Source: a virus
Lineage: Duplodnaviria > Heunggongvirae > Uroviricota > Caudoviricetes
Length of the DNA: 64,000 bases
IMG/VR virus record: IMGVR_UViG_3300042905_002309
Coordinates: 169,278-233,277 of that record
Direction: 5' to 3' (one strand)
The position numbers and the translations under genes were made by a program. Positions 1 to 64,000 of this stretch are shown here, piece by piece (position 1 is the first letter of the stretch; every line of letters begins with the position of its first letter). A model generated the notes under the pieces. It made no database searches. It was not told where the DNA came from and saw only the letters and a program-made list of their open reading frames with translations.

Positions 1-98
1 CCAAGAAGTATTTGGATTGGGTTAAGGGTATACGTGGTAAGTATGATGAAGAGAATGATGAATATGAGTATGGGTATGATGAAGGTTGTGCGCCATGA
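1..98 (+). CDS. 3' end of an upstream gene (partial, start outside window)
   Basis: Frame +3 is open from the window edge to TGA 96-98 (..KYDEENDEYEYGYDEGCAP*). The stop overlaps the next ATG (ATGA). Confidence 0.4.
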   Translation, partial: KKYLDWVKGIRGKYDEENDEYEYGYDEGCAP

Positions 99-358
99 AT
101 AAACGTTTCAGAGAAGTAATTTATTGTAACGGTTGTAGAAAAGAGCTTGACATTAATAATTTTTTCTGTAGTGAATGCGGTGGATCGGTGATAAATGGTA
201 AAATAGATCGTTTTGCTGTTGCAGAAGAAATTTATATTGAAATGAAGAACAAGTTTGTTTGGTATAAACCTTCAACATGGTTCAATACTTGTTTTTGGCA
301 GATTATTCAGATTAAGGATTGTTACGGATATACGCTCGATTCGATAAGAAAACATTAA
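95..358 (+). CDS. small zinc-ribbon protein, hypothetical
   Basis: ATG 95 overlaps the upstream stop; the track start at 86 is an in-frame TTG. Has CNGC...CSEC cysteine pairs. The last codons (IRKH*) lie inside the next promoter cassette. Confidence 0.6.
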   Translation: MNKRFREVIYCNGCRKELDINNFFCSECGGSVINGKIDRFAVAEEIYIEMKNKFVWYKPSTWFNTCFWQIIQIKDCYGYTLDSIRKH

Positions 359-402
359 AATTTCACACAGCTATTGACATATGAACGGGTATATGGGAGA
401 CT
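346..402 (+). promoter_or_regulatory. conserved early-type promoter cassette (A-rich UP-like element, TTGACA 374-379, N17, GAGACT 397-402)
   Basis: Read directly from sequence. Same architecture as at least 10 other copies in the window. An ATG at 410 lies 7 nt after the -10 box. Confidence 0.7.
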
Positions 403-458
403 TATTCACATGGACAACGAAAGCATAGAAGAGTATATCAAGCGTAAAGGAAACTAAA

Positions 459-914
459 ATGAGTGTTGATCTAAGGACTTGTGTTAAGGGTGATAAGTTG
501 ATTTCAAAGCATGGAATGGTTCTGGAATATGTTGGGGTAACACCTGCGGGAAATTACAATGACCATTATGTGCAATATCCTGATGGGTCGAAAGGTACAC
601 GGACACATGAAGGATTCACATACAGGAATGTTGCTACACGGCTTGATACTGATCATGACATTGTGAACATTGTCAAGATTGTACCTAAAATTAAGATTAA
701 GTCTAAGGGACATCAGTTGTTCAATGTGCCTAACAACGAAGAGGGTAGAGAGTTCATACGCCTCATGAGGAAGTTCAACAACAAGAAACGCTTTGATTTG
801 AAGGGGCGTGGAAGTCGTTTAGTGTTTGCAAAGGCTACGAATGCTTACACGGCACAATGCAGTTTGCGTAAGTCTTATTCTGAATGGTTTGCTGTCTACA
901 CAAGAAAACACTAA
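459..914 (+). CDS. hypothetical protein
   Basis: 151-aa ORF with SD AAGGAAA upstream. No motif recognised. Confidence 0.65.
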   Translation: MSVDLRTCVKGDKLISKHGMVLEYVGVTPAGNYNDHYVQYPDGSKGTRTHEGFTYRNVATRLDTDHDIVNIVKIVPKIKIKSKGHQLFNVPNNEEGREFIRLMRKFNNKKRFDLKGRGSRLVFAKATNAYTAQCSLRKSYSEWFAVYTRKH

Positions 915-926
915 CAGGAGTGTATC

Positions 927-1196
927 ATGGATACATCGTATGAATGGGATTGGGAAGAGGTTGATACACACGGTGACATACTTGATCATAATTTTAGTGA
1001 TAAGCTCAAGAGTCAGCCTGAACCAGACAACGCACTAACACACTATGAATTAGTATTAGTTTACAATCGTGGTGATGATGTTGAAGGGATTGTTGATCGA
1101 TCATGGGCTTATGTACAGGATGGAAAGCTACCTGAAACCTTTCAGAATGGTATCAAGGTTCCTAAACGATTCCATGAAGAGATAAGAAAACATTAA
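927..1196 (+). CDS. hypothetical acidic protein
   Basis: SD AGGAG upstream. Ends EEIRKH* inside the next promoter cassette. Confidence 0.65.
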   Translation: MDTSYEWDWEEVDTHGDILDHNFSDKLKSQPEPDNALTHYELVLVYNRGDDVEGIVDRSWAYVQDGKLPETFQNGIKVPKRFHEEIRKH

Positions 1197-1240
1197 AATT
1201 TCATGCAGTAGTTGACATACTCATAGGGATGATGTAATCT
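1184..1240 (+). promoter_or_regulatory. conserved early-type promoter cassette (TTGACA 1212-1217, N17, TAATCT 1235-1240)
   Basis: GAAAACATTAAAATTTCA upstream element, then TTGACA-N17-TAATCT, followed by the conserved leader TATTGAAGTTGA. Confidence 0.75.
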
Positions 1241-1287
1241 TATTGAAGTTGAGTGCATCAGGTAACAAACACAAACGGGAGAACGGT

Positions 1288-1671
1288 ATGAACGATCTGG
1301 AAAATGTCAAAGTCGGTGATAAGGTTGTGGCGATTAAGTATGGGTTTGGTTGTCTTCCTAGTGAACATACTTATACGGTGACGAGTATCACGCCTAAACT
1401 TCTGGTATGCAAGTGGGGTAATGATGCACAATACGCCACACGCATCAATAAAGAAACTGCCAAGGAGTATGGTGGTGAGTGTCATTATAATCATTCGTCG
1501 TACTTTCCTGAAACACATCAAACAGTTATCGAGCTTCATGCCAAGAAGTTTGAGTTGATGAAGTTTAACACGTTGAAAGAAGGTATCACCACGGCTATCA
1601 AGAATTCGTCTTGTCGTGCAGGGTTGTTGGCTTCACTTGAAATGATTCTTGAAATGGAGAAAGGTTCATAA
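1288..1671 (+). CDS. hypothetical protein
   Basis: ATG 1288 is preceded by GGGAGA. The track start at 1243 is a TTG inside the conserved promoter leader. Confidence 0.6.
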   Translation: MNDLENVKVGDKVVAIKYGFGCLPSEHTYTVTSITPKLLVCKWGNDAQYATRINKETAKEYGGECHYNHSSYFPETHQTVIELHAKKFELMKFNTLKEGITTAIKNSSCRAGLLASLEMILEMEKGS

Positions 1672-1672
1672 T

Positions 1673-1930
1673 ATGTCTGATAAAGTAATTTTAACTGATA
1701 GTGTTGAAGATATATTAAAGAGTCATTTTGTCGGTAAAGTGATTTGGGACTTAGAATTTGGTACACGTACAGGTGAACGTTGGAAAGCTATTGGTCGGCG
1801 TATTGTTCGTATTGAATTAGGTGTCAATTTTGATGGGGATCGTGGCACGTTTGTTTATGTCGAAGGTATGGATTTTGGGGATGAAGGTATCTTTGTTCGT
1901 GGTAACGAATCAATTTATGTTGAGTACTAA
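1673..1930 (+). CDS. hypothetical protein
   Basis: ATG 1673 is 1 nt after the upstream stop, with GGAGAAAGG upstream. Confidence 0.6.
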   Translation: MSDKVILTDSVEDILKSHFVGKVIWDLEFGTRTGERWKAIGRRIVRIELGVNFDGDRGTFVYVEGMDFGDEGIFVRGNESIYVEY

Positions 1931-1935
1931 AAGAT

Positions 1936-2145
1936 ATGAAAAAAGATTTAAAAGAACTGTTTAAAGTTATGGTAGCTGATGGGTGGCGTGTCAACCATGC
2001 AACAAAGCATTTGATGTGCTATGCGCCCAACGGTAAGGATATTCTAACCGTTGCAGGAACTTCCTCAGACCGAAATTTGATTCGGGTGTTAGGTCGTCAG
2101 ATGAAACATCTTGGTTATGTTGGATACACAAGATATTACAGATAG
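1936..2145 (+). CDS. hypothetical protein
   Basis: 69-aa ORF in a dense co-directional array. Confidence 0.5.
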   Translation: MKKDLKELFKVMVADGWRVNHATKHLMCYAPNGKDILTVAGTSSDRNLIRVLGRQMKHLGYVGYTRYYR

Positions 2146-2150
2146 GATTT

Positions 2151-2396
2151 ATGAAACCACAAAGTCAAATAGCACATTACGATACTGAAATAGAATTATG
2201 TAAAGTTCGTATCGCTTACTGGTTAAGTTTTGCCACAAGTGAAACTAATTATAATAGAGTGGTTCAGAAGAATTATCACAGAAATCTAAATCGTGCAGAG
2301 CTTGAGAAAGAAGCTTTTGAGGTTGCAGAACGTCATATCGAGCGTATGCAACAGTTATCAGAAGCTAAAATAAAATTTATTGAGGAATTACCATGA
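2151..2396 (+). CDS. hypothetical protein
   Basis: SD AGGAT upstream; 81 aa. Confidence 0.55.
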   Translation: MKPQSQIAHYDTEIELCKVRIAYWLSFATSETNYNRVVQKNYHRNLNRAELEKEAFEVAERHIERMQQLSEAKIKFIEELP

Positions 2397-2617
2397 TAGC
2401 AATCTTAGGTGGTATAACACTGGTCTTATTTATAACACTTCTAATATGTTTTCTAGTTATCCGATTTTTACACAACATGTGTAAATCATATGAAAACATT
2501 GTAGATACCTATGAAATTATGGAATGTGACTATAATCGTCTAGTAACTAATTATGCACACTTAGCACAGAAACTAGAAGCTTACAAGCGAATCATTGATA
2601 CTTATCGTGAGGGTTGA
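2393..2617 (+). CDS. small membrane protein (one N-terminal TM)
   Basis: ATGA overlap with the upstream gene. Hydrophobic stretch ILGGITLVLFITLLICFLVI. Confidence 0.55.
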   Translation: MIAILGGITLVLFITLLICFLVIRFLHNMCKSYENIVDTYEIMECDYNRLVTNYAHLAQKLEAYKRIIDTYREG

Positions 2618-2618
2618 T

Positions 2619-3098
2619 ATGTGTAATCCAAAACATAAAACTATTACACAAATTTTTGTACATGATCCACATCCATATTCACAAGCTTCACTGATTAAGT
2701 TACAACGTGATTATCGGCTGTTGGATGTTGATTGTTGGAACTACAATAAAGATTGGCGCAGAAATTATCTATCGACAAAGGTTGATAAACATGGTAAGTT
2801 GGTATGTGAATATTGTGGTAAGCGTAATTTACAGATTAAAGTTAATGGTAAATGTAATCAACATCTATTAGCCACGGTTGACCATGTGCGCCCTCTTAGT
2901 AAGGGTGGAAGTAAGTATGATACGAATAACTTCAAGGTGTGTTGTCCTGCCTGTAACTTGTTAAAGGATGATAGGACATTGGCTGAGTTTATGATTGATC
3001 TTGAAGCTTCTGGTAAAATTATTCGAAAAGAAAAGTTAAGTATTTTGAAGAGATGTTTGACAAAGGTTAAGGGTTGGTATAAGCTTATTAACAGTTGA
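2619..3098 (+). CDS. HNH homing endonuclease
   Basis: CEYCG...DHVRPLSKGG...N...CCPACNLLK matches the HNH motif. ATG 2619 follows GAGGG. The last 18 nt are identical to the promoter leader at 12222-12239. Confidence 0.8.
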   Translation: MCNPKHKTITQIFVHDPHPYSQASLIKLQRDYRLLDVDCWNYNKDWRRNYLSTKVDKHGKLVCEYCGKRNLQIKVNGKCNQHLLATVDHVRPLSKGGSKYDTNNFKVCCPACNLLKDDRTLAEFMIDLEASGKIIRKEKLSILKRCLTKVKGWYKLINS

Positions 3099-3113
3099 AC
3101 GAGATAGACAAAT

Positions 3114-3200
3114 GGTTGTTAACCGGATCGTCTAAATTGGCTAGGACACTTCAATGTATTTGGAGAGACTGTGGGTTCGATTCCCTACCGATTAACAACC
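3114..3200 (+). ncRNA. aberrant tRNA-like element (possible decayed tRNA-Tyr GUA)
   Basis: GGGTTCGATTCCC T-loop; D-arm GTCT/GGAC with a TTGG loop; arm CTTCA-ATGTATT-TGGAG. However, the terminal stem is 13 bp, the T-stem has a bulge, and there is no CCA. Confidence 0.35.
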
Positions 3201-3203
3201 GAA

Positions 3204-3222
3204 GGAACGTTACGTGAAATCC
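3204..3222 (+). repeat. GGAACnnTnnGTGAAATCC motif, copy a (tRNA-trailer-like)
   Basis: GGAACGTTACGTGAAATCC lies immediately 3' of the tRNA-like element. Confidence 0.6.
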
Positions 3223-3370
3223 TCATTCAATTTGTGGTTAAAGGATTGTGAACGACTCGTAAGAATTGAAAACGATTTGATAACCACTTTATTTTCAGTG
3301 TGGTGTTCCAGAGATGAACATGACCCCTGCTTAGATCAGGTAGCGATTCGACGATGAAGCCACATTTAAT

Positions 3371-3449
3371 TTATTGAAGTTGAAACACAAAGGAGCGTGT
3401 CATGGATAAAGTAATCTGTAGTTGTTGTAAAGATCATGAAGCGGAACAT
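3371..3449 (+). repeat. 79-bp duplicate of 4644-4722 (promoter leader, SD and first 16 codons of the Cys-rich gene)
   Basis: 78 of 79 positions identical by direct comparison. The single difference is CAT versus CGT at codon 12. Confidence 0.85.
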
Positions 3450-3551
3450 TACGTGAAATCCCCTAATATTAATTTTGAATTTGTTGAAGAGATAGACGGT
3501 CATGGAACGAAGTACAAGGGAAGTTACTGGAACAAGAAACAACGTGTTTGA
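3402..3551 (+). pseudogene. chimeric 49-aa ORF made by partial duplication of the 4675 gene
   Basis: The first 16 codons equal those of 4675-4929. The sequence then diverges exactly at a GGAACAT/GTGAAATCC motif. Confidence 0.5.
3443..3461 (+). repeat. GGAACnnTnnGTGAAATCC motif, copy b
   Basis: GGAACATTACGTGAAATCC sits at the duplication breakpoint. Confidence 0.6.
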
Positions 3552-3555
3552 ATTA

Positions 3556-3579
3556 CGAACTCAATAGAAAGTGAAATCC
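3556..3579 (+). repeat. GTGAAATCC motif, copy c
   Basis: CGAACTCAATAGAAAGTGAAATCC, followed by ATTATTTTCAGTG as in copy a. Confidence 0.5.
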
Positions 3580-3621
3580 TCTTTAACATTATTTTCAGTG
3601 TCCGTACAATGAGGTAAAATT

Positions 3622-3828
3622 ATGGATGAATATTTCAAATCTGAGGTGATCGATCAGCGTGGTAAAACTTTTGAAGAGGTTGCCACGTTGGATGGTAGTA
3701 ATCGGTGTAAGAAGTGTGCGTTCAGTCAGTATGACCCTGTGTTTGATTGTCTTGCTGATGAATATGGTATGCCTTCTTGTGAAGATCGTCTTGATGGAAC
3801 TACTGTATATTTCAAGAAAGTGAGTTAA
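3622..3828 (+). CDS. hypothetical protein (Cys-containing)
   Basis: SD GAGGT upstream; 68 aa. Confidence 0.6.
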   Translation: MDEYFKSEVIDQRGKTFEEVATLDGSNRCKKCAFSQYDPVFDCLADEYGMPSCEDRLDGTTVYFKKVS

Positions 3829-3829
3829 T

Positions 3830-4045
3830 ATGAAGAATAACAATGATGATGAGAATATGGCTTTTTTGGGGTTTATTATTGGCCTTGGGTTAGGTATATG
3901 TGCAATGGTAGTTGTTGCAATAAATGTTGCTGATGGTGCGGAACATCGTCAGAAAGTAAAGGCTGTACAAGCGGGTGTTGCACACTGGAACACTGCCACA
4001 AGTGGTGAGGTTACATTCAGTTTTAACACTGTTACGAATAAGTAA
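3830..4045 (+). CDS. small membrane protein
   Basis: TM segment FLGFIIGLGLGICAMVVVAI. Confidence 0.55.
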   Translation: MKNNNDDENMAFLGFIIGLGLGICAMVVVAINVADGAEHRQKVKAVQAGVAHWNTATSGEVTFSFNTVTNK

Positions 4046-4054
4046 GGAATAAAT

Positions 4055-4348
4055 ATGTCTACACTATGGGGAAGCGTTGATGGTTCTATCCGTAACTTTA
4101 AGGCTATGGGTGATACACATTTGGCTAATGTTTTGTTGCATGTTCAACATTACAAGGGATATCCGATAACTATTCAGCATGAGATTTATAAGGAGATTGA
4201 GGCACGAGGTCTTTCAATGGAGTTTGTAAAAGGTGCGCCTTATCCTTGGAAGCATAAGCATACTGGCGAATGGTATATCTGGTCTTTTGATCGTGGGTAT
4301 GTTAAGAAGATTACAGAAGCAGAGGTTCTAGCGAGAGGATTAAAATGA
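4055..4348 (+). CDS. hypothetical protein
   Basis: SD TAAGGA upstream; 97 aa. Confidence 0.6.
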   Translation: MSTLWGSVDGSIRNFKAMGDTHLANVLLHVQHYKGYPITIQHEIYKEIEARGLSMEFVKGAPYPWKHKHTGEWYIWSFDRGYVKKITEAEVLARGLK

Positions 4349-4599
4349 ATTTATTTAATATATTTAAGAAAAAGAAGGTGGAAGTAGTTCTCACCGTTCC
4401 AAAGGGTTACGTCATTTTGAAGAATGGTATCGGTGAATATAAGTGGGAGAACACTAAAACAGGACGTAGTTCAGCCGATTACTCTTATGATATGTTTAAG
4501 AGTTATGATGAGGCTGTTCAAGATTTAATTAGAACTATTGAATGGTCAGAACGTTCCAGATTGCGTGATGTGTGGGAACGTCTTGATAAGAAAAGTTAA
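4345..4599 (+). CDS. hypothetical protein
   Basis: ATGA overlap with the upstream gene; SD GAGGA. Confidence 0.6.
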   Translation: MNLFNIFKKKKVEVVLTVPKGYVILKNGIGEYKWENTKTGRSSADYSYDMFKSYDEAVQDLIRTIEWSERSRLRDVWERLDKKS

Positions 4600-4644
4600 G
4601 TATTTCACAAGCCTATTGACATCTTAGTACACATGGTGCATACT
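4588..4644 (+). promoter_or_regulatory. conserved early-type promoter cassette (TTGACA 4616-4621, N17, CATACT 4639-4644, TG-extended)
   Basis: Read directly from sequence. Followed by the leader TATTGAAGTTGAAACACAAAGGAG. Confidence 0.75.
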
Positions 4645-4674
4645 TATTGAAGTTGAAACACAAAGGAGCGTGTC

Positions 4675-4929
4675 ATGGATAAAGTAATCTGTAGTTGTTG
4701 TAAAGATCGTGAAGCGGAACATACTGGTAAAATTGAGTGTGAAGGTGATGAAGTAAGTCTTTGTTGGTCTTGTATGTCTCAAAAAGAATTAGCTTGGAAT
4801 TATGATGGCTATTTCTGTTCGGATCACGAGACTTGTCATATGTGCGGAGGTCGTGCAACTTGGTGTTCGTGTTGTCAAACCTATTTATCACATTGTTGTC
4901 AGGATTATGGTACTTGTCAATGTTCATAA
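4675..4929 (+). CDS. very cysteine-rich small protein (16 Cys in 84 aa)
   Basis: SD AAGGAG upstream. Cys counted by hand in the translation. Confidence 0.65.
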   Translation: MDKVICSCCKDREAEHTGKIECEGDEVSLCWSCMSQKELAWNYDGYFCSDHETCHMCGGRATWCSCCQTYLSHCCQDYGTCQCS

Positions 4930-4955
4930 GGTTTGTTAAATAAAGGATTAATATT

Positions 4956-5210
4956 ATGGAAATCTTGAAAAGAAGTGATGATTTTTGGAAAGCACCAAAA
5001 GCAGTAGCGGTATCCGAAACGGATGTTATGCAGTGGATTGAACGCTCTATTAAGGAACTTCAAATTTATCCAACGCTTGAAATTGCCTGTGTTAGTTCAG
5101 GCAATAGGATGATAGAAGTTGAACGTGATGGATTTGATGAATCTGATAATAGACCTTTGTATAAAGCTTTTGTGTTTACTGATTACGAAATTTTCAAACT
5201 TAAAGGATAA
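4956..5210 (+). CDS. hypothetical protein
   Basis: SD AAAGGA upstream; 84 aa. Confidence 0.6.
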   Translation: MEILKRSDDFWKAPKAVAVSETDVMQWIERSIKELQIYPTLEIACVSSGNRMIEVERDGFDESDNRPLYKAFVFTDYEIFKLKG

Positions 5211-5214
5211 AATT

Positions 5215-5421
5215 ATGGAAAAGTCAGAAGTATGCAATCAATGTTTTCTGTTGTTTCACACACATCGATTATTTGAGCAATTGAGTAACCCTGCGTGTCC
5301 TATCTGTGGTCAACCTATCACTACTGGTGAATTGATTCACTTGGAACCTACTGGTGATGGGCGTATCATGTACTCACATGGCGAATGTTTTCACTTTGTG
5401 GACTCTGAATCAGCCGTTTAA
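5215..5421 (+). CDS. small zinc-ribbon protein
   Basis: ATG 5215 follows AAAGGA. CNQC...CPICG motifs. The track start at 5119 overlaps the previous gene. Confidence 0.6.
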   Translation: MEKSEVCNQCFLLFHTHRLFEQLSNPACPICGQPITTGELIHLEPTGDGRIMYSHGECFHFVDSESAV

Positions 5422-5476
5422 GAAAACATTAAAATTTCATAATCCTATTGACAAGTTGATAGGGATATGAGAGACT
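5421..5476 (+). promoter_or_regulatory. conserved early-type promoter cassette (TTGACA 5448-5453, N17, GAGACT 5471-5476)
   Basis: AGAAAACATTAAAATTTCA upstream element and TATTGAAGTTGA leader. Confidence 0.75.
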
Positions 5477-5516
5477 TATTGAAGTTGAACGAAAACTACT
5501 AACAAAGGATAATAAA

Positions 5517-5891
5517 ATGCAAAAGAGTTACAAAGCTTATAACGGAACGGAATTGACATTTGAGCGTGTGAAGTTCATTTTGAATCAAGGGAATTACATC
5601 GAAGCTATCAAGACGTATCGTTCTATCACTGGTGCGATGTTGAAGGAAGCAAAGGATGCAATCGATCAGAATTGTGCAAAGCGTAATCCTCAAGGTCAGA
5701 TGTACATTGATTATAGTAGTGCTGTGGCTTACTTTGAACCATTCTTCAAGCCTGATACGAAAGGGCTTTTGGAAGCTTTGACCTGTGCCATTGATAATTG
5801 GGAAACCTTGGGATTCGATTCACCTGTCAAAGCGTGTGAGAAGGTTTTGATTAATTTTGGTGCAAGTATTCATGCGCCTTGTGGATGTTAA
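5517..5891 (+). CDS. protein with a ribosomal bL12 (L7/L12) C-terminal-domain-like segment
   Basis: NYIEAIKTYRSITGAMLKEAKDAID resembles the remembered E. coli L7/L12 segment [25 protein letters not shown]. Confidence 0.45.
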   Translation: MQKSYKAYNGTELTFERVKFILNQGNYIEAIKTYRSITGAMLKEAKDAIDQNCAKRNPQGQMYIDYSSAVAYFEPFFKPDTKGLLEALTCAIDNWETLGFDSPVKACEKVLINFGASIHAPCGC

Positions 5892-5895
5892 ATTT

Positions 5896-6123
5896 ATGTA
5901 CGAACTTCATGGAACAACGCTTAACGGATTCTTCACGGATAGTGAATATTGGGATTGCTCTTGTGATAACAATTACATTCATAAGAAATCTTCTGGTAAC
6001 TATTGTCCAAATTGTAATAAATTTATGGAAGAGATGCCTGACAGTCGTGTACTAGAGATTCCTAAACACTATGGCGATTACTCTGATAAATATATTCAAC
6101 ATAAAGTTTATGAGGAAGCATGA
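5896..6123 (+). CDS. small zinc-binding protein
   Basis: ATG 5896 lies just after the upstream stop. CSC...CPNC motifs. Confidence 0.5.
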   Translation: MYELHGTTLNGFFTDSEYWDCSCDNNYIHKKSSGNYCPNCNKFMEEMPDSRVLEIPKHYGDYSDKYIQHKVYEEA

Positions 6124-6329
6124 TGAAGATTGGACAGAAATTTAATGTAGAGGGTGAGGGAACCTTCATCACAGAAGCTATTACTGAACCAGTGGGTGAC
6201 GATGTTGATGTGTGTGCGGGGTGCGTAGCTGATGGATTACCCTTATGTGGTAAGATGCCTATAGAATGCACAACGGATTCCGAAAAGGGTGTATGGTTCG
6301 TTTATAAGAAATTTGAGAAGAAGTCATGA
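6120..6329 (+). CDS. hypothetical protein
   Basis: ATGA overlap with the upstream gene; SD GAGGAAG. Confidence 0.55.
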   Translation: MMKIGQKFNVEGEGTFITEAITEPVGDDVDVCAGCVADGLPLCGKMPIECTTDSEKGVWFVYKKFEKKS

Positions 6330-6490
6330 ACACCATCGAACATAAGCTATTTCGTGAGATGTTAAATCTGAGTGAGGAAGCACTAACTTTTGCTCACAAA
6401 TCCCCCTACAAAGCTGAATATAAGCTTATTAAAAAGCAGTATACCAGTATCGTTAAGCGATATCAGAAGCTTATTCAAAAGAAAACCTGA
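6326..6490 (+). CDS. hypothetical 54-aa protein
   Basis: ATGA overlap with the 6120 gene. The stop lies inside the next promoter cassette. Below the track size cutoff. Confidence 0.45.
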   Translation: MNTIEHKLFREMLNLSEEALTFAHKSPYKAEYKLIKKQYTSIVKRYQKLIQKKT

Positions 6491-6526
6491 GTATTTATAG
6501 ACAACCATTCTACCTTGTGGCATACT
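6478..6526 (+). promoter_or_regulatory. early-type promoter variant (TAGACA 6498-6503, N17, CATACT 6521-6526)
   Basis: Same flanks as the cassette (AGAAAACCTGAGTATTT..., leader TTTAACAGTTGAAACACAAAGG). Confidence 0.6.
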
Positions 6527-6554
6527 TTTAACAGTTGAAACACAAAGGTTAAAT

Positions 6555-6695
6555 ATGGCAACAAAACGTAAAGGTACATTGGTAGTGGCGAAAGAATGGT
6601 GGAAACATTTGCGTCCATTCGGTAAGCGTAATACAGCAAAGCGTGAGCGTCTTGCGAGTAAAAGAGAGATTAAAAAGGATATCAAAGATGAATAA
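6555..6695 (+). CDS. small basic protein (46 aa)
   Basis: SD AAAGG upstream. K/R-rich. Overlaps the next start. Confidence 0.45.
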   Translation: MATKRKGTLVVAKEWWKHLRPFGKRNTAKRERLASKREIKKDIKDE

Positions 6696-7485
6696 ACTAA
6701 TTTTAATAATTTCTATTATAATCTTGGCGAATATTTCATATGGGAAGGGGTTCTGGTTTATTTCAATTCCCGTACATCAGGATAAAATACATCATATTGA
6801 TGATAATGGTAATGTTTATTATGATTCTGATGTCAAAGCTGATCAAAAAAGAAGTGCTGAAATTCAGAGACAAATAGATGCTAAATCTGGTCAATATTAT
6901 GAAGAATTTTTAAAAAATGATAGAAAATGGAAAGCAGAACGGGAAGAAAAAGAAAGAATAAAATTACAAAAACAAGCGGAATATCAAACTAAAAAGAATG
7001 ACTATGATGCGGAATATATTAACATTAATGTCAAATATAACTCAATATTATCTAACGCTGATGTGAATTATAAATCACCTCCAGATGTACTTTTACAATG
7101 CTTATCTGTTAGTAATAAATATGATCAAGAAATAATTAAACTTAAAAATAAATACTATAAACGAATTTCCTTTTTACAGGAACGACATGGCTTGAAGGAA
7201 GGATATTATAATAATGCAAAGGAATTAATGACTAGTAACGACCCCATTATGGTTAAAACTAGAACTAGAATGACAATGGAATATAATATTAAAATTGTAG
7301 AATTAAATAAAGAAATAAAAGATCAAATGTATGAATACGCACAGGTTCGGGATGAAAGAGTAAAAGAAATATTAAGATGGAATAAAAATAATACGTTGCG
7401 TGGTATTGATAAACAAAGAGAATCAAAACTAAAAGCATTAAAAGTTCCTGAACTGGAACGTCAATATAGTAATGATTATAATTAA
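6688..7485 (+). CDS. secreted K/N/Y/E-rich coiled-coil-like protein with an N-terminal signal peptide
   Basis: MNKLILIISIIILANISYG signal-like N-terminus. The gene is visibly more AT-rich than its neighbours. Confidence 0.6.
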   Translation: MNKLILIISIIILANISYGKGFWFISIPVHQDKIHHIDDNGNVYYDSDVKADQKRSAEIQRQIDAKSGQYYEEFLKNDRKWKAEREEKERIKLQKQAEYQTKKNDYDAEYININVKYNSILSNADVNYKSPPDVLLQCLSVSNKYDQEIIKLKNKYYKRISFLQERHGLKEGYYNNAKELMTSNDPIMVKTRTRMTMEYNIKIVELNKEIKDQMYEYAQVRDERVKEILRWNKNNTLRGIDKQRESKLKALKVPELERQYSNDYN

Positions 7486-7536
7486 TTATTCTTCAATATC
7501 TTGTGGTAGTTCAGGTTGTGGATGTGGAGAAGGGAT

Positions 7537-7716
7537 ATGAAATACTGCATAGATGATAAAATAATCACTGAATTGGCAAGATTGTTGAAATTTTCTTTAG
7601 ACAATCCGTATTTGTCGCAAATAGATTATAATCAACATCTTGAAGAGTCAAAAGTATTGTTGGAACGAGTGAAAAAGAAACAGTACGATTTGACATCTGA
7701 AAGAAGCTTGTTATAA
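7537..7716 (+). CDS. hypothetical protein
   Basis: ATG 7537 follows GGAGAAGGG. Confidence 0.5.
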   Translation: MKYCIDDKIITELARLLKFSLDNPYLSQIDYNQHLEESKVLLERVKKKQYDLTSERSLL

Positions 7717-7847
7717 TTATTTTCTTCTGAACGAAGTGAATAATTTTTAAGACGTTATGAAGAAGTTTTAAAGACTATTAAGAACAGTAAAGAGGATAAG
7801 CAGAGTATTAAGATTAAGAGAGCTTTATAAAGCTTTGAAAAGGATTT

Positions 7848-8066
7848 ATGACAACTGATGAAATAATTGATAAAGTAGTTGATGAATGGTTTGATAAGAA
7901 GTCTTCACAGTTCATGACACAAGAATCATTGATTAAGACTCTTAAAACCCGTTTTAATGAAGGTGTGTTTATTGATCTTAAAGATGCTTGTCCAGTGTGT
8001 AAAGAACAGTACAATTATACACCTATTTGTATTAATTGTGGTCGCATTCCGTTGATTGGAGCTTAA
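7848..8066 (+). CDS. small zinc-ribbon protein
   Basis: SD AAAAGGA upstream. CPVC...CINCG motifs. Confidence 0.6.
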   Translation: MTTDEIIDKVVDEWFDKKSSQFMTQESLIKTLKTRFNEGVFIDLKDACPVCKEQYNYTPICINCGRIPLIGA

Positions 8067-8067
8067 T

Positions 8068-8262
8068 ATGATACCTAAGAAGATTCGTAGAACGTTGACC
8101 ATTGACAAAGCTAGTTATGAGTATTGTGTAACTGGCAGGTTTGCTAAAAGCATCTTTGTAAAGAATTTAGGTACAAAGAAGAGTTTTAGTGTGTATATCG
8201 ATGATGAAGTTGGTATTCATCCGTGGGATATTAAAAAGTTGATTGGTGAAAAGAAAATCTGA
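8068..8262 (+). CDS. hypothetical protein
   Basis: ATG is 1 nt after the upstream stop. Confidence 0.55.
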   Translation: MIPKKIRRTLTIDKASYEYCVTGRFAKSIFVKNLGTKKSFSVYIDDEVGIHPWDIKKLIGEKKI

Positions 8263-8300
8263 AAATTGTTGTTGACGTTTTAAAGAATTTATGAGACACT
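8250..8300 (+). promoter_or_regulatory. promoter (TTGACG 8272-8277, N17, GACACT 8295-8300)
   Basis: Read directly from sequence. Would transcribe the roughly 200-nt non-coding tRNA-like region. Confidence 0.6.
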
Positions 8301-8322
8301 GATTTAAGTTGGATGCAGAAAG

Positions 8323-8400
8323 ACATTCGTAGCACGATTAGACTATGTGCAACTCCATTACAGGAGTCGAAAGCAGGAATTGGTCGGCCTGTCGGATGGA
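8323..8400 (+). pseudogene. degenerate tRNA-like element (copy 1)
   Basis: The cloverleaf can be drawn: acceptor 6/7 bp, D-stem GCAC/GTGC, stem ACTCC/GGAGT. However, the anticodon loop is 6 nt and the 10-nt T-loop lacks TTCGA. Confidence 0.35.
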
Positions 8401-8416
8401 ACAATAGTGAAATCTC
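8398..8416 (+). repeat. GGAACnnTnnGTGAAATC motif, copy d
   Basis: GGAACAATAGTGAAATCTC. Confidence 0.55.
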
Positions 8417-8433
8417 TGTACAACTAGCGCAGA

Positions 8434-8517
8434 ATTAAGGATAGACGTTTGGTAGTGTAATGGGAAACACGCACCTTTTATCAAGGTGAATAGCAGGTTC
8501 GATTCCTGCCCTTGGAA
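8434..8517 (+). ncRNA. aberrant tRNA-like element (copy 2; perfect T-arm, anticodon-arm-like CACCT-TTTATCA-AGGTG)
   Basis: GCAGG-TTCGATT-CCTGC T-arm and two alternative D-arms. The acceptor pairing is poor or shifted. 84 nt. Confidence 0.35.
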
Positions 8518-8532
8518 CAATTTGTGAAATCC
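8514..8532 (+). repeat. GGAACnnTnnGTGAAATCC motif, copy e
   Basis: GGAACAATTTGTGAAATCC. Confidence 0.55.
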
Positions 8533-8572
8533 CTTATTTTTTAATTTTGAGTTGTGTAAACGAAGGAATAAA

Positions 8573-8755
8573 ATGGAAGACGAAATTATGAATTTTGGTG
8601 GAAAATTTAATGCGGTTAAGGTTATTGTGTTGGTTGGATTAGGATTCGTTTTTATCTGTGGTTCAATAGGTTATCTAACTGACCATGTAATTGCAGGAAG
8701 TTTTATTGGGTTAGGAATTGCGTGTCTTGCGTCAGCTATTTATATTGAAAATTGA
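8573..8755 (+). CDS. small membrane protein
   Basis: ATG follows GAAGGA. Two hydrophobic segments. Confidence 0.55.
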   Translation: MEDEIMNFGGKFNAVKVIVLVGLGFVFICGSIGYLTDHVIAGSFIGLGIACLASAIYIEN

Positions 8756-8768
8756 AAGGAATAAAATT

Positions 8769-9446
8769 ATGCCAAATCATTATGCAACAAAGTTAGAGTT
8801 TACACACCCTGCACAATTGGCTATTGTTAAAGCTTTGTACAAGAATAAGGATTATGAAATCTGTCGTGATGTGATGCCAATGCCTGACATTTTTAATCAC
8901 ACTCAATCACCTTCCAATGGAATGTATTGTGAAGATGATCCACAATATCCTAAGTGTGGTATTAAAATTGGTGTGCGTGAGTTTACAGCAGAAGAACGTT
9001 TTATCTTTGTGCGAGAAGGTGTTGATAACTGGTATGATTGGGCTAATAAGAATTGGGGTACGAAGTGGGGAACCTATGATGCATCTTTTAGAAATGGATG
9101 CATGTATTTTAATTCAGCTTGGTGTCCACCGCAAGAAGTGATTTTCCAGAAATTTGCTGATAAATATAGTCTAAGTTTTGATGTTTGGGGTCATGATGAA
9201 GGTGTCAAAGATTTTGATTACTCTGGTGGATATGATGGTACTGATTATGAAGCACCAGAAGTTGATGTACAGGAACCTGTACAGGTTAAACGTATCAAAC
9301 CGATTAATCTTTGGGTAGTTGTTAAGGATGGTAAAGCTATTCCCGTTATATACTACACACGTAAAGAGGCACGTATGGTATCTAAGAAGGCTAAGACGTT
9401 TGGCATTAAATTAAGTGTTAAGAAAGCTTTGATTCAGAAAGGTTAA
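8769..9446 (+). CDS. hypothetical protein (W-rich motif NWYDWANKNWGTKWGTYDA)
   Basis: ATG 8769 follows AAAGGA. The motif vaguely recalls Api92/DUF1281-like proteins; this is unverified. Confidence 0.6.
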   Translation: MPNHYATKLEFTHPAQLAIVKALYKNKDYEICRDVMPMPDIFNHTQSPSNGMYCEDDPQYPKCGIKIGVREFTAEERFIFVREGVDNWYDWANKNWGTKWGTYDASFRNGCMYFNSAWCPPQEVIFQKFADKYSLSFDVWGHDEGVKDFDYSGGYDGTDYEAPEVDVQEPVQVKRIKPINLWVVVKDGKAIPVIYYTRKEARMVSKKAKTFGIKLSVKKALIQKG

Positions 9447-9447
9447 T

Positions 9448-9528
9448 ATGTTAGCATTTATTATTATGTGGAAGAGTGTTGTGAGTACGATTTGGAATGG
9501 TACAGAGAACAGCAATACAAATAAATGA
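9448..9528 (+). CDS. 26-aa micro-ORF coupled to the next gene
   Basis: SD AAAGG upstream. ATGA overlap with 9525. Confidence 0.3.
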   Translation: MLAFIIMWKSVVSTIWNGTENSNTNK

Positions 9529-9773
9529 AATTTACATTCAGCTATGAGAAGAAGTATCTTGAACACGTAACGATTGATATTCCTGATGATCTTGAAGTCT
9601 TGAAAGAAGGTATGATTATAGAATACAATGATGTTTATATCGCCAATACTGACCATCGTTTGCATGATGCGGATCGTTGGCACGTTGGTACAAAATTTCA
9701 TTCAGATTATAACATGCCATTTTTTCGTAAAAAGATTGAGAAACCATTTGACACAGTTCACTTAATCGTGTAG
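9525..9773 (+). CDS. hypothetical protein
   Basis: 82-aa ORF. Confidence 0.55.
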   Translation: MKFTFSYEKKYLEHVTIDIPDDLEVLKEGMIIEYNDVYIANTDHRLHDADRWHVGTKFHSDYNMPFFRKKIEKPFDTVHLIV

Positions 9774-9803
9774 AGTATTAACAAGTAAGTAACAAAGGAG
9801 TTT

Positions 9804-10067
9804 ATGAAATCGGAACTAGAAGTAGCAATGTCAGAGAGTCTAAAAACTGTTTACCCTTATTTGGGAAAACATATGATGCGTCCAGATTTTTTACCATCGA
9901 CAATGGTAGTAGTGTTGTTTGTTGCGCCGAAATGCGGGGTAGTTATGTATGTGGGTGAAGATCATAATAAGACTTATAGTAGAAGTAAGAAATTGGGTGA
10001 ATGGCGTACTGATTGGATTGAAGGGGTATTTGAACGTTTTGAAGGTAAATTGGTGATGGAAAATTAA
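9804..10067 (+). CDS. hypothetical protein
   Basis: SD AAAGGAG upstream. Confidence 0.6.
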   Translation: MKSELEVAMSESLKTVYPYLGKHMMRPDFLPSTMVVVLFVAPKCGVVMYVGEDHNKTYSRSKKLGEWRTDWIEGVFERFEGKLVMEN

Positions 10068-10068
10068 C

Positions 10069-10257
10069 ATGAAAACTAAGACACAAGAAAAGATTCAGTT
10101 GGCAAAGATGTATTATAATCTTATCATTGGTGATTGTTATGGACATAGACAATTAATGACCTATATGCGTTTGAAGTCGGAGTTGTTTGATAGTGGTTAC
10201 GAAGCTGATGAACAGGCAAAGAAAGTTGTTTTCAAGAAGTTTAATGTTAAAGGTTAA
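10069..10257 (+). CDS. hypothetical protein
   Basis: Start is 1 nt after the upstream stop. Confidence 0.5.
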   Translation: MKTKTQEKIQLAKMYYNLIIGDCYGHRQLMTYMRLKSELFDSGYEADEQAKKVVFKKFNVKG

Positions 10258-10276
10258 TTAAGAAAGGAATAAAATT

Positions 10277-10990
10277 ATGAAAGAGTCGAGTACGATTAGT
10301 GTGGTAGTTACAAAGGATAATAGCGTTGTGGCACTCTATGGCTATACGCCTGATGAGCAGGGTATCAAGGAAGCTAACGATCGTTACGGAAAACTTAGCA
10401 CGATTTATCTTGCCAAGTTTGAGTATAACGTTAGTCTCATTAAGTCAATGTACAAAGGTGCTAATGCATCCAATGTGCGTTATCTACAATCTAAGTATGA
10501 TGCGAAGCGTTTTGCCAAGATTGTTGATGGTAAGTTTGCAGAGATTAAGGAAGATGGTGTGAATCTTGGTGAAGTGGTCAACGGTCTTATCATCAAGGAT
10601 ATTCCTTATCTTCCTGAGAGTGGTGATTGGAAGGATTGTACCGAAGCGGATTACCAAGGTCTTGTGAAGCCTGTTGAACAGCCTGTGGCAAAGCCTATGG
10701 TTTGCAGTATCCACGAGTATATCAAGGATGTTGATGATAACCGTGTTGGTGTGTTCGTTGGTATTGGTGTCTGTGATTCAGGGTTCGATATCGGTTGGAG
10801 TAAAGTTAATGTGAACGCAGGTGATGTGTTCGATAAGTATGAAGGATTTAATATCGCTCTTAATCGAGCGCAAGAGTCTAAGCCTTATGAACAGAAGATT
10901 GCCGAAGTTCCTGATTCACTTTTGGATTACTACCAGTACTTCCAAGGTCGTTGTCAGCGTTACTTCAAGTGTGAACAGCTTTTGAAGTAA
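10277..10990 (+). CDS. hypothetical protein
   Basis: SD AAAGGA upstream; 237 aa. Confidence 0.65.
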   Translation: MKESSTISVVVTKDNSVVALYGYTPDEQGIKEANDRYGKLSTIYLAKFEYNVSLIKSMYKGANASNVRYLQSKYDAKRFAKIVDGKFAEIKEDGVNLGEVVNGLIIKDIPYLPESGDWKDCTEADYQGLVKPVEQPVAKPMVCSIHEYIKDVDDNRVGVFVGIGVCDSGFDIGWSKVNVNAGDVFDKYEGFNIALNRAQESKPYEQKIAEVPDSLLDYYQYFQGRCQRYFKCEQLLK

Positions 10991-11006
10991 GAAGAAGGAT
11001 ATTAAG

Positions 11007-11174
11007 ATGCTTGAGATTTTTTACAATTGGTCGTTGATTATGGCGTGGATGATCGCAGTGATTCATGGATTTTGGATTATCTTGCGTTTCATTAGGTCAA
11101 AGGATGTACCGTATAACTTTGTACTCTATTGGTTCCTTGTGTCAGTTGCGTGGTTGATTGTGAATCGTGGATAA
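11007..11174 (+). CDS. small membrane protein (55 aa)
   Basis: SD GAAGGA upstream. Two TM-like segments. Below the track size cutoff. Confidence 0.45.
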   Translation: MLEIFYNWSLIMAWMIAVIHGFWIILRFIRSKDVPYNFVLYWFLVSVAWLIVNRG

Positions 11175-11229
11175 GAAAACCTGAGTATTTCACAGAGTAG
11201 TTGACAAATCGATTACTCTGTGAGATACT
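11172..11229 (+). promoter_or_regulatory. conserved early-type promoter cassette (TTGACA 11201-11206, N17, GATACT 11224-11229)
   Basis: Read directly from sequence. Confidence 0.7.
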
Positions 11230-11279
11230 TATTAATAGTTGGAAGTAAACAGCAACACATTAACAGGATAGTAATAAAG

Positions 11280-11447
11280 ATGAAGAGTTTTCGGGTGTAT
11301 ATTTATAACATTGATGGTGACAAGAATCCAGAGGATATCATTGATACCTACAAGATTTGGGGTATGACGGAGAAGGAAGTCATGACCAAGCTTAACACAG
11401 AGTTGGGTGAGGGTTCAGACGATTGGAGCGTTGAGGAAGTTAAATAA
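11280..11447 (+). CDS. hypothetical 55-aa protein
   Basis: ATG 11280. The track start at 11220 lies in the promoter leader. Confidence 0.5.
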   Translation: MKSFRVYIYNIDGDKNPEDIIDTYKIWGMTEKEVMTKLNTELGEGSDDWSVEEVK

Positions 11448-11469
11448 AATTAGGATAAACTTTTGGAAT

Positions 11470-11721
11470 TTGCATGGATTTTGGTTCGTATTCTTCATGG
11501 CACTCTTTCCACGATTGACAATGTTAGTTACGGGTATTGCATTCATGCCGTATGCAGGATTGTTATATTGGTTTGGGTGGGTGTTAGCACCTCGATTGAC
11601 TGTAGCCGTTATTGCTACATTCATGTACTTTCACACTAATCCGATTTTGTGTGTGATTAGTTGGATTTGGGCTTTGGGTGGAGAATCAACTGAAAAGAAA
11701 TATGCTTGTAAATGTAAATAG
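11470..11721 (+). CDS. membrane protein (start uncertain; TTG 11470 or ATG 11497)
   Basis: Hydrophobic throughout (FWFVFFMALFPRLTMLVTGIAF...). Confidence 0.4.
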   Translation: MHGFWFVFFMALFPRLTMLVTGIAFMPYAGLLYWFGWVLAPRLTVAVIATFMYFHTNPILCVISWIWALGGESTEKKYACKCK

Positions 11722-11730
11722 GAGAATATT

Positions 11731-12057
11731 ATGTTAGACCATGAAATTGTTAATTTGACGAATACGATTATGGGTGTGTTGCGTGAACACGAATCACAAA
11801 TCACTCACACATCTTCAAAAGATCAAGATGAATTGATGCAAACCTTGGTCAAAGATGGTATTGAATTATTCTTCAAGAATCAGATTGCAGTGATCTGGAC
11901 GGTGGAAGATGTTCAGTCCGTGGCAAAAGGTGAAGGCATCGTAATGACCGATGATGAAGCCAATGAGATACTTGATCTAATGTTGGGCGATCATGATGCA
12001 AATGTTGGATTCAATTGGGATTCAATTCGATATACGGTATTGCATTACAAAGATTGA
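11731..12057 (+). CDS. hypothetical acidic protein
   Basis: SD AGGAG upstream. Confidence 0.6.
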   Translation: MLDHEIVNLTNTIMGVLREHESQITHTSSKDQDELMQTLVKDGIELFFKNQIAVIWTVEDVQSVAKGEGIVMTDDEANEILDLMLGDHDANVGFNWDSIRYTVLHYKD

Positions 12058-12167
12058 GAATAAATATTAGTAACAGCTAGACGAATGGATTGACAAATTA
12101 ACAAATCAATCGCCAGTAAATCTCCCCTGAAACTGGAAAGCGGGTATTAAGCCTCGCAACCTCCTTA

Positions 12168-12224
12168 TAAAAAACTTGAGTATTTCATAGAGTAGTTGAC
12201 AATGGAACGGCTGTAGTGCATACT
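12168..12224 (+). promoter_or_regulatory. conserved early-type promoter cassette (TTGACA 12196-12201, N17, CATACT 12219-12224)
   Basis: Read directly from sequence. Leader is TATTAACAGTTGAACG. Confidence 0.75.
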
Positions 12225-12276
12225 TATTAACAGTTGAACGTCATTAGTAACAAATCAAAACGAAAGTGTGAAGATT

Positions 12277-12531
12277 ATGTGCGAAGTTAAAACATGTTTG
12301 GAATGCAAGAAACTCATCCCCTGTCACAAGAAGGCTGAGAAGCGTGAAATGGTTATTTGTGCGGATTTCATTGACATGTATCCTGATGATGATGGTACTC
12401 TCACGATGGAAGAGATTCAGGCACTCAATGCCAGTATTCCAGAGGATGTTATTGAACCTGATTATACGGGATGTGAAGATGATCCTAATGATGTTAATCC
12501 TTGTGAGGGTTGTACCCTTTGTGGAGAATAA
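12277..12531 (+). CDS. acidic Cys-containing small protein
   Basis: ATG 12277. CxxC pairs at both ends. Confidence 0.55.
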   Translation: MCEVKTCLECKKLIPCHKKAEKREMVICADFIDMYPDDDGTLTMEEIQALNASIPEDVIEPDYTGCEDDPNDVNPCEGCTLCGE

Positions 12532-12548
12532 ATAAAATTTAATGTAAT

Positions 12549-12623
12549 GCTCCTAAAACTTTTATGGTGAAGTACCAGACTTTTAATCTGGTTAATTCAG
12601 TTCAAGTCTGAATAGGAGTACCA
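12549..12623 (+). tRNA. tRNA-Lys (anticodon UUU), CCA encoded
   Basis: Hand-folded cloverleaf. Acceptor GCTCCTA/TAGGAGT (G1-U72), D-arm ACTT-TTATGGTG-AAGT, anticodon arm CCAGA-CTTTTAA-TCTGG, T-arm TTCAG-TTCAAGT-CTGAA, then A-CCA. Confidence 0.85.
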
Positions 12624-12738
12624 AAACAATCCAAGAATCCCCAAGAGTAACGTGGTAGGGATAAACGAAGCAACACATTCATAGGCTCATTAGTGTTGTT
12701 GTGAATGAGACAGGGTTACTCACACTTTAAGGAATGTT

Positions 12739-12912
12739 ATGAATCGAGAAGAATTTATTAAACAGTTTGTGCTAAACTATACCGCTATTAAGTTCGCTAA
12801 CACCAATATTGGGACTCAAAGTTATGTAGATACTAAACGAGCAATTGAGAATGCTACATTTCTCGCTAAATCTCTCGCATATCGAGTATGGGATGAACTA
12901 CATAAGGATTAA
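12739..12912 (+). CDS. hypothetical 57-aa protein
   Basis: SD AAGGAA upstream. Below the track size cutoff. Confidence 0.45.
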   Translation: MNREEFIKQFVLNYTAIKFANTNIGTQSYVDTKRAIENATFLAKSLAYRVWDELHKD

Positions 12913-12919
12913 ATTTAAT

Positions 12920-13168
12920 ATGAAATATGTTATCGGTGATGATCTTTTTGCAGTAATTTTTAATGAAGCTATTTCACATGACAAGGTTCGTTGTGGTATG
13001 CGTATCACGAGTGCAGGGTTCTGTAGCATAGACCATAGCGGAGAAGATAGGTGTTTTGAAGATGATGTTATTGTGAAGGTTTGGGGAAAATCGGTCAGTC
13101 TAGGACTCGATTCACTTCCTGATGATGCAGAAATTATAAAGCAAACACTCAGTTTTAAAGGATTTTAA
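12920..13168 (+). CDS. hypothetical protein
   Basis: ATG 12920. The track start at 12845 overlaps the previous ORF. Confidence 0.55.
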   Translation: MKYVIGDDLFAVIFNEAISHDKVRCGMRITSAGFCSIDHSGEDRCFEDDVIVKVWGKSVSLGLDSLPDDAEIIKQTLSFKGF

Positions 13169-13171
13169 TTT

Positions 13172-13254
13172 GGCTACGTGGTGGAATTGGCATACACAAG
13201 GGACTTAAAATCCCTCGCTTCGGCATAAGGGTTCGACTCCCTTCGTAGCCACCA
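13172..13254 (+). tRNA. tRNA-Leu (anticodon UAA), type II, CCA encoded
   Basis: Acceptor GGCTACG/CGTAGCC, anticodon arm AGGGA-CTTAAAA-TCCCT, long variable arm CGCTTCGGCAT, T-arm AAGGG-TTCGACT-CCCTT, then A-CCA. Confidence 0.9.
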
Positions 13255-13260
13255 ATTTAT

Positions 13261-13380
13261 GGGAACGACCTATATGATAGATATGTTTAGTACTGGACAT
13301 ATTAATTCTATAATGGTAGATAGGTGAAAAGGGGTAGATATACCCAATATGTGGAAGTTCGACTCTTCCCGTTCCTGCCA
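13261..13380 (+). ncRNA. oversized (120 nt) tRNA-like gene of unknown identity
   Basis: Canonical acceptor GGGAACG/CGTTCCT, T-arm GGAAG-TTCGACT-CTTCC and G-CCA end. The 80-nt body contains a duplicated D-arm-like segment and a GGGTA-GATA-TACCC hairpin. No standard anticodon arm was found by hand. Confidence 0.4.
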
Positions 13381-13386
13381 ACTTGA

Positions 13387-13444
13387 AAAGAAAACTTGAG
13401 CATTTTAAAACAATATTGACAATTTAATCAGAAAGGTGTAAAGT
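13387..13444 (+). promoter_or_regulatory. early-type promoter (TTGACA 13416-13421, N17, TAAAGT 13439-13444)
   Basis: Read directly from sequence. Confidence 0.65.
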
Positions 13445-13451
13445 ATTAATT

Positions 13452-13625
13452 ATGACTATACAAGATGCTAAAGAGGTGCGTATCGGTGAATCGGTGTTGG
13501 TGAATGGTTGTTTGTCAACTGTGCTAAACACTATGCCATTGTCGGCAGATAAGGTGTTATTTGAAGTATGTAATAAATATGATGGTGTTATCGATGTAAC
13601 CCATCAAGAGATTGAATTGTTTTAA
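13452..13625 (+). CDS. hypothetical 57-aa protein
   Basis: ATG is 7 nt after the -10 box, so possibly leaderless. Below the track size cutoff. Confidence 0.45.
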   Translation: MTIQDAKEVRIGESVLVNGCLSTVLNTMPLSADKVLFEVCNKYDGVIDVTHQEIELF

Positions 13626-13650
13626 GGATAAATTGTGATGTAACAAGTAA

Positions 13651-13836
13651 ATGAAAGCCAAACCAATACCAAAAGTTTGTAAGTTTTGTGAAGTAGTGCC
13701 TGAATTGAAACGAGCGTCTAACCAGTTCAGGTATGAATGTCCTAAGTGCTTCTTATGCACACCTTTATATAAGAATAAGGTGAGGGCTAGAGGATATTGG
13801 AATAAATTTAATAAGAACTTGAAGAGTGAATTATGA
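13651..13836 (+). CDS. Lar-family-like zinc-ribbon protein (possible restriction alleviation)
   Basis: CKFC...CPKC followed by ...RGYWNKFN recalls the Lar family pattern CPFCG...C..C...A..WN.R. Confidence 0.4.
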   Translation: MKAKPIPKVCKFCEVVPELKRASNQFRYECPKCFLCTPLYKNKVRARGYWNKFNKNLKSEL

Positions 13837-14066
13837 AAAAAATTAAAGTAACTGGTTATGTGATTGAGACACCAGACGGTGATACACTCGATTCAACGTT
13901 TGATAATGATCCTACTGAATGTATCGGCAGATTTATGTATAAGTTTAATATCTTCACTAAACTTAATGAAGATGATCCATATCTTGATTATATTTGTTGG
14001 AATGATTTGTATGAAGATGGGTATCGAGTTGTGCCAGTAACTTTGACAGGAGTTGTAAGCAAATGA
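13833..14066 (+). CDS. hypothetical protein
   Basis: ATGA overlap with the upstream gene. Confidence 0.55.
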   Translation: MKKIKVTGYVIETPDGDTLDSTFDNDPTECIGRFMYKFNIFTKLNEDDPYLDYICWNDLYEDGYRVVPVTLTGVVSK

Positions 14067-14326
14067 GTATGCACATTAACGGTATGCCAATTGAAGTCTT
14101 TCGTCAGCAGATTCGTTTCAGCAAGGCGAAGAACATCACAGGTGATGCAGACCTTATCATTGGTGCATCACAGCCCCTTGACGATCAGATTAAATTTAAT
14201 GTGAACCCTGTAACTGGTACAATTGAGGTCTTGACAAGTGAAGTGCCTTCTGTTAGTGTTGTACCGATGGTTGAAGAAGTAAAAGAAATAGTAAATAAAG
14301 GAGAAAAAGATGAGCAAAACGTTTAA
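14063..14326 (+). CDS. hypothetical protein
   Basis: ATGA overlap with the upstream gene. Confidence 0.55.
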   Translation: MSMHINGMPIEVFRQQIRFSKAKNITGDADLIIGASQPLDDQIKFNVNPVTGTIEVLTSEVPSVSVVPMVEEVKEIVNKGEKDEQNV

Positions 14327-14504
14327 AACTAAGAATGACCCTTCTTTCCGTATTCCTACTGTTGTGATTGAAGTTCGTGGTGGAGTTCCTAATATTGTAA
14401 GGAAAGATAAATGTATCTCGTTGGTAATCAAGGACATGGATTGTGGTGATGATAATGAGAAACTTGGTAAAGATATCGTATCTCTTTCATATGAGAAAGT
14501 TTAA
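14310..14504 (+). CDS. hypothetical protein
   Basis: SD AAAGGAG upstream. Confidence 0.55.
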   Translation: MSKTFKTKNDPSFRIPTVVIEVRGGVPNIVRKDKCISLVIKDMDCGDDNEKLGKDIVSLSYEKV

Positions 14505-14513
14505 GAGTACAAT

Positions 14514-14777
14514 ATGTTCCTATTAATTCTAGTTATAGGTGTACTAACTGTATCACAGTATTACATGTGGGGTAAGATTCTTCGTTATGAAGGCGAAATG
14601 CGTATCATGAAGGAAGTTACCTTAAAGTTTATCAAGCGTTATTACAATCAAGATAGTGAATTGTATAAACGTGCTGACCAGATTGAGCGTACAAAGTGGA
14701 GTCCTGATATCATTGAAAACCACATGGCAGAAGGTAATCCACCCGCTGAAACATTGCTTCCTTTCGTAGGGCGATAA
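14514..14777 (+). CDS. small membrane-anchored protein
   Basis: N-terminal TM segment FLLILVIGVLTV. Confidence 0.55.
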   Translation: MFLLILVIGVLTVSQYYMWGKILRYEGEMRIMKEVTLKFIKRYYNQDSELYKRADQIERTKWSPDIIENHMAEGNPPAETLLPFVGR

Positions 14778-14832
14778 GAAAACATTAAAATTTCACGCAG
14801 TAGTTGACAAGTCACAGGGGATAGTTCATACT
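14776..14832 (+). promoter_or_regulatory. conserved early-type promoter cassette (TTGACA 14804-14809, N17, CATACT 14827-14832)
   Basis: Read directly from sequence. Drives rIIA-rIIB. Confidence 0.75.
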
Positions 14833-14884
14833 TATTGAAGTTGAGTGCATAAGGCATCAAACGTAAAACAAGGTGAGATTAGTT

Positions 14885-17056
14885 ATGATTCAAAATGAGA
14901 TTAGAAATGTGATCGAGCGTTCAGATAGTTTTCCAGAAAAGACTTTCCAAATTGAGGCATCAGCAAAAGCTTTTCGTATTCTGTTTGATGGTTTGTACTC
15001 TGACAAGCCCACTGCAATCATGCGTGAATTGGGTTGTAATGCCTATGATGCACATGTCACGGCAGGTAAGGCAGACTTTAAGTTTGATGTACATCTTCCT
15101 AGTACACTTGAACCATTTTTCATGCTCCGTGACTATGGTATCGGGTTGGCACATGAAGACATTGTGACTATCTACACGATCTTGTTCAAATCCACCAAGA
15201 CTAATTCCAATGACCAAGTTGGATGCCTTGGATTGGGTTCTAAGTCTCCTTTCTCGTACACTGATAACTTCACTGTTATCTCGTATTTCAATGGTGTCAA
15301 GACGGTGTATAACATGTTCTTGAATGAGAATGATATCCCTGCTTACGCAACTTTGTTGACTGAGGAAACCACTGAACACAATGGACTTGAAATAAGTTTC
15401 TCTGTGAAACAGCAGGATATCTATACATTTTATTCCAAAGCACGAAGTACCTATACCTACTTCAAGACGAAACCCAATTTCATTGGACGTACCTGCGACA
15501 TTCCCGAAGTGACCTACATTCAGAAACGTGATGGTAAGTGGGGTTTGCGTGATGCTGATAGTTGGGGTAATGCCAATGCAGTTATGGGTAATGTTGCTTA
15601 TAGCATGGGTGGAGCCGACTTTGATACGCTTACGACAGAAGAAAAGGCTATCTTGAAGTTGAATATCGATATCTTTTTCAATATCGGTGAATTGGATGTT
15701 GCCGCTAGTCGTGAAAAACTTTCATACAACACACAAACCAAGAAAAACATTAAGGATAAACTAACTCTTATTGTTAAAGAGTTGGCAGAAGAACTTAATA
15801 ATGAGATTGCCAACTGCAAAAGTCTTTGGGATGCTAAGATTTTGTTGCATGAATTGACCAGTGGTTCCATGAAAGTTTTCCGTAATATTGTGGAAAATAT
15901 TTCCGTCACATTCAATGGTGAACCTGTCGGTAAAGAGGAAATTTGTTTCGGTGAGACAGATTATCATTCATTCAATGTTACTTCACATCTTTTCACGAAA
16001 ACTAGACGTTCTAATCGTGATCGTTATGGCTTCAATACGCTTCATTATCTTGTTGCTACAAAGTCACAGAAATTCTTTGCAGGTGATACCACAAAGAATG
16101 TTAAAGCACGTATTACCAAGTACATACAGGAACAGAAAGCTTTGGGTGTGGAAAAGGTTATCGTAAATCTTATTCACTCTGCTCACCCTGATTTACTTAA
16201 CGAAGCTGTTAAAGCGTTCAAAGTTAAAATTGGTATGGCAGATGATGTTGTGATTACGCCTGTCAGTGAGTTACCTTTTGATAAGGTTGTGCGTTGCTCT
16301 AGTCAGTCTAGCGGTGGTGGTGTGTATAACTATAAGAATACCAAGAAGATTTTCAAGTATGTTGGTGGTGGTTATAGCGATGGTGACAATTGGGAAGTGG
16401 CTGAACCAGAGTTAGATGATGGTGGTGTCTATGTTATCATTAACCGATATCGCATTGACGGTGAGAAGGCACAAAGCTACCTTGACGAATATGTAAATTT
16501 ATTCGAAAAGATTAGTGATGAACCTGTCACGATCTATGGTATCAAGTCGAATGAGTATTCAGCTACTTTTGCACCTTTGACCAATTGGGTTCCGTTGAAG
16601 ACCTATACGGAAACTTTGGTTAAGGATTATATCAAAGACAATGAACTTGAAGAGATTGTGAATATCAGTAAGGCGTATAATAGTGATTCCGTGAAGTGTA
16701 CGACTGATTTGAATGGTTATCACAATCAAACTGCTCAAAACCGAACATACTTCGAAACTTACATTGATTCACTTAAAAATCTTGTAAAGTATAAAGATAA
16801 TATCGAAACGATTCTTGAACTTTTTACGAATAAAGAAATTATTCCTTTCTTGACACCGTATGTAACGCTTGACATTGATAAGATTGGTAAGTATCGTGAA
16901 ACGTTCAAAAGTATGTTTGAAAGTATCGAGATGGATTTCCCAATGATTCGTTTTGCGGATAACTTCAATGCCAATGGTTTACAGATTGTGAAAGACTATA
17001 TTGAAATAATGATTAAAAATTCAGGAATGCTTATTGACAATCCTGCGGTAGCGTGA
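14885..17056 (+). CDS. rIIA: rIIA-like protein (GHKL-type ATPase fold N-terminus)
   Basis: RELGCNAYDAH, DYGIGL and GLGSKSPFSYTDNF match remembered T4 rIIA motifs. About 720 aa. Followed by rIIB. Confidence 0.9.
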   Translation: MIQNEIRNVIERSDSFPEKTFQIEASAKAFRILFDGLYSDKPTAIMRELGCNAYDAHVTAGKADFKFDVHLPSTLEPFFMLRDYGIGLAHEDIVTIYTILFKSTKTNSNDQVGCLGLGSKSPFSYTDNFTVISYFNGVKTVYNMFLNENDIPAYATLLTEETTEHNGLEISFSVKQQDIYTFYSKARSTYTYFKTKPNFIGRTCDIPEVTYIQKRDGKWGLRDADSWGNANAVMGNVAYSMGGADFDTLTTEEKAILKLNIDIFFNIGELDVAASREKLSYNTQTKKNIKDKLTLIVKELAEELNNEIANCKSLWDAKILLHELTSGSMKVFRNIVENISVTFNGEPVGKEEICFGETDYHSFNVTSHLFTKTRRSNRDRYGFNTLHYLVATKSQKFFAGDTTKNVKARITKYIQEQKALGVEKVIVNLIHSAHPDLLNEAVKAFKVKIGMADDVVITPVSELPFDKVVRCSSQSSGGGVYNYKNTKKIFKYVGGGYSDGDNWEVAEPELDDGGVYVIINRYRIDGEKAQSYLDEYVNLFEKISDEPVTIYGIKSNEYSATFAPLTNWVPLKTYTETLVKDYIKDNELEEIVNISKAYNSDSVKCTTDLNGYHNQTAQNRTYFETYIDSLKNLVKYKDNIETILELFTNKEIIPFLTPYVTLDIDKIGKYRETFKSMFESIEMDFPMIRFADNFNANGLQIVKDYIEIMIKNSGMLIDNPAVA

Positions 17057-17103
17057 TAAAGTATTAGTAACGAGTGAGACAATAATAACAAAGGAGAATG
17101 AAA

Positions 17104-18186
17104 ATGCAAACAGTTGGTTCTATGATTAGTGGCAGTGGTAAGATTACGATCATCATTGGTTCAAAGGTTTATACCGTTGAAACCGATCATGTATCATATC
17201 AGGACATCCTTGGTGCGCTTCGTACTAAAGATTATTCTGAATTGGAAAACCTTTTGGAAGTGGGTAAGCAGATTAATAAGTTTGGTGAAGGTAAAGTGCA
17301 GGTTATCGATGGGATCATTTATTATGATTCTATGCCCGTACATTCGGCTTTGACTAATCGTATCATCTCTTTGATGAACCAGAAGATGCCTTTTGCACCT
17401 ATGGTTAAGTTCTTTGAGAATCTTATGCTTAATCCGAGCAAGAATACTTGCGATCAAATTTACACGTTCTTGGAGTTTAATGCACTCCCTATCTGTGAAG
17501 ATGGTTGTTTCTTCGCTTACAAGCGTGTGACGGAAGAGTTCAAAGACTTTTTTAGTGGTAAATTTGATAACAGCGTTGGTGCAGTTGTCAAGATGCCTCG
17601 TAACCAGTGTAACGATGATATGCACGTTACGTGTTCTACGGGTTTGCATGTGTGTTCAAAAGATTATCTTCCCTACTATCAGGGTGGTCAGGGTCGAATG
17701 ATTATTGTTAAAATTAATCCGAAGGATGTGGTTGCTGTTCCTGTGGATTATAAGAACACCAAGATGCGTTGCTGTGAGTATACGGTTGTGGCAGAAATTC
17801 CTAAGACTATTGAGGAACCTAATAGCAAGGAATACTTCACTGCTCCCTTGTACACTGCAAAGGGTGAAGTCGCTCAAGCTGTAACGAAAGTTAATAGTCC
17901 TGTGGAAGGTGCTGATCCGTATGAACTTGGTAGTGATGCCTTTGATCGTGGTGTGGATGATGATATGAATCCTTACGAATTTGGTACGGATGATTATGAT
18001 ACGTGGTTTGAAGGTTATCAAGACGCAGAAAACGATTGTTCTGCTTATGACGAGGAAGAAGATGAAGAAGATGATGGTGGCGAGGATACACAAGGTGAGA
18101 TTGAGTTTGATCGTTCCAAGTCCGATAGTGTTGTGACTACTTATCACAACGTGCGTGATAGTAAGGGTCGTTTCGTTAGTCGCTAA
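17104..18186 (+). CDS. rIIB: rIIB-like protein with a long acidic C-terminal extension
   Basis: VVKMPR..NDD...C..GLHVCSK and KMRCCEYTVV match the remembered T4 rIIB. ATG 17098 is an alternative start. Confidence 0.88.
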   Translation: MQTVGSMISGSGKITIIIGSKVYTVETDHVSYQDILGALRTKDYSELENLLEVGKQINKFGEGKVQVIDGIIYYDSMPVHSALTNRIISLMNQKMPFAPMVKFFENLMLNPSKNTCDQIYTFLEFNALPICEDGCFFAYKRVTEEFKDFFSGKFDNSVGAVVKMPRNQCNDDMHVTCSTGLHVCSKDYLPYYQGGQGRMIIVKINPKDVVAVPVDYKNTKMRCCEYTVVAEIPKTIEEPNSKEYFTAPLYTAKGEVAQAVTKVNSPVEGADPYELGSDAFDRGVDDDMNPYEFGTDDYDTWFEGYQDAENDCSAYDEEEDEEDDGGEDTQGEIEFDRSKSDSVVTTYHNVRDSKGRFVSR

Positions 18187-18195
18187 TAGTTCCCT

Positions 18196-18240
18196 GCGGG
18201 GAGTGTGGTGTTACCCTCACCCACTCCCTGCCGTTTCGTT
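18196..18240 (+). terminator. rho-independent terminator candidate after rIIB
   Basis: GC-rich hairpin GCGGGGAGTG(T)GGTG...CACCCACTCCCTGC followed by CGTTTCGTTT. Confidence 0.5.
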
Positions 18241-18250
18241 TGAGGTATAT

Positions 18251-18670
18251 ATGTACTCAGGATATAAAGAGTTTGAGGTCACATCAAGTCATTATAAATT
18301 TTTATTCATAAAGGCTTTGACCAGAGGTTTACATGCATGGGAAGTCGTAGATAAAACCCAATTGGTATCAAGATTAGTTAATGTGCGTGATATCAAAGAT
18401 GGAGAGAATTTTTTAAAATCAATCGGTGCTTGGGAACAGTTTGAGAAAGAATATACAAACATTCCAAAGATTGAGAATAAAATTACTCCAGAAGATAATT
18501 TCAGTGTTGGTACAATTGAGAAAGAAAGTGAGAAGAAAATTATGTCATTGAAGGTTGATGAGAAGATTACACCAGATAGTGTTGAACAGATTAATCAACA
18601 AATTCAAGGCGAAATTAAACGTAGAGGTCGTCCAAAAGGTTCTAAAAATAAATTAAAGGAAGGAAAATAA
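18251..18670 (+). CDS. hypothetical protein with a C-terminal AT-hook-like motif (RRGRPKGSKNK)
   Basis: ATG 18251 follows TGAGGT. Confidence 0.55.
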   Translation: MYSGYKEFEVTSSHYKFLFIKALTRGLHAWEVVDKTQLVSRLVNVRDIKDGENFLKSIGAWEQFEKEYTNIPKIENKITPEDNFSVGTIEKESEKKIMSLKVDEKITPDSVEQINQQIQGEIKRRGRPKGSKNKLKEGK

Positions 18671-18672
18671 TA

Positions 18673-18867
18673 ATGAGTATATTTGCAAAGCTTGAGAATG
18701 GTCGTGTGATAATTTTGAATGAGCGTGGTCAGGGTAATGGTCGTGCATCAGTTGGGAGTGGTTATGTCAGTGTACAGGTGAATGGGGATTTCATCATGGC
18801 TACACGTAAAGACGGACGCATTGAATTCCTTGATAAACACGCTCAATATACTGGCAGAAGTGCTTAG
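18673..18867 (+). CDS. hypothetical protein
   Basis: SD AAGGAAGGA upstream. Confidence 0.55.
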   Translation: MSIFAKLENGRVIILNERGQGNGRASVGSGYVSVQVNGDFIMATRKDGRIEFLDKHAQYTGRSA

Positions 18868-18869
18868 TT

Positions 18870-19205
18870 ATGAACGATTTACAATACGAGAAATTGTTGA
18901 AGAGTTGTACATCAGAGTGTACACATCCGTATTGTTTCTTAAAGATGTTCTTCATGAAGCAACATCCTAGTGAACGTGTAGTAGTTCAATTAAAATGTAT
19001 TGAAATCGCTAAATGGACTTGGAGTTCCGAAATAGGTAAAGATATAGGTTGGGAAGCTACTGGTATGCGGTGGGTATCTGATGGGTACGCAAAGGCATTT
19101 GCTACAGCTTATAATGAGAACGATGAAGTCTTGGCAATATTTAAACTTACAATGGATATTGTCAAAGATGAAATGAAAGCCAAGTCAGGGGAAATACAAT
19201 TTTGA
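18870..19205 (+). CDS. hypothetical protein
   Basis: 111-aa ORF. Confidence 0.55.
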   Translation: MNDLQYEKLLKSCTSECTHPYCFLKMFFMKQHPSERVVVQLKCIEIAKWTWSSEIGKDIGWEATGMRWVSDGYAKAFATAYNENDEVLAIFKLTMDIVKDEMKAKSGEIQF

Positions 19206-19417
19206 ATGATGATATTGACAATATGGACGTATCGACATTACTTACCGAACAAACACGTTTGTATGAAATTTTAAATAAAGGTGATGTCATGAATGATAAC
19301 CCTTTAATCCCTCGTCTTAAAATGGTGAAAGAAGAGATTGACAGTAGACGAATTGTTGGTAATCTATGTACTGATAAGAACATTTTAACTAGGCTTTTAA
19401 GGGTGATACATGGATGA
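19202..19417 (+). CDS. hypothetical protein (TTG start)
   Basis: TTG overlaps the upstream stop; AGGGGA lies upstream. Confidence 0.45.
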   Translation: MNDDIDNMDVSTLLTEQTRLYEILNKGDVMNDNPLIPRLKMVKEEIDSRRIVGNLCTDKNILTRLLRVIHG

Positions 19418-19787
19418 TATAATTACAGAACAGCTTCAAGAGCGTGTGATTAATAAGACACATGAAATGTTTTATGTGCTTATGAATAAACTATTCTTAG
19501 GTGGTTCGTACTTACAACCATCATTACCTTACATTAAATTTAACTTAAAGGGTAAAACCGCAGGGAAGACTTATGTAGAAGATAATGTGATAAAGTTCAA
19601 TATGTATTTTATTGAACACAATCTTAATGATTTTCTACGTGACACTGTACCGCACGAAGTCGCACATCTTTATGAATGGTCTATATACCGATCAATTGGA
19701 CATAAGAAGCATTGGAAAGAATTTATGCAGATGATGGGTGTACTTAATCCGAAGCGTTGCCACTATTATTTAACGGTGAAAAAATGA
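19410..19787 (+). CDS. SprT-like zinc metalloprotease
   Basis: VPHEVAHLYEW (HExxH) in a context resembling remembered E. coli SprT (VPHELAHLLVW). Confidence 0.65.
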   Translation: MDDIITEQLQERVINKTHEMFYVLMNKLFLGGSYLQPSLPYIKFNLKGKTAGKTYVEDNVIKFNMYFIEHNLNDFLRDTVPHEVAHLYEWSIYRSIGHKKHWKEFMQMMGVLNPKRCHYYLTVKK

Positions 19788-20062
19788 TAACTTGGAGTAC
19801 AGTATTTGCAGTGGCTATCTTCATAGCGGGTTGGAATGTCAATAATGAAGCCTATAAGTTTCTATTAAGTTATTTGAAGAATGAATACTTTTGCGCTTTA
19901 CTTTGTTGGGTGTCTCGTGTTATTATATTGAGTCAGTTGGGTTCTTGGATAATTCCTGTACATCCAATATTCTTTCAGTATATGATGGGTTGGCATGTGA
20001 TCGAAGGCGTATTGATGATCTTGATCTTAATTGCAGGAGCTTTTGTAAAGGTGAAAAAATGA
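19784..20062 (+). CDS. membrane protein
   Basis: ATGA overlap with the upstream gene. Several TM segments. Confidence 0.55.
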   Translation: MITWSTVFAVAIFIAGWNVNNEAYKFLLSYLKNEYFCALLCWVSRVIILSQLGSWIIPVHPIFFQYMMGWHVIEGVLMILILIAGAFVKVKK

Positions 20063-20331
20063 TTTTAATAGCATATTTAATTGACTACCCTAATGTGAAA
20101 ATGCGTATTGATATTGGTATTATTTCACCTGTGAAGGAATTTACTACTAATAATACCATTGAACGATTGGTAACACAGAATGTATCTATTGCACCACATA
20201 AGGTGATTAACTGGTGTAAGAAGAATAATCCTAAAATGATTGTTTCTGATATTGACGGTAGCAATGAAATGGTATATGATTATTTGAATGGATATGTCGG
20301 TGAACAACTTAAATTGAAATTAGAGGAATAA
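20059..20331 (+). CDS. hypothetical protein
   Basis: ATG 20059 follows GGTGAAAAA. The track start at 19891 is in-frame read-through over the previous gene. Confidence 0.5.
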   Translation: MILIAYLIDYPNVKMRIDIGIISPVKEFTTNNTIERLVTQNVSIAPHKVINWCKKNNPKMIVSDIDGSNEMVYDYLNGYVGEQLKLKLEE

Positions 20332-20332
20332 T

Positions 20333-20551
20333 ATGAAAATTGTAATATTAATGGTATGTTTGATTGGTATCGTAATTCCTTTGGCAGGGATTTTAAGTGT
20401 TTTTAAGAATTATCAATTTACACCAAAGCACGAATTTTTGAATAAAGTTTACTTTTATAAGGGTATTCTTGTTGATGCTATCATTGTGTCAGCGTTGTTG
20501 ATTATTGGTCAGTATTCTGTTCAATTATTTTTATCGACTTTGGTAAAATAA
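20333..20551 (+). CDS. small membrane protein
   Basis: SD GAGGA upstream. Two TM segments. Confidence 0.55.
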   Translation: MKIVILMVCLIGIVIPLAGILSVFKNYQFTPKHEFLNKVYFYKGILVDAIIVSALLIIGQYSVQLFLSTLVK

Positions 20552-20554
20552 TTG

Positions 20555-20583
20555 TTGACGGATTAATAAAGGTGTGTTAGAGT
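20555..20583 (+). promoter_or_regulatory. promoter (TTGACG 20555-20560, N17, TAGAGT 20578-20583)
   Basis: Read directly from sequence. Confidence 0.6.
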
Positions 20584-20624
20584 ATTTACATTGAGTGCGA
20601 GAAGTAACAACACAGGAGATAAAG

Positions 20625-20795
20625 ATGATTAAGCAGAAAGTTTGTCCTAAATGTGGGTATGATGTTTATATCAAAGCTGATCTTAGTTGGGATGAGGTTA
20701 AACAGAATTGGGAAGTTGTTTGGACTAACGATCAAATCAGTTGTGCAAGATGTCATAACGAGTTTCGAATAAAAGATATTAAAGATGTAATGTAA
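20625..20795 (+). CDS. small zinc-ribbon protein (56 aa)
   Basis: SD CAGGAG upstream. CPKCG...CARCH motifs. Confidence 0.5.
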   Translation: MIKQKVCPKCGYDVYIKADLSWDEVKQNWEVVWTNDQISCARCHNEFRIKDIKDVM

Positions 20796-21042
20796 AGAAT
20801 GCAGATGGGTTTGTGTGGTTCGGATACAACGAAGTAGATTCGGTAAATAAATCCACACAGATTAATGCGACAGGGGGAGTTCCAAAGTCTCCCTATGAGG
20901 CGAACATAGTAACGAATAAGAGGTCGCTAATACCTCATAAAGTGAACGGGGATTGGTAAGTAGGTGTACAACGCTTACTGTATTGCTGAACACGACTTTG
21001 GTGCAATTTAGTGTTGAAAACGTTAGTGAAAGGAATAAAATT

Positions 21043-21342
21043 ATGAAATGTATTAAGAAAGAGAATGTTGTAAAGCGTGTGAAGAATGATTCAGCTACCT
21101 ACCTTGTTAAACAGGGTTGGGCTTATGTGGCGAAGAAAGAGTGGAAAGTTGCCAAGGCAGGTAAACCCTCAACTTCACAGGATGAAGCCGTTGTAGAGGA
21201 TGTGAAGCGTGTTAAAAAGGCCAAGGGAGCAAAGGTCAAGAAGCAGAAGGTGGAAGAGGTTGAAGATACTGTGGAACCTGTGGTTGCAGATGTTCCCAAG
21301 GTTGTGAAGAAAGCTAAGAAAAAGATTTCGATTGAGGTATAA
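21043..21342 (+). CDS. lysine-rich (histone-tail-like) small protein
   Basis: SD AAAGGA upstream. KRVKKAKGAKVKKQK...KKAKKK. Confidence 0.55.
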   Translation: MKCIKKENVVKRVKNDSATYLVKQGWAYVAKKEWKVAKAGKPSTSQDEAVVEDVKRVKKAKGAKVKKQKVEEVEDTVEPVVADVPKVVKKAKKKISIEV

Positions 21343-21343
21343 T

Positions 21344-21562
21344 ATGATAAAAGTTACAAAATGGGTTTTAGCTACTAAGAAACCAGAATATAGCGATATT
21401 AAAAATAGAATGTATCTTAACTGTGTCGATGATAGTTTTGAGGTTGGTGATATAACACATCGCGGATTAGTTTTGTGTCATACCAGAGAAGGTGCTAGAA
21501 ATTTAGGTCATGGGTTTTTCGATTTGACACCTAAAAAACTTACATTGACAGTAGAGGATTAA
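21344..21562 (+). CDS. hypothetical protein
   Basis: Start is 1 nt after the upstream stop. Confidence 0.55.
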   Translation: MIKVTKWVLATKKPEYSDIKNRMYLNCVDDSFEVGDITHRGLVLCHTREGARNLGHGFFDLTPKKLTLTVED

Positions 21563-21563
21563 T

Positions 21564-22454
21564 ATGAACGTATCAAAAAATGAGATTCCTGTAGTATGGT
21601 ATGATTTTAGTATTCATTCATGCTCTAGCGCAAAGAAAGCTAAAACCATTTCCAAAGAGACAGAAGAGTTTAATACTTCTGATAATGGAACTGTATCAGC
21701 TATGGTATCCATTATCCCTAAGATTTGGGCTAAACCTATCCGTACAATCGAAGGGAAGATTCGTAATCATTTTAACCTACATGCTATCCAAATTGGTAAC
21801 ATGTATGCAGTTCCTATCACAACTTACCCTAAGTTTAAACATGACTTGGATATGTTACTTTCAGAACATTATATCAAAGTCGAAGCTTTGCTTAAAGTGG
21901 CTGAAACGGGTGAACTTTATGAAGTCGCTAAGAAACAATTGAGTAAAATTACTGACAAGGAAAATATCAAGTTGCCTAGCGTTGAAGAGATTCGTACAGG
22001 CTACGGAGTTGATATCAATGTTAATGTGAATTTTGAGTCTGAGCGTACACAGACAGCTTTGAAAGTGTTAGGTAACGATATTAAGGATAAGCTTGTGGAA
22101 GATGTTAAGGCTAGTGCGGAAGCTAGTGTACGTGATCAACAAAAGGCTATCATGGAAACTATCTTGAATCCTGTCAAAGCTTTGATTAAGGATATCCAAG
22201 ATCGTTGTAACCGTGGTGAAGATGATTCCAAGGTTGTTTGGAAGACACTTGTGGATAAGATCAAGCATATTACTGAGGTTTTGCCACAGTATAATATTAA
22301 TAATGATCCAGAAGTTTCAAAGATGTTTGACGCTTTGAAAGAGAGTTTCGGCAACTTGGACAAGGAAACTTTGAAAGTTAGTGCTGATGTCCGTAAGGAT
22401 GCGGTTGTTAAGGCTGAGAAGATTGCGATGGATTTCTCTAAGATGTTTGCTTGA
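21564..22454 (+). CDS. hypothetical protein (296 aa)
   Basis: SD GAGGA within the AGGATTAATATG junction. Confidence 0.65.
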   Translation: MNVSKNEIPVVWYDFSIHSCSSAKKAKTISKETEEFNTSDNGTVSAMVSIIPKIWAKPIRTIEGKIRNHFNLHAIQIGNMYAVPITTYPKFKHDLDMLLSEHYIKVEALLKVAETGELYEVAKKQLSKITDKENIKLPSVEEIRTGYGVDINVNVNFESERTQTALKVLGNDIKDKLVEDVKASAEASVRDQQKAIMETILNPVKALIKDIQDRCNRGEDDSKVVWKTLVDKIKHITEVLPQYNINNDPEVSKMFDALKESFGNLDKETLKVSADVRKDAVVKAEKIAMDFSKMFA

Positions 22455-22462
22455 AAGGATTT

Positions 22463-22711
22463 ATGAGTAAAAAGATATTATTTAAGAATTTAGTTGCATT
22501 ATTGGTTACGGGTACATTGGGAAGTTTTTTTATATTTGTGATTATTGGTTTAATGATCTATGCACCACCCTTTAGAATTTTCAGTATAGTTGCTTTTGCT
22601 GTTGCTATGCTTATGTGGGCTATAGTTCGTGTATGTGATATGGTTGCACATTGGAAATATTTTATGAGTGGTAAAAAATCTTTGAAGAAATTATTGACAG
22701 AAGCGGATTAA
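22463..22711 (+). CDS. membrane protein
   Basis: ATG follows AAAGGA. Two or three TM segments. Confidence 0.55.
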   Translation: MSKKILFKNLVALLVTGTLGSFFIFVIIGLMIYAPPFRIFSIVAFAVAMLMWAIVRVCDMVAHWKYFMSGKKSLKKLLTEAD

Positions 22712-22785
22712 TAGTGTAACCTATTATCTGTAAGTGAGAGATGTGTTGGTAAACGTGTGTTTAAATGTGAGAGAAGGAGAAAGAA

Positions 22786-23016
22786 ATGAACTATAGTATT
22801 GTTGATGTGAAGAGTGGTAAGAAGGGTCGTCCTGCTAAGTTGGTGAAGTTTACTGATGGTAGCGAGATTATGTTGAAGGAGTGGATTAAGGTTACTCCCG
22901 AAGGTAAGCTCTTTGCCAAGGAACTTCGTAAGGCTAAGAAAGTTGTCGCACAGGTTTCCACACCTGTTGAAGCCCCTACTGCGCCTGTTGCCGAGTCTGT
23001 CGGCATCGGTGCGTAA
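22786..23016 (+). CDS. small protein with an AT-hook-like GRP motif
   Basis: SD GAAGGAG upstream. KKGRPAK. Confidence 0.55.
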   Translation: MNYSIVDVKSGKKGRPAKLVKFTDGSEIMLKEWIKVTPEGKLFAKELRKAKKVVAQVSTPVEAPTAPVAESVGIGA

Positions 23017-23027
23017 GTAGTATCCAA

Positions 23028-23075
23028 CCCCTGTCTGGTGGTTTACAATATCATCAGACAGGGGAAGGGATTTTA
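23028..23075 (+). terminator. hairpin terminator candidate
   Basis: Perfect 10-bp stem CCCCTGTCTG/CAGACAGGGG with a 17-nt loop, then AAGGGATTTTA. Confidence 0.45.
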
Positions 23076-23080
23076 ATATT

Positions 23081-23164
23081 GCACCCGTAGTCGGACTAGG
23101 TTTCTACCCTATGTAACCGTAATTGGAACTGCAACTACAGGTTCGAATCCTGTCGGGTGTACCA
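23081..23164 (+). ncRNA. atypical 84-nt tRNA-like gene (possible UCU anticodon loop), CCA encoded
   Basis: Acceptor GCACCCG/CGGGTGT (G1-U72), T-arm ACAGG-TTCGAAT-CCTGT, then A-CCA. The only 7-nt-loop hairpin is (C)TAGG-TTTCTAC-CCTA(T). The D region and variable region cannot be folded canonically by hand. Confidence 0.4.
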
Positions 23165-23177
23165 TTTGAAAGGACTT

Positions 23178-23351
23178 ATGAAACAATATAAACATGTGTT
23201 AGATTTTTGTTTTACCGTGGATACTAATATTGGTTATGAGTCCATTCCACGAGAAGTTTTACTTAAAGCTTTGAAAGATCGTATTAAACGTATTGAAGAG
23301 TCTGGTGAAGATACTGGTATTGGACTAGTTGACACAGAAGAGATTAAGTAA
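23178..23351 (+). CDS. hypothetical 57-aa protein
   Basis: ATG follows AAAGGA. Confidence 0.5.
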   Translation: MKQYKHVLDFCFTVDTNIGYESIPREVLLKALKDRIKRIEESGEDTGIGLVDTEEIK

Positions 23352-23686
23352 TGACAGCTTCACCCGAATTGGTGCAACAAGGAATACGTAAAGCTTTAAA
23401 AAGTCATTGTCACACTAAGGTAGCTGTGATATGCTTTGATAAGCGTGGTAAATTGCTTGGTGTGGTGGTTAATAGCCAACGGTTTAATCGTAAGGGTGGA
23501 GGTTTTCATGCCGAAATTCAAGCCTTACGTAAGTATGGACAAAGATTATTCAGTATTGTCTTGCTAAGAACAGGGAAGAGTGGCATACTTAGACCAATTG
23601 AATGTTGTCCAGTATGTGCGAAACTTTTAGAAGAGAATAATATTAAAGTAACAACGATTAAAGGAGAGAATTGTGAAGATAGTTGA
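23351..23686 (+). CDS. cytidine/deoxycytidylate-deaminase-fold zinc protein (minimal, 111 aa)
   Basis: HAE(IQAL) ... (C)PVC spaced about 30 aa apart, as in CDA-fold deaminases. Confidence 0.55.
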   Translation: MTASPELVQQGIRKALKSHCHTKVAVICFDKRGKLLGVVVNSQRFNRKGGGFHAEIQALRKYGQRLFSIVLLRTGKSGILRPIECCPVCAKLLEENNIKVTTIKGENCEDS

Positions 23687-23999
23687 AATGGTTGAAGGTG
23701 CTTTTAATGGGTTGAATACTCAAATTGAAACTCTTACCAAAGAGCGTAATGAAGCTAGGGAATGGGTTCAAAAGCTTCAACGTACTACACAGACGTTGAC
23801 TTGTGTGTATTGTGGGCAAATGTATCCACCTAACACACCTACACACGGTTCAGAAGTCTTGACAGAGCACATCAAGGTATGTGAAAAGCATCCTATGCGT
23901 AAGATTGAGGAAGAGAATAAAGAGTTACGTAAGCGTGTGGCAGAATTGGAAAAAGATTTGGATAGTGCTTACAATGAAATGGCAGGAGAGGATATCTAA
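23673..23999 (+). CDS. coiled-coil protein (GTG start)
   Basis: Strong SD AAAGGAGAG lies before GTG 23673. Confidence 0.5.
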   Translation: MKIVEMVEGAFNGLNTQIETLTKERNEAREWVQKLQRTTQTLTCVYCGQMYPPNTPTHGSEVLTEHIKVCEKHPMRKIEEENKELRKRVAELEKDLDSAYNEMAGEDI

Positions 24000-24000
24000 T

Positions 24001-24165
24001 ATGCTCGGTCTAGGTGGGGATGATAAAGATTCACAACGATTTTGGAATCTAATCGTATTTAAGATGTACGCTACTGATGATGAGATTGAAGATATGATGC
24101 CTATATTTGGTATTATTATTTTGCTTGTAATCGTCGGTGGATTGATATATCATTTTTGTAAATAA
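24001..24165 (+). CDS. small membrane protein (54 aa)
   Basis: ATG is 1 nt after the upstream stop. C-terminal TM segment. Confidence 0.45.
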   Translation: MLGLGGDDKDSQRFWNLIVFKMYATDDEIEDMMPIFGIIILLVIVGGLIYHFCK

Positions 24166-24176
24166 GGAGAATTAAA

Positions 24177-25310
24177 ATGAGTGAGAGAAAATTAGCAAGT
24201 ATTCAGAAAATTATTGATGTTAAAGCCATTGACGGTGCTGATAAAATCGAACTAGCCTTTGTCAAGGGTTGGCAAGTTGTTGTGGCTAAGAAGGATGGAT
24301 TCAAGATTGGTGATTTAGTCGTCTATATCGAAATTGATTCACTAGTACCTGATCGTCCTGAATTTGAATTCCTTCGTGAGCGTAAGTTCCGTGTAAGAAC
24401 TATCAAGCTTCGTAAACAGCTTTCACAAGGTCTTATCGTTCCTATTGATACTATTTCTAATTTACGTCATGCTCTAATTTCATTAAAGACTATTGAAGAG
24501 GGTGATGATGTTACAGCACTTATGGGTATCACTAAGTATGATCCACAGGCACAGGAAGAGAAAGCTCTTAGCGTCCCTAAACACCAGAACAAGGTGCTTA
24601 GATACCTTATGAACTTCAAAGCCTTTAGAACGGTTTACTTAAAATTAAATCAAAAGGAGAACGGTTGGCCTGTCGGTGTTGTCTCTAAGACTGATGAAGA
24701 GAATATCCAGAATATGTACAATGTCATTTCTGAGAACTTTGAGAAGAGTTTTTATGTGACTGAGAAGTTAGAGGGACAGAGTGCGACATTCTATACCACG
24801 TTTGAGAAACATTGGGGTTTCAATCGTAAGGTGTTTGGTGTATGCTCTCGTAATATCAAACTTGAGAAACCTGACAACTCTAAGTACTGGCAGACCGCAA
24901 AGCGATATGATCTTGAGAAGGTTTTAAAGTCTTACAAGTGCCGTGTTGCTATTCAGGGTGAGCAAGTAGGTGAGGGTATTCAGGGTAATATCTATAAACT
25001 TACTGGTGTTGATCTATTTGTATTCAACGTGTATATGGATGGTAAACGTTTAGGTGTAGATGAATTGAAGGCATTTTGTGATAAGCATGGTTTAACGACT
25101 GTGCCTGTACTTGATGCAAACTTCGTTCCTTCTAAAGAAATAGTTTGCAATACCAAGGATGTTATTGTACATTACTTACTTGGATACAGTAATGGGACAT
25201 CTGTGTTATACAAGACTATGCGTGAGGGTGTTGTTTTACGATTAAATGAGAATCCTAGCGTATCAGTCAAGGCACGTAGTCCTGATTACTTAATTAAACA
25301 TGAGGAATAA
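24177..25310 (+). CDS. RNA ligase, DraRnl/Rnl5-like (N-terminal OB-like domain plus nucleotidyltransferase)
   Basis: N-terminus KLASIQKIIDVKAIDGADKIELAFVKGWQVVVAKKDGFKIGDLVVYIEIDS is typical of DRB0094-type ligases. Motif I candidate is EKLEG. Confidence 0.65.
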   Translation: MSERKLASIQKIIDVKAIDGADKIELAFVKGWQVVVAKKDGFKIGDLVVYIEIDSLVPDRPEFEFLRERKFRVRTIKLRKQLSQGLIVPIDTISNLRHALISLKTIEEGDDVTALMGITKYDPQAQEEKALSVPKHQNKVLRYLMNFKAFRTVYLKLNQKENGWPVGVVSKTDEENIQNMYNVISENFEKSFYVTEKLEGQSATFYTTFEKHWGFNRKVFGVCSRNIKLEKPDNSKYWQTAKRYDLEKVLKSYKCRVAIQGEQVGEGIQGNIYKLTGVDLFVFNVYMDGKRLGVDELKAFCDKHGLTTVPVLDANFVPSKEIVCNTKDVIVHYLLGYSNGTSVLYKTMREGVVLRLNENPSVSVKARSPDYLIKHEE

Positions 25311-25313
25311 ATT

Positions 25314-25466
25314 ATGAACAAATCAATGACAATAGCATCTTATGTGATTTTTTACCTAGCATTCGGTTTAATAGGATTCGGAACTAGTGGAGATGATGGA
25401 TCAAAATTCCGAGATATCGCAATCTTTTTAATGGGATGGGCTATCTTTATCAGACAAGGGGAATAA
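25314..25466 (+). CDS. small membrane protein (50 aa)
   Basis: SD GAGGA upstream. Two hydrophobic segments. Confidence 0.4.
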   Translation: MNKSMTIASYVIFYLAFGLIGFGTSGDDGSKFRDIAIFLMGWAIFIRQGE

Positions 25467-25561
25467 TATGAAACATACAGCAATAATCTTAATACTATTA
25501 ATTATCTTTGTAATGTTGTTCACTTCTGGTTGTGGATTCATAGTTCTATTTGGTATTTAAT

Positions 25562-25834
25562 ATGATAACTGCATACGGTGAAGATATCGCCTTTGCTATG
25601 TGCGGTGGGTGTCCTGTGCCGAAAGTGGCAAGGGATGCCTTCTGTCATATGTATAAAGGTAATGATGCTATGGAATATGGTAATCTATGTTTATTGCGTG
25701 AGATTGAACGTAGACAAAACGGTATATTAAACTTGTCACCATTCCAACCATGTGATAGTGAAGAAGCTAAAGCATCTTTGGAACGTCGAAGAGAACGTAT
25801 TATAGGTAAAGAATGGCAGGAATATTATGGTTAA
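25562..25834 (+). CDS. hypothetical protein
   Basis: ATG 25562. Confidence 0.5.
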   Translation: MITAYGEDIAFAMCGGCPVPKVARDAFCHMYKGNDAMEYGNLCLLREIERRQNGILNLSPFQPCDSEEAKASLERRRERIIGKEWQEYYG

Positions 25835-26357
25835 AATAAAATATGTTGAGGGTGATCTTACTGATCCTATTTCACTTGTTAGTGATAATGGAATATTAGT
25901 TAGTACGCTTATTATGCATATAGTGAACGATCAAGGTATGATGGGTTCTGGCGTTGCTAGAGCTTTGTATGAAAAATGGCCTAAAGTTCGTAGTGAATAC
26001 ATTCGATGGTTTAATGAACCGAATACTTTTGATGTTGATACAGCTTTCCGACTAGGTAAGACACAATTTGTGACTGTATCCCCACCATCACTATATGATA
26101 TCGTGGTAGCTAATATGGTAGGTCAACACATGGTTGGTGCTGATGAACATGGTAATCCACCTATCCGCTATGATGCCTTGGATAGTTGTTTAACGCATGT
26201 TAAGAATTATGCAGAAAGATTTGAATTTTCTGTACATATGCCTTATAAAATGGGTGCAGATCGTGCCAGAGGTGATTGGAACAAAATTGTACAGATGGTT
26301 GAAGATATCCTTTGCAAAAATGATATCGCTGTGGTAGTCTATAAGTTGAAAGGTTAA
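25827..26357 (+). CDS. macro-domain protein (ADP-ribose / Appr-1''-p processing family)
   Basis: YVEGDLT...IMHIVNDQGMMGSGVARAL...MPYKMGADRARGDW pattern. Confidence 0.6.
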   Translation: MVKIKYVEGDLTDPISLVSDNGILVSTLIMHIVNDQGMMGSGVARALYEKWPKVRSEYIRWFNEPNTFDVDTAFRLGKTQFVTVSPPSLYDIVVANMVGQHMVGADEHGNPPIRYDALDSCLTHVKNYAERFEFSVHMPYKMGADRARGDWNKIVQMVEDILCKNDIAVVVYKLKG

Positions 26358-26358
26358 T

Positions 26359-26526
26359 ATGAAAATAAAAACGTTATGGATTATCAAAGAGAAGGAATCT
26401 GGTGAACATAGATGGTATACGTTCACAAGACAACAAGCCAGAGATACTATTAAGGATTATAGATACTGGAATGGATTTAGTGCTAAACAATTAGTCGTTA
26501 AGCAAGGAAGGGTATTTGAAGTATGA
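26359..26526 (+). CDS. hypothetical 55-aa protein
   Basis: Start is 1 nt after the upstream stop. ATGA overlap downstream. Confidence 0.45.
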   Translation: MKIKTLWIIKEKESGEHRWYTFTRQQARDTIKDYRYWNGFSAKQLVVKQGRVFEV

Positions 26527-26924
26527 ATATTGAAAATGCAGAAAAACGTAAGCAAGGTCGCCCAAAAGATAATACATTTCCTACATTTGTTACATGTCGT
26601 GTGACAGGGAAACAAAGTAAAATTAATGTAACACTTTTGCGTAGACAACTCCAAAAGAACGGTAAAACTATTGAAGAGTATTTGTCAAATTATGTGAGCC
26701 GAGAGGGTAAACACATTGAGGAAGATGCCTCAGATACTACACAAGTACTTCCCCCGATCAATCCAGACCTTGGTAAGGCTATTGAAGTAGAGGAACGAGT
26801 ATACGATGAAGATACGTTAGAAAAACGTAAAGTCATTATCAAAGATTTGTGGAATAAAATTGCACAACAGCCTCCTGAATATTATCAGGAACAATTTAAG
26901 ATTATAGGTTATCGTGGAAAATAA
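26523..26924 (+). CDS. hypothetical protein with an N-terminal GRP (AT-hook-like) motif
   Basis: 133-aa ORF. Confidence 0.55.
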   Translation: MNIENAEKRKQGRPKDNTFPTFVTCRVTGKQSKINVTLLRRQLQKNGKTIEEYLSNYVSREGKHIEEDASDTTQVLPPINPDLGKAIEVEERVYDEDTLEKRKVIIKDLWNKIAQQPPEYYQEQFKIIGYRGK

Positions 26925-27099
26925 AGTAAGAACCGAACTATTATTACAAACTGCTAACATTAGAACGTTATGCAATGAAGTGTTGGATGATTATAACGAC
27001 AAGAAATTAACACTTGTCGAAATGGATGCCCGTATGGTAGTGTTAAGTAAGAAATTAACCGAGTTGTCAGAAAGACTTGAAAATGAAAAATTCGGATAA
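26914..27099 (+). CDS. hypothetical protein (GTG start)
   Basis: 61-aa ORF with a weak SD. Confidence 0.4.
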   Translation: MENKVRTELLLQTANIRTLCNEVLDDYNDKKLTLVEMDARMVVLSKKLTELSERLENEKFG

Positions 27100-27163
27100 A
27101 GCTATTATTATCATTGTAATCCTTTTACTATTTGGTGTAAAATGTTGCTAATGTGCGTGTTAT

Positions 27164-27436
27164 ATGAAACTATTACAAAGTGTCCTACTATCGATTGTGT
27201 TACTTTATTCTGGTGGGTGTGCGGGATATCCATTTGATAACGCTGACCATGAAGCATTGATTTTAATGTATAGTAGGCAACATGCCATTGAAGAACAAGT
27301 GAGACATCAGGCAGAGATTAGTGAAGCGGTAAAAAACTTTCAAATTCAAGCAATTAAAGGTGGCTTTGCTTATTGGGATGTGGTAGACTATTCAGGACGA
27401 GTGGAATTTAAATGGGTTGGACAGAAAAGGAAATAA
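27164..27436 (+). CDS. putative lipoprotein/secreted protein
   Basis: Signal-like N-terminus ending LLYSGGC. Confidence 0.5.
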   Translation: MKLLQSVLLSIVLLYSGGCAGYPFDNADHEALILMYSRQHAIEEQVRHQAEISEAVKNFQIQAIKGGFAYWDVVDYSGRVEFKWVGQKRK

Positions 27437-27437
27437 T

Positions 27438-27902
27438 ATGATTAATTTACAATTAGATATACCTGCATTGGAACGATTGATTGGCGATGATAAAGAATTC
27501 GAATTGAAGTTGAAGGATGGAGTCATTGCGAATTTCGTTGACAAACATCTTAGAGTTCTTTTGAAGGATGAACTTATCAAGGCTAAGATTGAGGAAATCA
27601 CCAAGAAGATTAATGGTGAGGCTGATAAGATCGTTGCCAAGGAATTTGGTAACATGTCTAGTACTGGTTATGGCTATGCAATCAAATTGAATACGGAGTT
27701 TGAGAAGCATCTTAAAAGTCTTATTCGTTCACATGTTGATACTATGGTTTACACTATTATTGATGATAAGGTGAAAGAGTCTATTGCTAGTATTGATATT
27801 GGTGCGTATGCAGACCGTATTATGACGCTTCGTATGAACGAATTGTGTAAAGATGCTATCAACACTAAGGCTAAAGCGTTGATTGCCAATGCTTTGAAGT
27901 GA
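27438..27902 (+). CDS. hypothetical protein
   Basis: ATG follows AAGGAAA. Confidence 0.6.
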   Translation: MINLQLDIPALERLIGDDKEFELKLKDGVIANFVDKHLRVLLKDELIKAKIEEITKKINGEADKIVAKEFGNMSSTGYGYAIKLNTEFEKHLKSLIRSHVDTMVYTIIDDKVKESIASIDIGAYADRIMTLRMNELCKDAINTKAKALIANALK

Positions 27903-27911
27903 GGTATATAT

Positions 27912-28055
27912 ATGGACGGTTCAGCATTCAGCGGTATGGGTGAAGTTATTGCAACGATGATGATAGCGTGTGTAATATTTGTCCCATTAGGTATATGGAA
28001 ATGTGTTGACATTATCATCTGGTTATGGCATCATTTTCACATAGTAATTACTTGA
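27912..28055 (+). CDS. small membrane protein (47 aa)
   Basis: SD GAGGT upstream. Hydrophobic core. Confidence 0.4.
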   Translation: MDGSAFSGMGEVIATMMIACVIFVPLGIWKCVDIIIWLWHHFHIVIT

Positions 28056-28062
28056 GGTAAAT

Positions 28063-28362
28063 ATGAAAACTAAAATAACTAAAATTAGTGCTGTTGATAA
28101 TCCGCTTGTACCTACTGCAAGTGTTGAACAGTATGAGTGTGGACATCTTAATGACTTGTCACCGTTTGATGGGTATTGGGTTACAGGGAAATTGGTTAAA
28201 CCAATTGTCGTAGGCGAATCTATCCTATTGGAGCGTGATTGTCGAAATGGTGTTAAAGTTGATGGAATGTTTGTTTCTTCAACGGTTAAAAAAACTGGTA
28301 AAAATTATGGTAAGTTGTTTGTATTTACAGATAATTCTATCTATAGAGTTGAGGAAGTATGA
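28063..28362 (+). CDS. hypothetical protein
   Basis: SD GAGGT upstream. Confidence 0.6.
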   Translation: MKTKITKISAVDNPLVPTASVEQYECGHLNDLSPFDGYWVTGKLVKPIVVGESILLERDCRNGVKVDGMFVSSTVKKTGKNYGKLFVFTDNSIYRVEEV

Positions 28363-28871
28363 AAATTGTACGTGACTTTCTAAGAGAGGTTTCGCTTGAA
28401 GAGTTCTGTGATGAAAATGATATTGAAATTATCATCCATGAACGTCCTAATGGTAGAGCGACAGGAAACGGCAACTTGACTCGCTATTATGGTGGATTAC
28501 AGAATAATATTAGTACACTCTGTGAAATTATTCGTCCTTCTATATTGAGTGGTGTTGTGGCTAATGGTAATACTGAGGAAGACGTTTTGAATCAAATAGT
28601 AGAAACTATTAGTGAAGAATCTATAACATTTGAAGCGATGAAAAAAGATCGTAGGATTTATAAGGTTCCTCGCTTAATTTCAGTGTGGACAGTTGATAAG
28701 AAATCAATTGCACCACCTGAAGAAAAAACTCATTATAAACCTTCAATTAGTAAAGAAAAATTTGAGAGAAGTTGTAAAAAGTGTGGATATCTAACTAAGA
28801 ATGTTAGTCACGGATATTATAAATGTCATTGCGGTGAATGTCCCGCTATAACTAAAAAGATACCAAAATGA
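28359..28871 (+). CDS. hypothetical protein with a C-terminal zinc ribbon
   Basis: CKKCG...CHCGEC motifs. Confidence 0.6.
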   Translation: MKIVRDFLREVSLEEFCDENDIEIIIHERPNGRATGNGNLTRYYGGLQNNISTLCEIIRPSILSGVVANGNTEEDVLNQIVETISEESITFEAMKKDRRIYKVPRLISVWTVDKKSIAPPEEKTHYKPSISKEKFERSCKKCGYLTKNVSHGYYKCHCGECPAITKKIPK

Positions 28872-29329
28872 AAAAGAAGCCTGAAATGATTATAATGATG
28901 GGCTTACCCGCTTGTGGTAAGAACACTTGGATTAAAAATAACAAGAAGTCTCACGTTGTAGTTGAACTTGATTGGATTCGTAGACATATCTTTGGACATC
29001 AGTATCATAAAGAAGCTGAACCATTTATCATCGGTATGGCGAAAAGTATTACCAGAATGCTTTTATCACAAGGCAAAGATGTGATTATAAATTCAACTGG
29101 TTTGGTGGCACAAATTCGTAATGAGTGGGTGAATATGGCTGATGAATACGAATATACTACCAAAATTGTTTTTATTGACATACCCATTATGAAGTGCTAT
29201 TCTCGTAATAGTAAGCGAGTAGAAGATAAGGTTCCAGAAGAAGTGATTGAACGAATGGGTAACATCTTACAACGACCTAATATCTCTTGTATCGATAAAG
29301 CCGATAAAATTTTGATTGCGGAAGATTAA
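28868..29329 (+). CDS. polynucleotide 5'-kinase-like P-loop protein (Pnk kinase domain only)
   Basis: Walker A GLPACGKNTW. YSRNSKR...VPEEVIERM resembles the remembered T4 Pnkp kinase domain ([20 protein letters not shown]). Confidence 0.6.
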   Translation: MKKKPEMIIMMGLPACGKNTWIKNNKKSHVVVELDWIRRHIFGHQYHKEAEPFIIGMAKSITRMLLSQGKDVIINSTGLVAQIRNEWVNMADEYEYTTKIVFIDIPIMKCYSRNSKRVEDKVPEEVIERMGNILQRPNISCIDKADKILIAED

Positions 29330-29331
29330 TT

Positions 29332-30450
29332 ATGAAGAAAATGACTGTTGAAGATTTGCGAAAGACAGGATACATCATCTTTGAATGTATCAGTGGTTCA
29401 CATGCTTATGGAACCAATATTGAAACCTCTGATACCGATATCAGGGGTATCTATATTTTTCCTGAAAGTGAAAAGACTTTATTTGACGATCACCAATTGG
29501 AAGTCGCTGATGATAAACAGGATATCAAGTTTTTTGAACTACAGAAGTTCATGCAACTTTGCGCTGAAAATAATCCCAATGTGTTAGAGCTATTGTTTAC
29601 TCCCGCTGAGTGCATCATTTATAAGGATGCCCGAATGGATGTATTACTTACCAATAATGAATTGTTTGTAAGTCAGAAGTCTTACCATAGTTTTAATGGA
29701 TACGCTTATGCACAGATTCAAAAGGCAAAGGGTAAGAATAAGAAGGTGAATAATCCGAAGCCTGTAGAGCGTCCTGTCAAGGAAGATTACTGCTTTGTAA
29801 TTCCAGAGGGAAGGATATACAATCTTCCACCTGCTAGACCTATTAAACTTACTGAAATTACTAGTACTTATGGTGGCAGTACCGAAGTAGTTCCTTTTGA
29901 TTTGAGTAAATTTAATTGTGCTAGACTTGAACAAACTGCACATATCTATAGACTTTATTACTACGGTGATGAAGCTAAAGGTGTGTTTCGTGGTGATGAA
30001 AATCTTGTGCCAGAGTCTATCCCATTGGAAGACGAAGTTACTAAGTTTTATGGCTTACTCATTTGGAATGAAGATGCCTATAAGCGTGATGTAGCTGAAT
30101 GGAAGTCTTATTGGGAGTGGAAGAATAATCGTAATGATGCACGTTGGGTGGATCAGGAAAAGGGATTGCTTGACTACGATCAAAAGAATATGATGCATTG
30201 CATGAGACTAATGTTAAGTGGAAAGAACATCTTGACAAATGGTGTGCCACTTGTTCGATTTGATGGTGAACAGTTGCAGTATCTACGTGACATTCGTGCA
30301 GGTAAGTTTGAATATAATTTTATTATGAACGCTGTTGAAGAAAAGATGAAGGAATTGGAAGTATTAAAGGATACTACTAAGCTTCGATATGCTGTTGATA
30401 ATTACGCAATTAGCGAGATTTACAAAAAGTTGATTTATTACACACTTTAA
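29332..30450 (+). CDS. RlaP-type nucleotidyltransferase (RNA-repair-associated Pol-beta superfamily)
   Basis: GSHAYGTNIETSDTDIRGIY matches the GSxxYG...SDxDxxG signature remembered for PF10127-like proteins. Confidence 0.6.
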   Translation: MKKMTVEDLRKTGYIIFECISGSHAYGTNIETSDTDIRGIYIFPESEKTLFDDHQLEVADDKQDIKFFELQKFMQLCAENNPNVLELLFTPAECIIYKDARMDVLLTNNELFVSQKSYHSFNGYAYAQIQKAKGKNKKVNNPKPVERPVKEDYCFVIPEGRIYNLPPARPIKLTEITSTYGGSTEVVPFDLSKFNCARLEQTAHIYRLYYYGDEAKGVFRGDENLVPESIPLEDEVTKFYGLLIWNEDAYKRDVAEWKSYWEWKNNRNDARWVDQEKGLLDYDQKNMMHCMRLMLSGKNILTNGVPLVRFDGEQLQYLRDIRAGKFEYNFIMNAVEEKMKELEVLKDTTKLRYAVDNYAISEIYKKLIYYTL

Positions 30451-30452
30451 TG

Positions 30453-30481
30453 TTGACTATGCTATCTTTGTTTGGTATCGT
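30453..30481 (+). promoter_or_regulatory. promoter (TTGACT 30453-30458, N17, TG-extended TATCGT 30476-30481)
   Basis: Read directly from sequence. The track TTG start at 30472 lies inside it. Confidence 0.55.
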
Positions 30482-30525
30482 ATTTAGCAGTGGTGGAAAT
30501 AATAACAAACAAAAGGGATAAAAGA

Positions 30526-31281
30526 ATGAAGAAAATTATTGTAATGGTGTTGGCAGTGTTGATGTGTGTCTCGTATGCTGATGCTAGAGGTTCAAGTTCT
30601 AGTTCACGTTCATCTGGATCACGCTCTTATAGTAGTAAGAGTTCTACCTCTAGTAAATCATATAACTCTTCTAGTAGGTCTGCAACACCTAGTAAGTCTG
30701 TCAGAACCCCTAGCATTACTCCAAGGTCTACACCCGCACCATTGACGATGCCAAAATATAACTCATCTTCAAGTAAAATTACTCCTAAATATACTCCTGC
30801 ACCTATTAAAACCTCTTCCCGTAGTTGGTTTAATAAGTCTACTCCAAGTCACTCAACAAGTCGAATGGTTCCTAATTATCATCGATCATATTCCTATGAC
30901 CGTCCTTCCTATACCACACATCATTCATCAGGGTTTGGAATGACTGATTATTTGATGTTGTATATGATTTTTGGCAATCATAATAACAACTCTACAAAAA
31001 GTTATGTAAATAACGCATATCCAGTTGCACCTACACTTGTAACAACTCGTTCAAATGTGGTAACGACCGTTCCTGCATATCTATGTAATACACAGTATCT
31101 TGGAACAGTTGAAGCCGATGAAAGAGTCAATGGAACTTATACCGTGTCTGATGAGACAGCAAGAAAAGTTGAACAAAGTAAAAATAGTGTTATGCTTTTC
31201 AACGTGGGTATGCTAGTATTGATCGTGTTGGCAGTATTTGGAGTGATTGGTTGGATTGTTTATATTAAAACGAAAGGATAA
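30526..31281 (+). CDS. Ser/Thr/Pro-rich secreted protein with signal peptide and C-terminal TM anchor
   Basis: MKKIIVMVLAVLMCVSYADA signal, low-complexity SSSSSRSSGSRSYSSKSS..., C-terminal LFNVGMLVLIVLAVFGVIGWIVYI. Confidence 0.65.
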   Translation: MKKIIVMVLAVLMCVSYADARGSSSSSRSSGSRSYSSKSSTSSKSYNSSSRSATPSKSVRTPSITPRSTPAPLTMPKYNSSSSKITPKYTPAPIKTSSRSWFNKSTPSHSTSRMVPNYHRSYSYDRPSYTTHHSSGFGMTDYLMLYMIFGNHNNNSTKSYVNNAYPVAPTLVTTRSNVVTTVPAYLCNTQYLGTVEADERVNGTYTVSDETARKVEQSKNSVMLFNVGMLVLIVLAVFGVIGWIVYIKTKG

Positions 31282-31378
31282 ACATGCGCTAGATAATAAA
31301 GATAAAGTGTGTGAATATGTTGGATAAAGTGTTGATAGTAAATGTATTAAATAAATGTTAGTAAAAGAAAGAATAAAA

Positions 31379-32650
31379 ATGAAAACAAAGTTGATTGTGT
31401 TGGGATTGTTGACGTTGGTGGTAGTGTGTATTTGTGCGTTGTGGGGTCAGGCTGTTGAACCTGTCATTTCTACGAAGTTGGCTCTTGCCAATGTGAATGG
31501 AACTGATGGCGATTGGCAGACCTTGAACGTGTTTACAGCTAATAAGTTCTTGATTAAGACTGTATTAGTGGCTTTGCTTGGCATCGTGGCAATGTTTATG
31601 TTCCTTCCTAAGAATACTGGTAAGAACGTGAGTATTGTTATTGGTATGCTTATCATTGGTTTGAATACTACTGGTTGTATGCGACCTTACGATATTCCTG
31701 AATACAGGGATGTTAAGCCTAATGAGACAGCTTTCGTCATTCCTTTGGATATTGACGGAAACGGTCAAGTGAAGTTCAACTCTGCATCATTCTTGGAAAC
31801 GAAAAAGGTTGCATCTAAGCGTATTCAGGTTATGCATCGTTGGGTACAGGAAGGTCGCTTGATCGCTGATGGTAAGTATATTCCGACTTCTGTATTGATT
31901 ATCGTTGATCGTCAACCTGTTACAGAGGAATGGGTTGCAAAAGAAGGTCAGGTAAAGGGTAAAGATAATGCTATCTGGACTGAAAGTATGGATTCAGTTG
32001 GATTCAGCATGGGTTGGACTTGTACCGCTTATATCAAGGAAGAGGATGCTTCTAATTTCTTGTACTTCTACCCTAGTTCTGGTTTGAAAGCTGTTATGAA
32101 TAGTGAAATTCGTGGAAGGGTTCAAATGACTTCTGCTAACTTCTCTGCTCAGTATAAGCTTGACGATTTGCGTAATAAGAAGAATGAAATGGCAAAGAAG
32201 GTTCAGGAAGATGTTATTGAGTTCTTCAAGACTCGTGGTATCACTATTACAATGGTTGGTATGTTCGGTGGTATGACCTATGAAAATCCTAAGATTCAGG
32301 ATGCTATCGATCAGACCTTTGTAAGTCAGCAGGAAAAGGTTAATGCGTCAGCTTTCTTGGATGCACAGAAGGATAAGAATGCTCGTATTAATAGCGAGGC
32401 TACGGCACTTGCAGAAGCGTCACGTTCAAAAGCCAAGGGTGAAGCTGATGGTATTGAGTTTATCAATGTCGCACTTGCCAAGGCTAATAACAACCCTCAG
32501 TTGATTGAGTTGCGTCAAATTGAGGTTGAGAAGGCACGTATCGACAAGTGGAATGGCACGTATCCTAGCACCGTTGCAGGAGCAGGGGCGCAGACATGGG
32601 TAGGATTGTCCCAAAAGGATGAAGTAGCACCTGTAATGCCTAAGAAATAA
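31379..32650 (+). CDS. membrane protein, SPFH/band-7-like
   Basis: Two or three N-terminal TM segments. Ala/Lys/Glu-rich C-terminal helix (ALAEASRSKAKGEADG...) as in HflK/prohibitin-type proteins. Assignment is by eye only. Confidence 0.5.
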   Translation: MKTKLIVLGLLTLVVVCICALWGQAVEPVISTKLALANVNGTDGDWQTLNVFTANKFLIKTVLVALLGIVAMFMFLPKNTGKNVSIVIGMLIIGLNTTGCMRPYDIPEYRDVKPNETAFVIPLDIDGNGQVKFNSASFLETKKVASKRIQVMHRWVQEGRLIADGKYIPTSVLIIVDRQPVTEEWVAKEGQVKGKDNAIWTESMDSVGFSMGWTCTAYIKEEDASNFLYFYPSSGLKAVMNSEIRGRVQMTSANFSAQYKLDDLRNKKNEMAKKVQEDVIEFFKTRGITITMVGMFGGMTYENPKIQDAIDQTFVSQQEKVNASAFLDAQKDKNARINSEATALAEASRSKAKGEADGIEFINVALAKANNNPQLIELRQIEVEKARIDKWNGTYPSTVAGAGAQTWVGLSQKDEVAPVMPKK

Positions 32651-32671
32651 CTTTAACCAGAAGTTAGAAGT

Positions 32672-32702
32672 CCCCTGCCCGAAAGGGTGGTGGATTTTTT
32701 GT
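32672..32702 (+). terminator. rho-independent terminator
   Basis: CCCCTGCCC-GAAA-GGGTGGTGG hairpin followed by ATTTTTTG. Confidence 0.65.
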
Positions 32703-32730
32703 TGACAGTATCACGTTTTTATGAGAGACT
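32702..32730 (+). promoter_or_regulatory. promoter, leaderless type (TTGACA 32702-32707, N17, GAGACT 32725-32730; ATG at 32737)
   Basis: Read directly from sequence. Six nt lie between the -10 box and the ATG, with no SD. Confidence 0.6.
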
Positions 32731-32736
32731 ATAAAC

Positions 32737-33072
32737 ATGAAGAAGCAGTATAAGAAATCTTGTAAAGAAGTATTGATTAAATATACTGAACAGGGTTCAG
32801 ATGCAATTAAACAGGTGATAGTTCACCACACTAGTAAGAGTAAGGCTATATTGGCATGGAAGAAAAGTAATCCCAATGCTCGATTAGTACCTATGCCATC
32901 AAGTGGTGAATATTCTGTAGAGGCTTATACTATAGTAAAATGTTGTAGAACGTGTAAACATTTTCAAGAATATTGCAATCTATATCCAGACTATCCTTCA
33001 AGAGGACAATGTTTAAAAACCACCAACATGATGTTATGGTTTAACGAATGTAAGGATTTTGAGGCTAAATGA
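32737..33072 (+). CDS. hypothetical Cys-containing protein
   Basis: 111-aa ORF starting at the predicted transcript 5' end. Confidence 0.6.
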   Translation: MKKQYKKSCKEVLIKYTEQGSDAIKQVIVHHTSKSKAILAWKKSNPNARLVPMPSSGEYSVEAYTIVKCCRTCKHFQEYCNLYPDYPSRGQCLKTTNMMLWFNECKDFEAK

Positions 33073-33206
33073 AACCATATAGTGATAAAATTAATCCTAA
33101 AGGTATGTCAGGTCGTAGGAAGTCAAAGAATACTGCACATCGTAGACGATCATTAAGAGTTGATAAGAAGTCAGCAAGACAGGCAGGAAAGAAAAATGAA
33201 TATTAA
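33069..33206 (+). CDS. small highly basic protein (45 aa)
   Basis: ATGA overlap with the upstream gene. R/K-rich. Confidence 0.35.
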   Translation: MKPYSDKINPKGMSGRRKSKNTAHRRRSLRVDKKSARQAGKKNEY

Positions 33207-33663
33207 TCTAAAATATCTAAGATACATTTTAATACATAAGTACTACGTTTTTAAAGCCTGTCTAAAATATGGATTGGTTTGGCGAGGGCTTGTACACGAT
33301 TTATCAAAATTGCGTCCATCAGAGTTTATACCTTATCGTGAATACTTTTATGGAGATTTAAGCAATACTGATGAATGTGCAACAAACTTTGATTATGCTT
33401 GGAAGTCTCACCAGAAATGTAATAAACATCATCCCCAATATTGGCTATTGAAGAATGATGATGGTAAGCTACGCCCCTTAGAAATGCCATTGGTATACCG
33501 TCAGGAGATGGTAGCAGATTGGAGAGGTGCAGGGATGGCTATCAATAGTAAGGATGAGGTTCTAGCGTGGTATACTAAAAATAGGTTGAAAATGATTATT
33601 GCGCCTGTTACCAGAGCATGGGTTGAAAATGAAATTGGATATAAAGAAGGAAAGGTAATATGA
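33196..33663 (+). CDS. hypothetical protein (HDLSK motif)
   Basis: ATG 33196 follows GGAAAG. Confidence 0.55.
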   Translation: MNINLKYLRYILIHKYYVFKACLKYGLVWRGLVHDLSKLRPSEFIPYREYFYGDLSNTDECATNFDYAWKSHQKCNKHHPQYWLLKNDDGKLRPLEMPLVYRQEMVADWRGAGMAINSKDEVLAWYTKNRLKMIIAPVTRAWVENEIGYKEGKVI

Positions 33664-34046
33664 AAACTATAAAGGGTTGGAAAGTAATTAGAGTAAAAGA
33701 TAGAAGGTCGGCAGTTACGACAATGGGTTGCACAGAGCAAGGAAAGTATATTTTACATTACCCTGTAGGTGTTACAGTTAAACCTAAAGTAGCGGGTACT
33801 AAGATATTATTTTTCAAAAAATTAGTACACGCCGAAATCTTTCGAGATATAAATAGTAAAGATTATAACGAACTTTTTATTGTTCCTTGTATTGCACAAG
33901 GGGCTTCAAAAATTAAAATAGTTTCTAATTTAATGCAAATTGATGATTTTTGGAAGCTTAAAAAATCCAAAAAAGGTGTTGGTTGCTTTAGTTGGATGGC
34001 TCCAAGTGGAACATATGGCGCAGATTCAATTAAATGTTTGAAATAA
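33660..34046 (+). CDS. hypothetical protein
   Basis: ATGA overlap with the upstream gene. Confidence 0.55.
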   Translation: MKTIKGWKVIRVKDRRSAVTTMGCTEQGKYILHYPVGVTVKPKVAGTKILFFKKLVHAEIFRDINSKDYNELFIVPCIAQGASKIKIVSNLMQIDDFWKLKKSKKGVGCFSWMAPSGTYGADSIKCLK

Positions 34047-34057
34047 ATTTGTTTAGG

Positions 34058-34087
34058 TTGTGGTATTGTTTTATCAGCTTGTAGACT
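34058..34087 (+). promoter_or_regulatory. weak promoter candidate (TTGTGG, N18, TAGACT)
   Basis: Read directly from sequence. Lies upstream of the GIY-YIG gene. Confidence 0.3.
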
Positions 34088-34112
34088 AAATAATTGTAGG
34101 AGTAATACAATT

Positions 34113-34808
34113 ATGTACATTTACAAGACAACTAACAAATTAAATGGTAAAATTTATATCGGACTTTCAAAGTTTGCGCCACAAGAAAATCCAGAGTATT
34201 TAGGTTCTGGTTATATCTTAAAGAAAGCTATTGAATGTTATGGTGCAGAGAATTTTGTAAAAGTTATTTTAGAAGAATGTTCTACACAGGAACAGCTATT
34301 AGAACGAGAAAGATACTGGATAGCCACATTAAAAGCTAATGACCGCAATGTGGGTTATAATATTTGTGAGGGTGGAACATGGGGTGACAATTGGACTAAT
34401 CATCCTAATAAAGAAGAATGGCGCAAAAAACTTAGTGAATCTAATCGTGGCAAGAAGAATGGTAATTATGGTAATCGATGGACTGATGAACAGAAAAGAA
34501 AAGCATCAGAAAGAGTAAAATTAAATCCTATAGGAATTGATCCTAAAACTGGTGAACACTATACAAAGAATCCTGAAACTAGAAAAAAATTATCAGATAC
34601 GAAATTAGGTTTAAATAATCCACACTCAAATTTATGGAAATTAGTATCGCCCATAGGTGAAATTTTTATAATAGAAGGTGGAATCAAAAAGAAAATTAAA
34701 GAATGTGGTTCAGACTATCAACAATTTAAACACGCTTTAATATTACCTGACGGTGGACGAAGAAATCTTAAAGGTTGGACACTATATAAATTAGAAAAAC
34801 CAATATAA
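34113..34808 (+). CDS. GIY-YIG homing endonuclease
   Basis: IYKTTNKLNGKIYIGLS...YLGSG...RERYWI plus NUMOD-like repeats (SESNRGKKNGNYG). Confidence 0.85.
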   Translation: MYIYKTTNKLNGKIYIGLSKFAPQENPEYLGSGYILKKAIECYGAENFVKVILEECSTQEQLLERERYWIATLKANDRNVGYNICEGGTWGDNWTNHPNKEEWRKKLSESNRGKKNGNYGNRWTDEQKRKASERVKLNPIGIDPKTGEHYTKNPETRKKLSDTKLGLNNPHSNLWKLVSPIGEIFIIEGGIKKKIKECGSDYQQFKHALILPDGGRRNLKGWTLYKLEKPI

Positions 34809-34811
34809 TTG

Positions 34812-34840
34812 TTGACAATAGCTACGAAATAATGTAGATT
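34812..34840 (+). promoter_or_regulatory. leaderless-type promoter (TTGACA 34812-34817, N17, TAGATT 34835-34840, ATTACAC, ATG 34848)
   Basis: Read directly from sequence. Same -10-to-ATG architecture as the promoters at 48830 and 37797. Confidence 0.65.
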
Positions 34841-34847
34841 ATTACAC

Positions 34848-36038
34848 ATGAAAGAGATTAAAGGACAATTTAATACTGCGAAGGTGTTTGCATCAACAGT
34901 CGAACCTTCTTGTGAAGCACAAATTTTAGAGTTATGTAATGAAGAATGGGTATATAACTCTAAAATACGCATTATGGCAGACTGTCATTCTGGTAAGGGA
35001 TGTGTTATTGGTACTACTATGACAATTATTGATAAAATTGTTCCTAATTTAACCGGGGTTGATATCGGATGTGGGGTTCTTGTGACTAAATTTGATACGC
35101 TTTCTTTAACCTTGGAACAGGTTGACTCAATTGTTAAGCGTAACATCCCTATGGGTATGAATTCTCGTCAGTCTATGGTGGTTGACTTTACTCCTGAATT
35201 GGATAAGGCTATCTGTAAGGAAGCTTTTGATCCTCGTCAGGTTTGTAAGTCCATTGGTTCGTTGGGTGGTGGAAACCACTTTATCGAAATTGATAAGGAC
35301 GATGAGGGTAATTTTTATTTAGTCGTACATACGGGTTCTCGTAACTTTGGTAAGCGTGTTGCTGAACATTACCAGAACAAGGCTGTTGATTATCATTCCA
35401 AGAAGGGTTTGAAGTCTACTCAAGAAATCATTAACGAGTTGAAAGCCAAGGGGTTACAACACATGATTCCTGCTGAATTGAAGAAACGTAATGCCGTGGC
35501 TAACGAAGCTTTGACCTATTTGGAAGGTGACTTGTTTGATTGTTACTTAAACGATATGCATATTGCTCAGAAGATGGCAAGTGAGAACCGTAAGGCTATT
35601 GCAGATATCTTGTGCCGTACAATGCATATTAAGCCTACTGAACAATTTGAAACGATTCATAACTACATTGATGTTCATGCTATGATTTTGCGTAAAGGTG
35701 CTATCTCTGCGAAAGCGGGTGAAGTGTGCTTAATTCCTATCAATATGCGTGATGGTTCGTTAATCTGTGTTGGTAAGGGTAACGAAGATTATAACTATTC
35801 TGCGCCTCATGGTGCAGGTCGTTTAATGTCTCGTAAACAGGCGAAGCGTGAATTGTCTTTGGAAGGGTTCAAGGATACGATGAAGGATATTTATTCATCT
35901 ACGGTGGGTGCGTCTACGTTGGACGAAGCACCTGATGCTTACAAGCCTATTGCTGAAATCTTGGAGAACATTCAGGATACGGTTACGGTGTTGAAGCAGA
36001 TCAAGCCTATTTACAATGTGAAAGCGGAAGAGGAATAA
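34848..36038 (+). CDS. rtcB: RtcB RNA 3'-phosphate/2',3'-cyclic-phosphate ligase
   Basis: GVDIGCG, GGGNHFIE, HTGSRNFG and SAPHGAGR motifs. Confidence 0.92.
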   Translation: MKEIKGQFNTAKVFASTVEPSCEAQILELCNEEWVYNSKIRIMADCHSGKGCVIGTTMTIIDKIVPNLTGVDIGCGVLVTKFDTLSLTLEQVDSIVKRNIPMGMNSRQSMVVDFTPELDKAICKEAFDPRQVCKSIGSLGGGNHFIEIDKDDEGNFYLVVHTGSRNFGKRVAEHYQNKAVDYHSKKGLKSTQEIINELKAKGLQHMIPAELKKRNAVANEALTYLEGDLFDCYLNDMHIAQKMASENRKAIADILCRTMHIKPTEQFETIHNYIDVHAMILRKGAISAKAGEVCLIPINMRDGSLICVGKGNEDYNYSAPHGAGRLMSRKQAKRELSLEGFKDTMKDIYSSTVGASTLDEAPDAYKPIAEILENIQDTVTVLKQIKPIYNVKAEEE

Positions 36039-36041
36039 ATA

Positions 36042-36164
36042 ATGAAGGTACTACTATGTCTAGTTTGTATTACATTTATTACTGGATGTTCGACATACAA
36101 TAATAGAAAATACATACCAGAAGCGGGTAGTACCGAATTATTTCCAACCCATAGGATAAATTAA
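36042..36164 (+). CDS. small lipoprotein (40 aa)
   Basis: Signal peptide plus lipobox ITGC. Confidence 0.45.
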   Translation: MKVLLCLVCITFITGCSTYNNRKYIPEAGSTELFPTHRIN

Positions 36165-36165
36165 A

Positions 36166-36393
36166 ATGAACGAAGATATTAAACCATTACCATGTCCCTT
36201 TTGTGGCGAGATTCTTACATTTCAAATTGATGAAATGGGTGGGGTGTGGTACGAACATAGTGATCGCAATCCTTATACTGTCTTTACATATAAGACAAAC
36301 TATAATGAAGCAAAGCGTTGTGTGTTGTCACATTTTACCTTAGATGGTGATCCAAAAGCTATTAAACAATGGAATGATCGAATAAAGGATTAA
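36166..36393 (+). CDS. Lar-family-like zinc-ribbon protein
   Basis: PCPFCGE ... AIKQWNDR pattern. Confidence 0.45.
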   Translation: MNEDIKPLPCPFCGEILTFQIDEMGGVWYEHSDRNPYTVFTYKTNYNEAKRCVLSHFTLDGDPKAIKQWNDRIKD

Positions 36394-36394
36394 T

Positions 36395-36973
36395 ATGGAC
36401 ATTCGCAAAGTTAGTAAAATATTGTGTTTAAGTTTACGACATAAACCAGAACTTTTGAAATTGAATATGGATTCCGAAGGTTGGGTTGATGTCAATGAAT
36501 TAATCCGCAGATACAATAATTACTATAAGCCTGACACTTACCTTAATAGGAATTTTCTTGATAAGGTGGTTGAAGAGAACAATAAGAAGCGTTTCGCCTA
36601 TAGTGATGATGGTACAAAGATTCGTGCCTCTCAGGGACATTCGATTAATATTAATTTGAATCTTCCTGAGAGTGTTCCAGAAGATATTTTATATCATGGA
36701 ACAGCTAAACGTTTTCTTAATGGTATCATGAAAGAAGGTTTGAAGAAAATGGAGCGTCAACACGTTCATTTATCTGACAATCTTAAAACAGCTTATTCAG
36801 TAGGTTCACGACATGGAGAACCTATTATTCTTATGGTACATGCGGGTGTAATGCATAAGAATGGGTTTAAGTTTTACAAATCCGAGAATGGGGTATGGTT
36901 GACTGATAATGTTCCGAAACAATATCTTGACTTTGCACCAATAATTGCGTATACTACTGGCTACGGTAAATAA
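36395..36973 (+). CDS. kptA: RNA 2'-phosphotransferase Tpt1/KptA
   Basis: LSLRHKPE...GWV...SQGHS...LYHGT...HVHLS motifs. Confidence 0.88.
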   Translation: MDIRKVSKILCLSLRHKPELLKLNMDSEGWVDVNELIRRYNNYYKPDTYLNRNFLDKVVEENNKKRFAYSDDGTKIRASQGHSININLNLPESVPEDILYHGTAKRFLNGIMKEGLKKMERQHVHLSDNLKTAYSVGSRHGEPIILMVHAGVMHKNGFKFYKSENGVWLTDNVPKQYLDFAPIIAYTTGYGK

Positions 36974-36983
36974 AGGATAAATT

Positions 36984-37217
36984 ATGGGATATGATTTTAC
37001 AATAGAGAAGTATTACAAAGTTAAAAAGGAAGGTCGCTATCCTGCACCATGTCCTAGAGATAAAAACGACACTTGGTTGTTATTTGATGATGATATTTTG
37101 ACTAAAAATGAAGATGGTACGTTTGCGTGTCAAACAGGTATATGCAGAATTGGCATTATCCTTAAAGATGATGAAATTGAATATTTTGAGAAACCAGTTA
37201 GATTACGTATCGGGTAA
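36984..37217 (+). CDS. hypothetical protein
   Basis: SD AAAGGA upstream. Confidence 0.55.
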   Translation: MGYDFTIEKYYKVKKEGRYPAPCPRDKNDTWLLFDDDILTKNEDGTFACQTGICRIGIILKDDEIEYFEKPVRLRIG

Positions 37218-37225
37218 GGCTTAAT

Positions 37226-37564
37226 ATGAATAACTTTGAAAAACTAGCTAAGAAATCACATGAAGATGCAGTTAAATTTTGGTCGAGTGTCCCTTGGCAT
37301 TTGACTAATCAAGAAATTGAACAGGTAATCAATCGACCTTACAACACTATTGCTATGTATCGTAAAAATTATGCTTCACATACACTTGGTGTTAGGAAGA
37401 GTTGGAAACCAAAGGTTCTAAAGCTTATCAAAGGTGACTTAAATTACATTGTAGCTAAGAATTTTGTAGAACAAGCGAGTGCTAGAGTTGCGGGATATGC
37501 TTTAGGCAAACAATTGAAACAGTCTCGTAAACCTAGTTTAATCTATCTCAAATTAAAGGATTAA
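37226..37564 (+). CDS. hypothetical protein
   Basis: SD TAAGG upstream. Confidence 0.55.
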   Translation: MNNFEKLAKKSHEDAVKFWSSVPWHLTNQEIEQVINRPYNTIAMYRKNYASHTLGVRKSWKPKVLKLIKGDLNYIVAKNFVEQASARVAGYALGKQLKQSRKPSLIYLKLKD

Positions 37565-37565
37565 T

Positions 37566-37793
37566 ATGGATTTTGACACACTACGAAATGATATTGATGA
37601 AATGAATAATAGAATTATGGCAGAACTTGATGCAGAGATATCAGATTTTGTTGAATGGTATAGGTTAGTTGAAAGAATTGGTAAGATCGTTGGTCTTCCT
37701 TCATCAAAATTCCCAAAGGGTAATGAGCATATTGTCGAGAAGATTCAAGAGTTGGTGGATGCCAAAAATCGTTATACTGATGATGGAAAATAA
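37566..37793 (+). CDS. hypothetical protein
   Basis: AGGATTAATATG coupling junction. Confidence 0.55.
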   Translation: MDFDTLRNDIDEMNNRIMAELDAEISDFVEWYRLVERIGKIVGLPSSKFPKGNEHIVEKIQELVDAKNRYTDDGK

Positions 37794-37796
37794 TTA

Positions 37797-37825
37797 TTGA
37801 CTAATACAATTAAACAATGTAGTCT
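37797..37825 (+). promoter_or_regulatory. leaderless-type promoter (TTGACT 37797-37802, N17, TAGTCT 37820-37825, ATTAAAC, ATG 37833)
   Basis: Read directly from sequence. The track TTG start codon is actually the -35 box. Confidence 0.6.
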
Positions 37826-37832
37826 ATTAAAC

Positions 37833-38960
37833 ATGAATAAAACATATCCAATTATTTACAAAAGAACTAAAACGTCAGCAATTCAGACATGGCAGATCAT
37901 AGTCGAGGGTAACACTTATTATACCGTAGATGGTCAAATAGACGGTGTTAAGAGCAAATCTGCGCCTACTGTGTGTAAGGGTAAGAACATTGGCAAGGCT
38001 AATGAGACTTCCGATGAACAACAGGCTATTGCAGAGGCAGAAGCTAAAATTGAAAAGAAGCTTAAAACAGGCTATAGTGAAGATATTGCAAATATCGATA
38101 CCTGTCTAAAGTATTTTGAGCCACAACTTGCTGAAAAGTATATTGAATTTAAGGATAGTGTTGTATTCCCCATCTTGGCAAGTCGTAAGATCGATGGTGC
38201 AAGAATGGTGAATACAGCTACAGCTATTACCACTCGTAAGGGTGAAGATTATCTAAGCTGTCCACATATTCAGAAGGCACTTAAACCCTTCTTTGCCAAG
38301 CATCCTAAAGGTGTGGTTGATGGTGAAATTTATTCACACGGTCAATTCTTTGAGAAGATCATGAGTCTTGTGCGTAAGAAGAAACCAACACAAGCTGAAA
38401 TTGATGAAAGTGAGAAGCTTTGTAAATTGTGGATTTTCGATGGTATTGTAGACGATTCAAAGGAAGGTTTTGCAAAGCGTTTTTCAGACCTTAAACGAGA
38501 ATTGAAGGCTACTATTGATTCTAAAACACTTGAAAAGTATTTTGTGTTTGTAGAGAATGTAGTAATCAACAGTCATGAAGCGTTTGAAGCTGAACATGAT
38601 AAGTATGCGGGTGAAGGATTTGAAGGTGCAATTCTTCGTTATGCCAATGCTCCGTATTACAATAAGCGTAGTAAGTATCTTTTGAAGTATAAGCATTTCA
38701 TTGATGAAGAGTTTGTGATTGTTGATTTTCTTGAAGGTACTGGTTCTGATGCAGGGTTGGCTAGTAAGATCGTAGTCCGTTTGAAAGATGGTTCAACGTC
38801 AGAAGCGGGTATCCGTGGTGATACTGCATACGTCACTCAGTTGTTGAAGGATCGTAAGCATTACATTGGCAAAAAGGCAACAGTTCGTTATCAGAATTTC
38901 ACCAAGTATGGTAAGTTACATTTTGGTGTAGCGGTTAATATTGATCGATTTGATATATGA
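37833..38960 (+). CDS. ATP-dependent DNA ligase
   Basis: Motif I KIDGARM, motif IV EGAILR, motif V LLKYK. Confidence 0.85.
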   Translation: MNKTYPIIYKRTKTSAIQTWQIIVEGNTYYTVDGQIDGVKSKSAPTVCKGKNIGKANETSDEQQAIAEAEAKIEKKLKTGYSEDIANIDTCLKYFEPQLAEKYIEFKDSVVFPILASRKIDGARMVNTATAITTRKGEDYLSCPHIQKALKPFFAKHPKGVVDGEIYSHGQFFEKIMSLVRKKKPTQAEIDESEKLCKLWIFDGIVDDSKEGFAKRFSDLKRELKATIDSKTLEKYFVFVENVVINSHEAFEAEHDKYAGEGFEGAILRYANAPYYNKRSKYLLKYKHFIDEEFVIVDFLEGTGSDAGLASKIVVRLKDGSTSEAGIRGDTAYVTQLLKDRKHYIGKKATVRYQNFTKYGKLHFGVAVNIDRFDI

Positions 38961-39217
38961 GAAACCTACAGTCAGTTGATTTGAAATTAGGTGAGTTCTA
39001 CGATGTATCTTATTATAATGGTAAGATTATTAAAACCAGAATGATTAAGGTTACACGTAAAGGATTCAACCTTTTAAATTTATTGACAAATCGATGTTTA
39101 TTGCACCGACACTTATACATGACAGGAATGGGTGACAAAGAATTTACTAAGAAGGGGGAAATTTCTGGTAAGTTTCTCGTTCACAAATTTATTACTGTAC
39201 ATCCTGTAAAAGTATGA
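38957..39217 (+). CDS. hypothetical protein
   Basis: ATGA overlap with the upstream gene. Confidence 0.55.
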   Translation: MRNLQSVDLKLGEFYDVSYYNGKIIKTRMIKVTRKGFNLLNLLTNRCLLHRHLYMTGMGDKEFTKKGEISGKFLVHKFITVHPVKV

Positions 39218-39246
39218 TATGATTATACGAAATAAAGGAGATTCAG

Positions 39247-40281
39247 ATGAACTTAACAAGCATAGAAACATTAAAAGCCAATTATGATGTTACAGAATTT
39301 AAAGAATATGTAATACCGATTCCAGAAAAGCCTACCAAAGGTTTAGTTTTAATTGTGGGTAATAGTGGTAGTGGTAAGTCTACTATCATTAAGAAGTGGT
39401 TTCCTGATGTCGAACCTATCGCCTTCGATAATAAAGTTAGCGTTATTGAGAATTTCAAAACACTTGAAAATGGTGAAAAACTATTGAAGTCGTTTGGGTT
39501 ACGTTCCATTCCAACGTGGTTTCGCCCTTTTAGCACTCTTTCAAATGGTGAGGCACATCGAGCCTACTGTGCAAAGTGTATTGACTCTGGAATAAATTTT
39601 ATTGATGAATTTACATCTGTTGTAGATCGTGATACTGCGAAATCCTTATCAGCTTCTATTAAAAATTGGTATAAAGATGGGTTATTAGTTTTAGCAACTT
39701 GCCACCATGACGTTGAGGAATGGCTATGTCCTGACGTTATATATGACGCTGATAGGCAAGAGTTCAGAGAAAGAAGGTATCTTTGGCGACCAAAAATCAA
39801 ACTTGACATTTATCCATCCACAGTCAAAGATTGGATTTTATTCAAAAAGCATCATTATCTAAGTGGTGACTTAGCTTCATCCTGTCATTGTTATACTGCT
39901 TACATCGGAGAAAAGCCTGTTGGTTTTGTTGGGGTGATACACGGTACTGGTAGAGATATTAAAAGCTATTGGAGAGAAAGCCGAATTGTCGTGTTACCTG
40001 AGTTTCAAGGTTTAGGTATTGGTAAGACGCTTAGTGATGCTATTGCACAGGAATATAAAGATCGAGGGTTAAGATATTTCTCTAAAACAGCGCATCCTGT
40101 ACTAGGCAATTATCGAAATGCTTCTAAATTGTGGAGAGGCACTAGTACTAATGGTAAAGCTAGACCGTCTTATATTAAAAAGGATGGTCAAGCAAGAACA
40201 CATAAAGGATTTGGCACTACAAAGGAATCACTTTTAAGAGATTCAGTACGTGTTTGTTTTTCACATGAATATATGGGGTAA
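39247..40281 (+). CDS. ABC-type ATPase domain fused to a GNAT acetyltransferase domain
   Basis: Walker A GNSGSGKST, signature-like LSNGEAHR, Walker B FIDEF, H-loop CHHD. C-terminal GNAT motif VLPEFQGLGIGKTL. Confidence 0.65.
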   Translation: MNLTSIETLKANYDVTEFKEYVIPIPEKPTKGLVLIVGNSGSGKSTIIKKWFPDVEPIAFDNKVSVIENFKTLENGEKLLKSFGLRSIPTWFRPFSTLSNGEAHRAYCAKCIDSGINFIDEFTSVVDRDTAKSLSASIKNWYKDGLLVLATCHHDVEEWLCPDVIYDADRQEFRERRYLWRPKIKLDIYPSTVKDWILFKKHHYLSGDLASSCHCYTAYIGEKPVGFVGVIHGTGRDIKSYWRESRIVVLPEFQGLGIGKTLSDAIAQEYKDRGLRYFSKTAHPVLGNYRNASKLWRGTSTNGKARPSYIKKDGQARTHKGFGTTKESLLRDSVRVCFSHEYMG

Positions 40282-40300
40282 ACTCCATTAGAAAGTTAAT

Positions 40301-41041
40301 ATGAAAGAAGTAAAAATAGTAGCAACTAGCGATATACATGGGGAACTTGAATTCAAGATTCCTTCTGGTGATATTTTGACTATTAGTGGTGATATCTGTC
40401 CTGTTAATGGCTCACATAATCCGACTAATCAGATGTATTGGCTTAAAAACCATTTCCTACCTTGGACTGACCAGTTAATTAAGAATAAAGTGGTTAAGCA
40501 TGTTGTCTTTATTGCGGGGAACCATGATTTCGTCTTTAAAAAGGTTACTACTAATACTACAGGTGATTTCTATATGTCGTTACCTGATAATGTACATTTT
40601 CTAAACGATTCTGGCGTTGAACTTGAAGGTGTTAAAATCTATGGTACACCGTGGACACCGACCTTTGGTAATTGGGCGTTTATGACTTGTGAGGAAGCTT
40701 TGGATAATATTTATTCTAAGATTCCAGAAGGTTTGGATATACTTTTATCTCATGGCCCTGCTTATGGTTGGAATGATGTAATCTTAAAAGGCCCGTATAA
40801 AAGTTATTCCAGAGAAGATGAACATATCGGTTCAAAATCTTTGAGAAAACACATACTTAGAGCTAAACCTAAACATTTTTGTTATGGTCACATACATGAG
40901 TGTTCACATACTCCGTTAATTATTCCACATATTAACGAAAATATTGAACGGGTATCAGAAACTACTAGTAATTGTGTTTCTTTGCTTAATGATGATTATG
41001 AGATTGAATATCCAACATATCAATTTAATCTTGTAAAATAG
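40301..41041 (+). CDS. calcineurin-like metallophosphoesterase
   Basis: SDIHG, GDI, GNHD, HGP and GHIH motifs. Confidence 0.75.
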   Translation: MKEVKIVATSDIHGELEFKIPSGDILTISGDICPVNGSHNPTNQMYWLKNHFLPWTDQLIKNKVVKHVVFIAGNHDFVFKKVTTNTTGDFYMSLPDNVHFLNDSGVELEGVKIYGTPWTPTFGNWAFMTCEEALDNIYSKIPEGLDILLSHGPAYGWNDVILKGPYKSYSREDEHIGSKSLRKHILRAKPKHFCYGHIHECSHTPLIIPHINENIERVSETTSNCVSLLNDDYEIEYPTYQFNLVK

Positions 41042-41093
41042 GTTTGTACATATCATTATACGATGAAAAAATTACAGGAGAAAGTGTATAAAA

Positions 41094-41582
41094 ATGAAAG
41101 AAATTAGATACGAAACTAATATACATACATTAAAATTTGATGTACCTAGTATTTTTCTAGCGGGTGTGACTGTTAGAGGAAATCAAACCCACTTGACTTC
41201 ATGGCGTTTTGAAGCTATTGAATTATTCAAGTCTAAAGGATTTGATGGCAATTTAATCATTCCTGAATTTATTGATAAGACTGAATCTGATAAGTATCGC
41301 TATGATTTACCAGTGTGGGAAAATTGTGGACTTTCGAATTCACATGTGATAATGTTTTGGATACCACGAACAAGAGAATTAATTGGACTTACGACTAATT
41401 TTGAAATGGGTTATTGGATGGCTCGACATCGTAGAAAACTTGTCTACGGTAGACCTGATGATTCATTTCGACATAATTATAATGATATCATGTGGGTGGA
41501 AGATGCTCAACGAGTTGGTGCGTCATGTCCAATTTATAACACTTTGGAGAAGACGGTTGATGCCTCTTTAAAACATTTATGA
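41094..41582 (+). CDS. nucleoside 2-deoxyribosyltransferase-like protein (paralog of 57408-57881)
   Basis: IFLAG...WR.EA....GF.G....PE...FWIPR...GLTTN.E.G motifs are shared with the second copy. Confidence 0.5.
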   Translation: MKEIRYETNIHTLKFDVPSIFLAGVTVRGNQTHLTSWRFEAIELFKSKGFDGNLIIPEFIDKTESDKYRYDLPVWENCGLSNSHVIMFWIPRTRELIGLTTNFEMGYWMARHRRKLVYGRPDDSFRHNYNDIMWVEDAQRVGASCPIYNTLEKTVDASLKHL

Positions 41583-41812
41583 ATAACCATATTAAAACTT
41601 GTCCATATTGTCAAGGTGATGGCGTTGTGACTAAAGATTGGGAAGATATTGAAGTCGGTGATGTAGTTATTTGGAAAGGTTATGGTAACACTCCATCTTA
41701 TATAGTAACTGCTATCGAATCAAGAATCCCCATACATAGTTGGATTGTTGAACATGATGGTGATAAGTTTGAAATGTATGAAGCTAATTTTGGTGGCTTT
41801 GTAAAGGATTAA
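41579..41812 (+). CDS. hypothetical protein (CPYCQG)
   Basis: ATGA overlap with the upstream gene. Confidence 0.55.
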   Translation: MNNHIKTCPYCQGDGVVTKDWEDIEVGDVVIWKGYGNTPSYIVTAIESRIPIHSWIVEHDGDKFEMYEANFGGFVKD

Positions 41813-41813
41813 T

Positions 41814-42239
41814 ATGCAAACATTTTTACCATCTAATGATTTTATCGAATGTGCTAAAATACTCGATAAACGGAGACTCAATAAACAGAAGGTTGAATGT
41901 TATCAAATATTAAAAACATTGCATCTAGGTGATAATGCTAAAGGTTGGCGTAATCATCCTATTGTTAAAGCGTGGAGAACACATGAGGAAACATTAATCG
42001 AATATTCATTAATTATTGCCAACGAATGTATCAAACGTGGTATGAAGGATACATTAATACCTAAAATTTCAGAATTTAAAAATTATTTCAAAAATACTAC
42101 ATATCCTTCTTGGTTAGGTGACGAAGCTTTTCATAACACACATAAATCAAATTTAATGCGTAAAGCACCGGAATACTATAAACAATTCAATTGGAAGGTT
42201 CCCAATAATTTACCGTATATTTGGCCTATTGGTAATTGA
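41814..42239 (+). CDS. Pyr_excise-like (pyrimidine-dimer DNA glycosylase family) protein
   Basis: LDKRRLNKQKVECYQIL...GWRNHPIVKAWR...ECIKRG resembles the remembered family pattern LD...L...R.E......GY.NHP...F. Confidence 0.45.
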   Translation: MQTFLPSNDFIECAKILDKRRLNKQKVECYQILKTLHLGDNAKGWRNHPIVKAWRTHEETLIEYSLIIANECIKRGMKDTLIPKISEFKNYFKNTTYPSWLGDEAFHNTHKSNLMRKAPEYYKQFNWKVPNNLPYIWPIGN

Positions 42240-42270
42240 CATTCAATAAGAAGGGGTATATGGTTACGCT

Positions 42271-42666
42271 ATGAAAATTAACAAAGTAAATATGATTAAT
42301 GTAAGTGAATGGGATAAGCTCGTAAAGGATACTTATAAGCGACCATATTGCTTCCAACAACAAGATGGGTGTAAAGATCGAGGAACTTTTCCTATAACTG
42401 TACCAGAGTTTGCAGATGATTATGAAAATGATACTGTTCCAGAAGAGGTCAATCACGAAGAAATGGGTGTAAGTTTTAAGGCATGGCTTAATCGTGACCC
42501 CAAATCACCATTGAAAGACGAAGAAGAGGGTAGTGACACAGAACAATGGGAGATTGATATGTGGTGGGATCGCAACTTCTATCCTAATATTCAAATGATT
42601 GCAAACGATTTACAGGAACGTGGTCTATTAGATGCTGGTGATTATGTGATAAATATTGATTGGTGA
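42271..42666 (+). CDS. hypothetical acidic protein
   Basis: 131-aa ORF. Confidence 0.55.
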   Translation: MKINKVNMINVSEWDKLVKDTYKRPYCFQQQDGCKDRGTFPITVPEFADDYENDTVPEEVNHEEMGVSFKAWLNRDPKSPLKDEEEGSDTEQWEIDMWWDRNFYPNIQMIANDLQERGLLDAGDYVINIDW

Positions 42667-42670
42667 AATT

Positions 42671-42952
42671 ATGAAATGTATACAAACTTACGCAAAATGT
42701 CGTTTGAATAAGGGTACTTGTGGTTATAGTTGCAGATATTTGTTAGTAGAGAAACCTATTACAAAAGTTGCCAAAAAGAAGAAGGTATTTCCTAATGCAA
42801 ATCTTACCCGTATACCTAAATGGTTTAATTATATGTTTGAATGCACGTTGGAACAATGCCCAACTGCAAGAACATTTCCAGAACTTTTGGCCTATAGAGC
42901 GTATCTATTAGGTAAGGCTACTGAAAAATATCCTGCGGATTATACGAAATAA
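42671..42952 (+). CDS. hypothetical protein
   Basis: ATG 42671. Confidence 0.5.
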   Translation: MKCIQTYAKCRLNKGTCGYSCRYLLVEKPITKVAKKKKVFPNANLTRIPKWFNYMFECTLEQCPTARTFPELLAYRAYLLGKATEKYPADYTK

Positions 42953-42953
42953 G

Positions 42954-42982
42954 TTGACTTTGAAATTAGAATAGCATAGAGT
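42954..42982 (+). promoter_or_regulatory. promoter (TTGACT 42954-42959, N17, TAGAGT 42977-42982)
   Basis: Read directly from sequence. Followed by about 280 nt without an ORF. Confidence 0.55.
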
Positions 42983-43270
42983 ATTACTTTCAGAACGAGG
43001 TAGGATTAGAAGTGTCCATCCTTTAAAGAGTGAGTCGAATAAAAGGAATAGTTACATATTCATAAATGGGTGATCCCGTTTAACACGTTCCAAAAGCGTT
43101 AATATGTCCAACATAAATAGACTATTAGATATATGAAGAAGTCTTGGTTGACGGTGTATGAGAAGGTTGGATTAAATCTACAGCACAACGAAAGTAACGG
43201 TAGGCCAAGCTTTAGACTCTTTGGTGTAATAACACAATTCTGAAATTCATTGATAAAATAGAAAGGAAAT

Positions 43271-43513
43271 ATGTTTAAATTTAATAAAAAGTTAATTACG
43301 GTAGATGAAATTCAAAAAGAGGTTGACACTTATGAATGTTGGTCGGTGGAATGGATATCACATACTGGCGATTATTATGCATACAGGAGAAACTGTAAAG
43401 AGTTTTTTACCAAAGAAGATGATGCTAATATATTTCACAAGAATATTGTTGACGCAGGTAAACTTCTTAGATACAACGCATTAACGGTATATCCTGTTAA
43501 AAAAGAAAATTAA
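43271..43513 (+). CDS. hypothetical protein
   Basis: SD AAAGGAAA upstream. Confidence 0.55.
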   Translation: MFKFNKKLITVDEIQKEVDTYECWSVEWISHTGDYYAYRRNCKEFFTKEDDANIFHKNIVDAGKLLRYNALTVYPVKKEN

Positions 43514-43521
43514 AATATTAG

Positions 43522-43550
43522 TTGACTTTGTAACGAAAATAGTAAACAAT
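43522..43550 (+). promoter_or_regulatory. promoter, copy 1 of GTTGACTTTGTAACGAAAATAGTAAA (ATG 43557 lies 6 nt after the -10 box)
   Basis: A 26-27 nt stretch is identical to 43781-43807. Confidence 0.55.
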
Positions 43551-43556
43551 TGATTT

Positions 43557-43778
43557 ATGAAACGTGGTAAAAAATCCTGTACTAATAAGAAAAAATGGGC
43601 AGACACCCTTCCAGACCCACAATTTTGCATAAGGTGTAAGAAAAGTGCTGATGGTTATATCTTAAAAGATAGTATTTTGGATAGTTATACCACAGAAGGT
43701 TCACAACCACCCGCAAAATTGGGCATATGTAAACAATGTAAACAATCGTCTGGAACAAGAATATATTGGTATAAATAG
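43557..43778 (+). CDS. small basic zinc-ribbon protein
   Basis: CIRCKK...CKQCKQ motifs. Probably leaderless. Confidence 0.55.
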   Translation: MKRGKKSCTNKKKWADTLPDPQFCIRCKKSADGYILKDSILDSYTTEGSQPPAKLGICKQCKQSSGTRIYWYK

Positions 43779-43781
43779 TTG

Positions 43782-43810
43782 TTGACTTTGTAACGAAAAT
43801 AGTAAATAAT
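43782..43810 (+). promoter_or_regulatory. promoter, copy 2 of GTTGACTTTGTAACGAAAATAGTAAA, followed by a 9-bp-stem hairpin in the 5' UTR
   Basis: AAACATTGC...GCAATGTTT hairpin at 43813-43848, upstream of the NAD salvage genes. Confidence 0.55.
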
Positions 43811-43880
43811 TGAAACATTGCGATAGATAATAGTTATAAGCAATGTTTAACTGAAATAATAAGATCGAAAGGAAAATATT

Positions 43881-44789
43881 ATGAAGAAAGTAGAGAAACC
43901 TACCGAGGATATCGGAATTGTGATAGGGCGTTTTCAGGTGCATGAACTCCATTCTGCACATTTAGATTTAATTCAAAGTGTTTGCAATGAACATGAGAAA
44001 GTTATTATCTTTCTTGGATTAAGTCCTTTAATGGTTACATCAAATAACCCTTTAGACTTTGAATCCCGTAAACAAATGATTTTAGAGAGTTTTCCAAAAG
44101 TTATTGTAATGTATATTAAAGATAATCCATCTGATGAAGTTTGGTCTAAAGATTTAGATGAAAAAATCCGAGATTTAGCAAGTCCTACGCAATCCGTTGT
44201 CCTATACGGAAGTAGAGATTCTTTCATTACACATTATTCTGGTAAGTATCGTACACAAGAATTGATGCAGGAAACTTATATTTCTGGTTCTGAAATTCGT
44301 AAGAATATTTCAAAGAAGGTTAAATCTTCTGCGGATTTCCGAGCAGGGGTGATTTGGGCTTCTGGAAATCGTTTTCCTACCTGTTTTCCTTGTGTTGATA
44401 TCGCTATCTTCAATGAAGATTATAGTAAGATTCTATTAGCTAGGAAGGCTAAAGAAACACTCTACCGCTTTGTAGGAGGCTTCGCAGACCCTAAATCAGA
44501 CTGTTACGAGACTGATGCCCGTAGAGAGGTTCAAGAGGAAACTGGACTCGAAATTGGGGATTTGAAATATCTTGGTAGTACTATTATCAACGATTTTCGT
44601 TACAGACGAGAAATAGATAAAGTCAAAACACTATTTTTTGTTGGAAAAATCTTATTTGGTCGTCCAGAAGCGAATGATGATATCTGTGAAGTCAAATTCT
44701 TTGATATTGACAAGCTAACGGCTACTGATATGATTCCTGAACATAAGCCATTATTTGATATGTTACAAAAATATTTGAAGAAATCTTAA
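43881..44789 (+). CDS. bifunctional NMN adenylyltransferase / Nudix hydrolase (NadM-Nudix, NatV-like)
   Basis: N-terminal GRFQVHELHSAH nucleotidyltransferase motif. C-terminal Nudix box REVQEETGLE. Confidence 0.8.
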   Translation: MKKVEKPTEDIGIVIGRFQVHELHSAHLDLIQSVCNEHEKVIIFLGLSPLMVTSNNPLDFESRKQMILESFPKVIVMYIKDNPSDEVWSKDLDEKIRDLASPTQSVVLYGSRDSFITHYSGKYRTQELMQETYISGSEIRKNISKKVKSSADFRAGVIWASGNRFPTCFPCVDIAIFNEDYSKILLARKAKETLYRFVGGFADPKSDCYETDARREVQEETGLEIGDLKYLGSTIINDFRYRREIDKVKTLFFVGKILFGRPEANDDICEVKFFDIDKLTATDMIPEHKPLFDMLQKYLKKS

Positions 44790-44790
44790 A

Positions 44791-44982
44791 ATGAACGACT
44801 TATTTGAAAAAGAGCCAATATGCTTTGAAAGTCCTGAAAAGAATGTATGGAAATATATTTTCCACTTTAAAGTGGCTATAGCGGAAGCAGTATTATACCG
44901 TTATAACTCTTTTGAAGATAGGACAGTTCTTTGCGTTTCGGTTTCTAGTGGCTGTAGCGTTGGATTTTTTAGAGGGTTGTAA
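44791..44982 (+). pseudogene. 63-aa remnant resembling the N-terminal region of an RlmN/Cfr-type radical SAM methyltransferase
   Basis: WKYIF...AEAVLY...EDRTVLCVSVSSGC resembles remembered RlmN IKWAIAV...[22 protein letters not shown]. The ORF stops before any CxxxCxxC motif. Confidence 0.35.
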
Positions 44983-45035
44983 GTTATATTTGAAACGAAG
45001 AGAAGAATTGAAAAAAGCATTGAAAGGATAAAATT

Positions 45036-46415
45036 ATGGAAAACAACATTATTACATTGACTGATAGTTATAAATTTACGCATTTTCAACAGTATCCCAA
45101 AGGTACGGAATACATTTACTCATACTTTGAGTCTCGTAATGGAGCCAAGTACAACAAGACTGTGTTTTTCGGTTTGCAATATTACCTTAAAGCATACTTG
45201 CAGGGTACGGTAGTTACTCGTAAGGGTATCGAAAGTGCCGCAAAACTTTGTAAGGCTCACTTTGGTACTGAAAAGAATTTTAATCGTGAGATGTGGGAAT
45301 ACATACTTGAGAAGTATGATGGGAAGCTACCTATCAGCATCAAGGCAGTACCAGAAGGTACTCCTGTATCAGTTTCAAACGTTCTTATGACGGTTGTTAA
45401 TACTGATCCTAAGTGTGCGCCTTTGACGAATCATTTGGAAACATTATTGTCTCAGATTTGGGGAGCTTCGACTGTCGCAAGTCTTTCCTATGAGACATAT
45501 AAATTGATTGAATTTTATCGTGATCGCACAGGAACACGTAATGGAATTAAGTTTGGTTTACATGATTTTGGATTCAGGGGTGTTAGCTCTGTAGAATCTG
45601 CTGGTGTGCTTGGTGCAGGACATTTGCTAAATTTTCTTGGTACTGATACCGTAAAGGCTATGGAAGTGGCAATGGAATACTACAATGCACCACTAGACGG
45701 ATTGGCATATTCAGTCCCGGCTACTGAACATTCGGTCATGACAGCTAGGGGTAAAGAAGGCGAAGAACAAGTTTTTGCTGAATTACTTGGTACATATCCA
45801 GAAGGTATCTTGAGTGTGGTTATCGATTCTTACGACTATAAGAACTTTGTAAATGTAATTGTTCGTAAGTATAAGGATGTGATTCTTGCTCGTAATGGTA
45901 AGCTTGTTTTACGCCCAGATTCGGGCGATCCCACATCTGTAACAATTGATGTGTTTAATATGGTTGCGGATATCTTTGGAACAACTAAAAATGACAAAGG
46001 TTATAAGGAATTACACCCAAAACTTGGTGTTCTATGGGGTGACGGTATTGATTATGCGGGTATCCGTAGCATCTTATTCAGTTTGAGTAATAATATGTAC
46101 TCTACTGATAGTCAAGTTTTTGGTCAAGGTGGAGGCTTACTACAAAAGATCGACAGGGATTTTCAGCGTTTTGCATTTAAATCTTCTGCACAATGCCGTG
46201 AGGGTGTATGGTACGATATCTTTAAAAATCCTTTGGAAGTTAGTAAGGTTTCCAAGAAAGGTAAGTTGAAACTCATTAAAGATGAAAAGGGTGATTTTCA
46301 TACTGTTGGATTAAGTGATCCTCGTCCTGACGAATTAGTTGAAGTGTTTCGTGATGGTGAAATCCTTAAAGAATATACCTTTGACGAAGTTCGTAAGAAT
46401 GTTGGAACTTGGTGA
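45036..46415 (+). CDS. nadV: nicotinamide phosphoribosyltransferase (NadV/NAMPT)
   Basis: NIITLTDSYKFTH..QYP N-terminus, GFRG, and length about 460 aa. Confidence 0.88.
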   Translation: MENNIITLTDSYKFTHFQQYPKGTEYIYSYFESRNGAKYNKTVFFGLQYYLKAYLQGTVVTRKGIESAAKLCKAHFGTEKNFNREMWEYILEKYDGKLPISIKAVPEGTPVSVSNVLMTVVNTDPKCAPLTNHLETLLSQIWGASTVASLSYETYKLIEFYRDRTGTRNGIKFGLHDFGFRGVSSVESAGVLGAGHLLNFLGTDTVKAMEVAMEYYNAPLDGLAYSVPATEHSVMTARGKEGEEQVFAELLGTYPEGILSVVIDSYDYKNFVNVIVRKYKDVILARNGKLVLRPDSGDPTSVTIDVFNMVADIFGTTKNDKGYKELHPKLGVLWGDGIDYAGIRSILFSLSNNMYSTDSQVFGQGGGLLQKIDRDFQRFAFKSSAQCREGVWYDIFKNPLEVSKVSKKGKLKLIKDEKGDFHTVGLSDPRPDELVEVFRDGEILKEYTFDEVRKNVGTW

Positions 46416-46525
46416 TGAAAAAGGACAATATTCTTAACTACATCAGAAAGCATAAAAAGGTTAAGGGAGTCAACAAGAAAACTGTTGACTTCTATACCGA
46501 ATATAAACCGAATAAGAAGGGTTAA
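46415..46525 (+). CDS. 36-aa basic micro-ORF
   Basis: Overlaps the nadV stop by 1 nt (TGATG junction). Low confidence. Confidence 0.25.
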   Translation: MKKDNILNYIRKHKKVKGVNKKTVDFYTEYKPNKKG

Positions 46526-46527
46526 TT

Positions 46528-46950
46528 ATGGCAAATATTCGACAAAGTATTTTAGTTAGAACAGATTTAAACCTTCCTAAAGGATTATCAGAAGCACAAG
46601 TGGCACACATTCATTTTGAGATGTTTAGAAAATTGTTATTAAATGATATTACTAAATCACAGTTAGATAATGATTTTAGTGTTAAAGTTACGATAGATAA
46701 GTCAATTTTAGAATGGTTAGATAGTCCGTATATTTTTGTACACGGTGTACCAAATATGGAAGTCTTGCGTCATTTTATTACACAAGCTAATACACTTAAA
46801 GTTCCTTATACTGAATGGCGAGATACTATCTATGTAAAAGTATCTGAAACACAAAAGATTGTGGTTGAAGATTGCTTAGTAGGTGTGGCCTTTTTGGGTG
46901 ATAGTGACAAGATTCGTGCTATAATTGGTGACTTGCCGTTATTGGGGTAA
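46528..46950 (+). CDS. peptidyl-tRNA hydrolase, PTH2 (archaeal/eukaryotic type)
   Basis: ILVRTDLNLPKGLSEAQVAH matches the remembered PTH2 signature VVRTDL.M.KGK.AAQ..HA. Confidence 0.65.
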   Translation: MANIRQSILVRTDLNLPKGLSEAQVAHIHFEMFRKLLLNDITKSQLDNDFSVKVTIDKSILEWLDSPYIFVHGVPNMEVLRHFITQANTLKVPYTEWRDTIYVKVSETQKIVVEDCLVGVAFLGDSDKIRAIIGDLPLLG

Positions 46951-46954
46951 TATT

Positions 46955-47179
46955 ATGAATATAACCGAAGATATGCAATTTTGTAAACGTGAGCCGTATA
47001 AGATATCATTTTTTGATAGAATTAAATGTATCTTTGGTAAACATGATTGGGGATATTGGGGTACATTTAATGATGAATTTAATTTAGACGATATTACAAA
47101 TGAAAGAACGTGTATGGTTTGTCGTAAACATCAAACCGAAGTTGATTTAAACCTTTCTATCTGGAAAACTGTGAAATAA
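46955..47179 (+). CDS. hypothetical protein
   Basis: ATG 46955. Confidence 0.5.
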   Translation: MNITEDMQFCKREPYKISFFDRIKCIFGKHDWGYWGTFNDEFNLDDITNERTCMVCRKHQTEVDLNLSIWKTVK

Positions 47180-47180
47180 C

Positions 47181-47534
47181 ATGGATTTACGTATGCCATC
47201 ACCGACATCTAGCCCATTTGGTAAGCTAATTGAAAAGCCTTTAGCACAAATGGGATACAGACCTTACAACGGTTCAAATAATCTTTTTGCAAAGACTGTT
47301 GGATATACTTTGTTAGTGGTCGATACAAATGACTTGACGCTAACACAGTTCTTTAGTAAGGTAGATGGGAAAGGTGCAATATATAAGACACATACCATAA
47401 GTGAGGAATGTAATATATTGGATCGTATTAAAGATATTGAAAGTTTTGGATGTAAGTATGATTTTTGTTGGAGCAAGGATTTGAAAGATTTCAGTTTTCT
47501 ATCAATTTCAGAACAGTTAGGATTTATTTTATGA
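47181..47534 (+). CDS. hypothetical protein
   Basis: 117-aa ORF. Confidence 0.55.
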   Translation: MDLRMPSPTSSPFGKLIEKPLAQMGYRPYNGSNNLFAKTVGYTLLVVDTNDLTLTQFFSKVDGKGAIYKTHTISEECNILDRIKDIESFGCKYDFCWSKDLKDFSFLSISEQLGFIL

Positions 47535-47950
47535 AAAATTACATATGGGTTACAGAACAATATTTTAAGAATAAATGGAATGTTACTGACGGTGTATTCT
47601 TTACTAGAAAGGAAGCAAGACAATTTTGCAAAGCCAATCCTCTCTGCAATTTTAGATATAGAAAATATGTCACAGAACAGGTTGTAGCACCAGAACCTCC
47701 GTTTACACGTTATAATATTAATGATATGGTTATGGTTTATTTAACATCTGAGGGTGCAGAAGAATTGATGAATTATAATATAGTACACGCACCAATTTCT
47801 ACATATCAAACAATACCAACTGGATACAATCCCACTACACGTTTATTTAAGACTGAACTTTGGAATCTTATGCTTATTTTTGGACGTTTCTTATATATGG
47901 GCGGTAGACCTATGTTTATTCAAAACATCATTTGTATTAAGAAAGATTAA
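47531..47950 (+). CDS. hypothetical protein
   Basis: ATGA overlap with the upstream gene. Confidence 0.55.
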   Translation: MKNYIWVTEQYFKNKWNVTDGVFFTRKEARQFCKANPLCNFRYRKYVTEQVVAPEPPFTRYNINDMVMVYLTSEGAEELMNYNIVHAPISTYQTIPTGYNPTTRLFKTELWNLMLIFGRFLYMGGRPMFIQNIICIKKD

Positions 47951-47953
47951 TTT

Positions 47954-48127
47954 ATGAATGAAGATACAACCGAGTTAAAGAAGGCGATTAATAATCTAAT
48001 TTGGATGTATAGTCCACAAATGATAACAATCTATAAAGCAGAACAGATTGCTATTGATATCTTGGCTATGATTCAAAGTGGCTATGATATTCAAGAGGTG
48101 CAGGTTTCAAGGATAACACGTTTATGA
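47954..48127 (+). CDS. hypothetical 57-aa protein
   Basis: Below the track size cutoff. ATGA overlap downstream. Confidence 0.4.
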   Translation: MNEDTTELKKAINNLIWMYSPQMITIYKAEQIAIDILAMIQSGYDIQEVQVSRITRL

Positions 48128-48555
48128 GCATAACTAAGGCAATTTCTACTGCTTGGCAGAAAAAAAGAGAACGTGGACATCAATTTATTTACTGGTGTGT
48201 AGATGTTCATGGTGTTATCGTTACCCCTACATACAAGCTTAATAATGATGGTGCATTTTTTTACGAAGTAGGTGTTGAGGGTTTACAGATGATTTCTTCT
48301 GACCCTACCAATAAAATTATTCTATGGAGTTCTTCATATGATGAACCTTTTAAAGCCATAGTTAAACAATTAAGTTTTCGTAATGTACGAGTTGATTATG
48401 TGAACGAAAATCCAGAATGTCCTTCTACAGAACTTTGTGATTTTTCAAAGAAGTTTTACATGGATATTATTTTAGACGATAAAGCAGGATTCGAACCTAA
48501 TGAAGATTGGGAACTCATCTATCAATTTCTTAAAAATAAGAAAGATTATGAATGA
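48124..48555 (+). CDS. HAD-like phosphatase/nucleotidase candidate
   Basis: The N-terminal strand motif CVDVHGVI resembles the HAD DxDGV motif. Weak. Confidence 0.35.
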   Translation: MSITKAISTAWQKKRERGHQFIYWCVDVHGVIVTPTYKLNNDGAFFYEVGVEGLQMISSDPTNKIILWSSSYDEPFKAIVKQLSFRNVRVDYVNENPECPSTELCDFSKKFYMDIILDDKAGFEPNEDWELIYQFLKNKKDYE

Positions 48556-48833
48556 AAACTTGGGAAACACGTTTGAAAGAAGCGGTTCAAAATAAACGCT
48601 TTACCAAAGAAGATGTCAAAGAAGCGCAATTGTGGACTACTGATCCTATCTCCGAAATTAAAGATAAGATAGAACTTAAAAACAATGACATTAAATTTGG
48701 CCCGAAAGATATCTACCTAATCTTAGATGGAATCTTCTTTACCAAAGGTGTCGAAGAGAATGATGTAGCGTTAGCAGAGGCTTGTTACAAGGGAATTCAT
48801 AAAAGAGTTGAAAAACTTTACAAAACAGTTTGA
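48552..48833 (+). CDS. hypothetical protein
   Basis: ATGA overlap with the upstream gene. Its stop lies inside the -35 box of the next promoter. Confidence 0.55.
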   Translation: MKTWETRLKEAVQNKRFTKEDVKEAQLWTTDPISEIKDKIELKNNDIKFGPKDIYLILDGIFFTKGVEENDVALAEACYKGIHKRVEKLYKTV

Positions 48834-48858
48834 CATTTAATAACGAAAAGGGTAATCT
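48830..48858 (+). promoter_or_regulatory. leaderless-type promoter (TTGACA 48830-48835, N17, TAATCT 48853-48858, ATTACAC, ATG 48866)
   Basis: Read directly from sequence. The track TTG start at 48830 is the -35 box. Confidence 0.65.
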
Positions 48859-48865
48859 ATTACAC

Positions 48866-49927
48866 ATGAAAGTATACAACACAGACAAACTACGAATTTG
48901 CAAAAGCGAAGATTATAACTACGTTTTTGACAAGACAAACGGATTCTTCGCTCGTTGGGGTAAAACGAAAGAAGACGATCCTCAGTTCGCACCGATGCCT
49001 GAAATCCTTGATATCGAAGTGACTACCATTTGTTATGGTGTGCCACATATTGATAAAGAGGGTAAACCTACTCCCCGTATCCCTTGTAAATTCTGTTACA
49101 AGTCAAATACATCGAATGGTGTCAATATGCCTTTCTCCAATTTCAAGATCATCCTTGATAAGATGCCTTGGTTGCTTCAAGTAGCCTTTGGTGCTGATTC
49201 AGAGTGTTCTTCAAATCCTGATATCTGGAAAATGATGGGTTACTGCCGTGAGAAGGGTGTCGTGCCTAATATCACTGTAGCTAATATTACTGACGAAACT
49301 GCTGACAATTTGAAGAAATATTGTGGGGCTGTTGCTGTCTCTCGTTATGATAATAAAAACCTCTGCTATGATTCTGTCAAGAAATTAACGGATCGTGGTA
49401 TGGAACAGATTAATATTCACATTTTGGTGTCTGATAACACCTATGATATGGTTATGGAAACTCTTAAAGACCGATTGACCGACAAGCGACTTGAAAAGCT
49501 TAATGCCATCGTACTCTTGAACTTGAAACAAAAAGGTCGTGGTGAGGCGTATAACACCCTTACTGATGATAAATTCAAGGTGCTTGTAGACTTTGCGTTT
49601 GATAATAAGATTACTATTGGGTTTGATTCATGTGGTTGCAACAAGTTTCTACGTGTAATCAAGGATTATCCTAATTTTAAAGAAATGGAAATGGTGTCGG
49701 AACCTTGTGAGTCAAGTTTATTCAGTTCGTACATTGATGCTAACGGAGATTTCTATCCTTGTAGCTTCTGTGAGGGACATTGCAAAGGTTGCTTGTCTTG
49801 GGAAACTGGTTTAAGCGTGTTGAAGGCTGATGATTTCCTCAAGGATATCTGGCATAATGAGAAGACAAAAATTTTTAGGGACGTACTTTTGAAAAATGGT
49901 CGTAATTGCCCTATGTATAATGTGTAA
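48866..49927 (+). CDS. radical SAM enzyme with C-terminal SPASM/twitch-like Cys cluster; atypical C-x17-C-x2-C motif
   Basis: PEILDIEVTTIC-(17 aa)-CKFCY. C-terminal FDSCGC ... EPCESSLFSSYIDANGDFYPCSFCEGHCKGC. Confidence 0.7.
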   Translation: MKVYNTDKLRICKSEDYNYVFDKTNGFFARWGKTKEDDPQFAPMPEILDIEVTTICYGVPHIDKEGKPTPRIPCKFCYKSNTSNGVNMPFSNFKIILDKMPWLLQVAFGADSECSSNPDIWKMMGYCREKGVVPNITVANITDETADNLKKYCGAVAVSRYDNKNLCYDSVKKLTDRGMEQINIHILVSDNTYDMVMETLKDRLTDKRLEKLNAIVLLNLKQKGRGEAYNTLTDDKFKVLVDFAFDNKITIGFDSCGCNKFLRVIKDYPNFKEMEMVSEPCESSLFSSYIDANGDFYPCSFCEGHCKGCLSWETGLSVLKADDFLKDIWHNEKTKIFRDVLLKNGRNCPMYNV

Positions 49928-49935
49928 GGAGTAGT

Positions 49936-50280
49936 ATGAAAATTCGAAGTGGATTTGTAAGTAATAGTTCAAGTAGTTCATTCATCGTACAGGCATGTGA
50001 TGTAGAACGTGCTAAAAGTATGGGTTTAACACTCATTTCAGTTAAAACTCTTAAAGAGTATAATAAAAAGCTTACAGAACTTGAAAACTCTAAAGCTGAG
50101 ATTATGAAGGATGTGCCTAGTTTTCTTGGTGGTGGATATAATTATTATGGATCACAAATTGATATCTTAGGTATTGATAATTTGGATGATGCAGATTTCA
50201 TTTCGGAGCCGTATGACCGTGATGAGGCGTATAGAAGTGGTATGGATGATTATTTTAGCACATTTTTGAGTGACTTGTAA
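49936..50280 (+). CDS. paralog 1 of the MKIRxGFVSNSSSSSF family (114 aa)
   Basis: SD AAGGAG upstream. N-terminus MKIRSGFVSNSSSSSF. 8-nt gap after the radical SAM gene. Confidence 0.8.
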   Translation: MKIRSGFVSNSSSSSFIVQACDVERAKSMGLTLISVKTLKEYNKKLTELENSKAEIMKDVPSFLGGGYNYYGSQIDILGIDNLDDADFISEPYDRDEAYRSGMDDYFSTFLSDL

Positions 50281-50288
50281 GGAGATTT

Positions 50289-51098
50289 ATGAAAATTAGA
50301 AACGGATTTGTGAGTAACAGTAGTTCTAGTAGCTTTGTGGTAGTATTACCTAAAAAGCCTGAATACTGTCAACAAGTTTATGAAATGTTATTCAATAGTA
50401 AGAAAGAGATAATCAAAGAAGAGTATTTAGGTGAATTGGATACTCATCAAATTTCAGAACTCGTATATAGGGATTTAGTCAATACTAAATTCAAGAGAGC
50501 TACGGTTCAAGAGGTTGCTGACTTATTTTCTGCACGTTATCATTATTGGATCAACGCTAATAGTCTCATGATGGATAATAAGGTCGTTGATAAAGACGGT
50601 GGAACCTTTTACTGTGCATCCAATAATTTTTGGGGTACTGATAAGAAGTTATTAGAATTATACAAACAATCCGTTATCAAATGTGACAAAAACTCCAAAA
50701 TGATTCAGAAACGTGCTAACGAAGTTGAAAAGAATGCACCGAATCGTGTTGAATATGCTTATAAAGACGGAAAGAATTATAAGGACGTACCTTATACTGA
50801 TACCCAAATTAAAGCCTATAAGAAATACGAAAAAGAACTTGACTTTTATCAGAAAAATGATAAAGTTTACAAAGATTTTATCAAATGGAGAGATAAGATT
50901 CATAGGTCTGATTGGGACTTGGAGCATAAATATCGCCATGCGTTAGCTAAAGTAGATGCCAAAGCATTTTTGAAGGCGTACAAGGGTAAGTTTGTATTCA
51001 CTACATCTTATTCAGATAATGATGGTTCAATTGGAGCCTTGATGGAGCATGGAAATATTTTTAGAAATGTCGAGCATGAGCGTATTAGTATGCATTAA
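50289..51098 (+). CDS. paralog 2 of the MKIRxGFVSNSSSSSF family (269 aa)
   Basis: SD AAGGAG upstream. N-terminus MKIRNGFVSNSSSSSF. Confidence 0.8.
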   Translation: MKIRNGFVSNSSSSSFVVVLPKKPEYCQQVYEMLFNSKKEIIKEEYLGELDTHQISELVYRDLVNTKFKRATVQEVADLFSARYHYWINANSLMMDNKVVDKDGGTFYCASNNFWGTDKKLLELYKQSVIKCDKNSKMIQKRANEVEKNAPNRVEYAYKDGKNYKDVPYTDTQIKAYKKYEKELDFYQKNDKVYKDFIKWRDKIHRSDWDLEHKYRHALAKVDAKAFLKAYKGKFVFTTSYSDNDGSIGALMEHGNIFRNVEHERISMH

Positions 51099-51109
51099 GA
51101 AAGGAAATT

Positions 51110-51409
51110 ATGAAAATTAGACAAGGATTTGTAAGTAACAGTTCTAGCAGTTCGTTCTGCATCTATGGTGCGTACCTTGGTGAAGATCGTGATGAAGCAG
51201 AAGCTATTGAAGCGAAGATTGGTGAACTTGGATTAAAATTAGAGGTTCATTATGGGGAGTATACTCGATGTGTTGGACGCTCATGGTGTTCTATCGGAAA
51301 TGATGAAACTGGTAAAGCATTCAAGGATGGTATTGATGAAGCTGTAACGAAACTTGGTCTTGATGCCAAAAAGACCACTACAATCGAAGAGTCTTGGTAT
51401 AACGGTTAA
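51110..51409 (+). CDS. paralog 3 of the MKIRxGFVSNSSSSSF family (99 aa)
   Basis: SD AAAGGAAA upstream. N-terminus MKIRQGFVSNSSSSSFC. Confidence 0.8.
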   Translation: MKIRQGFVSNSSSSSFCIYGAYLGEDRDEAEAIEAKIGELGLKLEVHYGEYTRCVGRSWCSIGNDETGKAFKDGIDEAVTKLGLDAKKTTTIEESWYNG

Positions 51410-51418
51410 GGAGAAATT

Positions 51419-51796
51419 ATGAAAATTAGAAACGGATTTGTGAGTAATAGTAGTTCAAGTAGTTTTTGTATCTTTGGTGTCGAGTTGACCGAAAAGGAAT
51501 ACAAAGCACTTATAGCAAAAGAAATTGCTGCAATGAAAGAAGAAGAGGGTGAAGATTTTGATGAAGAAAGTTGCGATATCCAAGATATGCTTTCAGAATG
51601 CGCCTATATTAAAAAGAATAAGTTAGATATAGTATCAACGTCCTTGGATGGTGTCAGTCTTTGTATTGGATTAGATTTATCAGATTCTTCATTAAAAGGT
51701 GAAAAACTTATTATTGAACTTACCAGAATTCATAATATTTTAAATCGTGATTATTCCCATGAGGTAGAAATCTTTTCGGGTGAGACTTATAATTAA
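51419..51796 (+). CDS. paralog 4 of the MKIRxGFVSNSSSSSF family (125 aa)
   Basis: SD AAGGAG upstream. N-terminus MKIRNGFVSNSSSSSFC. Confidence 0.8.
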   Translation: MKIRNGFVSNSSSSSFCIFGVELTEKEYKALIAKEIAAMKEEEGEDFDEESCDIQDMLSECAYIKKNKLDIVSTSLDGVSLCIGLDLSDSSLKGEKLIIELTRIHNILNRDYSHEVEIFSGETYN

Positions 51797-51805
51797 GGAA
51801 TAAAT

Positions 51806-52138
51806 ATGAAAATTAGAAACGGTTTTGTAAGTAATAGTAGCAGTTCTTCATTTATTTGTTCAGTCTGTGGTGAATCTGAAACATATTATGATGGGCTTGA
51901 AGAAGCGGGTGCAATACAGTGTGAAGGTCAATGGCATATTTTCCACGAGGATTGTGTCAAGAAATTTGATCTTGAATTTACGGAAGACCGTAATTATGGT
52001 AAATGTGTGACAAGAGCTAGTTGTCCTATTTGTAATCTTTCGGTTCTTCCAGACAGTGACGAGTTGACATTCTTACGTGAAAAGTATAAGATGTCTAAAG
52101 ATGAGATTCTAACAGAGTTACGTAAAACGAAAGGTTAA
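51806..52138 (+). CDS. paralog 5 of the MKIRxGFVSNSSSSSF family (110 aa, Cys-rich, zinc-ribbon-like)
   Basis: SD AAGGAA upstream. N-terminus MKIRNGFVSNSSSSSFICSVCG, later CPICN. Confidence 0.8.
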   Translation: MKIRNGFVSNSSSSSFICSVCGESETYYDGLEEAGAIQCEGQWHIFHEDCVKKFDLEFTEDRNYGKCVTRASCPICNLSVLPDSDELTFLREKYKMSKDEILTELRKTKG

Positions 52139-52139
52139 T

Positions 52140-52484
52140 ATGAGTTTTGTACTAATCAGTTGGGTATTATTTCTACATTTTGTATTTGACTTTATGTGTC
52201 AAACCGACAAGATGGCAATTAATAAGAGTAAGTCGTTTAAATGGCTTTTTACACATACCAGTGTATACAGTCTTATGGCTTTTCTCGTGGGATTACCTTT
52301 TCCATTAGCTATAGGATTCTACTTATACCTCTTTGTTACTCATAGTATCATTGATGGTATCACCTCACGTATAACTTCATACTTGTGGGTGAAAGAACAG
52401 CGTCATTGGTTCTTTGTAACGATTGGATTTGACCAGTGGTTGCATTATGTGACAATCTTCTGGTTCTTGAGTAAAGTCATATGA
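52140..52484 (+). CDS. polytopic membrane protein (DUF3307-like)
   Basis: H..FDF..Q.D..A..K pattern plus 3-4 TM segments. The family assignment is from memory. Confidence 0.5.
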   Translation: MSFVLISWVLFLHFVFDFMCQTDKMAINKSKSFKWLFTHTSVYSLMAFLVGLPFPLAIGFYLYLFVTHSIIDGITSRITSYLWVKEQRHWFFVTIGFDQWLHYVTIFWFLSKVI

Positions 52485-53029
52485 ATAAAGTTGATGTAAA
52501 AAATTATATCGATCCATCTTGGGATGTTTCTGATATTGTAGTGGAAGCATCTCAAGAGTTGGTTGATAAATGGTTGCCTATGATGAATTATAGTTCTGAT
52601 TCGTGGAGAAACTTTCATTTTACTGAACAAGATATTACATCACATAGAGATGAAACCAAATATTATGGTAACAAATATAAATTACCATCTGTAGATTTAA
52701 AAGATAGATTAGAAGTTTCAAAAAATCTAGAATTTTTGGAGTTGGTATATAAAGCTAATTATAAAGAATGTGGATTCACCTATAAAGTCCGATGGGCAGT
52801 GATGAATTATAGGGGAGATTGTACTAAACGACTACATACTGATGCAGAAGCGTATAAATTGAATGTTAAAGAAACCATAGACTTAATTAATTATAATAAA
52901 AATTCGATCAACATAATATCTTCTGATATAGAGTACAAACAACGTGAATTGTTGCACACACAAGACGCATTAAAAAGATTTGAAGAAGCGTTAATTAGAT
53001 TAAAAGAACAAGAAAAGGATTATGAATGA
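52481..53029 (+). CDS. hypothetical protein
   Basis: ATGA overlap with the upstream gene. Confidence 0.6.
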   Translation: MNKVDVKNYIDPSWDVSDIVVEASQELVDKWLPMMNYSSDSWRNFHFTEQDITSHRDETKYYGNKYKLPSVDLKDRLEVSKNLEFLELVYKANYKECGFTYKVRWAVMNYRGDCTKRLHTDAEAYKLNVKETIDLINYNKNSINIISSDIEYKQRELLHTQDALKRFEEALIRLKEQEKDYE

Positions 53030-53562
53030 GTAAAACAATTGTAGTAAATTTATTTGCAGGTCCGGGAACTGGTAAATCAACCACTATGGCAGGTGTGTTC
53101 AGTGAGTTGAAATTGCGTGGCATTAACTGTGAAATGGCTCCTGAATTTGCCAAGGAAAAGGTTTGGGAAGGCTCATTAGGCATCCTTGAGAACCAGATTT
53201 ATATCTTTGGTAAGCAGTTACACGCTATTCATCGACTATTGGGAAAGGTTGATGTGATTATTACAGATTCACCCTTGCTATTATCATTGGTTTATGGTAA
53301 ACATGAAACTGAAACTTTTAAGAAGTTTGTATTAGAGGTGTTTCATAGACAGAATAATGTCAACTATTTCTTGGAACGTAAAAAGGCTTACAATCCTTCT
53401 GGGCGATTACAGACAGAGGAACAAGCGAAGGGTATTGATCGTACTGTATATGATCTTTTAATGGCAAATGATGTACCATTCTTTAAGATTCCAAGTTGTA
53501 AAGATTCTTTTAGTGTGATTGCTAACGATGTAGAAGAAATGATGAAGGTTCGACATGGATAA
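53026..53562 (+). CDS. P-loop NTPase/kinase-like protein
   Basis: Walker A GPGTGKST. Walker B-like VIITDSP. Confidence 0.55.
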   Translation: MSKTIVVNLFAGPGTGKSTTMAGVFSELKLRGINCEMAPEFAKEKVWEGSLGILENQIYIFGKQLHAIHRLLGKVDVIITDSPLLLSLVYGKHETETFKKFVLEVFHRQNNVNYFLERKKAYNPSGRLQTEEQAKGIDRTVYDLLMANDVPFFKIPSCKDSFSVIANDVEEMMKVRHG

Positions 53563-54166
53563 TGATATAAATGTTATGAAAATCAAGCTTTTACACCCTG
53601 ACGCAAAATGTCCAGTACAGGCGCATCCAAATTCAGACGCAGGTTATGATGTGTTTGCTATCGATGATGGTGTAGAAAAAATAGAGATTAGAAGGGAATA
53701 TATAGCTGATAATCCAGTCGCCAACGTAAGAGAAATTTTCATATACAGAGAGTATCGTACTGGATTGGCTATAGAATTACCTATTGGTTATCATTGTGAA
53801 TTATTTCCACGTTCATCTATTACTAAAATGGATTTAATGTTGAAAAATTCCATTGGATTAATTGATAATGAATATCGTGGTGAATTGATATTCAGGTTTC
53901 ACCAGTTTCCAATGGTAAATGGTACAAATTCTGTTTACAAAAAGGGTGATAGGATTGGTCAAATTGTCTTGAGAAAGACTATCCATATGCCTATAATGGT
54001 TGTCGATGAATTAAGCGATACGAGTCGTGGTACAGGTGGATTTGGTAGTAGTACAGGTGAATTCCATATCGTGGCAGGTGCTACAAACGTGGGTAAAAGT
54101 TGTTTTAAAAGTGAAGAAGTGAATCCGATTTATAAATCAATTGGTGTAGATACAAGGATGATATAA
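53555..54166 (+). CDS. dut: dUTPase (trimeric type) with a C-terminal extension of about 35 aa
   Basis: AGYDV, PRSS, GLIDNEYRGE, GDRIGQ and RGTGGFGSSTG motifs. Confidence 0.82.
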   Translation: MDNDINVMKIKLLHPDAKCPVQAHPNSDAGYDVFAIDDGVEKIEIRREYIADNPVANVREIFIYREYRTGLAIELPIGYHCELFPRSSITKMDLMLKNSIGLIDNEYRGELIFRFHQFPMVNGTNSVYKKGDRIGQIVLRKTIHMPIMVVDELSDTSRGTGGFGSSTGEFHIVAGATNVGKSCFKSEEVNPIYKSIGVDTRMI

Positions 54167-54168
54167 TT

Positions 54169-54687
54169 ATGAAATACAAAAGTGAATTATTAGGTGCAAC
54201 AGTTTATCCTGAATTAGATGTAATATTCTTCTACGGGGGAATCTTCTCACAATGGGCAGAATGTAAGTTCCATTGTACAGCATTAAACCTTGAAGTGAAT
54301 TGTGCTGAACAAGCGATGATGCTTCATAAGGCAAAATTCTTTAAAGATCAGGAAATCTATGATGCCATTCTTGCAACAGATCATCCTAGAGATCAAAAGG
54401 CTTTAGGTCGTATGGTTAAGAATTTTGATCCTATGGCATGGGAAACGGTTGCATTTAATTATGTCAAAGATATCAATGTTGATAAATTTGGTCAAAATAA
54501 GGGATGGAAAGAATTGTTATTCTTGACTGATCCTTACCATTTGGTCGAAGCTTCTCCTACAGATAGAATTTGGGGTATTGGTATGGGTGAAGATAATCCA
54601 GATATTTTGAATGATACGAAATGGGGTAGAAACCTATTAGGTGAAGCTATTGTACAGGCTAGAGTAGAATTGATGTTTCCATCCTAA
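54169..54687 (+). CDS. NADAR (YbiA/DUF1768) domain protein
   Basis: FS.W...F......EQ.MM..KA.FF.D......I......P...K.LGR.V..FD...W ... LVEASP.DRIWGIG. Confidence 0.75.
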   Translation: MKYKSELLGATVYPELDVIFFYGGIFSQWAECKFHCTALNLEVNCAEQAMMLHKAKFFKDQEIYDAILATDHPRDQKALGRMVKNFDPMAWETVAFNYVKDINVDKFGQNKGWKELLFLTDPYHLVEASPTDRIWGIGMGEDNPDILNDTKWGRNLLGEAIVQARVELMFPS

Positions 54688-55099
54688 GATTAAGATAATA
54701 ATTAACAACTAAAAATTGTTTGTAATACTCAATGTCTTTTGGTGTAACACGGTTATAAGCAACCCACCCAAAGGCATTGAGTACTTGTGTCATAACTTGA
54801 CGCTTACCCCAAGCAATATCATTACGCTTACAAAGATCGTACCAAACATCATTAGCCTTCATTACACCTACATAATGGGTGCGATAAAGGATGTCATGTA
54901 CAATTGCGGCAGGTAATATCTTACCATTAAAAGGTGTTTCGCCTATAATAGACCAAGCAAACCAAGGGATAGATGCCCCATCAAAAATAAAACCACGCTT
55001 TATAGTAATTTTACCTATAATTGTATCAATAGTGTAATCAGTTAAAAGATAAGCTTCTTTTTCACTAATAAAATAAATCTCTGGTGATGGCAAATTCAT
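54659..55099 (-). CDS. DUF1353-like protein
   Basis: FIFDGASIPWFAWS...AAIVHDILY. Confidence 0.5.
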   Translation of the reverse strand: MNLPSPEIYFISEKEAYLLTDYTIDTIIGKITIKRGFIFDGASIPWFAWSIIGETPFNGKILPAAIVHDILYRTHYVGVMKANDVWYDLCKRNDIAWGKRQVMTQVLNAFGWVAYNRVTPKDIEYYKQFLVVNYYLNLRMETSILL

Positions 55100-55119
55100 G
55101 ATCCGTACCTTTCAATTAT

Positions 55120-55446
55120 TTATAACTGCTTCACAAAAAGTTTCAAAATAGTTATAACTTCTTCCATAGTAATGTAATGCTTAATAACCTTTTCTGACTT
55201 AATTACCTTAGTTTCAGTCCAATCCTTATGTAAATAATGCACCATCTCGTGTAAGAGTGTAGGGATTACATCATAGAATGCTGCTAGTGTGATCGTTTCC
55301 TCGTCATAAAAGCCTGTAATGCCTTTTAAATGCTTCTTGAATACGAAGTCAGGCATATCATCTTTTGGTTGTTTTAAAGCCATTGTGATAGCCTTAATGA
55401 GGGTCTTAGCCTGTTTCTCTTTATCCTCTCGTGACTTAGCTTTCAT
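55120..55446 (-). CDS. small HExxH metalloprotease-like protein
   Basis: LLHEMVHYLH. Confidence 0.45.
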   Translation of the reverse strand: MKAKSREDKEKQAKTLIKAITMALKQPKDDMPDFVFKKHLKGITGFYDEETITLAAFYDVIPTLLHEMVHYLHKDWTETKVIKSEKVIKHYITMEEVITILKLFVKQL

Positions 55447-55464
55447 AATAGCCCTTTATAAGGG

Positions 55465-55896
55465 TTAATGCAAACTATCGTATACTTTACAGAATTCTTT
55501 GAAGGTCATTTTCTCCTTCAAGTTATAAATTTCTTTCATGTTAAAATTTTTATCGTATTGATCCTTGACAGTACTGGATAAATGTGGTTTAGTGTCCTTT
55601 AAGAATTTTTGTACAACTGGTGGGATTTTCTTCAAAGTTAATGGGTCGTACTTATAGCTTTTATGCTTCTTAGCGTCATGAATCATTGGTTTGGTACATT
55701 CGGGACAGTCTAAGCCATAGAGAAAGGTTTTCATATACATTCTGATGATTTTTTTAAGATCAGGTGTATTATAAGGCCAAGTTTCTACTCGTGCATCAGC
55801 ATCAAAGGTTATGCCACAATGTGGACAAGTTGTATCTGCAATCCAAGGCATTTCCTGGATCAATTCTAATTTTGTATATGGATTTAATATACGCAT
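55465..55896 (-). CDS. hypothetical zinc-binding protein
   Basis: CPHCG...CPECT motifs. Confidence 0.55.
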   Translation of the reverse strand: MRILNPYTKLELIQEMPWIADTTCPHCGITFDADARVETWPYNTPDLKKIIRMYMKTFLYGLDCPECTKPMIHDAKKHKSYKYDPLTLKKIPPVVQKFLKDTKPHLSSTVKDQYDKNFNMKEIYNLKEKMTFKEFCKVYDSLH

Positions 55897-56044
55897 AAAA
55901 GTATTTAGTATTTAAAGTTGGTGTTTTGGGGTATCGAATCACCCTTTAATAAATTTTCGTCTATAAATAGAGGTTGTAAATTACCCCAATGAAAAGCTAA
56001 AATTCTACCTGTATTATCATCCAATAAATCGTTCTTAACAAAGA

Positions 56045-56082
56045 AAGAAAAAGAGTCAGAACGTTAATCCTGACTCTTTTCT
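56045..56082. terminator. bidirectional rho-independent terminator
   Basis: AGAGTCAG/CTGACTCT 8-bp stem flanked by an A-run and a T-run. Confidence 0.65.
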
Positions 56083-56100
56083 AATATCTATCAAGGTTTC

Positions 56101-56892
56101 TTAGAATTCGCCTTGAATGTATAAACGTCCATGTTCAAGTTGGGATGTCCAAATACCCCACGTAGGTTGAGCACTAGCTTCAACAACCAAAGAAGTCTTA
56201 CCAACATCATCGGTAGCATATACACCATAGTAATAAGTTTCATCAGAATAAGCCGCAACTGTAAGATCAACTGCACTCATAGAAAGTGAAGTTGCTGTAT
56301 AAACGGCTGTACCCATACCAACGGCTGTCACAGGAGCCACAATGCTTTGTTCAACTGTTACTGTAACCCAATCAGCGGCGGGATTTGTCCAAGTTAAAGC
56401 CACTTGTTTATCACCTGCTGTAGCGGTTAATCCTGTAACAGGATCGGGGGCTGCTGAATCACCTAAAACAACAAGAACACCCGGATTAGATGTCATAAAA
56501 TTACCTCTATAAGATGAAGTTTCTGCACCTTGGGTAGTTCCAGCACTTATTTCTGCATAAGCTGTCATATAAGAAGATAATATAAGATTATCTGTATTTG
56601 CATGTAAATAGTCATTATTAACTGTTACTGTATAACCAATATACTCCGTTGTAGAACCATCTACAACTAGTGTGCGTGGCAATGCTGCACCAGATATAGT
56701 AAATGTATAAGCTGTTGGGCTAGAGGACACTGCATTCCCCATAGTCATTTCGTCTATTCGTACTGCCGTTACTGATGATACGCTAAGACTGTCTGTTAAA
56801 CCGAATCGTACTAATCCTTCATATGTCCCACTAGCACCATAGTTTAAAGATTGTCCAGAAATCACTTCCATTGTTGTTATTTGTATTGCCAT
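56101..56892 (-). CDS. fibronectin-type-III-domain protein (possible virion decoration or fibre-like protein)
   Basis: PDPVTGLTATAGDKQVALTWTNPA is a typical FN3 start. Beta-rich, Ser/Thr/Ala/Gly/Val-rich composition. Confidence 0.55.
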   Translation of the reverse strand: MAIQITTMEVISGQSLNYGASGTYEGLVRFGLTDSLSVSSVTAVRIDEMTMGNAVSSSPTAYTFTISGAALPRTLVVDGSTTEYIGYTVTVNNDYLHANTDNLILSSYMTAYAEISAGTTQGAETSSYRGNFMTSNPGVLVVLGDSAAPDPVTGLTATAGDKQVALTWTNPAADWVTVTVEQSIVAPVTAVGMGTAVYTATSLSMSAVDLTVAAYSDETYYYGVYATDDVGKTSLVVEASAQPTWGIWTSQLEHGRLYIQGEF

Positions 56893-56912
56893 AAAATTAT
56901 TCTCCTGTTTTC

Positions 56913-56941
56913 TTATAAGTATTTATCGAATTTGATTGCAA
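56913..56941 (-). promoter_or_regulatory. promoter for the minus-strand FN3 gene (TTGCAA, N17, TTATAA)
   Basis: Read on the reverse complement. Shares the palindromic TTGCAA -35 box with the divergent plus-strand promoter. Confidence 0.5.
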
Positions 56942-56963
56942 TTTTATGAAAATATGGTAAATT
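56936..56963 (+). promoter_or_regulatory. leaderless-type promoter (TTGCAA, N16, TG-extended TAAATT, ATTACAT, ATG 56971)
   Basis: Read directly from sequence. Confidence 0.5.
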
Positions 56964-56970
56964 ATTACAT

Positions 56971-57408
56971 ATGAACACACCAGAATACAAAATTTTAGCA
57001 GGATTATCCGTAGATGAGGTACAAAGGCTTGTAAATCAAGCTATTCAGGAAATTGGCAAAGAAGTAACTTTATTAGGGGGTATGGTAGCAGAAATATATC
57101 AAGGATTTCCACCTACGTACTATCAGACCGTTTTAATCACTAATAAATTTAGCGAAGCACTATTAATGGAAAATTTTGGCATAGGAATTGATTATAAACG
57201 AGAATTGCAACTTTTACACGAAGATAAAGAAAAGTCTACACCTTCTGCAAGTGATCCCTACCCTCTTGAAGTTTTAACCGAACCTATTAAAGAAGGTGTC
57301 ATTACTACTATTATACCAGATCATCTTAAAAAATCGAAGAAAAAGAAAGATGTTCCAAAGGTAATACACGAATCTAATCAACGAACACCTAATTCTTGGG
57401 ATTTATAA
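56971..57408 (+). CDS. hypothetical protein
   Basis: 145-aa ORF with no SD, starting at the predicted transcription start site. Confidence 0.55.
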   Translation: MNTPEYKILAGLSVDEVQRLVNQAIQEIGKEVTLLGGMVAEIYQGFPPTYYQTVLITNKFSEALLMENFGIGIDYKRELQLLHEDKEKSTPSASDPYPLEVLTEPIKEGVITTIIPDHLKKSKKKKDVPKVIHESNQRTPNSWDL

Positions 57409-57881
57409 TGAAAATATTTACACCAGATAATAAACCTGCACAAGGTCGTGGTAAAATTGACCCCTATATGAAGGCTATTTTCCTAGCAGGGCCAACTCCA
57501 CGAAGTAATGACGTAAAAGGATGGCGACCAGAAGCTTTAGAAATACTAGAATCTTTTGGATTCGATGGTATAGTGTATGTACCAGAACGTGCAGATTGGG
57601 CTGTTAAATTTAATTATGACGATCAAATTACTTGGGAACTTAATGGCTTAGATTATTGTAATGTTATTATGTTTTGGATTCCTAGAAATATGGAAACTTT
57701 ACCCGGATTGACAACTAATGTCGAATTTGGTATGAATATTAAAAATAATAGTGTAATATACGGAAGACCGGATGGTGCTATTCACACGAAGTATCTTGAT
57801 ACAATTTATCAGTTATATACACAAAGAAATCCTTGTAAAACCCTACAAGAAACTGTAGAATGTACTTTACAAATTTTATGA
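57408..57881 (+). CDS. nucleoside 2-deoxyribosyltransferase-like protein (paralog of 41094-41582)
   Basis: IFLAGPTPRS...GWRPEA...FWIPRNMETLPGLTTNVEFG. Confidence 0.5.
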   Translation: MKIFTPDNKPAQGRGKIDPYMKAIFLAGPTPRSNDVKGWRPEALEILESFGFDGIVYVPERADWAVKFNYDDQITWELNGLDYCNVIMFWIPRNMETLPGLTTNVEFGMNIKNNSVIYGRPDGAIHTKYLDTIYQLYTQRNPCKTLQETVECTLQIL

Positions 57882-58351
57882 GTACTATTAAACATCTCAC
57901 CTACAAACACATTCATACCACCATTTTAGAGATGGTAGAAATGTTGAAGAAAGCGGAATACACCCCACAGGTTATTATGCCTGTTGCTAAAGGTGGTTTA
58001 ATTCCTGCTGGTTTGCTCGGACAATATTATCCAGATGCTTTATTCTACATAATTCAAACAAAAGGCTATTTAGGTGTTGACAAAAAGCACGATTCTGTTA
58101 AGGTGTTTATACCTAAATCGATAAAGCGTGATATTGACAAGAATGCTAAAATATTGATTGTGGATGATATTTACGATACAGGTAGGACGATCACAGAGAT
58201 TATTAAAGTGTTGAAAGAAAATGGTGTTAAGAATAATATTGCTACCGCAACGTTATATCATAAACAAGAGGCTGATGGTACGCCTGATTTCTTTTGTAGG
58301 ACTGTTAAGAAGGGTACGTGGATAAATTTTCCTTGGGAGTTAAAAATATGA
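57878..58351 (+). CDS. type I phosphoribosyltransferase (Gpt/Hpt-like purine PRTase)
   Basis: PRPP-binding motif ILIVDDIYDTGRT. About 157 aa, as for E. coli Gpt. Confidence 0.65.
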   Translation: MSTIKHLTYKHIHTTILEMVEMLKKAEYTPQVIMPVAKGGLIPAGLLGQYYPDALFYIIQTKGYLGVDKKHDSVKVFIPKSIKRDIDKNAKILIVDDIYDTGRTITEIIKVLKENGVKNNIATATLYHKQEADGTPDFFCRTVKKGTWINFPWELKI

Positions 58352-58467
58352 AACCATTAAGTGAAATGTCGATGAAAGAAGTTAGGGATAAATATATCAA
58401 TATCTGGGAACGAAACAAAAGAAGAGATTCTTAAAATACTTGAATATACAATAATAATGGAGAAATT

Positions 58468-59064
58468 ATGAATAAGATATCGTTAGAAGATTTTGACATC
58501 GTTTACATGGAGATTTTTGATATCCATAACACGCCTTTGTTTGTAGTCCAAGAATCTTATGATGCTTGGATACATTATCAGGAATATGCTGAAACTGTAA
58601 CCGAAGAAGAGAAACAGAAGCATAAATATGTTATCTATGAAGATTTTCCTACAGCCGAATCATGGTTGATTCATAAAAAGAAGCGTATGGAAGCTGATAA
58701 AAAGCGATATGCCGAACATGCGAAATATATGAAACTTCCTTGGTATGAGAAGCTTTTAACCGAAGATGGTACATGTAAGATTAAAGATCAACTTATTGAA
58801 GCTTTTATAAATAATAAAGACGGTGAAAAAATAAGACTTAATTTATGTGTATGGAATATTACACCAGATATCCTATTTAATGCTATTAAACACTTTGCTC
58901 CTTATATTACAGATAGAAAATTCACAGATGAAGAAATTACTGCGTTTCTAAATAGAAATTCAGATGAAATAAAAGCAATGGGTGCAGGTGTGGCAGGTGA
59001 CGGTGGCAGAGTGTTGAGAACCTTGAAATGGGTTTGTACATTATTTTATAAAGAAATGGTCTAA
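58468..59064 (+). CDS. hypothetical protein
   Basis: SD GGAG upstream. Confidence 0.6.
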   Translation: MNKISLEDFDIVYMEIFDIHNTPLFVVQESYDAWIHYQEYAETVTEEEKQKHKYVIYEDFPTAESWLIHKKKRMEADKKRYAEHAKYMKLPWYEKLLTEDGTCKIKDQLIEAFINNKDGEKIRLNLCVWNITPDILFNAIKHFAPYITDRKFTDEEITAFLNRNSDEIKAMGAGVAGDGGRVLRTLKWVCTLFYKEMV

Positions 59065-59065
59065 T

Positions 59066-59440
59066 ATGAATCAATTTAAATACAGAGAATTAAAATTTAG
59101 AGCGTGGTCAACAAAGAAGAATGAATTCTTAGCCACTGGCTTTCATATCATTGGCGAGACAGTAATGTTTGATTTATTAAACCAAACTCGTATTGAAGAT
59201 TTGGATACATTACATGTTCAACAATATACTGGAAGTGTTGATAAAAATGGTGTAGATATCTATGAAGGTGATCTTGTAGAGCATATATCAGGTAGAATTT
59301 GTAACGGTAAAACAGGTGAAGTAATATTTGCTACTGGTTGTTGGATGATTATGGATAATGAAGGTGCATTAAATTCGCCTGTATTTGAAACCGCAGGTAA
59401 TCTAACTGTAGTTGGAAACATTTTCGAAGGAGAGAAATAA
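59066..59440 (+). CDS. YopX-family protein
   Basis: LKFRAW ... QYTGSVDKNGVDIYEGDLV. Confidence 0.6.
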   Translation: MNQFKYRELKFRAWSTKKNEFLATGFHIIGETVMFDLLNQTRIEDLDTLHVQQYTGSVDKNGVDIYEGDLVEHISGRICNGKTGEVIFATGCWMIMDNEGALNSPVFETAGNLTVVGNIFEGEK

Positions 59441-59688
59441 TGATTATACATAGAGGAATAGATGGAAAAACAGCTTTCGTACTCAATAAAAAGGGTGGTA
59501 TGTTAGCCTATATCGATGAAGATATTGCAAAGATTTTAGACGGTCTTTTTGGTGATAAAAATGGAGCTTGGAGTATCCATTCTAAACAAATGCGTAAAGA
59601 TATGGAAGGTACTGAATTCTGTATCGTTCAAATTACTGATAAAGATAATGACGCTCATACAATCTTCTTTAAGATAAATATTGTATAG
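59440..59688 (+). CDS. hypothetical protein
   Basis: Overlaps the upstream stop (TAATG junction). Confidence 0.55.
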   Translation: MIIHRGIDGKTAFVLNKKGGMLAYIDEDIAKILDGLFGDKNGAWSIHSKQMRKDMEGTEFCIVQITDKDNDAHTIFFKINIV

Positions 59689-59697
59689 AGGTACAAC

Positions 59698-59844
59698 ATG
59701 ACAACAAAATTCACAGAATTATTCAGACAAATCCGTAAGGATATGCCTAAACCAACAAAGAAGATCAAATCTGCCAAAGACCGTATGCGTGAAGCCGATA
59801 TGAAAAAGGGTCGTAAAAATTGGAAAGACGATAGAGATGCATAA
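59698..59844 (+). CDS. small basic protein (48 aa)
   Basis: SD GAGGT upstream. Below the track size cutoff. Confidence 0.4.
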   Translation: MTTKFTELFRQIRKDMPKPTKKIKSAKDRMREADMKKGRKNWKDDRDA

Positions 59845-60148
59845 AGATAAATCAGTCATACCTAAAGGTGATTACTGCTATACAATAAGTCGTGTAGATA
59901 TGAAGGAAAGTAAAATCTACACAAAAAACTGCCCGTACTATGACTATACGGTATTGTGTGATGTGTTAATCCCAACTTGTAAATATCTTGAAAAAATGGG
60001 AACACCGGGTTGCACAGATGAAGAATACAAAAGATTACTTGATTTCTACGGGGATCATGATACTCTTAGTAAAGCAATGCCATTAAGTTTATTATGGGAT
60101 AGTTGTAAAGAATGTGGTGTAAATGAGTGTGATTGTTTAAATAGTTAG
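59837..60148 (+). CDS. Cys-rich hypothetical protein
   Basis: 103-aa ORF. Confidence 0.55.
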   Translation: MHKDKSVIPKGDYCYTISRVDMKESKIYTKNCPYYDYTVLCDVLIPTCKYLEKMGTPGCTDEEYKRLLDFYGDHDTLSKAMPLSLLWDSCKECGVNECDCLNS

Positions 60149-60162
60149 AAGAAAGAAAACAT

Positions 60163-60984
60163 ATGAATATACTAAAACGTAAGGATTATCGATTAGTGGT
60201 TGTTAGTGACATGCATTGCGGTCACGCAGTGGGTCTAACACATCCAGATTATCAAGGTAAAATTGTATCAGATGATGTAGGTAAACGTAATAAACTTAAT
60301 AATATCCAAAAAGCAATTTGGGATTTTTATGCAACAGAAATAACAAATTTACAAAGAGATAAGAAAATTGATATTCTTGTTTCTAATGGTGATGCAATCG
60401 ATGGTGATGGATGGCGTTCTGGTGGAACTGAATTAATAACTACTGATAGAAATATGCAAGTTCAAATTGCGAAAAGTGCAATTAAAAGGGCTAATGCAAA
60501 CACAAATATAATTGTAGCGGGAACCCCCTATCATACTGGTAATGTGGAAGATTTTGAAGAAATTTTAGCACAACAAATTAATGGTAAGTTTGAAAATCAC
60601 GCATGGTTAGATATTAATGGAGTAATTTTTGATATTAAACATAATGTGGGTAGTAGTAGTGTACCTCAAAGTAGACAAGCTCCTATTGCTAAAGAAATGA
60701 TTTGGGCAAAGTTGTGGCAAGAAAAAGAATTGATTCCTAAGCCTGTAAGTTATTTAATTCGATCCCATATACATTACTTCAATCTTTTAGATGATGGTGA
60801 TATGACAGCAATTACAACTCCCGCCCTTCAAGGATTCGGATCAAAGTTTGGTTCAAAAATGTGTAGTGGTATACCAACTATCGGTTTCGTTTCTTTCGAT
60901 ATTTTGGCTAATAAAACTGTGATTATGCGTAAACACTTTCTTAATTTAACTACACAAAAGGCAAAGGCAACTTTGTTCAATTAA
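60163..60984 (+). CDS. metallophosphoesterase
   Basis: VVSDMHCGH, NGDAIDG and GTPYH motifs. Confidence 0.65.
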   Translation: MNILKRKDYRLVVVSDMHCGHAVGLTHPDYQGKIVSDDVGKRNKLNNIQKAIWDFYATEITNLQRDKKIDILVSNGDAIDGDGWRSGGTELITTDRNMQVQIAKSAIKRANANTNIIVAGTPYHTGNVEDFEEILAQQINGKFENHAWLDINGVIFDIKHNVGSSSVPQSRQAPIAKEMIWAKLWQEKELIPKPVSYLIRSHIHYFNLLDDGDMTAITTPALQGFGSKFGSKMCSGIPTIGFVSFDILANKTVIMRKHFLNLTTQKAKATLFN

Positions 60985-61280
60985 TGAACCGATCAGAATA
61001 TATAAATTCTCCATCAAAGAAGGTTAGGTTAAAATCAATAGAGATTGATACCTTCTTTGATGTCACACCTATAAATAATACTATAATACCAAGGGGTTAT
61101 CATACTGCTATAGAATATGCTGATATGGTAAAAGTATCTGAAAGAACTATCCAACGAAGATTAAAGAGATTATGGAAACTAGGTAAAATTAAAATAGAAT
61201 TTTACTACACAAAAAGTATTTTAAATCATAAAATACGTACTCCTTATTATATGGTGGATAAAATTAGCTTATTAAAATAG
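60984..61280 (+). CDS. helix-turn-helix DNA-binding protein
   Basis: YADMVKVSERTIQRRLKRL. Confidence 0.55.
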   Translation: MNRSEYINSPSKKVRLKSIEIDTFFDVTPINNTIIPRGYHTAIEYADMVKVSERTIQRRLKRLWKLGKIKIEFYYTKSILNHKIRTPYYMVDKISLLK

Positions 61281-61848
61281 TATCACTTTTAGATAAATTT
61301 TCTTCTGCCCATAGTGGTTGTAAATTAGTATAATGGAAGCATTTCTTTTGCTGTTCAGGATCAGTTAAATCGAATGAAGCACATGGTAAAATATGATCAA
61401 TATGCCAACCAAATTTACCATGATTGTCCCAAGTCATATCATCTCTAAATTGTTTTTCTAAATGCATCATTAATGTAGGAATATCACATCCGATTAATTC
61501 TTTAGTTGCTTTAGATTTATTTTTACCATTTAAAGCATCACGTATCCTACAACTCAAAATGCTTCTTAATTTATAATCAATATCGGTTTGTCTTCTATCT
61601 CTCGTATATTTGGTTTGATATTCAGTAATCTTTTTACGATTCTCTTTATCGTATGTTTTATGATAAGCTAAAACTTTATCTCTATTATTTTGATAATAAC
61701 CTTTAACTTTTTCTATAATTTTATCTTTGTTTTTTAAATATTTTAATTTATTTCTAAGACTTATAGCTTCTTTATTTTGTTCTCTATATATTTTACTTTT
61801 TCTTAAAATTTCTTCTTTATTTTCTTGATAATACGTTTTATTTGACAT
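61264..61848 (-). CDS. HNH homing endonuclease
   Basis: WHIDHILPCA...NLQPLWAEENLSK. ATG 61848 is preceded by AAGGAG on the minus strand. N-terminal repeats YYQENKEEI / YREQNKEAI / YYQNNRDKV. Confidence 0.8.
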   Translation of the reverse strand: MSNKTYYQENKEEILRKSKIYREQNKEAISLRNKLKYLKNKDKIIEKVKGYYQNNRDKVLAYHKTYDKENRKKITEYQTKYTRDRRQTDIDYKLRSILSCRIRDALNGKNKSKATKELIGCDIPTLMMHLEKQFRDDMTWDNHGKFGWHIDHILPCASFDLTDPEQQKKCFHYTNLQPLWAEENLSKSDTILIS

Positions 61849-61951
61849 AATAGCACTCCTTATAAATACTTTGGTAGCAGGACAGCGAGTATTCACTCCA
61901 CTTGTTTCAAAGAAGATTCCAGCCTTCTTTGATTACTGCTATAACTATTTA

Positions 61952-61980
61952 TTGACTTGTATAACAAAATCCACTATTAT
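61952..61980 (+). promoter_or_regulatory. promoter (TTGACT 61952-61957, N17, TATTAT 61975-61980)
   Basis: Read directly from sequence. A short SD-less leader runs to ATG 61995. Confidence 0.6.
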
Positions 61981-61994
61981 TGCTAAATATTGAT

Positions 61995-63455
61995 ATGAAC
62001 ACTTTTAACAAACTTTACAACTCTTTGACAGAAGCAGAAATTCGCCAGAAATTGGATAATTTTGAAGGAATCCTTCACACTAATCCGGATTTAGCTACTG
62101 CTATGGAATTATGCAAAGAAATTGAAGCCCTTGAACCTAATGCAGAAGCTTTGGTCGTAGGTGGTTCAGTTCGTGATTTAATTCTCAAAAAAGCCCCTAA
62201 AGATATCGATATTGCTACAAATGTTGATATTGAGAAGATTGCCACACACTTTCATAGTGCTGATATTGGCAAATCTAAGGATTTTGGTATCGTAGCTGTC
62301 CAATACAAGGGTCAAATCTTTGAAGTAGCTCATTACAGAGAGGATGTTTACACTGGAACGACTGATTCTAGACATCCTTCTGGAGTAAATTTAACTAAAT
62401 CCTTTGAAGCTGACAGTGAACGTAGAGATATTACGATTAATTCGTTAGGTTTGACTACTTCTGGTGAAATCGTGGATTATCAGGGTGGACTTGAAGACAT
62501 CAAGAATGGCATCATAAAGGCTGTTGGTAGCCCCAAGGATCGATTTATTGAGGATGCCCTACGCATGATGAGGGTTGGGCGTTTTATGGCTAGATATGGC
62601 TTTAAACTCGATCCTGAGACTAGACAGGCTATTATTGATTTAAAAGACCTTATTAAGAAGGTTTCCCCTGAACGTATTCGTGATGAATTGTTCAAATCTG
62701 CCTCTTCTGGTACAGCTTTGGCTAATTATATTGAACATTTAAAAGACGTTGGACTTTTAGCATTAATTTTACCTGAAATTGATATTATGGACAAGTACGA
62801 GCATACACCTGAAAGTCACCCCGAAGGTGGAGTATTTGCACATACTATTCAAGCTATCAGAAAAAGCCCTAGTAAGAATCCAATTACAAACATGGCTATC
62901 TTATTTCATGATATTGGTAAACCTGCTTCTCAAAGCTTTGATATTGATACGCATAACGTCAAATATCATGGACACGATAAGGTTGGTAGTGAAGTCTTTG
63001 ATAAGGTTGTAAAGCGTTTAAAGTTTACTAACGATCAACGTGACGCTATTTTATTTGCCATTGAGAATCACATGTTAGCACATCACATGACTGACATGAA
63101 GAAGTCACGAATTTTGGATATTCGTCAAAGTCCTCATTGGGAAACACTTAAAGATACAACTTACGCTGATGATGCGGCTAGAGGTGATAGATTTGATGCA
63201 AATGCCTATGCTGACAAGATGAATAAAGTTGAAGACATTGCCAGTAAGTTTGGTGAGAAACAAGCTTTTGAAAAGCGTATGTCTGGTTACGTAGATGGTC
63301 GAATGATTATGAATATCCTTCCTAAGATTAAAGGAACGGATATTGGAGTCATTAAAAATGCTGTACGTGAGTGGATTATTTCAAAGGACTTTAATGTACA
63401 ACCAGAAGAGGTTACAGAATACATTAAAGAATTAGGGAAAAGTCTTAATCTTTAA
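61995..63455 (+). CDS. cca: CCA-adding enzyme (class II tRNA nucleotidyltransferase with HD domain)
   Basis: GGSVRDLILKKAPKDIDIAT, RRDITINS and HD motif LFHDIGKP. Confidence 0.85.
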   Translation: MNTFNKLYNSLTEAEIRQKLDNFEGILHTNPDLATAMELCKEIEALEPNAEALVVGGSVRDLILKKAPKDIDIATNVDIEKIATHFHSADIGKSKDFGIVAVQYKGQIFEVAHYREDVYTGTTDSRHPSGVNLTKSFEADSERRDITINSLGLTTSGEIVDYQGGLEDIKNGIIKAVGSPKDRFIEDALRMMRVGRFMARYGFKLDPETRQAIIDLKDLIKKVSPERIRDELFKSASSGTALANYIEHLKDVGLLALILPEIDIMDKYEHTPESHPEGGVFAHTIQAIRKSPSKNPITNMAILFHDIGKPASQSFDIDTHNVKYHGHDKVGSEVFDKVVKRLKFTNDQRDAILFAIENHMLAHHMTDMKKSRILDIRQSPHWETLKDTTYADDAARGDRFDANAYADKMNKVEDIASKFGEKQAFEKRMSGYVDGRMIMNILPKIKGTDIGVIKNAVREWIISKDFNVQPEEVTEYIKELGKSLNL

Positions 63456-63459
63456 ACCA

Positions 63460-63801
63460 TTATTCATGGCTGTATTTAATCTTGGTATTACCCCAATATT
63501 CTTGACAAACCTTAATTTGTTCCATCAATTCAATTGGTTTATTATTAAGCTTACGGTGTAAGGAATCTAAGATTATTGCACTCATATCATCTGGATGGTT
63601 TATACCAACCCCTTTGAACCATGTAGATAAAATTGAGACAGACCATAGATTCCAATTATTACGAATACTTCTACCTAAATTTTGATGATAGCCTGATTGA
63701 TCAATTTGTTCTTTAATTCGTTTCAAATCATCTTTATGTAAAAGACTCTCAAGAATTATTAATGCGGTGTCTAAGTCTTTAGGTATTTTATTCATGTCCA
63801 T
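63460..63801 (-). CDS. hypothetical protein
   Basis: 113-aa ORF on the minus strand. Confidence 0.55.
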   Translation of the reverse strand: MDMNKIPKDLDTALIILESLLHKDDLKRIKEQIDQSGYHQNLGRSIRNNWNLWSVSILSTWFKGVGINHPDDMSAIILDSLHRKLNNKPIELMEQIKVCQEYWGNTKIKYSHE

Positions 63802-64000
63802 AATGATCCTCTTATTTTCACTAATTTTGTTAATACTGCCTGTGTTTCAATATACAATAACTCTTCAAGTAATGGTAAACGCTCCCATGCTTCTTGACAC
63901 TCTTTAGTGCGCTTCATTTGAACTGTTTTACGTTTATCGAGTGCGAATCCACCTGTTGCTCTTTCCAATTCAAACCAATTATCTAAAGCGTCCTCAATTT
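63792..64000 (-). CDS. 3' end of a minus-strand gene (partial, start outside window)
   Basis: Hand translation of the reverse complement is open from the window edge to TGA at 63794-63792 (...LTKLVKIRGSLWT*). It overlaps the next ATG by 10 nt (63792-63801, ATGGACATGA). Confidence 0.45.
   Translation of the reverse strand, partial: IEDALDNWFELERATGGFALDKRKTVQMKRTKECQEAWERLPLLEELLYIETQAVLTKLVKIRGSLWT

Follow-up and report, generated by a model that had tools for sequence, protein, structure and literature searches.

A 120-nt tRNA-like phage gene with an intact acceptor/T-arm minihelix and a rearranged body

What is a gene that begins and ends as a tRNA does, yet is far too long for one and offers no cloverleaf in between? 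A 120-nt locus in a tailed phage (Caudoviricetes) raises this question. It lies in a stretch of 64,000 nt (positions 169,278 to 233,277 of IMG/VR virus record IMGVR_UViG_3300042905_002309), which we refer to as the window. An initial annotation, made from the letters alone, had described an oversized interior between tRNA-like ends and had left three options for the locus: a tRNA with an intron or insertion, a decoy or regulatory RNA of tRNA-like form, or a gene in decay. Here we examine the anatomy of this element, its behavior in tRNA searches, the corresponding slot in related phages, and the explanations that these data support or oppose.

Anatomy and setting of the element

The whole element reads GGGAACG-AC-[83 nt]-GGAAG-UUCGACU-CUUCC-CGUUCCU-G-CCA (Table 1). 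The acceptor/T-arm minihelix with encoded CCA that had been annotated is present feature by feature, and the ends match those of a canonical tRNA throughout: a 7-bp acceptor stem, with a G1·U72 wobble as one of its seven pairs, a 5-bp T-stem, a 7-nt T-loop, a discriminator base and CCA. Its placement right after tRNA-Leu likewise holds, with a 6-nt spacer between the two genes. Bacterial RNase P contacts the RCCA 3′ end of its substrates, and the GCCA of the element is such an end. The other sequence prerequisites of an RNase P-type site are also found here, namely a 12-bp coaxial helix, a U at -1 and a G at +1.

We scanned both strands of the 64-kb window for a T-arm combined with a 7/7 acceptor stem and an NCCA end. 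This strict scan returned four genes: the element, tRNA-Lys and tRNA-Leu (the sole called tRNAs among the matches), and an odd gene at 23081. A tRNA-Tyr gene (3120-3196) failed it. A scan of the same type across 1 Mb of locally shuffled phage DNA gave no matches; with a shuffle expectation of zero, the match in the window places the ends of the element beyond chance resemblance. The gene at 23081 is a second odd gene in the window that bears a minihelix.

The element closes a unit that runs from one early-type promoter block to the next and contains, in order, an ORF, tRNA-Lys, two ORFs, tRNA-Leu and the element. The signature of these promoters is a conserved motif, AAAACYTGAGYATTT, followed by TTGACA-17-TAnnnT. 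No terminator was found between the two promoter blocks. The tRNA repair genes that had been listed for this phage (RtcB, Tpt1 and CCA-adding enzyme, the last at ORF 61980-63455) are all encoded by ORFs of the window, which also encodes an RNA ligase, a P-loop kinase, RlaP, a GIY-YIG endonuclease and a phosphoesterase. The 5′ half of the class II tRNA-Leu gene is 97.5% identical to its counterpart in Aeromonas phage TSW001, and nothing similar to the element follows the tRNA-Leu gene of TSW001 itself.

Table 1. Coordinates of the element, its parts and its neighbors in the window
Feature	Position	Strand	Basis or remarks
Early-type promoter block, AAAACTTGAGTATTT + TTGACA-17-CATACT	12171-12224	+	Start of the unit that ends with the element
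tRNA-Lys(UUU)	12549-12623	+	ARAGORN, Rfam; same transcription unit as the element
Class II tRNA-Leu(UAA)	13172-13254	+	ARAGORN; Rfam tRNA, 58 bits
Spacer AUUUAU, 6 nt	13255-13260		Between the tRNA-Leu CCA and the element
tRNA-like gene, 120 nt	13261-13380	+	Sequence; uncalled by ARAGORN and Rfam; MFE -34.8 kcal/mol, z = -2.5
Acceptor 5′ strand GGGAACG	13261-13267	+	7/7 pairs with 13370-13376
Inverted repeat ACCTAT/ATAGGT, 6 bp	13268-13273/13320-13325		46 nt enclosed
Repeat module 1 (element positions 10-47)	13270-13307	+	Degenerate D-like segment; 5′ arm and loop of a long imperfect hairpin; direct repeat D1, 21-nt inverted repeat I1
Repeat module 2 (element positions 48-85)	13308-13345	+	D-arm-like CUAU-AAUGGUAG-AUAG with G18G19; purine linker GUGAAAAG; hairpin GGGUA-GAUA-UACCC
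Hairpin GGGTA-GATA-TACCC	13332-13345		Within module 2
T-arm GGAAG-UUCGACU-CUUCC	13353-13369	+	5/5 pairs, canonical T-loop
Acceptor 3′ strand CGUUCCU	13370-13376	+	Sequence
Discriminator G73	13377	+	Sequence
Encoded CCA	13378-13380	+	Sequence
Next promoter block	13391-13444	+	Begins 10 nt past the element CCA; kept after the slot tRNA gene in L098 and L095

Within the interior, the near-duplicate D-arm-like segments (CTATATGATAGATA at 13270 and CTATAATGGTAGATA at 13308), the 6-bp inverted repeat and the tight hairpin were all confirmed where they had been annotated. The two D-arm-like segments belong to a longer, 38-nt tandem duplication of element positions 10-47 and 48-85, whose global alignment score is 6 versus -4.9 ± 3.1 in shuffles (p ≈ 0.0005), with the repeat modules differing at ~37% of aligned positions. 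For GGTAGATA, a third copy is also found in the element. The GG of a D-loop normally docks on the T-loop. Module 1 has lost this GG and forms part of a 21+21-nt imperfect palindrome.

The interior (positions 8-92) reaches a more stable fold than its shuffles (z = -3.2, with 0.2% of shuffles equaling it), and a 10-bp hairpin at positions 20-43 is part of the MFE structure. Several rival pairings lie within 4-6 kcal/mol of the MFE: 8-13/60-65 and 37-43/86-92 (both on refolding) and 55-61/78-84 (from reading the sequence). The MFE fold of the element is a tentative one. An intact minihelix beside modules that have diverged by ~37% hints at constraint on the minihelix; it could also reflect an inexact or recent rearrangement.

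The element in tRNA searches

With default settings, ARAGORN made no tRNA call at the element. Rfam returned no tRNA, tmRNA, ribozyme, Y-RNA or other match on it, either at gathering thresholds (29 bits for the tRNA model, RF00005) or at E ≤ 10 on a 401-nt slice. These searches rule out an ordinary tRNA with odd features. Nor does the element become an ordinary tRNA once folded by software, in agreement with the initial annotation, as ARAGORN with intron models at its default threshold and the Rfam covariance models are both negative on it. A group I intron would call for a catalytic core (P3-P9) of roughly at least 200 nt and a match to Intron_gpI in Rfam; the interior spans merely 85 nt and no Rfam model matches the element, and this candidate was also set aside.

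The individual arms give a similar picture. The D-like segment at positions 10-25, where a canonical D-arm would begin, forms no proper stem, and the well-formed D-arm sits 38 nt too far downstream. The earlier annotation, which drew no 5-7-5 anticodon arm, needs one correction: a single such arm, UAGUA-CUGGACA-UAUUA, can be drawn at positions 28-44, where ARAGORN places it after artificial deletions. This arm has a C at position 37, where a canonical arm (with U33) has a purine, competes with the 10-bp hairpin and arises at shuffle frequency. The deletions were made by brute force, removing each internal segment of 20-55 nt in turn and rerunning ARAGORN. Eight variants were then called as tRNA-Ser(GGA), all of them via the arm at positions 28-44. 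Such calls were also made in 37 of 60 interior shuffles, so the arm is no evidence of an anticodon arm; the same shuffle frequency and the C at position 37 rule out a tRNA-Ser(GGA) with a giant variable arm. With its anticodon arm lost, the element cannot decode.

The slot in related phages and the acceptor family

The scrambled form of the gene is known from one clonal phage. Seven contigs, drawn from six or more metagenome samples, were compared over up to 20 kb each, and none shows a substitution relative to the window; one matches at 99.99%, owing to a single gap. The longest contig with these proteins measures 249,720 nt. Identical contigs from six or more samples, together with this length, indicate a clonal jumbo phage, and since the contigs carry no substitutions, population variation gives no signal. 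Neither annotated phages nor IMG/VR yielded a relative of this phage: INPHARED contains no close DNA homologue of the element, IMG/VR holds no exact match to its 3′ end and no relative of the phage's rIIA or promoter motif, and the 23-nt T-arm/acceptor string is absent from the bacterial and archaeal genomes of GTDB. A pattern scan of metagenomes yielded 70 oversized GGGAACG genes, none related to the element. Many of these 70 genes resemble intron-bearing tRNAs of other organisms. One cluster member, P0132, proved to be a clustering artefact (a bacterial lipase), and P0125 and P0126 contained nothing of relevance.

Through neighboring proteins, we recovered two phages at ~80% nucleotide identity, L098 and the pair L101+L095, the latter being two non-overlapping contigs from one sample. 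The Logan samples of these sister phages are SRR26784438 and SRR26784071. L098, from a sample shared with L094, is ~79% identical to the window and carries tRNA-Lys, an 82-aa gene, an HNH-type ORF and a normal 76-nt tRNA(UAA) gene; the flanking 82-aa gene is 92% identical between L098 and the window. The tRNA(UAA) of L098 reads GGAACAC-UA-GCCC-AACGGCAGA-GGC-A-CGAAA-CUUAAAA-UUUCG-AAAGU-AUGGG-UUCGAAU-CCCUU-GUGUUCU-A-CCA. Its CCA abuts the promoter block that is also found past the element, and the gene stops exactly where the element does. The class II tRNA-Leu gene of the window is absent from L098.

In the second relative, the slot holds an interrupted gene. The end of L101 consists of an HNH ORF followed by GCGGGAU-UG-GCGAAAUGGCAGACGC-A-UCAGA-CU|CAGUAGGGUC..., and L095 starts with ...GUAGUAAG|UAAAA-UCUGA-(variable arm)-AUUGG-UUCAAGU-CCGAU-AUCCCGC-A-CCA, followed again by the same promoter block. 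The two halves match, with 7/7 acceptor pairs and 5/5 anticodon-stem pairs, and ARAGORN with introns allowed (-i) reads the composite as a class II tRNA-Leu(UAA) whose anticodon loop is interrupted after U33 by an intron of at least 95 nt. Features suggestive of a group I intron are a P1-like U·G hairpin (GACU/GGUC), a G at the terminus and an S-like AAGGCAUAGUCC; the middle part of this intron is missing from the two contigs. Rfam gave no group I match on the ends of L101 and L095, these fragments being too short. A classical group I intron occurs in bacterial tRNA-Leu(UAA).

Three alternative cassettes thus occupy one slot, each with a UAA anticodon: a plain gene, an intron-interrupted gene, and a class II gene plus the element. 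In the window it is the class II gene upstream, and not the element, that supplies this anticodon. The slot appears to undergo homing-endonuclease-associated turnover. The initial annotation had proposed comparing the locus in relatives, where clear degradation would have spoken against it; the genes of L098 and L101+L095 are intact, and the copy in the window is the rearranged one, which favors a decaying or exapted gene among the options. Local alignments of the interior of the element with the L098, L095 and L101 genes score no higher than shuffles. The case for homology is hence built on acceptor, D-loop and position, and we claim none for the interior.

The acceptor of the element places it in a recognizable family. 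Among the tRNA genes of IMG/VR, 111 of normal size have the acceptor GGGAACG/CGTTCC; Ile(UAU), Phe, Leu(UAA) and Tyr account for most of them. All UAA and UAU genes among these end in CGUUCCU-A and share the G1·U72 of the element, and the complete acceptor, GGGAACG/CGUUCCU, is identical to that of the tRNA(UAA) genes L147, L213, L112 and L210. Two of these, L147 and L213 (GGGAACG-UA-GCCC-AACGGCAGA-GGC-...), have a D-arm identical to that of the L098 tRNA and a D-loop that resembles AAUGGUAGA of the element. The element and the GGGAACG-type tRNA(UAA) genes thus have in common the acceptor, including its wobble pair, and a similar D-loop (AAYGGYAGA), and the slot of the element is the one that holds a tRNA(UAA) gene in L098. 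They differ in that the GGGAACG-type and L098 genes are class-I-shaped and 71-76 nt long with a CUUAAAA anticodon loop and A73, whereas the element has 120 nt, a duplicated body and G73, and is devoid of an anticodon loop and of the 3′ strand of its stem.

Origin and possible role of the element

From the anatomy and duplication of the element, the failure of every tRNA model on it, the acceptor it shares with the family and the comparison of slots, we think it reasonably probable that the element is a rearranged tRNA(UAA) relic of the GGGAACG...CGUUCCU family that has kept its minihelix and is likely still excised by RNase P. The order of events, the cleavage and the punctuating role outlined here are inferred. 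An ancestral tRNA(UAA) gene of this family would once have stood in the slot, just 5′ of the conserved early promoter, and the class II tRNA-Leu(UAA) gene directly upstream would have made this older gene redundant. The decoding body would then have been scrambled through tandem duplication of a D-arm/anticodon-arm block (38 nt) and loss of the anticodon loop together with the 3′ strand of its stem. What stays perfect would amount to the minimal module for tRNA end-processing enzymes: the 12-bp helix, the T-loop, U-1/G+1 and GCCA.

To cleave, RNase P would need no more than an acceptor/T-arm minihelix with RCCA, placed at a transcript boundary. A cut 6 nt past the tRNA-Leu CCA would leave tRNA-Leu with a short (6-nt) 3′ trailer, and the element would be excised from the polycistronic early transcript, thereby punctuating the unit. 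As the unit lacks a terminator, such cleavage would separate it from the next one. In E. coli, RNase P is described as separating polycistronic tRNA transcripts (PMC2190699). The minihelix-substrate logic of tRNA punctuation systems (mitochondrial punctuation, mascRNA, polycistronic tRNA operons) fits the element, for which it is a prediction, and the mascRNA model gave no match to it. The relic may have been exapted as a processing signal. Counting against a relic, the structured interior (z = -3.2) suits a selected RNA better than neutral decay, though duplications and palindromes can create structure mechanically; the G73 of the element in place of the family A73 and the non-significant similarity of the interior also weigh on that side.

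The structured interior is instead what one would expect if the scrambled body were functional, and the element a non-decoding tRNA-like RNA comparable to T4 RNA C, serving as a decoy or sponge for elbow or 3′-end binders or as a regulator. We regard this as possible and on balance doubtful. The D-arm of module 2, with its G18G19, could still dock on the intact T-loop, and the phage is richly equipped with tRNA repair and CCA enzymes. Oversized unannotated minihelix genes make up ~4% of the tRNA-like genes in 1 Mb of phage contigs. Against such a function, the slot in two relatives holds an ordinary or an interrupted tRNA(UAA) gene in place of this body, and no Rfam family matches.

The comparison with T4 RNA C (species 1 RNA, gene rnaC), whose role is unknown (PMC3014915), cuts both ways. 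T4 rnaC is a small stable-RNA gene and the element a putative one, and each closes a tRNA cluster at its distal end, next to a tRNA (RNA D being the neighbor of rnaC in T4). The architecture is also alike: T4 RNA C combines a canonical T-arm (CCGGG-UUCGAAU-CCCGG) with acceptor-like paired ends and a hairpin-rich body of 139 nt without a cloverleaf, and its cluster holds the homing endonuclease gene segB. Unlike the element, rnaC has two U·U mismatches in its acceptor and no encoded CCA in its annotated span. It is also kept across hundreds of T4-like phages, with matches in 751 phage records and available homologues that are mostly at least 95% identical, whereas the form of the element is found in one clonal phage. 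The element has no detectable sequence similarity to rnaC or to any annotated phage, and a distant blastn search against 50,697 phage records retrieved no T4-like phage, hence no rnaC homology. The element belongs with the phage pseudo-tRNA or tRNA-like stable RNA genes, which are a known kind. The broader proposal, that it is a selected RNA in a widespread unannotated class of oversized minihelix RNAs with T4 RNA C as prototype, whose elbow and CCA engage host defence or processing factors or the phage repair and CCA enzymes, is one we would entertain only with still greater reserve.

If neither processing nor selection acted on the element, it would be an inert and simply young pseudogene. 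The scrambled body, the adjoining intact tRNA-Leu(UAA) gene and the turnover of the cassette among relatives, with HNH genes near, would all agree with this. However, despite the ~37% divergence of the modules, the element retains all 12 helix pairs, its T-loop and its CCA, and any transcript through the unit would offer a good RNase P substrate, selected or not. We consider an inert pseudogene improbable.

The initial annotation had also thought a processed or spliced tRNA-like RNA coherent, given RtcB, Tpt1 and the CCA-adding enzyme. Here, an intron- or insertion-containing pre-tRNA would be spliced into a working tRNA by an endonuclease with RtcB, or by RNA ligase with Tpt1. Besides the presence of RtcB, Tpt1, kinase and ligase, the interrupted tRNA-Leu(UAA) in the slot of the sister phage speaks for splicing, as do inserts of 47 nt (L104 and L105) and 52 nt (L102 and L107) in the same anticodon loop in other phages. 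The L104 insert begins with UGGUAGAUAGG, an 11-mer also found at element positions 54-64, a marginal similarity (local alignment p ≈ 0.02). Like the element, these interrupted genes are oversized and missed by default annotation, and they share with it a slot (L101+L095) or this 11-mer (L104). Once their insert is removed, however, they form a perfect cloverleaf, and they score as tRNAs; the element does neither.

Several results bear on this difference. The positive controls L102, L104 and L101+L095 were all called by ARAGORN -i at the default threshold, at which the element remained uncalled. It was also uncalled at the 90% threshold (-ps90), although 44% of shuffles were called there. At -ps80, ARAGORN -i proposed a tRNA-Leu(UAG) with a 28-nt intron and a poor stem, which we ruled out because 271 of 300 interior shuffles were called at that setting. 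The Rfam tRNA model gives 40 bits to the L102 tRNA-Leu despite its insert of ~52-56 nt and no match to the element. No 5-bp stem with anticodon-loop-like flanks closes across any insert in the element, which has no 3′ strand for it, and single deletions produce merely the Ser(GGA) artefact at the frequency seen in shuffles. A partial scan of the window ORFs revealed no splicing endonuclease. As no single excision gives a cloverleaf beyond shuffles, the suggestion of a spliced tRNA finds no support, and we judge a spliced pre-tRNA very improbable. Among the options first offered, a decaying or exapted gene, tRNA-derived and with a body laden with insertion and duplication, is favored over an intron-bearing tRNA. 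The literature searched for short introns in phage tRNAs, or for tRNA-like RNAs of unusual length in phages, yielded nothing specific.

Chance resemblance, an attP-type duplicate of the 3′ end of a host tRNA (copies of the T-arm, acceptor 3′ strand and CCA are frequent in attP cores) and a mini-tmRNA (a weak Rfam tmRNA_permuted match, E = 0.56, spans the tRNA-Leu/element junction and was judged a junction artefact) are effectively refuted already, by the perfect 5′ acceptor strand exactly 6 nt past the preceding CCA, the zero shuffle expectation, the absence of the 23-nt string from every bacterial or archaeal genome searched, and, for a tmRNA, the G-C pair at 3-70 in place of G3·U70 and the lack of any ARAGORN tmRNA call.

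Read as a rearranged tRNA(UAA) relic, the element is a clear case of a phage tRNA gene shedding its decoding body while retaining a minimal processing module, and it shows why annotation pipelines overlook such genes. Its slot is a hot spot in which three related jumbo phages supply tRNA(UAA) in three ways, with HNH genes present, and offers a concrete system for homing-endonuclease-driven turnover of tRNA cassettes. If the 120-nt RNA is stable and functional, it would provide a second, independent handle on the 50-year-old question of T4-type tRNA-like RNAs. The by-catch of this analysis, namely the short-insert tRNA-Leu(UAA) genes and the oversized minihelix genes of phage contigs, may be of wider interest than the element itself.

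Oversized and interrupted tRNA-like genes in other phages

Besides the scrambled 120-nt tRNA-like gene at 13261-13380 (+), oversized genes of this kind occur in other phages. We scanned 111 IMG/VR loci (L108-L218, 1.0 Mb) for a T-arm, a 7/7 acceptor stem and an NCCA end, with local shuffles as the control. This strict minihelix scan returned genes of 68-94 nt (n=590), 95-134 nt (n=25) and 135-199 nt (n=38), and none from the shuffles. Seven IMG/VR loci carry a conserved tRNA-like family of ~89 nt, with the sequence GGGAACGUUCGAUUUUCAAAUUGCGAAG...GGGGG-UUCAACU-CCCCC-CGUUCCC-A-CCA and no ARAGORN call.

Longer genes, of ~125 nt, share the acceptor strand GGGAACG and lie within large phage tRNA arrays that hold no other tRNA-Tyr (L003, L008 and L035). 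In each, an insert of ~53 nt, itself with a covarying hairpin, separates a normal D-arm from the anticodon loop CUGUAAA (GUA), and the T-stem has a conserved bulged U.

Short inserts interrupt some phage tRNA-Leu(UAA) genes. Three sets of genes have the same exons, and the insert after the CUU of the anticodon loop is 52 nt long in L102/L107, 47 nt in L104/L105 and absent from L103/L106. Each of the two inserts folds as a hairpin with a 7-bp stem, and both are far too short to be group I introns. The interrupted L102 and L104 genes are uncalled by default ARAGORN and called with -i; the former reaches 40 bits against the Rfam tRNA model. We found no description of such 47- or 52-nt anticodon-loop inserts in phage tRNA-Leu(UAA) in the literature.

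Features of the window and of related phage loci
Feature	Location	Strand	Remarks	Source
tRNA-like gene	window 8441-8515	+	anticodon loop UUUAUCA (UAU); good T-arm	Rfam tRNA model
Second non-canonical tRNA-like gene	window 23081-23164	+		strict minihelix scan, local Rfam tRNA scan
RNA ligase	window 24177
P-loop kinase	window 28868
RlaP	window 29332
GIY-YIG homing endonuclease	window 34113		directly before RtcB
RtcB	window 34848
Tpt1	window 36395
ATP-dependent DNA ligase	window 37797
Metallophosphoesterase	window 40301
CCA-adding enzyme	window 61980-63455
Conserved ~89-nt tRNA-like family	L122, L139, L153, L165, L169, L171, L192			IMG/VR
Three successive 120-127-nt genes	L176 3880-4283		normal D-arms, ~50-nt inserts	strict minihelix scan
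~125-nt tRNA-like genes	L003 7884-8006; L008 1816-1936; L035		acceptor GGGAACG	IMG/VR and metagenome
Interrupted tRNA-Leu(UAA)	L102 2870-3012 (= L107); L104/L105
tRNA-Leu(UAA) homologue without insert	L103 463-549 (= L106)
Class II tRNA-Leu(UAA), sister phage	L101 2888-2953 + L095 1-113		same slot as the 120-nt gene	Logan SRR26784438
HNH-type ORF	L098 6872-7336		79%-identical relative; follows an 82-aa gene and precedes the tRNA(UAA) of the slot

Odd tRNA-like genes, RNA repair and distribution of the window phage

The window holds further odd tRNA-like genes. The second non-canonical gene reads GCACCCG-UA-GUCGG-A-CUAGG-UUUCUAC-CCUAU, then a variable region of ~22 nt, then ACAGG-UUCGAAU-CCUGU-CGGGUGU-A-CCA; its D-arm is nearly missing and UCU lies within the anticodon loop. 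It is uncalled by ARAGORN and by a whole-window Rfam scan; a local scan with the tRNA model gives it 32.2 bits. A strong hairpin and a T-tract stand immediately 5′ of it. For the gene with the UAU loop, the match to the Rfam tRNA model (39.4 bits) covers model positions 6-65 only, the best partner of the 3′ acceptor strand CCUUGGA is AUUAAGG, 12 nt upstream of its expected place, and CCA is not encoded.

RNA-repair genes are densely packed in 24177-41041 and 61980-63455. Upstream of the CCA-adding-enzyme gene, a non-coding block (61836-61951) is 90.6% identical to L081 4374-4488, whereas the coding DNA of that phage is only ~70% identical. A repeat of ~90 nt, with copies at 1181 and upstream of rIIA (1181-1270 and 14777-14870), shows 85% identity.

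No relative of the window phage was found in INPHARED or IMG/VR. No substitution separates positions 3452-23625 from the matching contigs, which come from six or more distinct metagenome samples (Logan and JGI); one contig (99.99%) has a single gap as its sole difference, and the longest contig bearing proteins of this region spans 249,720 nt. The phage is therefore a clonal, widely sampled jumbo phage.

Interrupted tRNA-Leu(UAA) and HNH genes in the slot

Just upstream of the conserved early promoter block, in the slot that the 120-nt gene occupies in the window, a sister phage carries a class II tRNA-Leu(UAA) whose two parts lie on different contigs (L101 and L095), separated by an intron that follows U33 and is at least 95 nt long. 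Because it combines a U·G P1-like hairpin, an S-like motif and a terminal G, this intron probably belongs to group I. A 207-aa HNH ORF lies immediately upstream of the split gene. In L098, a second sister phage, an HNH-type ORF takes the place of the window's class II tRNA-Leu, which suggests homing-endonuclease-linked cassette exchange at the slot.

Follow-up and report, generated by a model that had tools for sequence, protein, structure and literature searches.

The region from position 24177 to 36973 of the window (the whole 64,000-nt stretch of viral DNA that was analyzed) probably forms the core of a counter-defense island that keeps translation RNA, chiefly tRNA, usable after cuts by host nucleases; we put the probability of this reading at about 65%. 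Within 13 kb, the region encodes two RNA ligases, an RNA 5′-kinase, RlaP, Tpt1, and a macrodomain (Table 1). The families of the proteins, the integrity of their motifs, the coupling of genes, and a linkage that recurs in other phages and in Bacteroidota are established for the set. The source phage is uncultivated and widespread, its contigs measure 0.2 Mb or more, and its host probably belongs to the Bacteroidota.

RNA repair genes are concentrated within 13 kb

A reading of the sequence alone had called six genes in this region and described them as an exceptionally complete toolkit. Profile and structure-database searches recovered all six on the plus strand exactly where they had been placed. 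The ligase, kinase, and nucleotidyltransferase calls were not reassigned, nor were those of the other three genes, and PTH2 at 46528 and the CCA-adding enzyme at 61980/61995, elsewhere in the window, were likewise confirmed. Catalytic motifs of the kit enzymes were intact wherever readable. As for completeness, the concentration of the genes stood up to analysis, whereas the idea of such a kit was not new, having been put forward earlier for jumbo phages (PMC7824862, PMC9503650). The probability of finding six genes in 12.8 kb by chance was ~1.6e-3 on 64 kb and ~6e-6 on 200 kb. Accessory genes in large phage genomes are often grouped in any case, so the realistic null is weaker than the computed one. 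The six genes are not a single operon, being separated in places by two membrane proteins, a GIY-YIG homing endonuclease, and small ORFs without a family.

Table 1. Features of the island and of the rest of the window
Feature	Coordinates	Strand	Support or remark
Rnl5 (DraRnl/NgrRnl-type) ATP-dependent RNA ligase, N-terminal OB plus nucleotidyltransferase domain	24177..25310	+	Profiles, 5cot
Small ORF without family match, 90 to 94 aa	25550..25834	+	8-nt overlap with macrodomain gene start
Macrodomain, probably SCO6735/Bt_1257 subclass of ALC1-like macrodomains	25827..26357	+	2afc/2fg1, 5e3b, phrog_335
99-aa ORF, first of four-gene translationally coupled set	28063..28362	+	ATGA overlap with next gene
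dsRBD-like (HicB-like fold) domain plus Cys-rich zinc-ribbon-like C-terminal tail	28359..28871	+	
Polynucleotide 5′-OH kinase (Pnk), kinase domain alone	28868..29329	+	AAA_33 3e-21
RlaP nucleotidyltransferase	29332..30450	+	PF10127 4.7e-23, 82.6 bits (cutoff, 23)
DUF5662 protein, putatively HD-superfamily-like	33160..33663	+	
Free-standing GIY-YIG/NUMOD3 homing endonuclease	34113..34808	+	Just upstream of RtcB
RtcB, GTP-dependent 3′-phosphate/5′-OH RNA ligase (short bacterial type)	34848..36038	+	PF01139 7e-59
Small zinc-ribbon ORF (Lar-like, below cutoff)	36166..36393	+	Stop 1 nt before Tpt1 start codon
Tpt1/KptA NAD+-dependent RNA 2′-phosphotransferase	36395..36973	+	Profile 2.5e-48
ATP-dependent DNA ligase	37797..38960	+	Profile search
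MPPED2/class III-like metallophosphoesterase	40301..41041	+	3rl4 9e-19
NMN adenylyltransferase (NMNAT)-Nudix fusion (NadM-like)	43881..44789	+	Profile search
Nicotinamide phosphoribosyltransferase (NAMPT_N plus NAPRTase)	45036..46415	+	Profile search
PTH2 peptidyl-tRNA hydrolase	46528..46950	+	31.2 bits (cutoff, 23)
NADAR domain protein (ADP-ribose N-glycosidase family)	54169..54687	+	Profile search
CCA-adding enzyme with C-terminal HD domain	61980..63455	+	Profile search

Two ligase families and a coupled Pnk-RlaP set

The two parallel sealing chemistries that had been proposed are both encoded, and profiles confirmed both families. The first ligase matched the PF21189 OB domain (1.5e-30, residues 6 to 90) and PF09414 RNA_ligase (7e-22, residues 191 to 359) and scored 153.4 bits against TIGR02306 RNA_lig_DRB0094 (cutoff, 151.15). 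In an alignment to the Naegleria RNA ligase 5cot (6.7e-39), its motifs I, III, IV, and V were found, with the sequences KLEGQS (motif I), QGEQVGEGIQGN, EGVV, and KA.S. This layout, an OB domain at the N terminus, a nucleotidyltransferase domain after it, these four motifs, and no C-terminal domain, places it in the Rnl5 family, which carries out Mn-dependent sealing of 3′-OH/5′-P nicks in which the 3′-OH strand is RNA. The phage enzyme is predicted to seal the same 3′-OH/5′-P ends. The second ligase, acting on 3′-P or 2′,3′>P and 5′-OH ends, is RtcB; in an alignment with the P. horikoshii enzyme, it shows DIGCG (DxxC), GGGNHF, HTGSR, and PHGAGR at corresponding positions. The metal site of RtcB is made up of Asp, Cys, and His, and the His of the HGAGR motif accepts GMP. 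The preceding GIY-YIG gene is a mobile element outside the pathway, and Rfam found no intron at it. A GIY-YIG gene also stands before RtcB in a related phage.

A good example of gene coupling is the set ending in RlaP, in which ATGA overlaps join the 99-aa ORF, the dsRBD-like gene, and Pnk, and RlaP starts 2 nt past the Pnk end. Neither the 99-aa ORF nor the small ORF at 25550 had a family match. The dsRBD-like/zinc-ribbon protein is a candidate RNA-binding partner of Pnk and RlaP and is not a phosphoesterase. The best solved relatives of Pnk were T4 polynucleotide kinase 1ly1 (4.6e-9) and the kinase domain of C. thermocellum Pnkp, and GLPACGKNTW (P-loop Lys), ELDWIRR (Asp/Arg), and RNSKR (RxxxR lid) align with 1ly1, which places it in the clade of T4 Pnk and bacterial Pnkp kinases. 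No 3′-phosphatase domain (HAD, metallophosphoesterase, or HD) is fused to this 153-aa protein, in which AAA_33 covers residues 7 to 136. In RlaP, the pol-beta-type core (GS...DxD) reads SGSHAYGT...SDTDIRG. RlaP enzymes add one or two NMP to damaged RNA 3′-OH ends, and the repaired tRNA regains aminoacylation (PMC12776372).

Tpt1, its substrate, and candidates for end healing

Tpt1 aligned with its closest solved relative, Runella Tpt1 7kw8, at 5.8e-48. Its Arg-His-Arg-Arg tetrad is intact, with RH, the Arg of IRA.QGHS, and the Arg of KKMxR at the corresponding positions of 7kw8; the tetrad residues are named in PMC6097658. A source of the substrate is harder to see. Profile searches of the window ORFs found no member of the 2H/LigT/CPDase families, and no fungal-type ligase was found in the window. 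The fungal/plant-type route to a Tpt1 substrate depends on two activities, a CPDase of the 2H type and a ligase tolerant of 2′-PO4 ends. Therefore, there is no evident source of internal 2′-PO4 for Tpt1. The idea that the clean-up enzymes of a eukaryote-like pathway are present is borne out insofar as Tpt1 and a macrodomain are encoded, with the caveats that no CPDase or 2′-PO4-tolerant ligase was found and that the macrodomain is ALC1-like. Shuman's group names the natural Tpt1 substrate of bacteria and phages as an unanswered question (PMC6097658, PMC6573784), and the Runella enzyme is inept on terminal 2′- or 3′-phosphates (PMC6573784), which counts against the repair-island reading.

The earlier reading had recognized neither a cyclic phosphodiesterase nor a healing phosphatase, in agreement with this search, and its suggestion that a metallophosphoesterase may be the hidden healing enzyme found a candidate in the MPPED2-like protein, which is kept in related phages at 46 to 56% identity and might act as a cyclic phosphodiesterase on RNA>p or Appr>p. 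Two further candidates for end healing are the HD domain that the CCA enzyme carries and the putatively HD-like DUF5662. The latter is a weak candidate for a 2′,3′-phosphoesterase, and its linkage to repair genes was not consistent across 80 viral loci. The DNA ligase that follows Tpt1 is probably replicative. Its placement echoes the Runella Tpt1/ligase cluster.

The macrodomain and the NAD+ genes

The macrodomain matched Bt_1257 (2afc/2fg1, 2e-25) over its full length and the SCO6735 macrodomain (5e3b) at 2e-21. Its GQH segment reads MVGQHM compared to MIGQHG in Bt_1257, its Gln being the putative equivalent of the catalytic Gln85. The protein had been expected to process Appr-1''-p. It is indeed a macrodomain, but it had no Pfam match, including PF01661 (MacroD/Poa1), and its best relatives belong to the SCO6735 subclass; the Appr-1''-p-processing (Poa1/MacroD) class was rejected. 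The SCO6735 subclass, Bt_1257 included, is ALC1-like, and what it has been shown to do is take DarT-type thymidine ADP-ribose off DNA (PMC9411070). Matches of the phage macrodomain to DarG were faint.

This opens a possible, if somewhat unlikely, alternative, namely, that there are two separate kits, one for RNA repair (Pnk, RlaP, Rnl5, and RtcB) and one for NAD+/ADP-ribose counter-defense (macrodomain, NADAR, Tpt1, NMNAT-Nudix, and NAMPT). The second kit would rebuild NAD+ after depletion by TIR or SIR2 effectors and would remove the ADP-ribose that DarT-type and related toxins had attached to phage DNA or RNA, and Tpt1 might act noncanonically, for example, in 5′-phosphate ADP-ribosyl capping. 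SCO6735, the closest characterized relative of the macrodomain, undoes the thymidine ADP-ribosylation carried out by DarT and saves cells from this toxin (PMC9411070), and the NADAR gene and the DarG matches point the same way. So do the adjacent Nampt and Nmnat genes, predicted to form a salvage pair of the NARP2 type, a demonstrated anti-defense pathway (bioRxiv 10.1101/2024.02.11.579819), and the capacity of Tpt1 enzymes to ADP-ribosylate 5′-phosphate ends (PMC6182162). The closest Bacteroidota Tpt1 genes also occur in NAD-salvage clusters, being linked to NrtR and some of NAMPT, Prs, macrodomain genes, and metallophosphoesterase in 7 of 36 loci; the complete NrtR-NAMPT-Prs-Macro-Tpt1-metallophosphoesterase series is found in locus L131. 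However, in the window Tpt1 follows RtcB at a distance of 357 nt, and its tetrad is intact for 2′-phosphate transfer. Among 10 viral Tpt1 loci, six have RlaP (four), RtcB (one), or RNA ligase (one) within 10 kb. Furthermore, in a Dysgonamonadaceae locus of the Bacteroidota (L129), Tpt1 lies between RtcB-PrfH and RNA ligase-HD-Pnk, the Tpt1-ligase-HD-Pnk portion being a Runella-type set (PMC6097658). The repair-island and two-kit readings are not mutually exclusive.

A self-contained, NAD-recycling removal of RNA 2′-phosphates is a further reading, which we consider unlikely. Here, metallophosphoesterase, macrodomain, Nudix, NAMPT, and NMNAT would rebuild NAD+ from the by-products of Tpt1, beside Pnk, RlaP, and Rnl5.

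Linkage in related phages

Is the clustering without functional meaning, with separately acquired genes piled up in a hyperplastic accessory region downstream of rIIA/rIIB and each working alone? The entire window is a series of small codirectional accessory genes, the kit is interrupted by unrelated genes and a homing endonuclease, and the nearest viral homologues of RtcB (nine loci), Rnl5 (one), and RlaP (one), mostly in unrelated contexts, have no other kit gene within 10 kb. We nevertheless regard this as quite improbable. A related phage, with RtcB 65% and metallophosphoesterase 56% identical to those of the window phage, keeps the set close in a different order (DNA ligase, Rnl5, GIY-YIG, RtcB, dsRBD-like gene, metallophosphoesterase, and AAA_33 kinase), and another relative (L012) does so in part, with Pnk, RlaP, DUF5662, metallophosphoesterase, SPASM, and CCA enzyme in 16 kb. 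The same families are linked in cellular genomes, Pnk and RlaP are translationally coupled, and the clustering probability is at most the ~1.6e-3 given above.

Finally, maturation of the phage's own tRNAs or transcripts, or resealing of breaks made by its own nucleases, is highly improbable as the purpose of the set: tRNAs and HNH, GIY-YIG, and endonuclease VII-like genes are encoded in the window, but these endonucleases are DNA homing types, no intron-bearing tRNA or group I intron was found there, and no RNase or anticodon nuclease was recognized among its larger ORFs without a family, so that the earlier suggestion of a phage that itself generates the breaks is not supported.

DISCUSSION

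In the repair island that we favor, broken RNA would be mended by two routes. In the first, RtcB would join 2′,3′-cyclic-P or 3′-P ends straight to 5′-OH ends. In the second, the standalone Pnk would phosphorylate the 5′-OH, a candidate phosphoesterase (the metallophosphoesterase, DUF5662, or the HD domain of the CCA enzyme) would clear the 3′ end, RlaP would put back one or two lost 3′ nucleotides, and the Rnl5 ligase would seal the resulting type of 3′-OH/5′-P nick in folded RNA. Structured RNA is probably held with the help of the dsRBD-like/zinc-ribbon protein coupled to Pnk-RlaP. In an NAD-linked wing, Tpt1 would remove RNA 2′-phosphates at the cost of NAD+, and the salvage pair may also guard the NAD+ supply from NAD-depleting defenses. 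PTH2, the CCA enzyme, and the phage tRNAs would round off the translation-rescue set. We infer the substrates, the order of the steps, and the defense context from the genes present.

The island places Tpt1 beside RtcB, near a kinase-only Pnk, RlaP, and Rnl5 and upstream of NAD+ salvage, and Bacteroidota operons share these families. It is a defined gene set for in vitro reconstitution that bears on the question of the Tpt1 substrate, and it offers testable roles for two unnamed proteins, DUF5662 as a candidate HD-type phosphoesterase and the dsRBD-like partner that travels with the kit. If the NAD-recycling reading is true, Bacteroidota hosts inflict, or a repair route creates, 2′-phosphorylated RNA, which would be the long-sought bacterial and phage Tpt1 substrate, and the Bacteroidota NrtR-NAMPT-Prs-Macro-Tpt1-metallophosphoesterase clusters would be the cellular version of the cycle. 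Otherwise, the island mainly confirms the cultured jumbo-phage picture, now in an abundant uncultivated huge phage.

Several known systems resemble the island in part. First, fungal/plant tRNA splicing (Trl1 ligase-kinase-CPDase, Tpt1, Cpd1, and Poa1) has in common with it a kinase, an ATP-dependent ligase, Tpt1, and a macrodomain. However, the phage lacks a 2H CPDase and a ligase known to need or accept 2′-PO4, and its macrodomain is ALC1-like rather than Poa1/MacroD-like. Second, the phage T4 Pnkp-Rnl1 response to PrrC follows the same logic of a 5′-kinase plus an ATP-dependent ligase, and the window kinase resembles T4 Pnk but is without the HAD 3′-phosphatase; its ligase is of the Rnl5 family, and RtcB, RlaP, and Tpt1 are extra. 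Third, the Runella slithyformis Tpt1/MTase-HIT/ligase/HD-Pnk cluster (PMC6097658), whose Tpt1 is the closest solved relative, and L129 both link Tpt1 to an RNA-ligase-family gene and a Pnk kinase, with RtcB too in L129. The phage Pnk, in contrast, has no HD domain, no sequence similarity was seen between DUF5662 and the HD-Pnk HD domain, and the phage has no MTase-HIT gene; its ligase has an N-terminal OB domain and only distant similarity to the L129 ligase. Fourth, as in NARP2 (Nampt plus Nmnat) of Vibrio phage KVP40 (bioRxiv 10.1101/2024.02.11.579819), NAMPT adjoins the NMNAT-Nudix fusion, and in the window this predicted pair lies 7 kb downstream of the NAD+-consuming Tpt1.

Finally, the parts list matches the jumbo-phage RNA repair and NAD+-ADPr systems of Iyer, Anantharaman, Krishnan, Burroughs, and Aravind (Viruses 2021, PMC7824862; Viruses 2022, PMC9503650). 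Common to both are RtcB and ATP-dependent RNA ligases in the same genome, Pnk, calcineurin-like/HD phosphoesterases, KptA with Macro, RlaP, the CCA enzyme, PTH2, tRNAs, and NadV/NadM salvage. The window ligase is Rnl5-type, not Rnl1 or Rnl2, there is no 2H or recognizable cRec domain, and a search of 50,697 phage records turned up no close DNA relative of the uncultivated phage. The concept dates from these 2021 and 2022 papers of Aravind's group, and the window, its function deduced from its genes, is a very complete example, with nearly all of the parts in ~40 kb and six of them in 13 kb.

Gene content and arrangement of the repair island

Profile searches upheld all six repair genes that the sequence-only reading had picked out by motif within 24177-36973, as well as the PTH2 and the CCA-adding enzyme that it had called elsewhere in the window, the latter with an HD domain (see the table below for the island genes). 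The observation of a concentrated toolkit is therefore confirmed, and the island is a very complete example of an RNA-repair kit that has already been described. Every gene between 24 and 39 kb is on the plus strand, and the G+C content is ∼36%. The ligase was assigned to the Rnl5 type because of its domain make-up (a PHA02142 OB domain and an RNA_ligase nucleotidyltransferase domain in the profile search), its score against the NCBIfam equivalog for the Deinococcus DR_B0094 ligase (153.4 bits, above the cut-off of 151.15), and its alignment with the Naegleria RNA ligase across both domains (6.7e-39); motifs I (KLEGQS), III, IV, and V are present.

Features of the window with their positions and supporting matches
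Feature	Position	Match or remark
HNH and endonuclease VII/HNH-like genes	2595-3098; 61264-61896, - strand	
tRNA sites	3120-3196, 8451-8511, 12549-12623, 13172-13254	ARAGORN and Rfam
727-aa ORF and T4-type rIIB	14873-18186	rIIB, PF26926
Rnl5-type ligase	24177-25310	
Macrodomain	25827-26357	End-to-end match to solved Bt_1257 (2e-25) and SCO6735 (2e-21); no match in Pfam search
o28359 (ORF named by its start)	28359-28871	
Pnk kinase, 153 aa	28868-29329	AAA_33, 3e-21; nearest solved, T4 polynucleotide kinase and Clostridium thermocellum Pnkp kinase domain; P-loop lysine, Asp/Arg pair, and RNSKR motif kept
RlaP	29332-30450	Profile search, 4.7e-23
Serine-rich membrane protein and SPFH/Band 7 protein	30472-32650	SPFH/Band 7, 431 aa, N-terminal membrane segment
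Terminator-like hairpin	32675-32690	
GIY-YIG/NUMOD3 homing endonuclease	34113-34808	Free-standing, directly 5′ of RtcB
RtcB	34848-36038	Profile search, 7e-59; metal-binding and GMP-accepting motifs present
Tpt1	36395-36973	Nearest solved, Runella slithyformis Tpt1 (5.8e-48); Arg-His-Arg-Arg tetrad aligned
344-aa ABC-type ATPase (N-terminal half)/GNAT acetyltransferase (C-terminal half)	39247-40281	phrog_11143, 9e-82
NMNAT-Nudix fusion and NAMPT	43881-46415	
SPASM-domain protein	48830-49927	phrog_7293, 1.6e-108
NADAR protein	54169-54687	PADLOC PDC-M42C, 2e-29

The chance of finding six such genes in 12.8 kb was ∼1.6e-3 on 64 kb and ∼6e-6 on 200 kb, although the real null is weaker than these figures because accessory genes of big phages tend to cluster. 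The six genes do not make up one operon. Module 1 contains Rnl5, two small ORFs, and the macrodomain gene, which overlaps the ORF upstream of it. Module 2 is formed by four tightly packed genes, o28063 (also named by its start), o28359, Pnk, and RlaP; ATGA overlaps link the first three, and RlaP starts 2 nt past the end of Pnk. Module 3 consists of a DUF5662 gene overlapping a 128-aa ORF, followed by the homing endonuclease gene, and module 4 of RtcB, a small zinc-ribbon ORF, Tpt1, three small ORFs, and an ATP-dependent DNA ligase. The genes for the ABC-ATPase/GNAT protein, an MPPED2-like metallophosphoesterase, the NMNAT-Nudix fusion, NAMPT, PTH2, NADAR, and the CCA enzyme are found 3′ of module 4, the first of these flanked by the DNA ligase and metallophosphoesterase genes. 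The two membrane-protein genes divide the repair genes into two halves and are followed by the hairpin; a promoter and terminator scan gave counts no better than those for shuffled sequence. An Rfam search around the GIY-YIG gene found no group I intron, and a GIY-YIG gene occupies the same place relative to RtcB in a related phage.

The window also carries three or four tRNA genes, homing endonucleases, and many small ORFs with no assignment. ARAGORN identified tRNA-Tyr(GTA), tRNA-Lys(TTT), and tRNA-Leu(TAA), while Rfam missed the Tyr gene at the gathering score and at 8451-8511 returned an additional, partial tRNA-like match (39.4 bits). The tRNAs that anticodon nucleases are known to target include Lys(UUU) and Tyr; no phage-encoded nuclease of this kind was found by PADLOC and PHROGs among ten large unassigned ORFs. 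The 727-aa ORF that precedes rIIB is probably rIIA, which places the repair island downstream of an rII-like locus.

Candidates for 3′-end healing

As had been suspected, no cyclic phosphodiesterase or healing phosphatase is obvious: Pfam, PHROGs, and precomputed Pfam searches of all window ORFs gave no 2H member, nor any other healing enzyme. Besides the DUF5662 protein, this role has two candidates, the MPPED2-like metallophosphoesterase and the CCA enzyme's HD domain. Hydrolysis of 2′,3′-cyclic nucleotides is an activity of class III metallophosphoesterases (e.g., Rv0805) and, in the E. coli CCA-adding enzyme, of the HD domain.

In the DUF5662 protein, the H, HD, H, HH, and D positions are invariant and the model is confident and all-helical (pLDDT 95); it is read as a putative HD-superfamily phosphohydrolase. 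It was demoted to a weak candidate for a repair-linked phosphoesterase because it does not resemble the HD domain of HD-Pnk and because repair genes seldom adjoin viral DUF5662 loci: RtcB, Rnl5, or a CCA enzyme was present at 7 of 80 such loci, and RlaP or Pnk at none. In one relative phage (L012), DUF5662 is located among Pnk, RlaP, a metallophosphoesterase, and the CCA enzyme. Its tie to RNA repair is weak. This relative, like the window, has a SPASM-domain protein, there close to DUF5662 and the metallophosphoesterase. On another viral contig (L010, 4840-12201), DUF5662 overlaps the 3′ end of a 1061-aa DUF5661 gene and is 2 kb from a Ro60/TROVE-vWA gene.

The o28359 gene, being coupled to the kinase gene, was an obvious place to seek the phosphoesterase, and was ruled out since its homologues are only ∼110-aa phage proteins and its fold is dsRBD-like (N-terminal domain model, pLDDT >90); it matched no Pfam or PDB profile. 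In the related phage, a homologue (35% identity) is found 3′ of RtcB (itself 65% identical), from which two small ORFs of 187 and 99 aa separate it, and the kit runs in the order DNA ligase, Rnl5, GIY-YIG, RtcB, dsRBD-like gene, metallophosphoesterase, and AAA_33 kinase. Recurrence within this reordered kit means that o28359 travels with it, and its product is probably an RNA-binding accessory.

Proposed repair routes and NAD+ metabolism

What the analysis shows is the families to which the proteins belong, their motifs, the coupling of the genes, and their linkage in other genomes; the substrates and the order of action of the enzymes are inferred. In one route, RtcB would join 2′,3′-cyclic phosphate or 3′-phosphate ends with 5′-OH ends. 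In the other, Pnk would phosphorylate the 5′ end, a phosphoesterase would clear the 3′ end, RlaP would restore one or two nucleotides, and Rnl5 would finally close the nick in the folded RNA. Nucleotide add-back has been demonstrated with two Pseudomonas RlaP enzymes (PMC12776372). In an NAD-linked wing, Tpt1 would take off 2′-phosphates, and nicotinamide and ADP-ribose derivatives would be returned to NAD+ via the macrodomain, the Nudix domain, NAMPT, and NMNAT. The NMNAT-Nudix fusion adjoins NAMPT as a NARP2-type NAD+ reconstitution pair, reported for ∼1.1% of sequenced phages; the NARP2 pathway is known to defeat NAD-depleting defenses (bioRxiv 10.1101/2024.02.11.579819). PTH2, the CCA enzyme, and the phage tRNAs may round off the set by translation rescue.

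The earlier interpretation, two parallel sealing chemistries plus clean-up enzymes, is supported overall, with caveats for the origin of the Tpt1 substrate and for the role of the macrodomain. SCO6735 and Bt_1257 form one subclass of ALC1-like macrodomains, and SCO6735 takes DarT-made thymidine ADP-ribose off DNA, shielding cells from DarT (PMC9411070); it is inactive on 2′-OH ADP-ribosylated RNA (PMC11833690). The textbook assignment of Appr-1″-p processing to macro domains therefore applies to another class of macrodomain. On the other side, genome context in Bacteroidota links the SCO6735/Bt_1257 subclass to Tpt1. The phage of the window encodes a NADAR protein as well as its SCO6735-type macrodomain, and the pair could undo the guanine- and thymine-linked ADP-ribosylation of DNA that defense toxins of the DarT1 and DarT2 types produce.

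Source phage and Tpt1 neighborhoods

Megablast of the 12.8-kb region against 50,697 phage records gave no match. Public metagenome assemblies contain the same Tpt1 protein, in identical synteny, in 47 blocks whose contigs reach 0.2-1 Mb, and the element is therefore a widespread, uncultivated huge phage. Among phage records, the top RlaP matches were uncultured phages of 635-642 kb. In cellular genomes, the nearest Tpt1 genes belong to Bacteroidota, Saprospiraceae among them (47-53% identity), and a host in this phylum is likely.

Two bacterial arrangements stand out. First, a Polaribacter locus (L131, 4903-11250) has the order NrtR, NAMPT, a 329-aa gene with no assignment, Prs-like, Bt_1257-type macro, MacroD-type macro, Tpt1, and metallophosphoesterase, the last of a different subfamily from that of the window. 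Parts of this arrangement were found at 7 of 36 bacterial Tpt1 loci (L131, L117, L126, L130, L133, L136, and L137), in Flavobacteriia and Saprospirales genomes. Because few bacteria have NAMPT, its linkage with Tpt1 is not due to chance. The cluster looks to be under NrtR control, and it connects Tpt1 in bacteria with the salvage of NAD+ and the processing of ADP-ribose. Second, a Dysgonamonadaceae MAG (L129, 3333-12483) has a single co-directional run: WYL-HTH regulator, RtcB, PrfH-like RF-1 domain protein, 138-aa ORF, AAA/M41 protease-like, Tpt1, 265-aa RNA-ligase-family protein, and HD-Pnk. This run unites the RtcB-PrfH ribosome repair pair with a Runella-like Tpt1-ligase-HD-Pnk set, which Shuman's group put forward as a new repair pathway (PMC6097658). 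Among viral Tpt1 loci, 6 of 10 had RlaP, RtcB, or an RNA ligase inside 10 kb; phiCD211 and Erwinia phage Y3, both cultured, have no annotated repair gene near Tpt1.

Comparison with known repair systems

The entire scheme has already been described in jumbo phages (PMC7824862, PMC9503650), with two ligase classes, Pnk, phosphatases of the calcineurin-like or HD type, KptA accompanied by Macro and 2H, RlaP, the CCA enzyme, PTH2, tRNAs, and NAD+ salvage. The individual families are common among phages as well, with 98 records for Tpt1, 351 for RlaP, 337 for the Rnl5-type ligase, and 692 for RtcB. Compared to the published scheme, the window is particular in how densely the set is packed, in its Rnl5 ligase, kinase-only Pnk, and dsRBD-like partner, and in the lack of a 2H enzyme, and its island closely parallels the Bacteroidota clusters.

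Follow-up and report, generated by a model that had tools for sequence, protein, structure and literature searches.

The window analysed here is a 64,000-nt stretch from the genome of an uncultivated phage of about 250 kb, which looks like a large, lytic, T4-like virus (rIIA and rIIB are present). It contains some 35-40 promoters of host type (sigma-70/sigma-A-like), built as TTGACA-17 nt-nAnnnT-ATT(A). Eight of these promoters, or nine when a doubtful micro-ORF is counted, have an ATG at the predicted transcription start. Such ATG-abutting promoters represent about nine of about 37 predicted promoters, and their genes about eight of about 120 in the window (~7%). Use of the promoters by host RNA polymerase is predicted from their consensus. 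The sites, together with a neighboring terminator, are as follows:

374..457, + strand: cassette-type promoter; the ATG at +1 opens a doubtful 15-aa micro-ORF (410-457)
13416..13454, + strand: cassette-type promoter of the 13452 gene, TTGACA-N17-TAAAGT-ATTAATT-ATG; putative 57-aa ORF (13452-13625), 17.7 bits
32675..32699, + strand: intrinsic terminator-like hairpin and T-run from a terminator scan, ending the Band_7 gene unit
32702..32739, + strand: promoter of the 32737 gene, TTGACA-N17-GAGACT-ATAAAC-ATG; gene 32737-33072, 111 aa, unknown function
34812..34850, + strand: RtcB promoter, TTGACA-N17-TAGATT-ATTACAC-ATG; gene 34848-36038, 396 aa
37797..37835, + strand: ATP-dependent DNA ligase promoter, TTGACT-N17-TAGTCT-ATTAAAC-ATG; gene 37833-38960, 375 aa
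42236..42273, + strand: promoter of the 42271 gene, TTGACA-N17-TATGGT-TACGCT-ATG; gene 42271-42666, 131 aa, phrog_27943
43522..43559, + strand: promoter of the 43557 gene, TTGACT-N17-AACAAT-TGATTT-ATG; putative Cys-rich 73-aa ORF (43557-43778)
48830..48868, + strand: radical-SAM/SPASM promoter, TTGACA-N17-TAATCT-ATTACAC-ATG; gene 48866-49927, 353 aa
56936..56973, + strand: promoter of the 56971 gene, TTGCAA-N16-TGgTAAATT-ATTACAT-ATG; gene 56971-57408, 145 aa, unknown function

Arrangement of the sites and the promoter stock of the window

Eight of these sites had been tabulated in an earlier note, and each of them matches the sequence exactly in its -35 box, spacer, -10 box, gap and ATG. The 42271 site, which scores 15.6 bits with the promoter matrix described below, is a ninth case absent from that table. 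All nine sites have a gap of 6-7 nt between -10 box and ATG, within the 5-8 nt spacing of leaderless genes. At the RtcB, ligase, radical-SAM and 42271 promoters, the preceding gene's stop codon is either within the -35 box or no more than 4 nt away from it. In three cases, 42271 and radical-SAM among them, the TGA of the upstream gene falls inside TTGACA. The downstream genes of each ATG-abutting unit carry their own Shine-Dalgarno (SD) sequence. The radical-SAM gene heads an operon with five MKIR... paralogues. The 32702 promoter lies directly 3' of the terminator at 32675..32699, and the 56971 promoter, with its -35 box at 56936 and a TGn extended -10, is located within a 78-nt divergent intergenic region.

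The 43557 site has the poorest -10 box of the set (10.7 bits) and precedes an ORF with a weak PHROG match only. Its promoter is repeated at 43782, where the copy is leadered and serves a NUDIX gene. For the 57-aa ORF at 13452, a homologue was sought and none was found. The micro-ORF at 410 had been listed as a leaderless gene, and while the promoter and ATG read as described, the gene itself is doubtful: site 374 repeats the leadered cassette usual in the window, the sequence behind it is similar to the leader typical of promoters 5448 and 4616, and the next gene, 459, is preceded by an SD of its own. The ATG at 410 is probably a chance occurrence in an ordinary leader, with 374 the normal leadered promoter of gene 459.

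The abutting geometry is far more frequent than shuffled sequence would produce. On the + strand of the window there are 11 exact matches to TTGACn-N17-nAnnnT-N6/7-ATG, and on the - strand none, as compared with a mean of 0.53 and a maximum of 3 in 300 dinucleotide shuffles. Of 41 promoter-like sites, 11 have an ATG at offset 6-7, where 2.15 would be expected (Poisson p = 1.6e-5). The abutted ATG is the first codon of a gene in 8 of the 11 matches; micro-ORF 410, the 9-codon ORF that follows 20252 and the ATG behind 14231, which is out of frame, look fortuitous.

The promoters themselves are of the window's ordinary kind. A matrix derived solely from 16 leadered promoters of the window gave 39 matches on the + strand and 9 on the - strand at a threshold of 10 bits or more (7.25 in shuffles), and 21 and 1, respectively, at 14 bits or more (0.7 in shuffles). 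The stock has the -35 TTGACA, the 17 +/- 1 nt spacer, the -10 TAnnnT and the excess on the coding strand that characterize sigma-70/sigma-A promoters. A generic promoter scan of the window yielded no overall excess (76 vs 80.6) because its threshold was loose. The matrix built from leadered promoters alone recovers the ATG-abutting sites at 10.7-18.6 bits, and the separate promoter class that the earlier note proposed thereby falls away. Both kinds have the same -35 box and spacer length, a -10 that departs from consensus and, after it, ATT(A), and sites 374 and 13416 further share a conserved upstream element with the leadered cassette promoters. A distinct class was thus considered and rejected, as no sequence feature separates these promoters from the others of the same genome. 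The sole difference from the leadered promoters is the position of the ORF start relative to +1.

Start codons, relatives and Shine-Dalgarno context

Whether the abutted ATGs are true starts can be judged from homologues, which align from residue 1 for five genes (RtcB, ligase, radical-SAM, 42271 and 56971); the starts of 13452, 43557 and 32737 are predicted. The 34848 gene matches the Pfam RtcB family with E = 7e-59, and its best alternative start preceded by an SD lies 78 codons inside the conserved domain. Public gene calls of the ligase are likewise 375 aa long, the N-termini of 10 radical-SAM homologues coincide, and P0242-P0244, homologues of 56971, share its first Met and open with MNT(P/T)EYKI. 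As had been remarked previously, the ORF track twice took the TTG of the -35 box as a start codon, at 37797..38960 (ligase) and 48830..49927 (radical-SAM). This TTG and the ATG necessarily share a reading frame, because 6+17+6+7 = 36 nt, or 12 codons. Indeed, the public gene call of the radical-SAM orthologue P0123 (360 aa, L041:4001) makes the same mistake.

The geometry of -35, N17, -10, 7 nt and ATG is kept across orthologues that are 44-82% identical in protein sequence, with changed spacer DNA. An RtcB orthologue (L018:963-1001, 71% identity) retains the arrangement as TTGACC-N17-TAGGAT-ATTAAAC-ATG, and the ligase of the same relative (44% identity, aligned from residue 1) as TTGACA-N17-TACTAT-ATTAACC-ATG. 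Two radical-SAM orthologues read TTGATT-N17-TACTAT-AGACAAC-ATG (L040:1587-1625, 82% identity) and TTGACA-N17-TAGTAT-TACTCCT-ATG (L041:4001-4039, 73% identity). A terminator-promoter-ATG junction homologous to that of 32737 is found at L018:400-468 but drives a different gene; the 42271 homologue L039:3095 aligns from residue 1, and no abutting promoter was found at that locus. The L098 intergenic region is near-identical to that of 56971 and is not independent evidence of conservation. In relatives with RtcB of 66% identity or less, the gene begins at the same Met but behind an SD (GGAGG/GAAAGG), which shows replacement of an SD by a promoter within this phage lineage. RtcB has thus switched cleanly from an SD-led to a promoter-abutted start.

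The claim that these genes have no SD is clean for RtcB, ligase, 56971, 43557 and 32737, and needs qualification for 13452, 42271 and 48866, whose promoter spacers contain an AAGG(G/T)-like string at a distance of 13-15 nt from the ATG (AAAGGTG at 15 nt in the case of 13452). The SD lies 4-10 nt from the start in 61/68 SD-led genes of the window, and an SD at functional spacing is absent from the ATG-abutting genes. The string of 48866 is not conserved among the radical-SAM orthologues compared. That nearly all other genes have strong SDs was somewhat overstated: about 85 of about 112 + strand genes pass a crude cut-off for anti-SD pairing. The structure of the 5' end does not separate ATG-abutting genes from others (not significant). 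The abutted ATG follows a pyrimidine, mostly C, and base -1 is C in 5/9 candidates vs 9/85 SD-led genes. Bacterial transcription starts modally 7 bp after the -10 box, with a purine at +1 and a pyrimidine at -1 (PMC5730371). A 7-nt gap places the A of the ATG at position 8 rather than the modal 7, and in ATTACAC the A at position 6 would also be a good start, giving a 2-nt leader.

Probable leaderless initiation and competing explanations

Because the starts coincide with homologous N-termini, no usable SD is present and the geometry persists in diverged orthologues, the ATG-abutting genes are very probably expressed from leaderless or near-leaderless mRNAs with a 5'UTR of 0-2 nt. This part of the original proposal survives, by inference, without the separate class to which it was attached. 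By the rules of bacterial RNA polymerase, the host enzyme would begin transcription on the A of the ATG or no more than 2 nt before it, the mRNA would have neither leader nor SD, and ribosomes would recognize the 5'-terminal AUG directly. The junctions of stop codon, promoter and ATG would become very compact, and translation of these genes would be tied to initiation at their own promoters, because on read-through transcripts the ribosome would meet only an internal AUG lacking an SD. That these ORFs begin at the +1 of sigma-70-type promoters and are translated as leaderless messages is the best overall explanation, to which we assign a probability of roughly three in four.

The most serious competitor accepts that the promoters are real and holds that the proteins come mainly from longer transcripts via the SD-less internal AUG, through re-initiation or 70S scanning after a stop 0-40 nt upstream or through weak SD-like strings at long spacing; proximity of promoter and ATG would then reflect genome compaction only. 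In the terminator scan, the RtcB, ligase, radical-SAM and 42271 promoters are not separated from the preceding gene by a terminator, and for the first three read-through transcripts must therefore also exist. The close upstream stops and the AAGG(G/T) strings of three genes also speak for this explanation. However, it does not account for the exact 7-nt (or 6-nt) distance that orthologues keep despite changed spacers, and the SD-like strings are unconserved and outside the range used by SD-led genes. Moreover, a terminator precedes the 32737 and L018:466 units, where read-through should accordingly be low, and the divergent unit that begins with 56971 has no gene before it on its strand. Translation chiefly from longer transcripts is accordingly unlikely.

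A second possibility is a regulon in which leaderless genes are translated preferentially when SD-dependent initiation fails, for instance when a defence nuclease cuts the 3' end of host 16S rRNA and RtcB is made for its repair. The model of specialized stress ribosomes generated by MazF is itself disputed. RtcB of E. coli rejoins the 16S rRNA 3' end that MazF has cleaved, and ribosomes with this cut are reported to translate leaderless mRNAs (PMC5416887). The window holds an RNA-repair set of RtcB, Tpt1/KptA, RNA ligase and CCA-adding enzyme, and the Thermus phage phiYS40 shifts IF2/IF3 in favor of its own leaderless mRNAs (PMC3594737). RtcB and a few other genes might, on this account, have exchanged SD for promoter so as to be translated only from their own transcripts and independently of the anti-SD, a fail-safe for RNA-repair and DNA ligases when defence damages the 16S 3' end or blocks SD initiation. 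The functional theme that had been suggested does not extend beyond RtcB and ligase, however: the remainder are a radical-SAM enzyme and five small proteins of unknown function, which leaves the eight genes functionally incoherent and without the coherent, co-conserved stress or repair set of a MazF-type regulon. Among the other repair genes, Tpt1 and RNA ligase start behind ordinary SDs, relatives whose RtcB is no more than 66% identical use an SD for it, and no phage factor acting on initiation was seen. Expression under compromised canonical initiation, as the earlier note suggested, is speculation on which the sequence is neutral, and both the regulon and the fail-safe must be considered quite improbable.

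Least probable of all is that promoter-like strings precede these ATGs by accident while true SD-led starts lie elsewhere: although 1-2 coincidences are expected among about 41 promoter-like sites, the cases at 410, 20252 and 14231 may well be such, and 13452 and 43557 are small, putative ORFs, the observed excess, the residue-1 alignments, the position of the alternative RtcB start and conservation in relatives largely refute this reading for RtcB, ligase, radical-SAM, 42271 and 56971.

Known leaderless systems and implications

The predicted leaderless initiation at the promoters described here has well-known counterparts. The lambda cI mRNA transcribed from PRM is the classical leaderless message, its sigma-70 promoter placing +1 on the A of the AUG. 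PRM reads TAGATT-6 nt-ATG, and the RtcB site TAGATT-7 nt-ATG. Lambda, a temperate phage, has the arrangement at one regulated repressor gene, cI, while several enzyme genes or operons of an apparently lytic T4-like phage are involved here. In bacteria, the published signature of leaderless genes is a TANNNT located some 12 bp before the start codon (Zheng et al. 2011, PMC3160421), and such TA-led genes are common in Actinobacteria and Deinococcus-Thermus and sporadic elsewhere (PMC3160421). The phage sites agree with them in having the first T of TAnnnT 12-13 nt before the ATG, no SD and an ATG at the homologous N-terminus, but differ in their near-consensus -35 box, their low share of the window's genes and their setting in a phage whose other genes are strongly SD-led. 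phiYS40 is a large lytic phage in which host RNA polymerase makes leaderless mRNAs for many genes (PMC3594737); the present phage resembles it, and P23-45, in lifestyle, polymerase and message, as predicted from sequence. Most middle and late phiYS40 transcripts are leaderless and IF2/IF3 are shifted, whereas here the -35 box is present, SD-led genes are the majority and about 9 of about 37 promoters are concerned, so that the window does not display a genome-wide leaderless regime of that type.

The exact motif TTGACW-N17-TAnnnT-ATTAMAC-ATG occurs in 49 IMG/VR stretches and opens ORFs of at least 50 aa in 34 of them, vs 7 occurrences of a control pattern ending in GTA. The contigs bearing it are unrelated, with a GC content of 29-58%, and among the ORFs it opens is that of a DNA ligase (L075:739), which shares 33% identity with the ligase of the window. 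The promoter-ATG arrangement is thus widespread rather than confined to this phage.

Taken together, the observation is real and is a new example of a known leaderless-mRNA arrangement, not a new promoter class. These promoters reveal no new mechanism; their kind is already known from lambda cI, Actinobacteria and phiYS40. Gene finders mis-start such genes, and the annotation of large phages should recognize promoter-abutting ATGs. Candidate reasons for leaderless starts include genome compaction, insulation from read-through transcription and SD-independent expression, and the RtcB switch provides a small natural system in which to ask why phages adopt them.

Abutment of promoters and start codons

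Judged from its sequence, the window (35.6% G+C, with nearly all genes on the + strand) is a segment of an uncultivated, distantly T4-like phage of ~250 kb, since megablast of 20 kb of it found no nucleotide match among isolated phages, its RtcB protein recurs at 100% identity on many metagenome contigs of which the longest has 249,720 bp, and it carries rIIA/rIIB-like genes, tRNA genes and genes for RNA repair and nucleotide metabolism (RtcB, Tpt1/KptA, an RNA ligase, a CCA-adding enzyme, NAMPT and NUDIX). Close relatives in culture are lacking; at the protein level it matches a T4-like rIIA and an uncultured 595-kb phage best. The phage occurs in lakes and sediments (e.g. JGI 3300034112, 3300046001 and 3300035187; SRR27335593).

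An earlier note had listed eight start codons whose promoters end in a -10 box 6-7 nt before the ATG: RtcB 34848, DNA ligase 37833, radical-SAM 48866, the genes at 56971, 32737, 43557 and 13452, and a micro-ORF at 410. On re-reading, the sequences of all eight sites were identical to those reported. It was also true that the ORF track opens at the -35 TTG in two cases (37797 and 48830), this TTG being in frame with the ATG because boxes, spacer and gap add up to 36 nt (6 + 17 + 6 + 7); the same mis-start occurs in the public gene call of an orthologue (protein P0123, L041:4001). A scan for TTGAC-N16-18-nAnnnT adds a case absent from the note, TTGACA-N17-TATGGT-TACGCT-ATG 42271.

Abutment of promoter and ATG exceeds chance. 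The window has 11 instances of the exact pattern TTGACn-N17-nAnnnT-N6/7-ATG, all of them on the + strand and none on the - strand, whereas 300 dinucleotide-preserving shuffles give a mean of 0.53 and a maximum of 3. Conditional on 41 promoter-like sites, an ATG stands at offset 6-7 11 times where 2.15 are expected (p = 1.6e-5), and at any other single offset at most 3 times. The ATG opens the gene of its interval in 8 of the 11 exact-pattern sites; the remaining three look fortuitous (a 15-aa ORF at 410, a 9-codon ORF after 20252 and an ATG after 14231).

Homologues independently confirm five starts, those of RtcB, ligase, radical-SAM, 42271 and 56971, but not those of 13452, 43557 and 32737. 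RtcB homologues, distant ones included, align from residue 1 at the equivalent Met, as does the ligase homologue of another viral contig, L018 (44% identity), while phage ligases align from residues 3-8. Ten radical-SAM homologues start no more than 2 residues from ATG 48866, the homologue of 42271 in contig L039 aligns over 1-131, and all homologues of 56971 start MNT(P/T)EYKI.

Conservation and replacement in relatives

Comparison with stretches of other viral contigs provides the strongest argument. In L018, RtcB (71% identical) is preceded by TTGACC-N17-TAGGAT-ATTAAAC-ATG, the ligase by TTGACA-N17-TACTAT-ATTAACC-ATG, and one more gene, 3' of a terminator, by TTGACA-N17-GATACT-ATTAAAC-ATG. 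The radical-SAM orthologues in L040 (82% identity) and L041 (73% identity) follow TTGATT-N17-TACTAT-AGACAAC-ATG and TTGACA-N17-TAGTAT-TACTCCT-ATG, respectively. Among orthologues, the N17 and 7-nt geometry is constant while the spacer and gap sequences vary. Distant RtcB genes (66% identity in L015, L016 and L039; 48-53% in L001-L009) have the equivalent Met behind GGAGG, GAAAGG or AGAGGAA, and because these relatives carry a Shine-Dalgarno (SD) sequence at the same Met, a promoter must have taken the place of the SD within this lineage.

The close relatives (L018, L040, L041 and L098) came only from exact-protein look-ups; RtcB scans of IMG/VR and metagenomes returned only relatives of at most 53% identity, all SD-led. 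In a relaxed search, the window and its close relatives have ~1-3 gene-start matches for every 10 kb, whereas 293 kb of distant loci yielded next to none, the matches there being one recurring ATG internal to RtcB. Promoter-abutted starts occur occasionally outside the close lineage too, because at L039:2640-2711, in a relative of the 66% level, a terminator is followed by TTGCGA-N17-TATAAT-ATATGC-ATG before an 81-aa gene.

Window 32640-32739 and L018:370-468 are homologous from the end of a Band_7 gene (96% identity) across the terminator to the junction of promoter and ATG. The gene that follows differs, with 111 aa in the window, 166 aa in L018 and no similarity, which suggests that genes are swapped at terminator-promoter junctions. 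Immediately 5' of RtcB lies a GIY-YIG/NUMOD3 homing-endonuclease gene (34113-34808), and GIY-YIG genes occupy the equivalent position in relatives (L015:9313-10026 and the contig encoding protein P0012).

A shared promoter family and the predicted 5' ends

The earlier note had proposed a distinct promoter class. This does not hold, as a matrix trained solely on leadered promoters (16 window promoters with a downstream leader and SD, or a tRNA) recovers the abutting ones at 10.7-18.6 bits. A window-specific matrix was needed because a generic promoter scan at a loose threshold gave no excess over shuffles. With a cut-off of 10 bits, the matrix matches 39 sites on the + strand, 9 on the - strand and 7.25 in shuffles; raising the cut-off to 14 bits leaves 21, 1 and 0.7, respectively. 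Common to both groups are the -35 TTGACA, the 17-nt spacer, a -10 that departs from consensus (TAGAGT, CATACT, GAGACT and similar) and the ATT(A) that comes next. The conserved upstream element AAAACnTnArnATTTCA is present at 374 and 13416, as in the cassette promoters 1212, 3057, 4616, 5448, 11201, 12196 and 14804. Another polymerase or promoter type, such as T4 MotA-type middle promoters or a phage-encoded RNA polymerase, is rejected in view of the near-consensus -35 TTGACA at 17-nt spacing.

349-14860: repeated promoter cassette, at 374, 1212, 3057, 4616, 5448, 11201, 12196, 13416 and 14804
3120-3196, 8451-8511, 12549-12623 and 13172-13254: tRNA genes (Tyr-GTA, Lys-TTT, Leu-TAA and one further Rfam tRNA match)

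Each cassette consists of a conserved ~25-nt upstream element (AAAACnTnArnATTTCAyrnagyag), TTGACA-N17-nAnACT and a conserved leader (TATTGAAGTTGAACGA / TATTAACAGTTGAACG), and together they look like an early-promoter family scattered among small genes and tRNAs. Of the tRNA genes, at least that for Tyr directly follows a cassette promoter (3057); an Rfam search of the window returned tRNAs only. The micro-ORF at 410 is probably accidental, because the sequence 3' of promoter 374 resembles the standard cassette leader and gene 459 is itself SD-led.

That none of the tabulated genes has an SD stands for RtcB, ligase, 56971, 43557 and 32737 and needs amending for 13452 and 48866, which, like 42271, carry AAGG(G/T) within the promoter spacer, 13-15 nt from the ATG. 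Spacing and non-conservation rule these strings out as true SDs: the AAGG/AGGA/GAGG cores that most window genes possess are spaced 4-10 nt from the start in 61 of 68 cases, and the radical-SAM orthologues lack the spacer strings. Folding energy of the 5' ends gave no significant separation, starts being unstructured in all window genes. Base -1 is C in 5 of 9 candidates versus 9 of 85 SD-led genes; since 73% of SD-led genes likewise carry a pyrimidine there, the argument from pyrimidine at -1 is weakened and the C excess alone is distinctive.

For bacterial RNA polymerase, the favoured start is a purine that follows a pyrimidine and lies 7 bp past the -10 box (PMC5730371). With a 6-nt gap, position 7 is the A of the ATG; with a 7-nt gap, that A is position 8, after C or T. 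In ATTACAC, the A at position 6 could serve as an alternative start and would yield a 2-nt leader; from either A the mRNA would be functionally leaderless. The abutting promoters also match the signature published for leaderless genes in bacteria, a TANNNT that precedes the start codon by ~12 bp (PMC3160421). Both the sequences and the comparison with relatives lend good support to the prediction of leaderless mRNAs. One further gene has a somewhat longer gap:

61952-63455: CCA-adding enzyme gene (PolyA_pol head + HD), with TTGACT-N17-TATTAT ending 14 nt before an SD-less ATG 61995

A short leader of ~7-8 nt is predicted if 61995 is the start, which is uncertain: the Pfam domain begins only at residue 53, and an alternative ATG, 62103, is also without SD.

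Gene junctions, wider occurrence and meaning

The gene junctions are extremely compact. Only 0-4 nt separate the upstream stop codon from the -35 box at RtcB, ligase, radical-SAM and 42271, and 9 nt at 43557; at window 42236-42241 and 48830-48835 and at L041:4001-4006 the upstream TGA is embedded in the -35 TTGACA itself. Because no terminator precedes RtcB, ligase or the radical-SAM gene, RNA reading through from upstream would present an SD-less internal AUG, and translation of all three is probably tied to their own promoters.

43520-43553 and 43780-43813: ~34-nt direct repeat containing the whole promoter TTGACTTTGTAACGAAAATAGTAAAyAATTGA and flanking a 73-aa Cys-rich ORF

The first copy leads to ATG and the second to ATT, the latter reaching a NUDIX gene via a normal leader, an arrangement suggestive of the insertion or duplication of a cassette. 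The five genes 3' of the radical-SAM/SPASM gene (window 49936-52138) are tandem paralogues that all start MKIR(N)GFVSNSSSSSF. Four to five copies are kept in relatives (L040:2901-3952, L041:5655-7269), with no Pfam family and only a weak phrog_7397 match.

Lambda cI is a classical leaderless mRNA, and in Actinobacteria and Deinococcus-Thermus such mRNAs are common. Most middle and late mRNAs of the large Thermus phage phiYS40 are leaderless, with IF2/IF3 shifted (PMC3594737); phiKZ and AR9 show no leaderless transcripts (PMC8244752, PMC5312081). Scanning IMG/VR for exact matches to TTGACW-N17-TAnnnT-ATTAMAC-ATG gave 49 stretches, and the motif opens an ORF of at least 50 aa in 34 of them and of at least 100 aa in 31. 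A control pattern ending in GTA gave 7; it contains CpG and is only a rough guide. In L075:739-1944, from a viral contig unrelated to the window (IMGVR_UViG_3300022923_000027), a DNA ligase that shares 33% identity with that of the window stands behind TTGACA-N17-TAGTAT-ATTAAAC-ATG, and more gene families carry the exact motif, e.g. a 144-aa protein (MAILPSIDN...) seen 14 times. Given these matches, the promoter-abutted arrangement is widespread among uncultivated phages.

The abutted genes share no functional theme, and two further repair genes, Tpt1 and RNA ligase, start behind an SD. Expression of these genes under compromised canonical initiation has a low probability, its sole basis being an analogy with E. 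coli RtcB/MazF (PMC5416887). The abutted genes extend an already known leaderless arrangement, served by promoters that are not distinct. The main value of the finding lies in annotation, together with a natural switch at RtcB from SD-led to predicted leaderless initiation.
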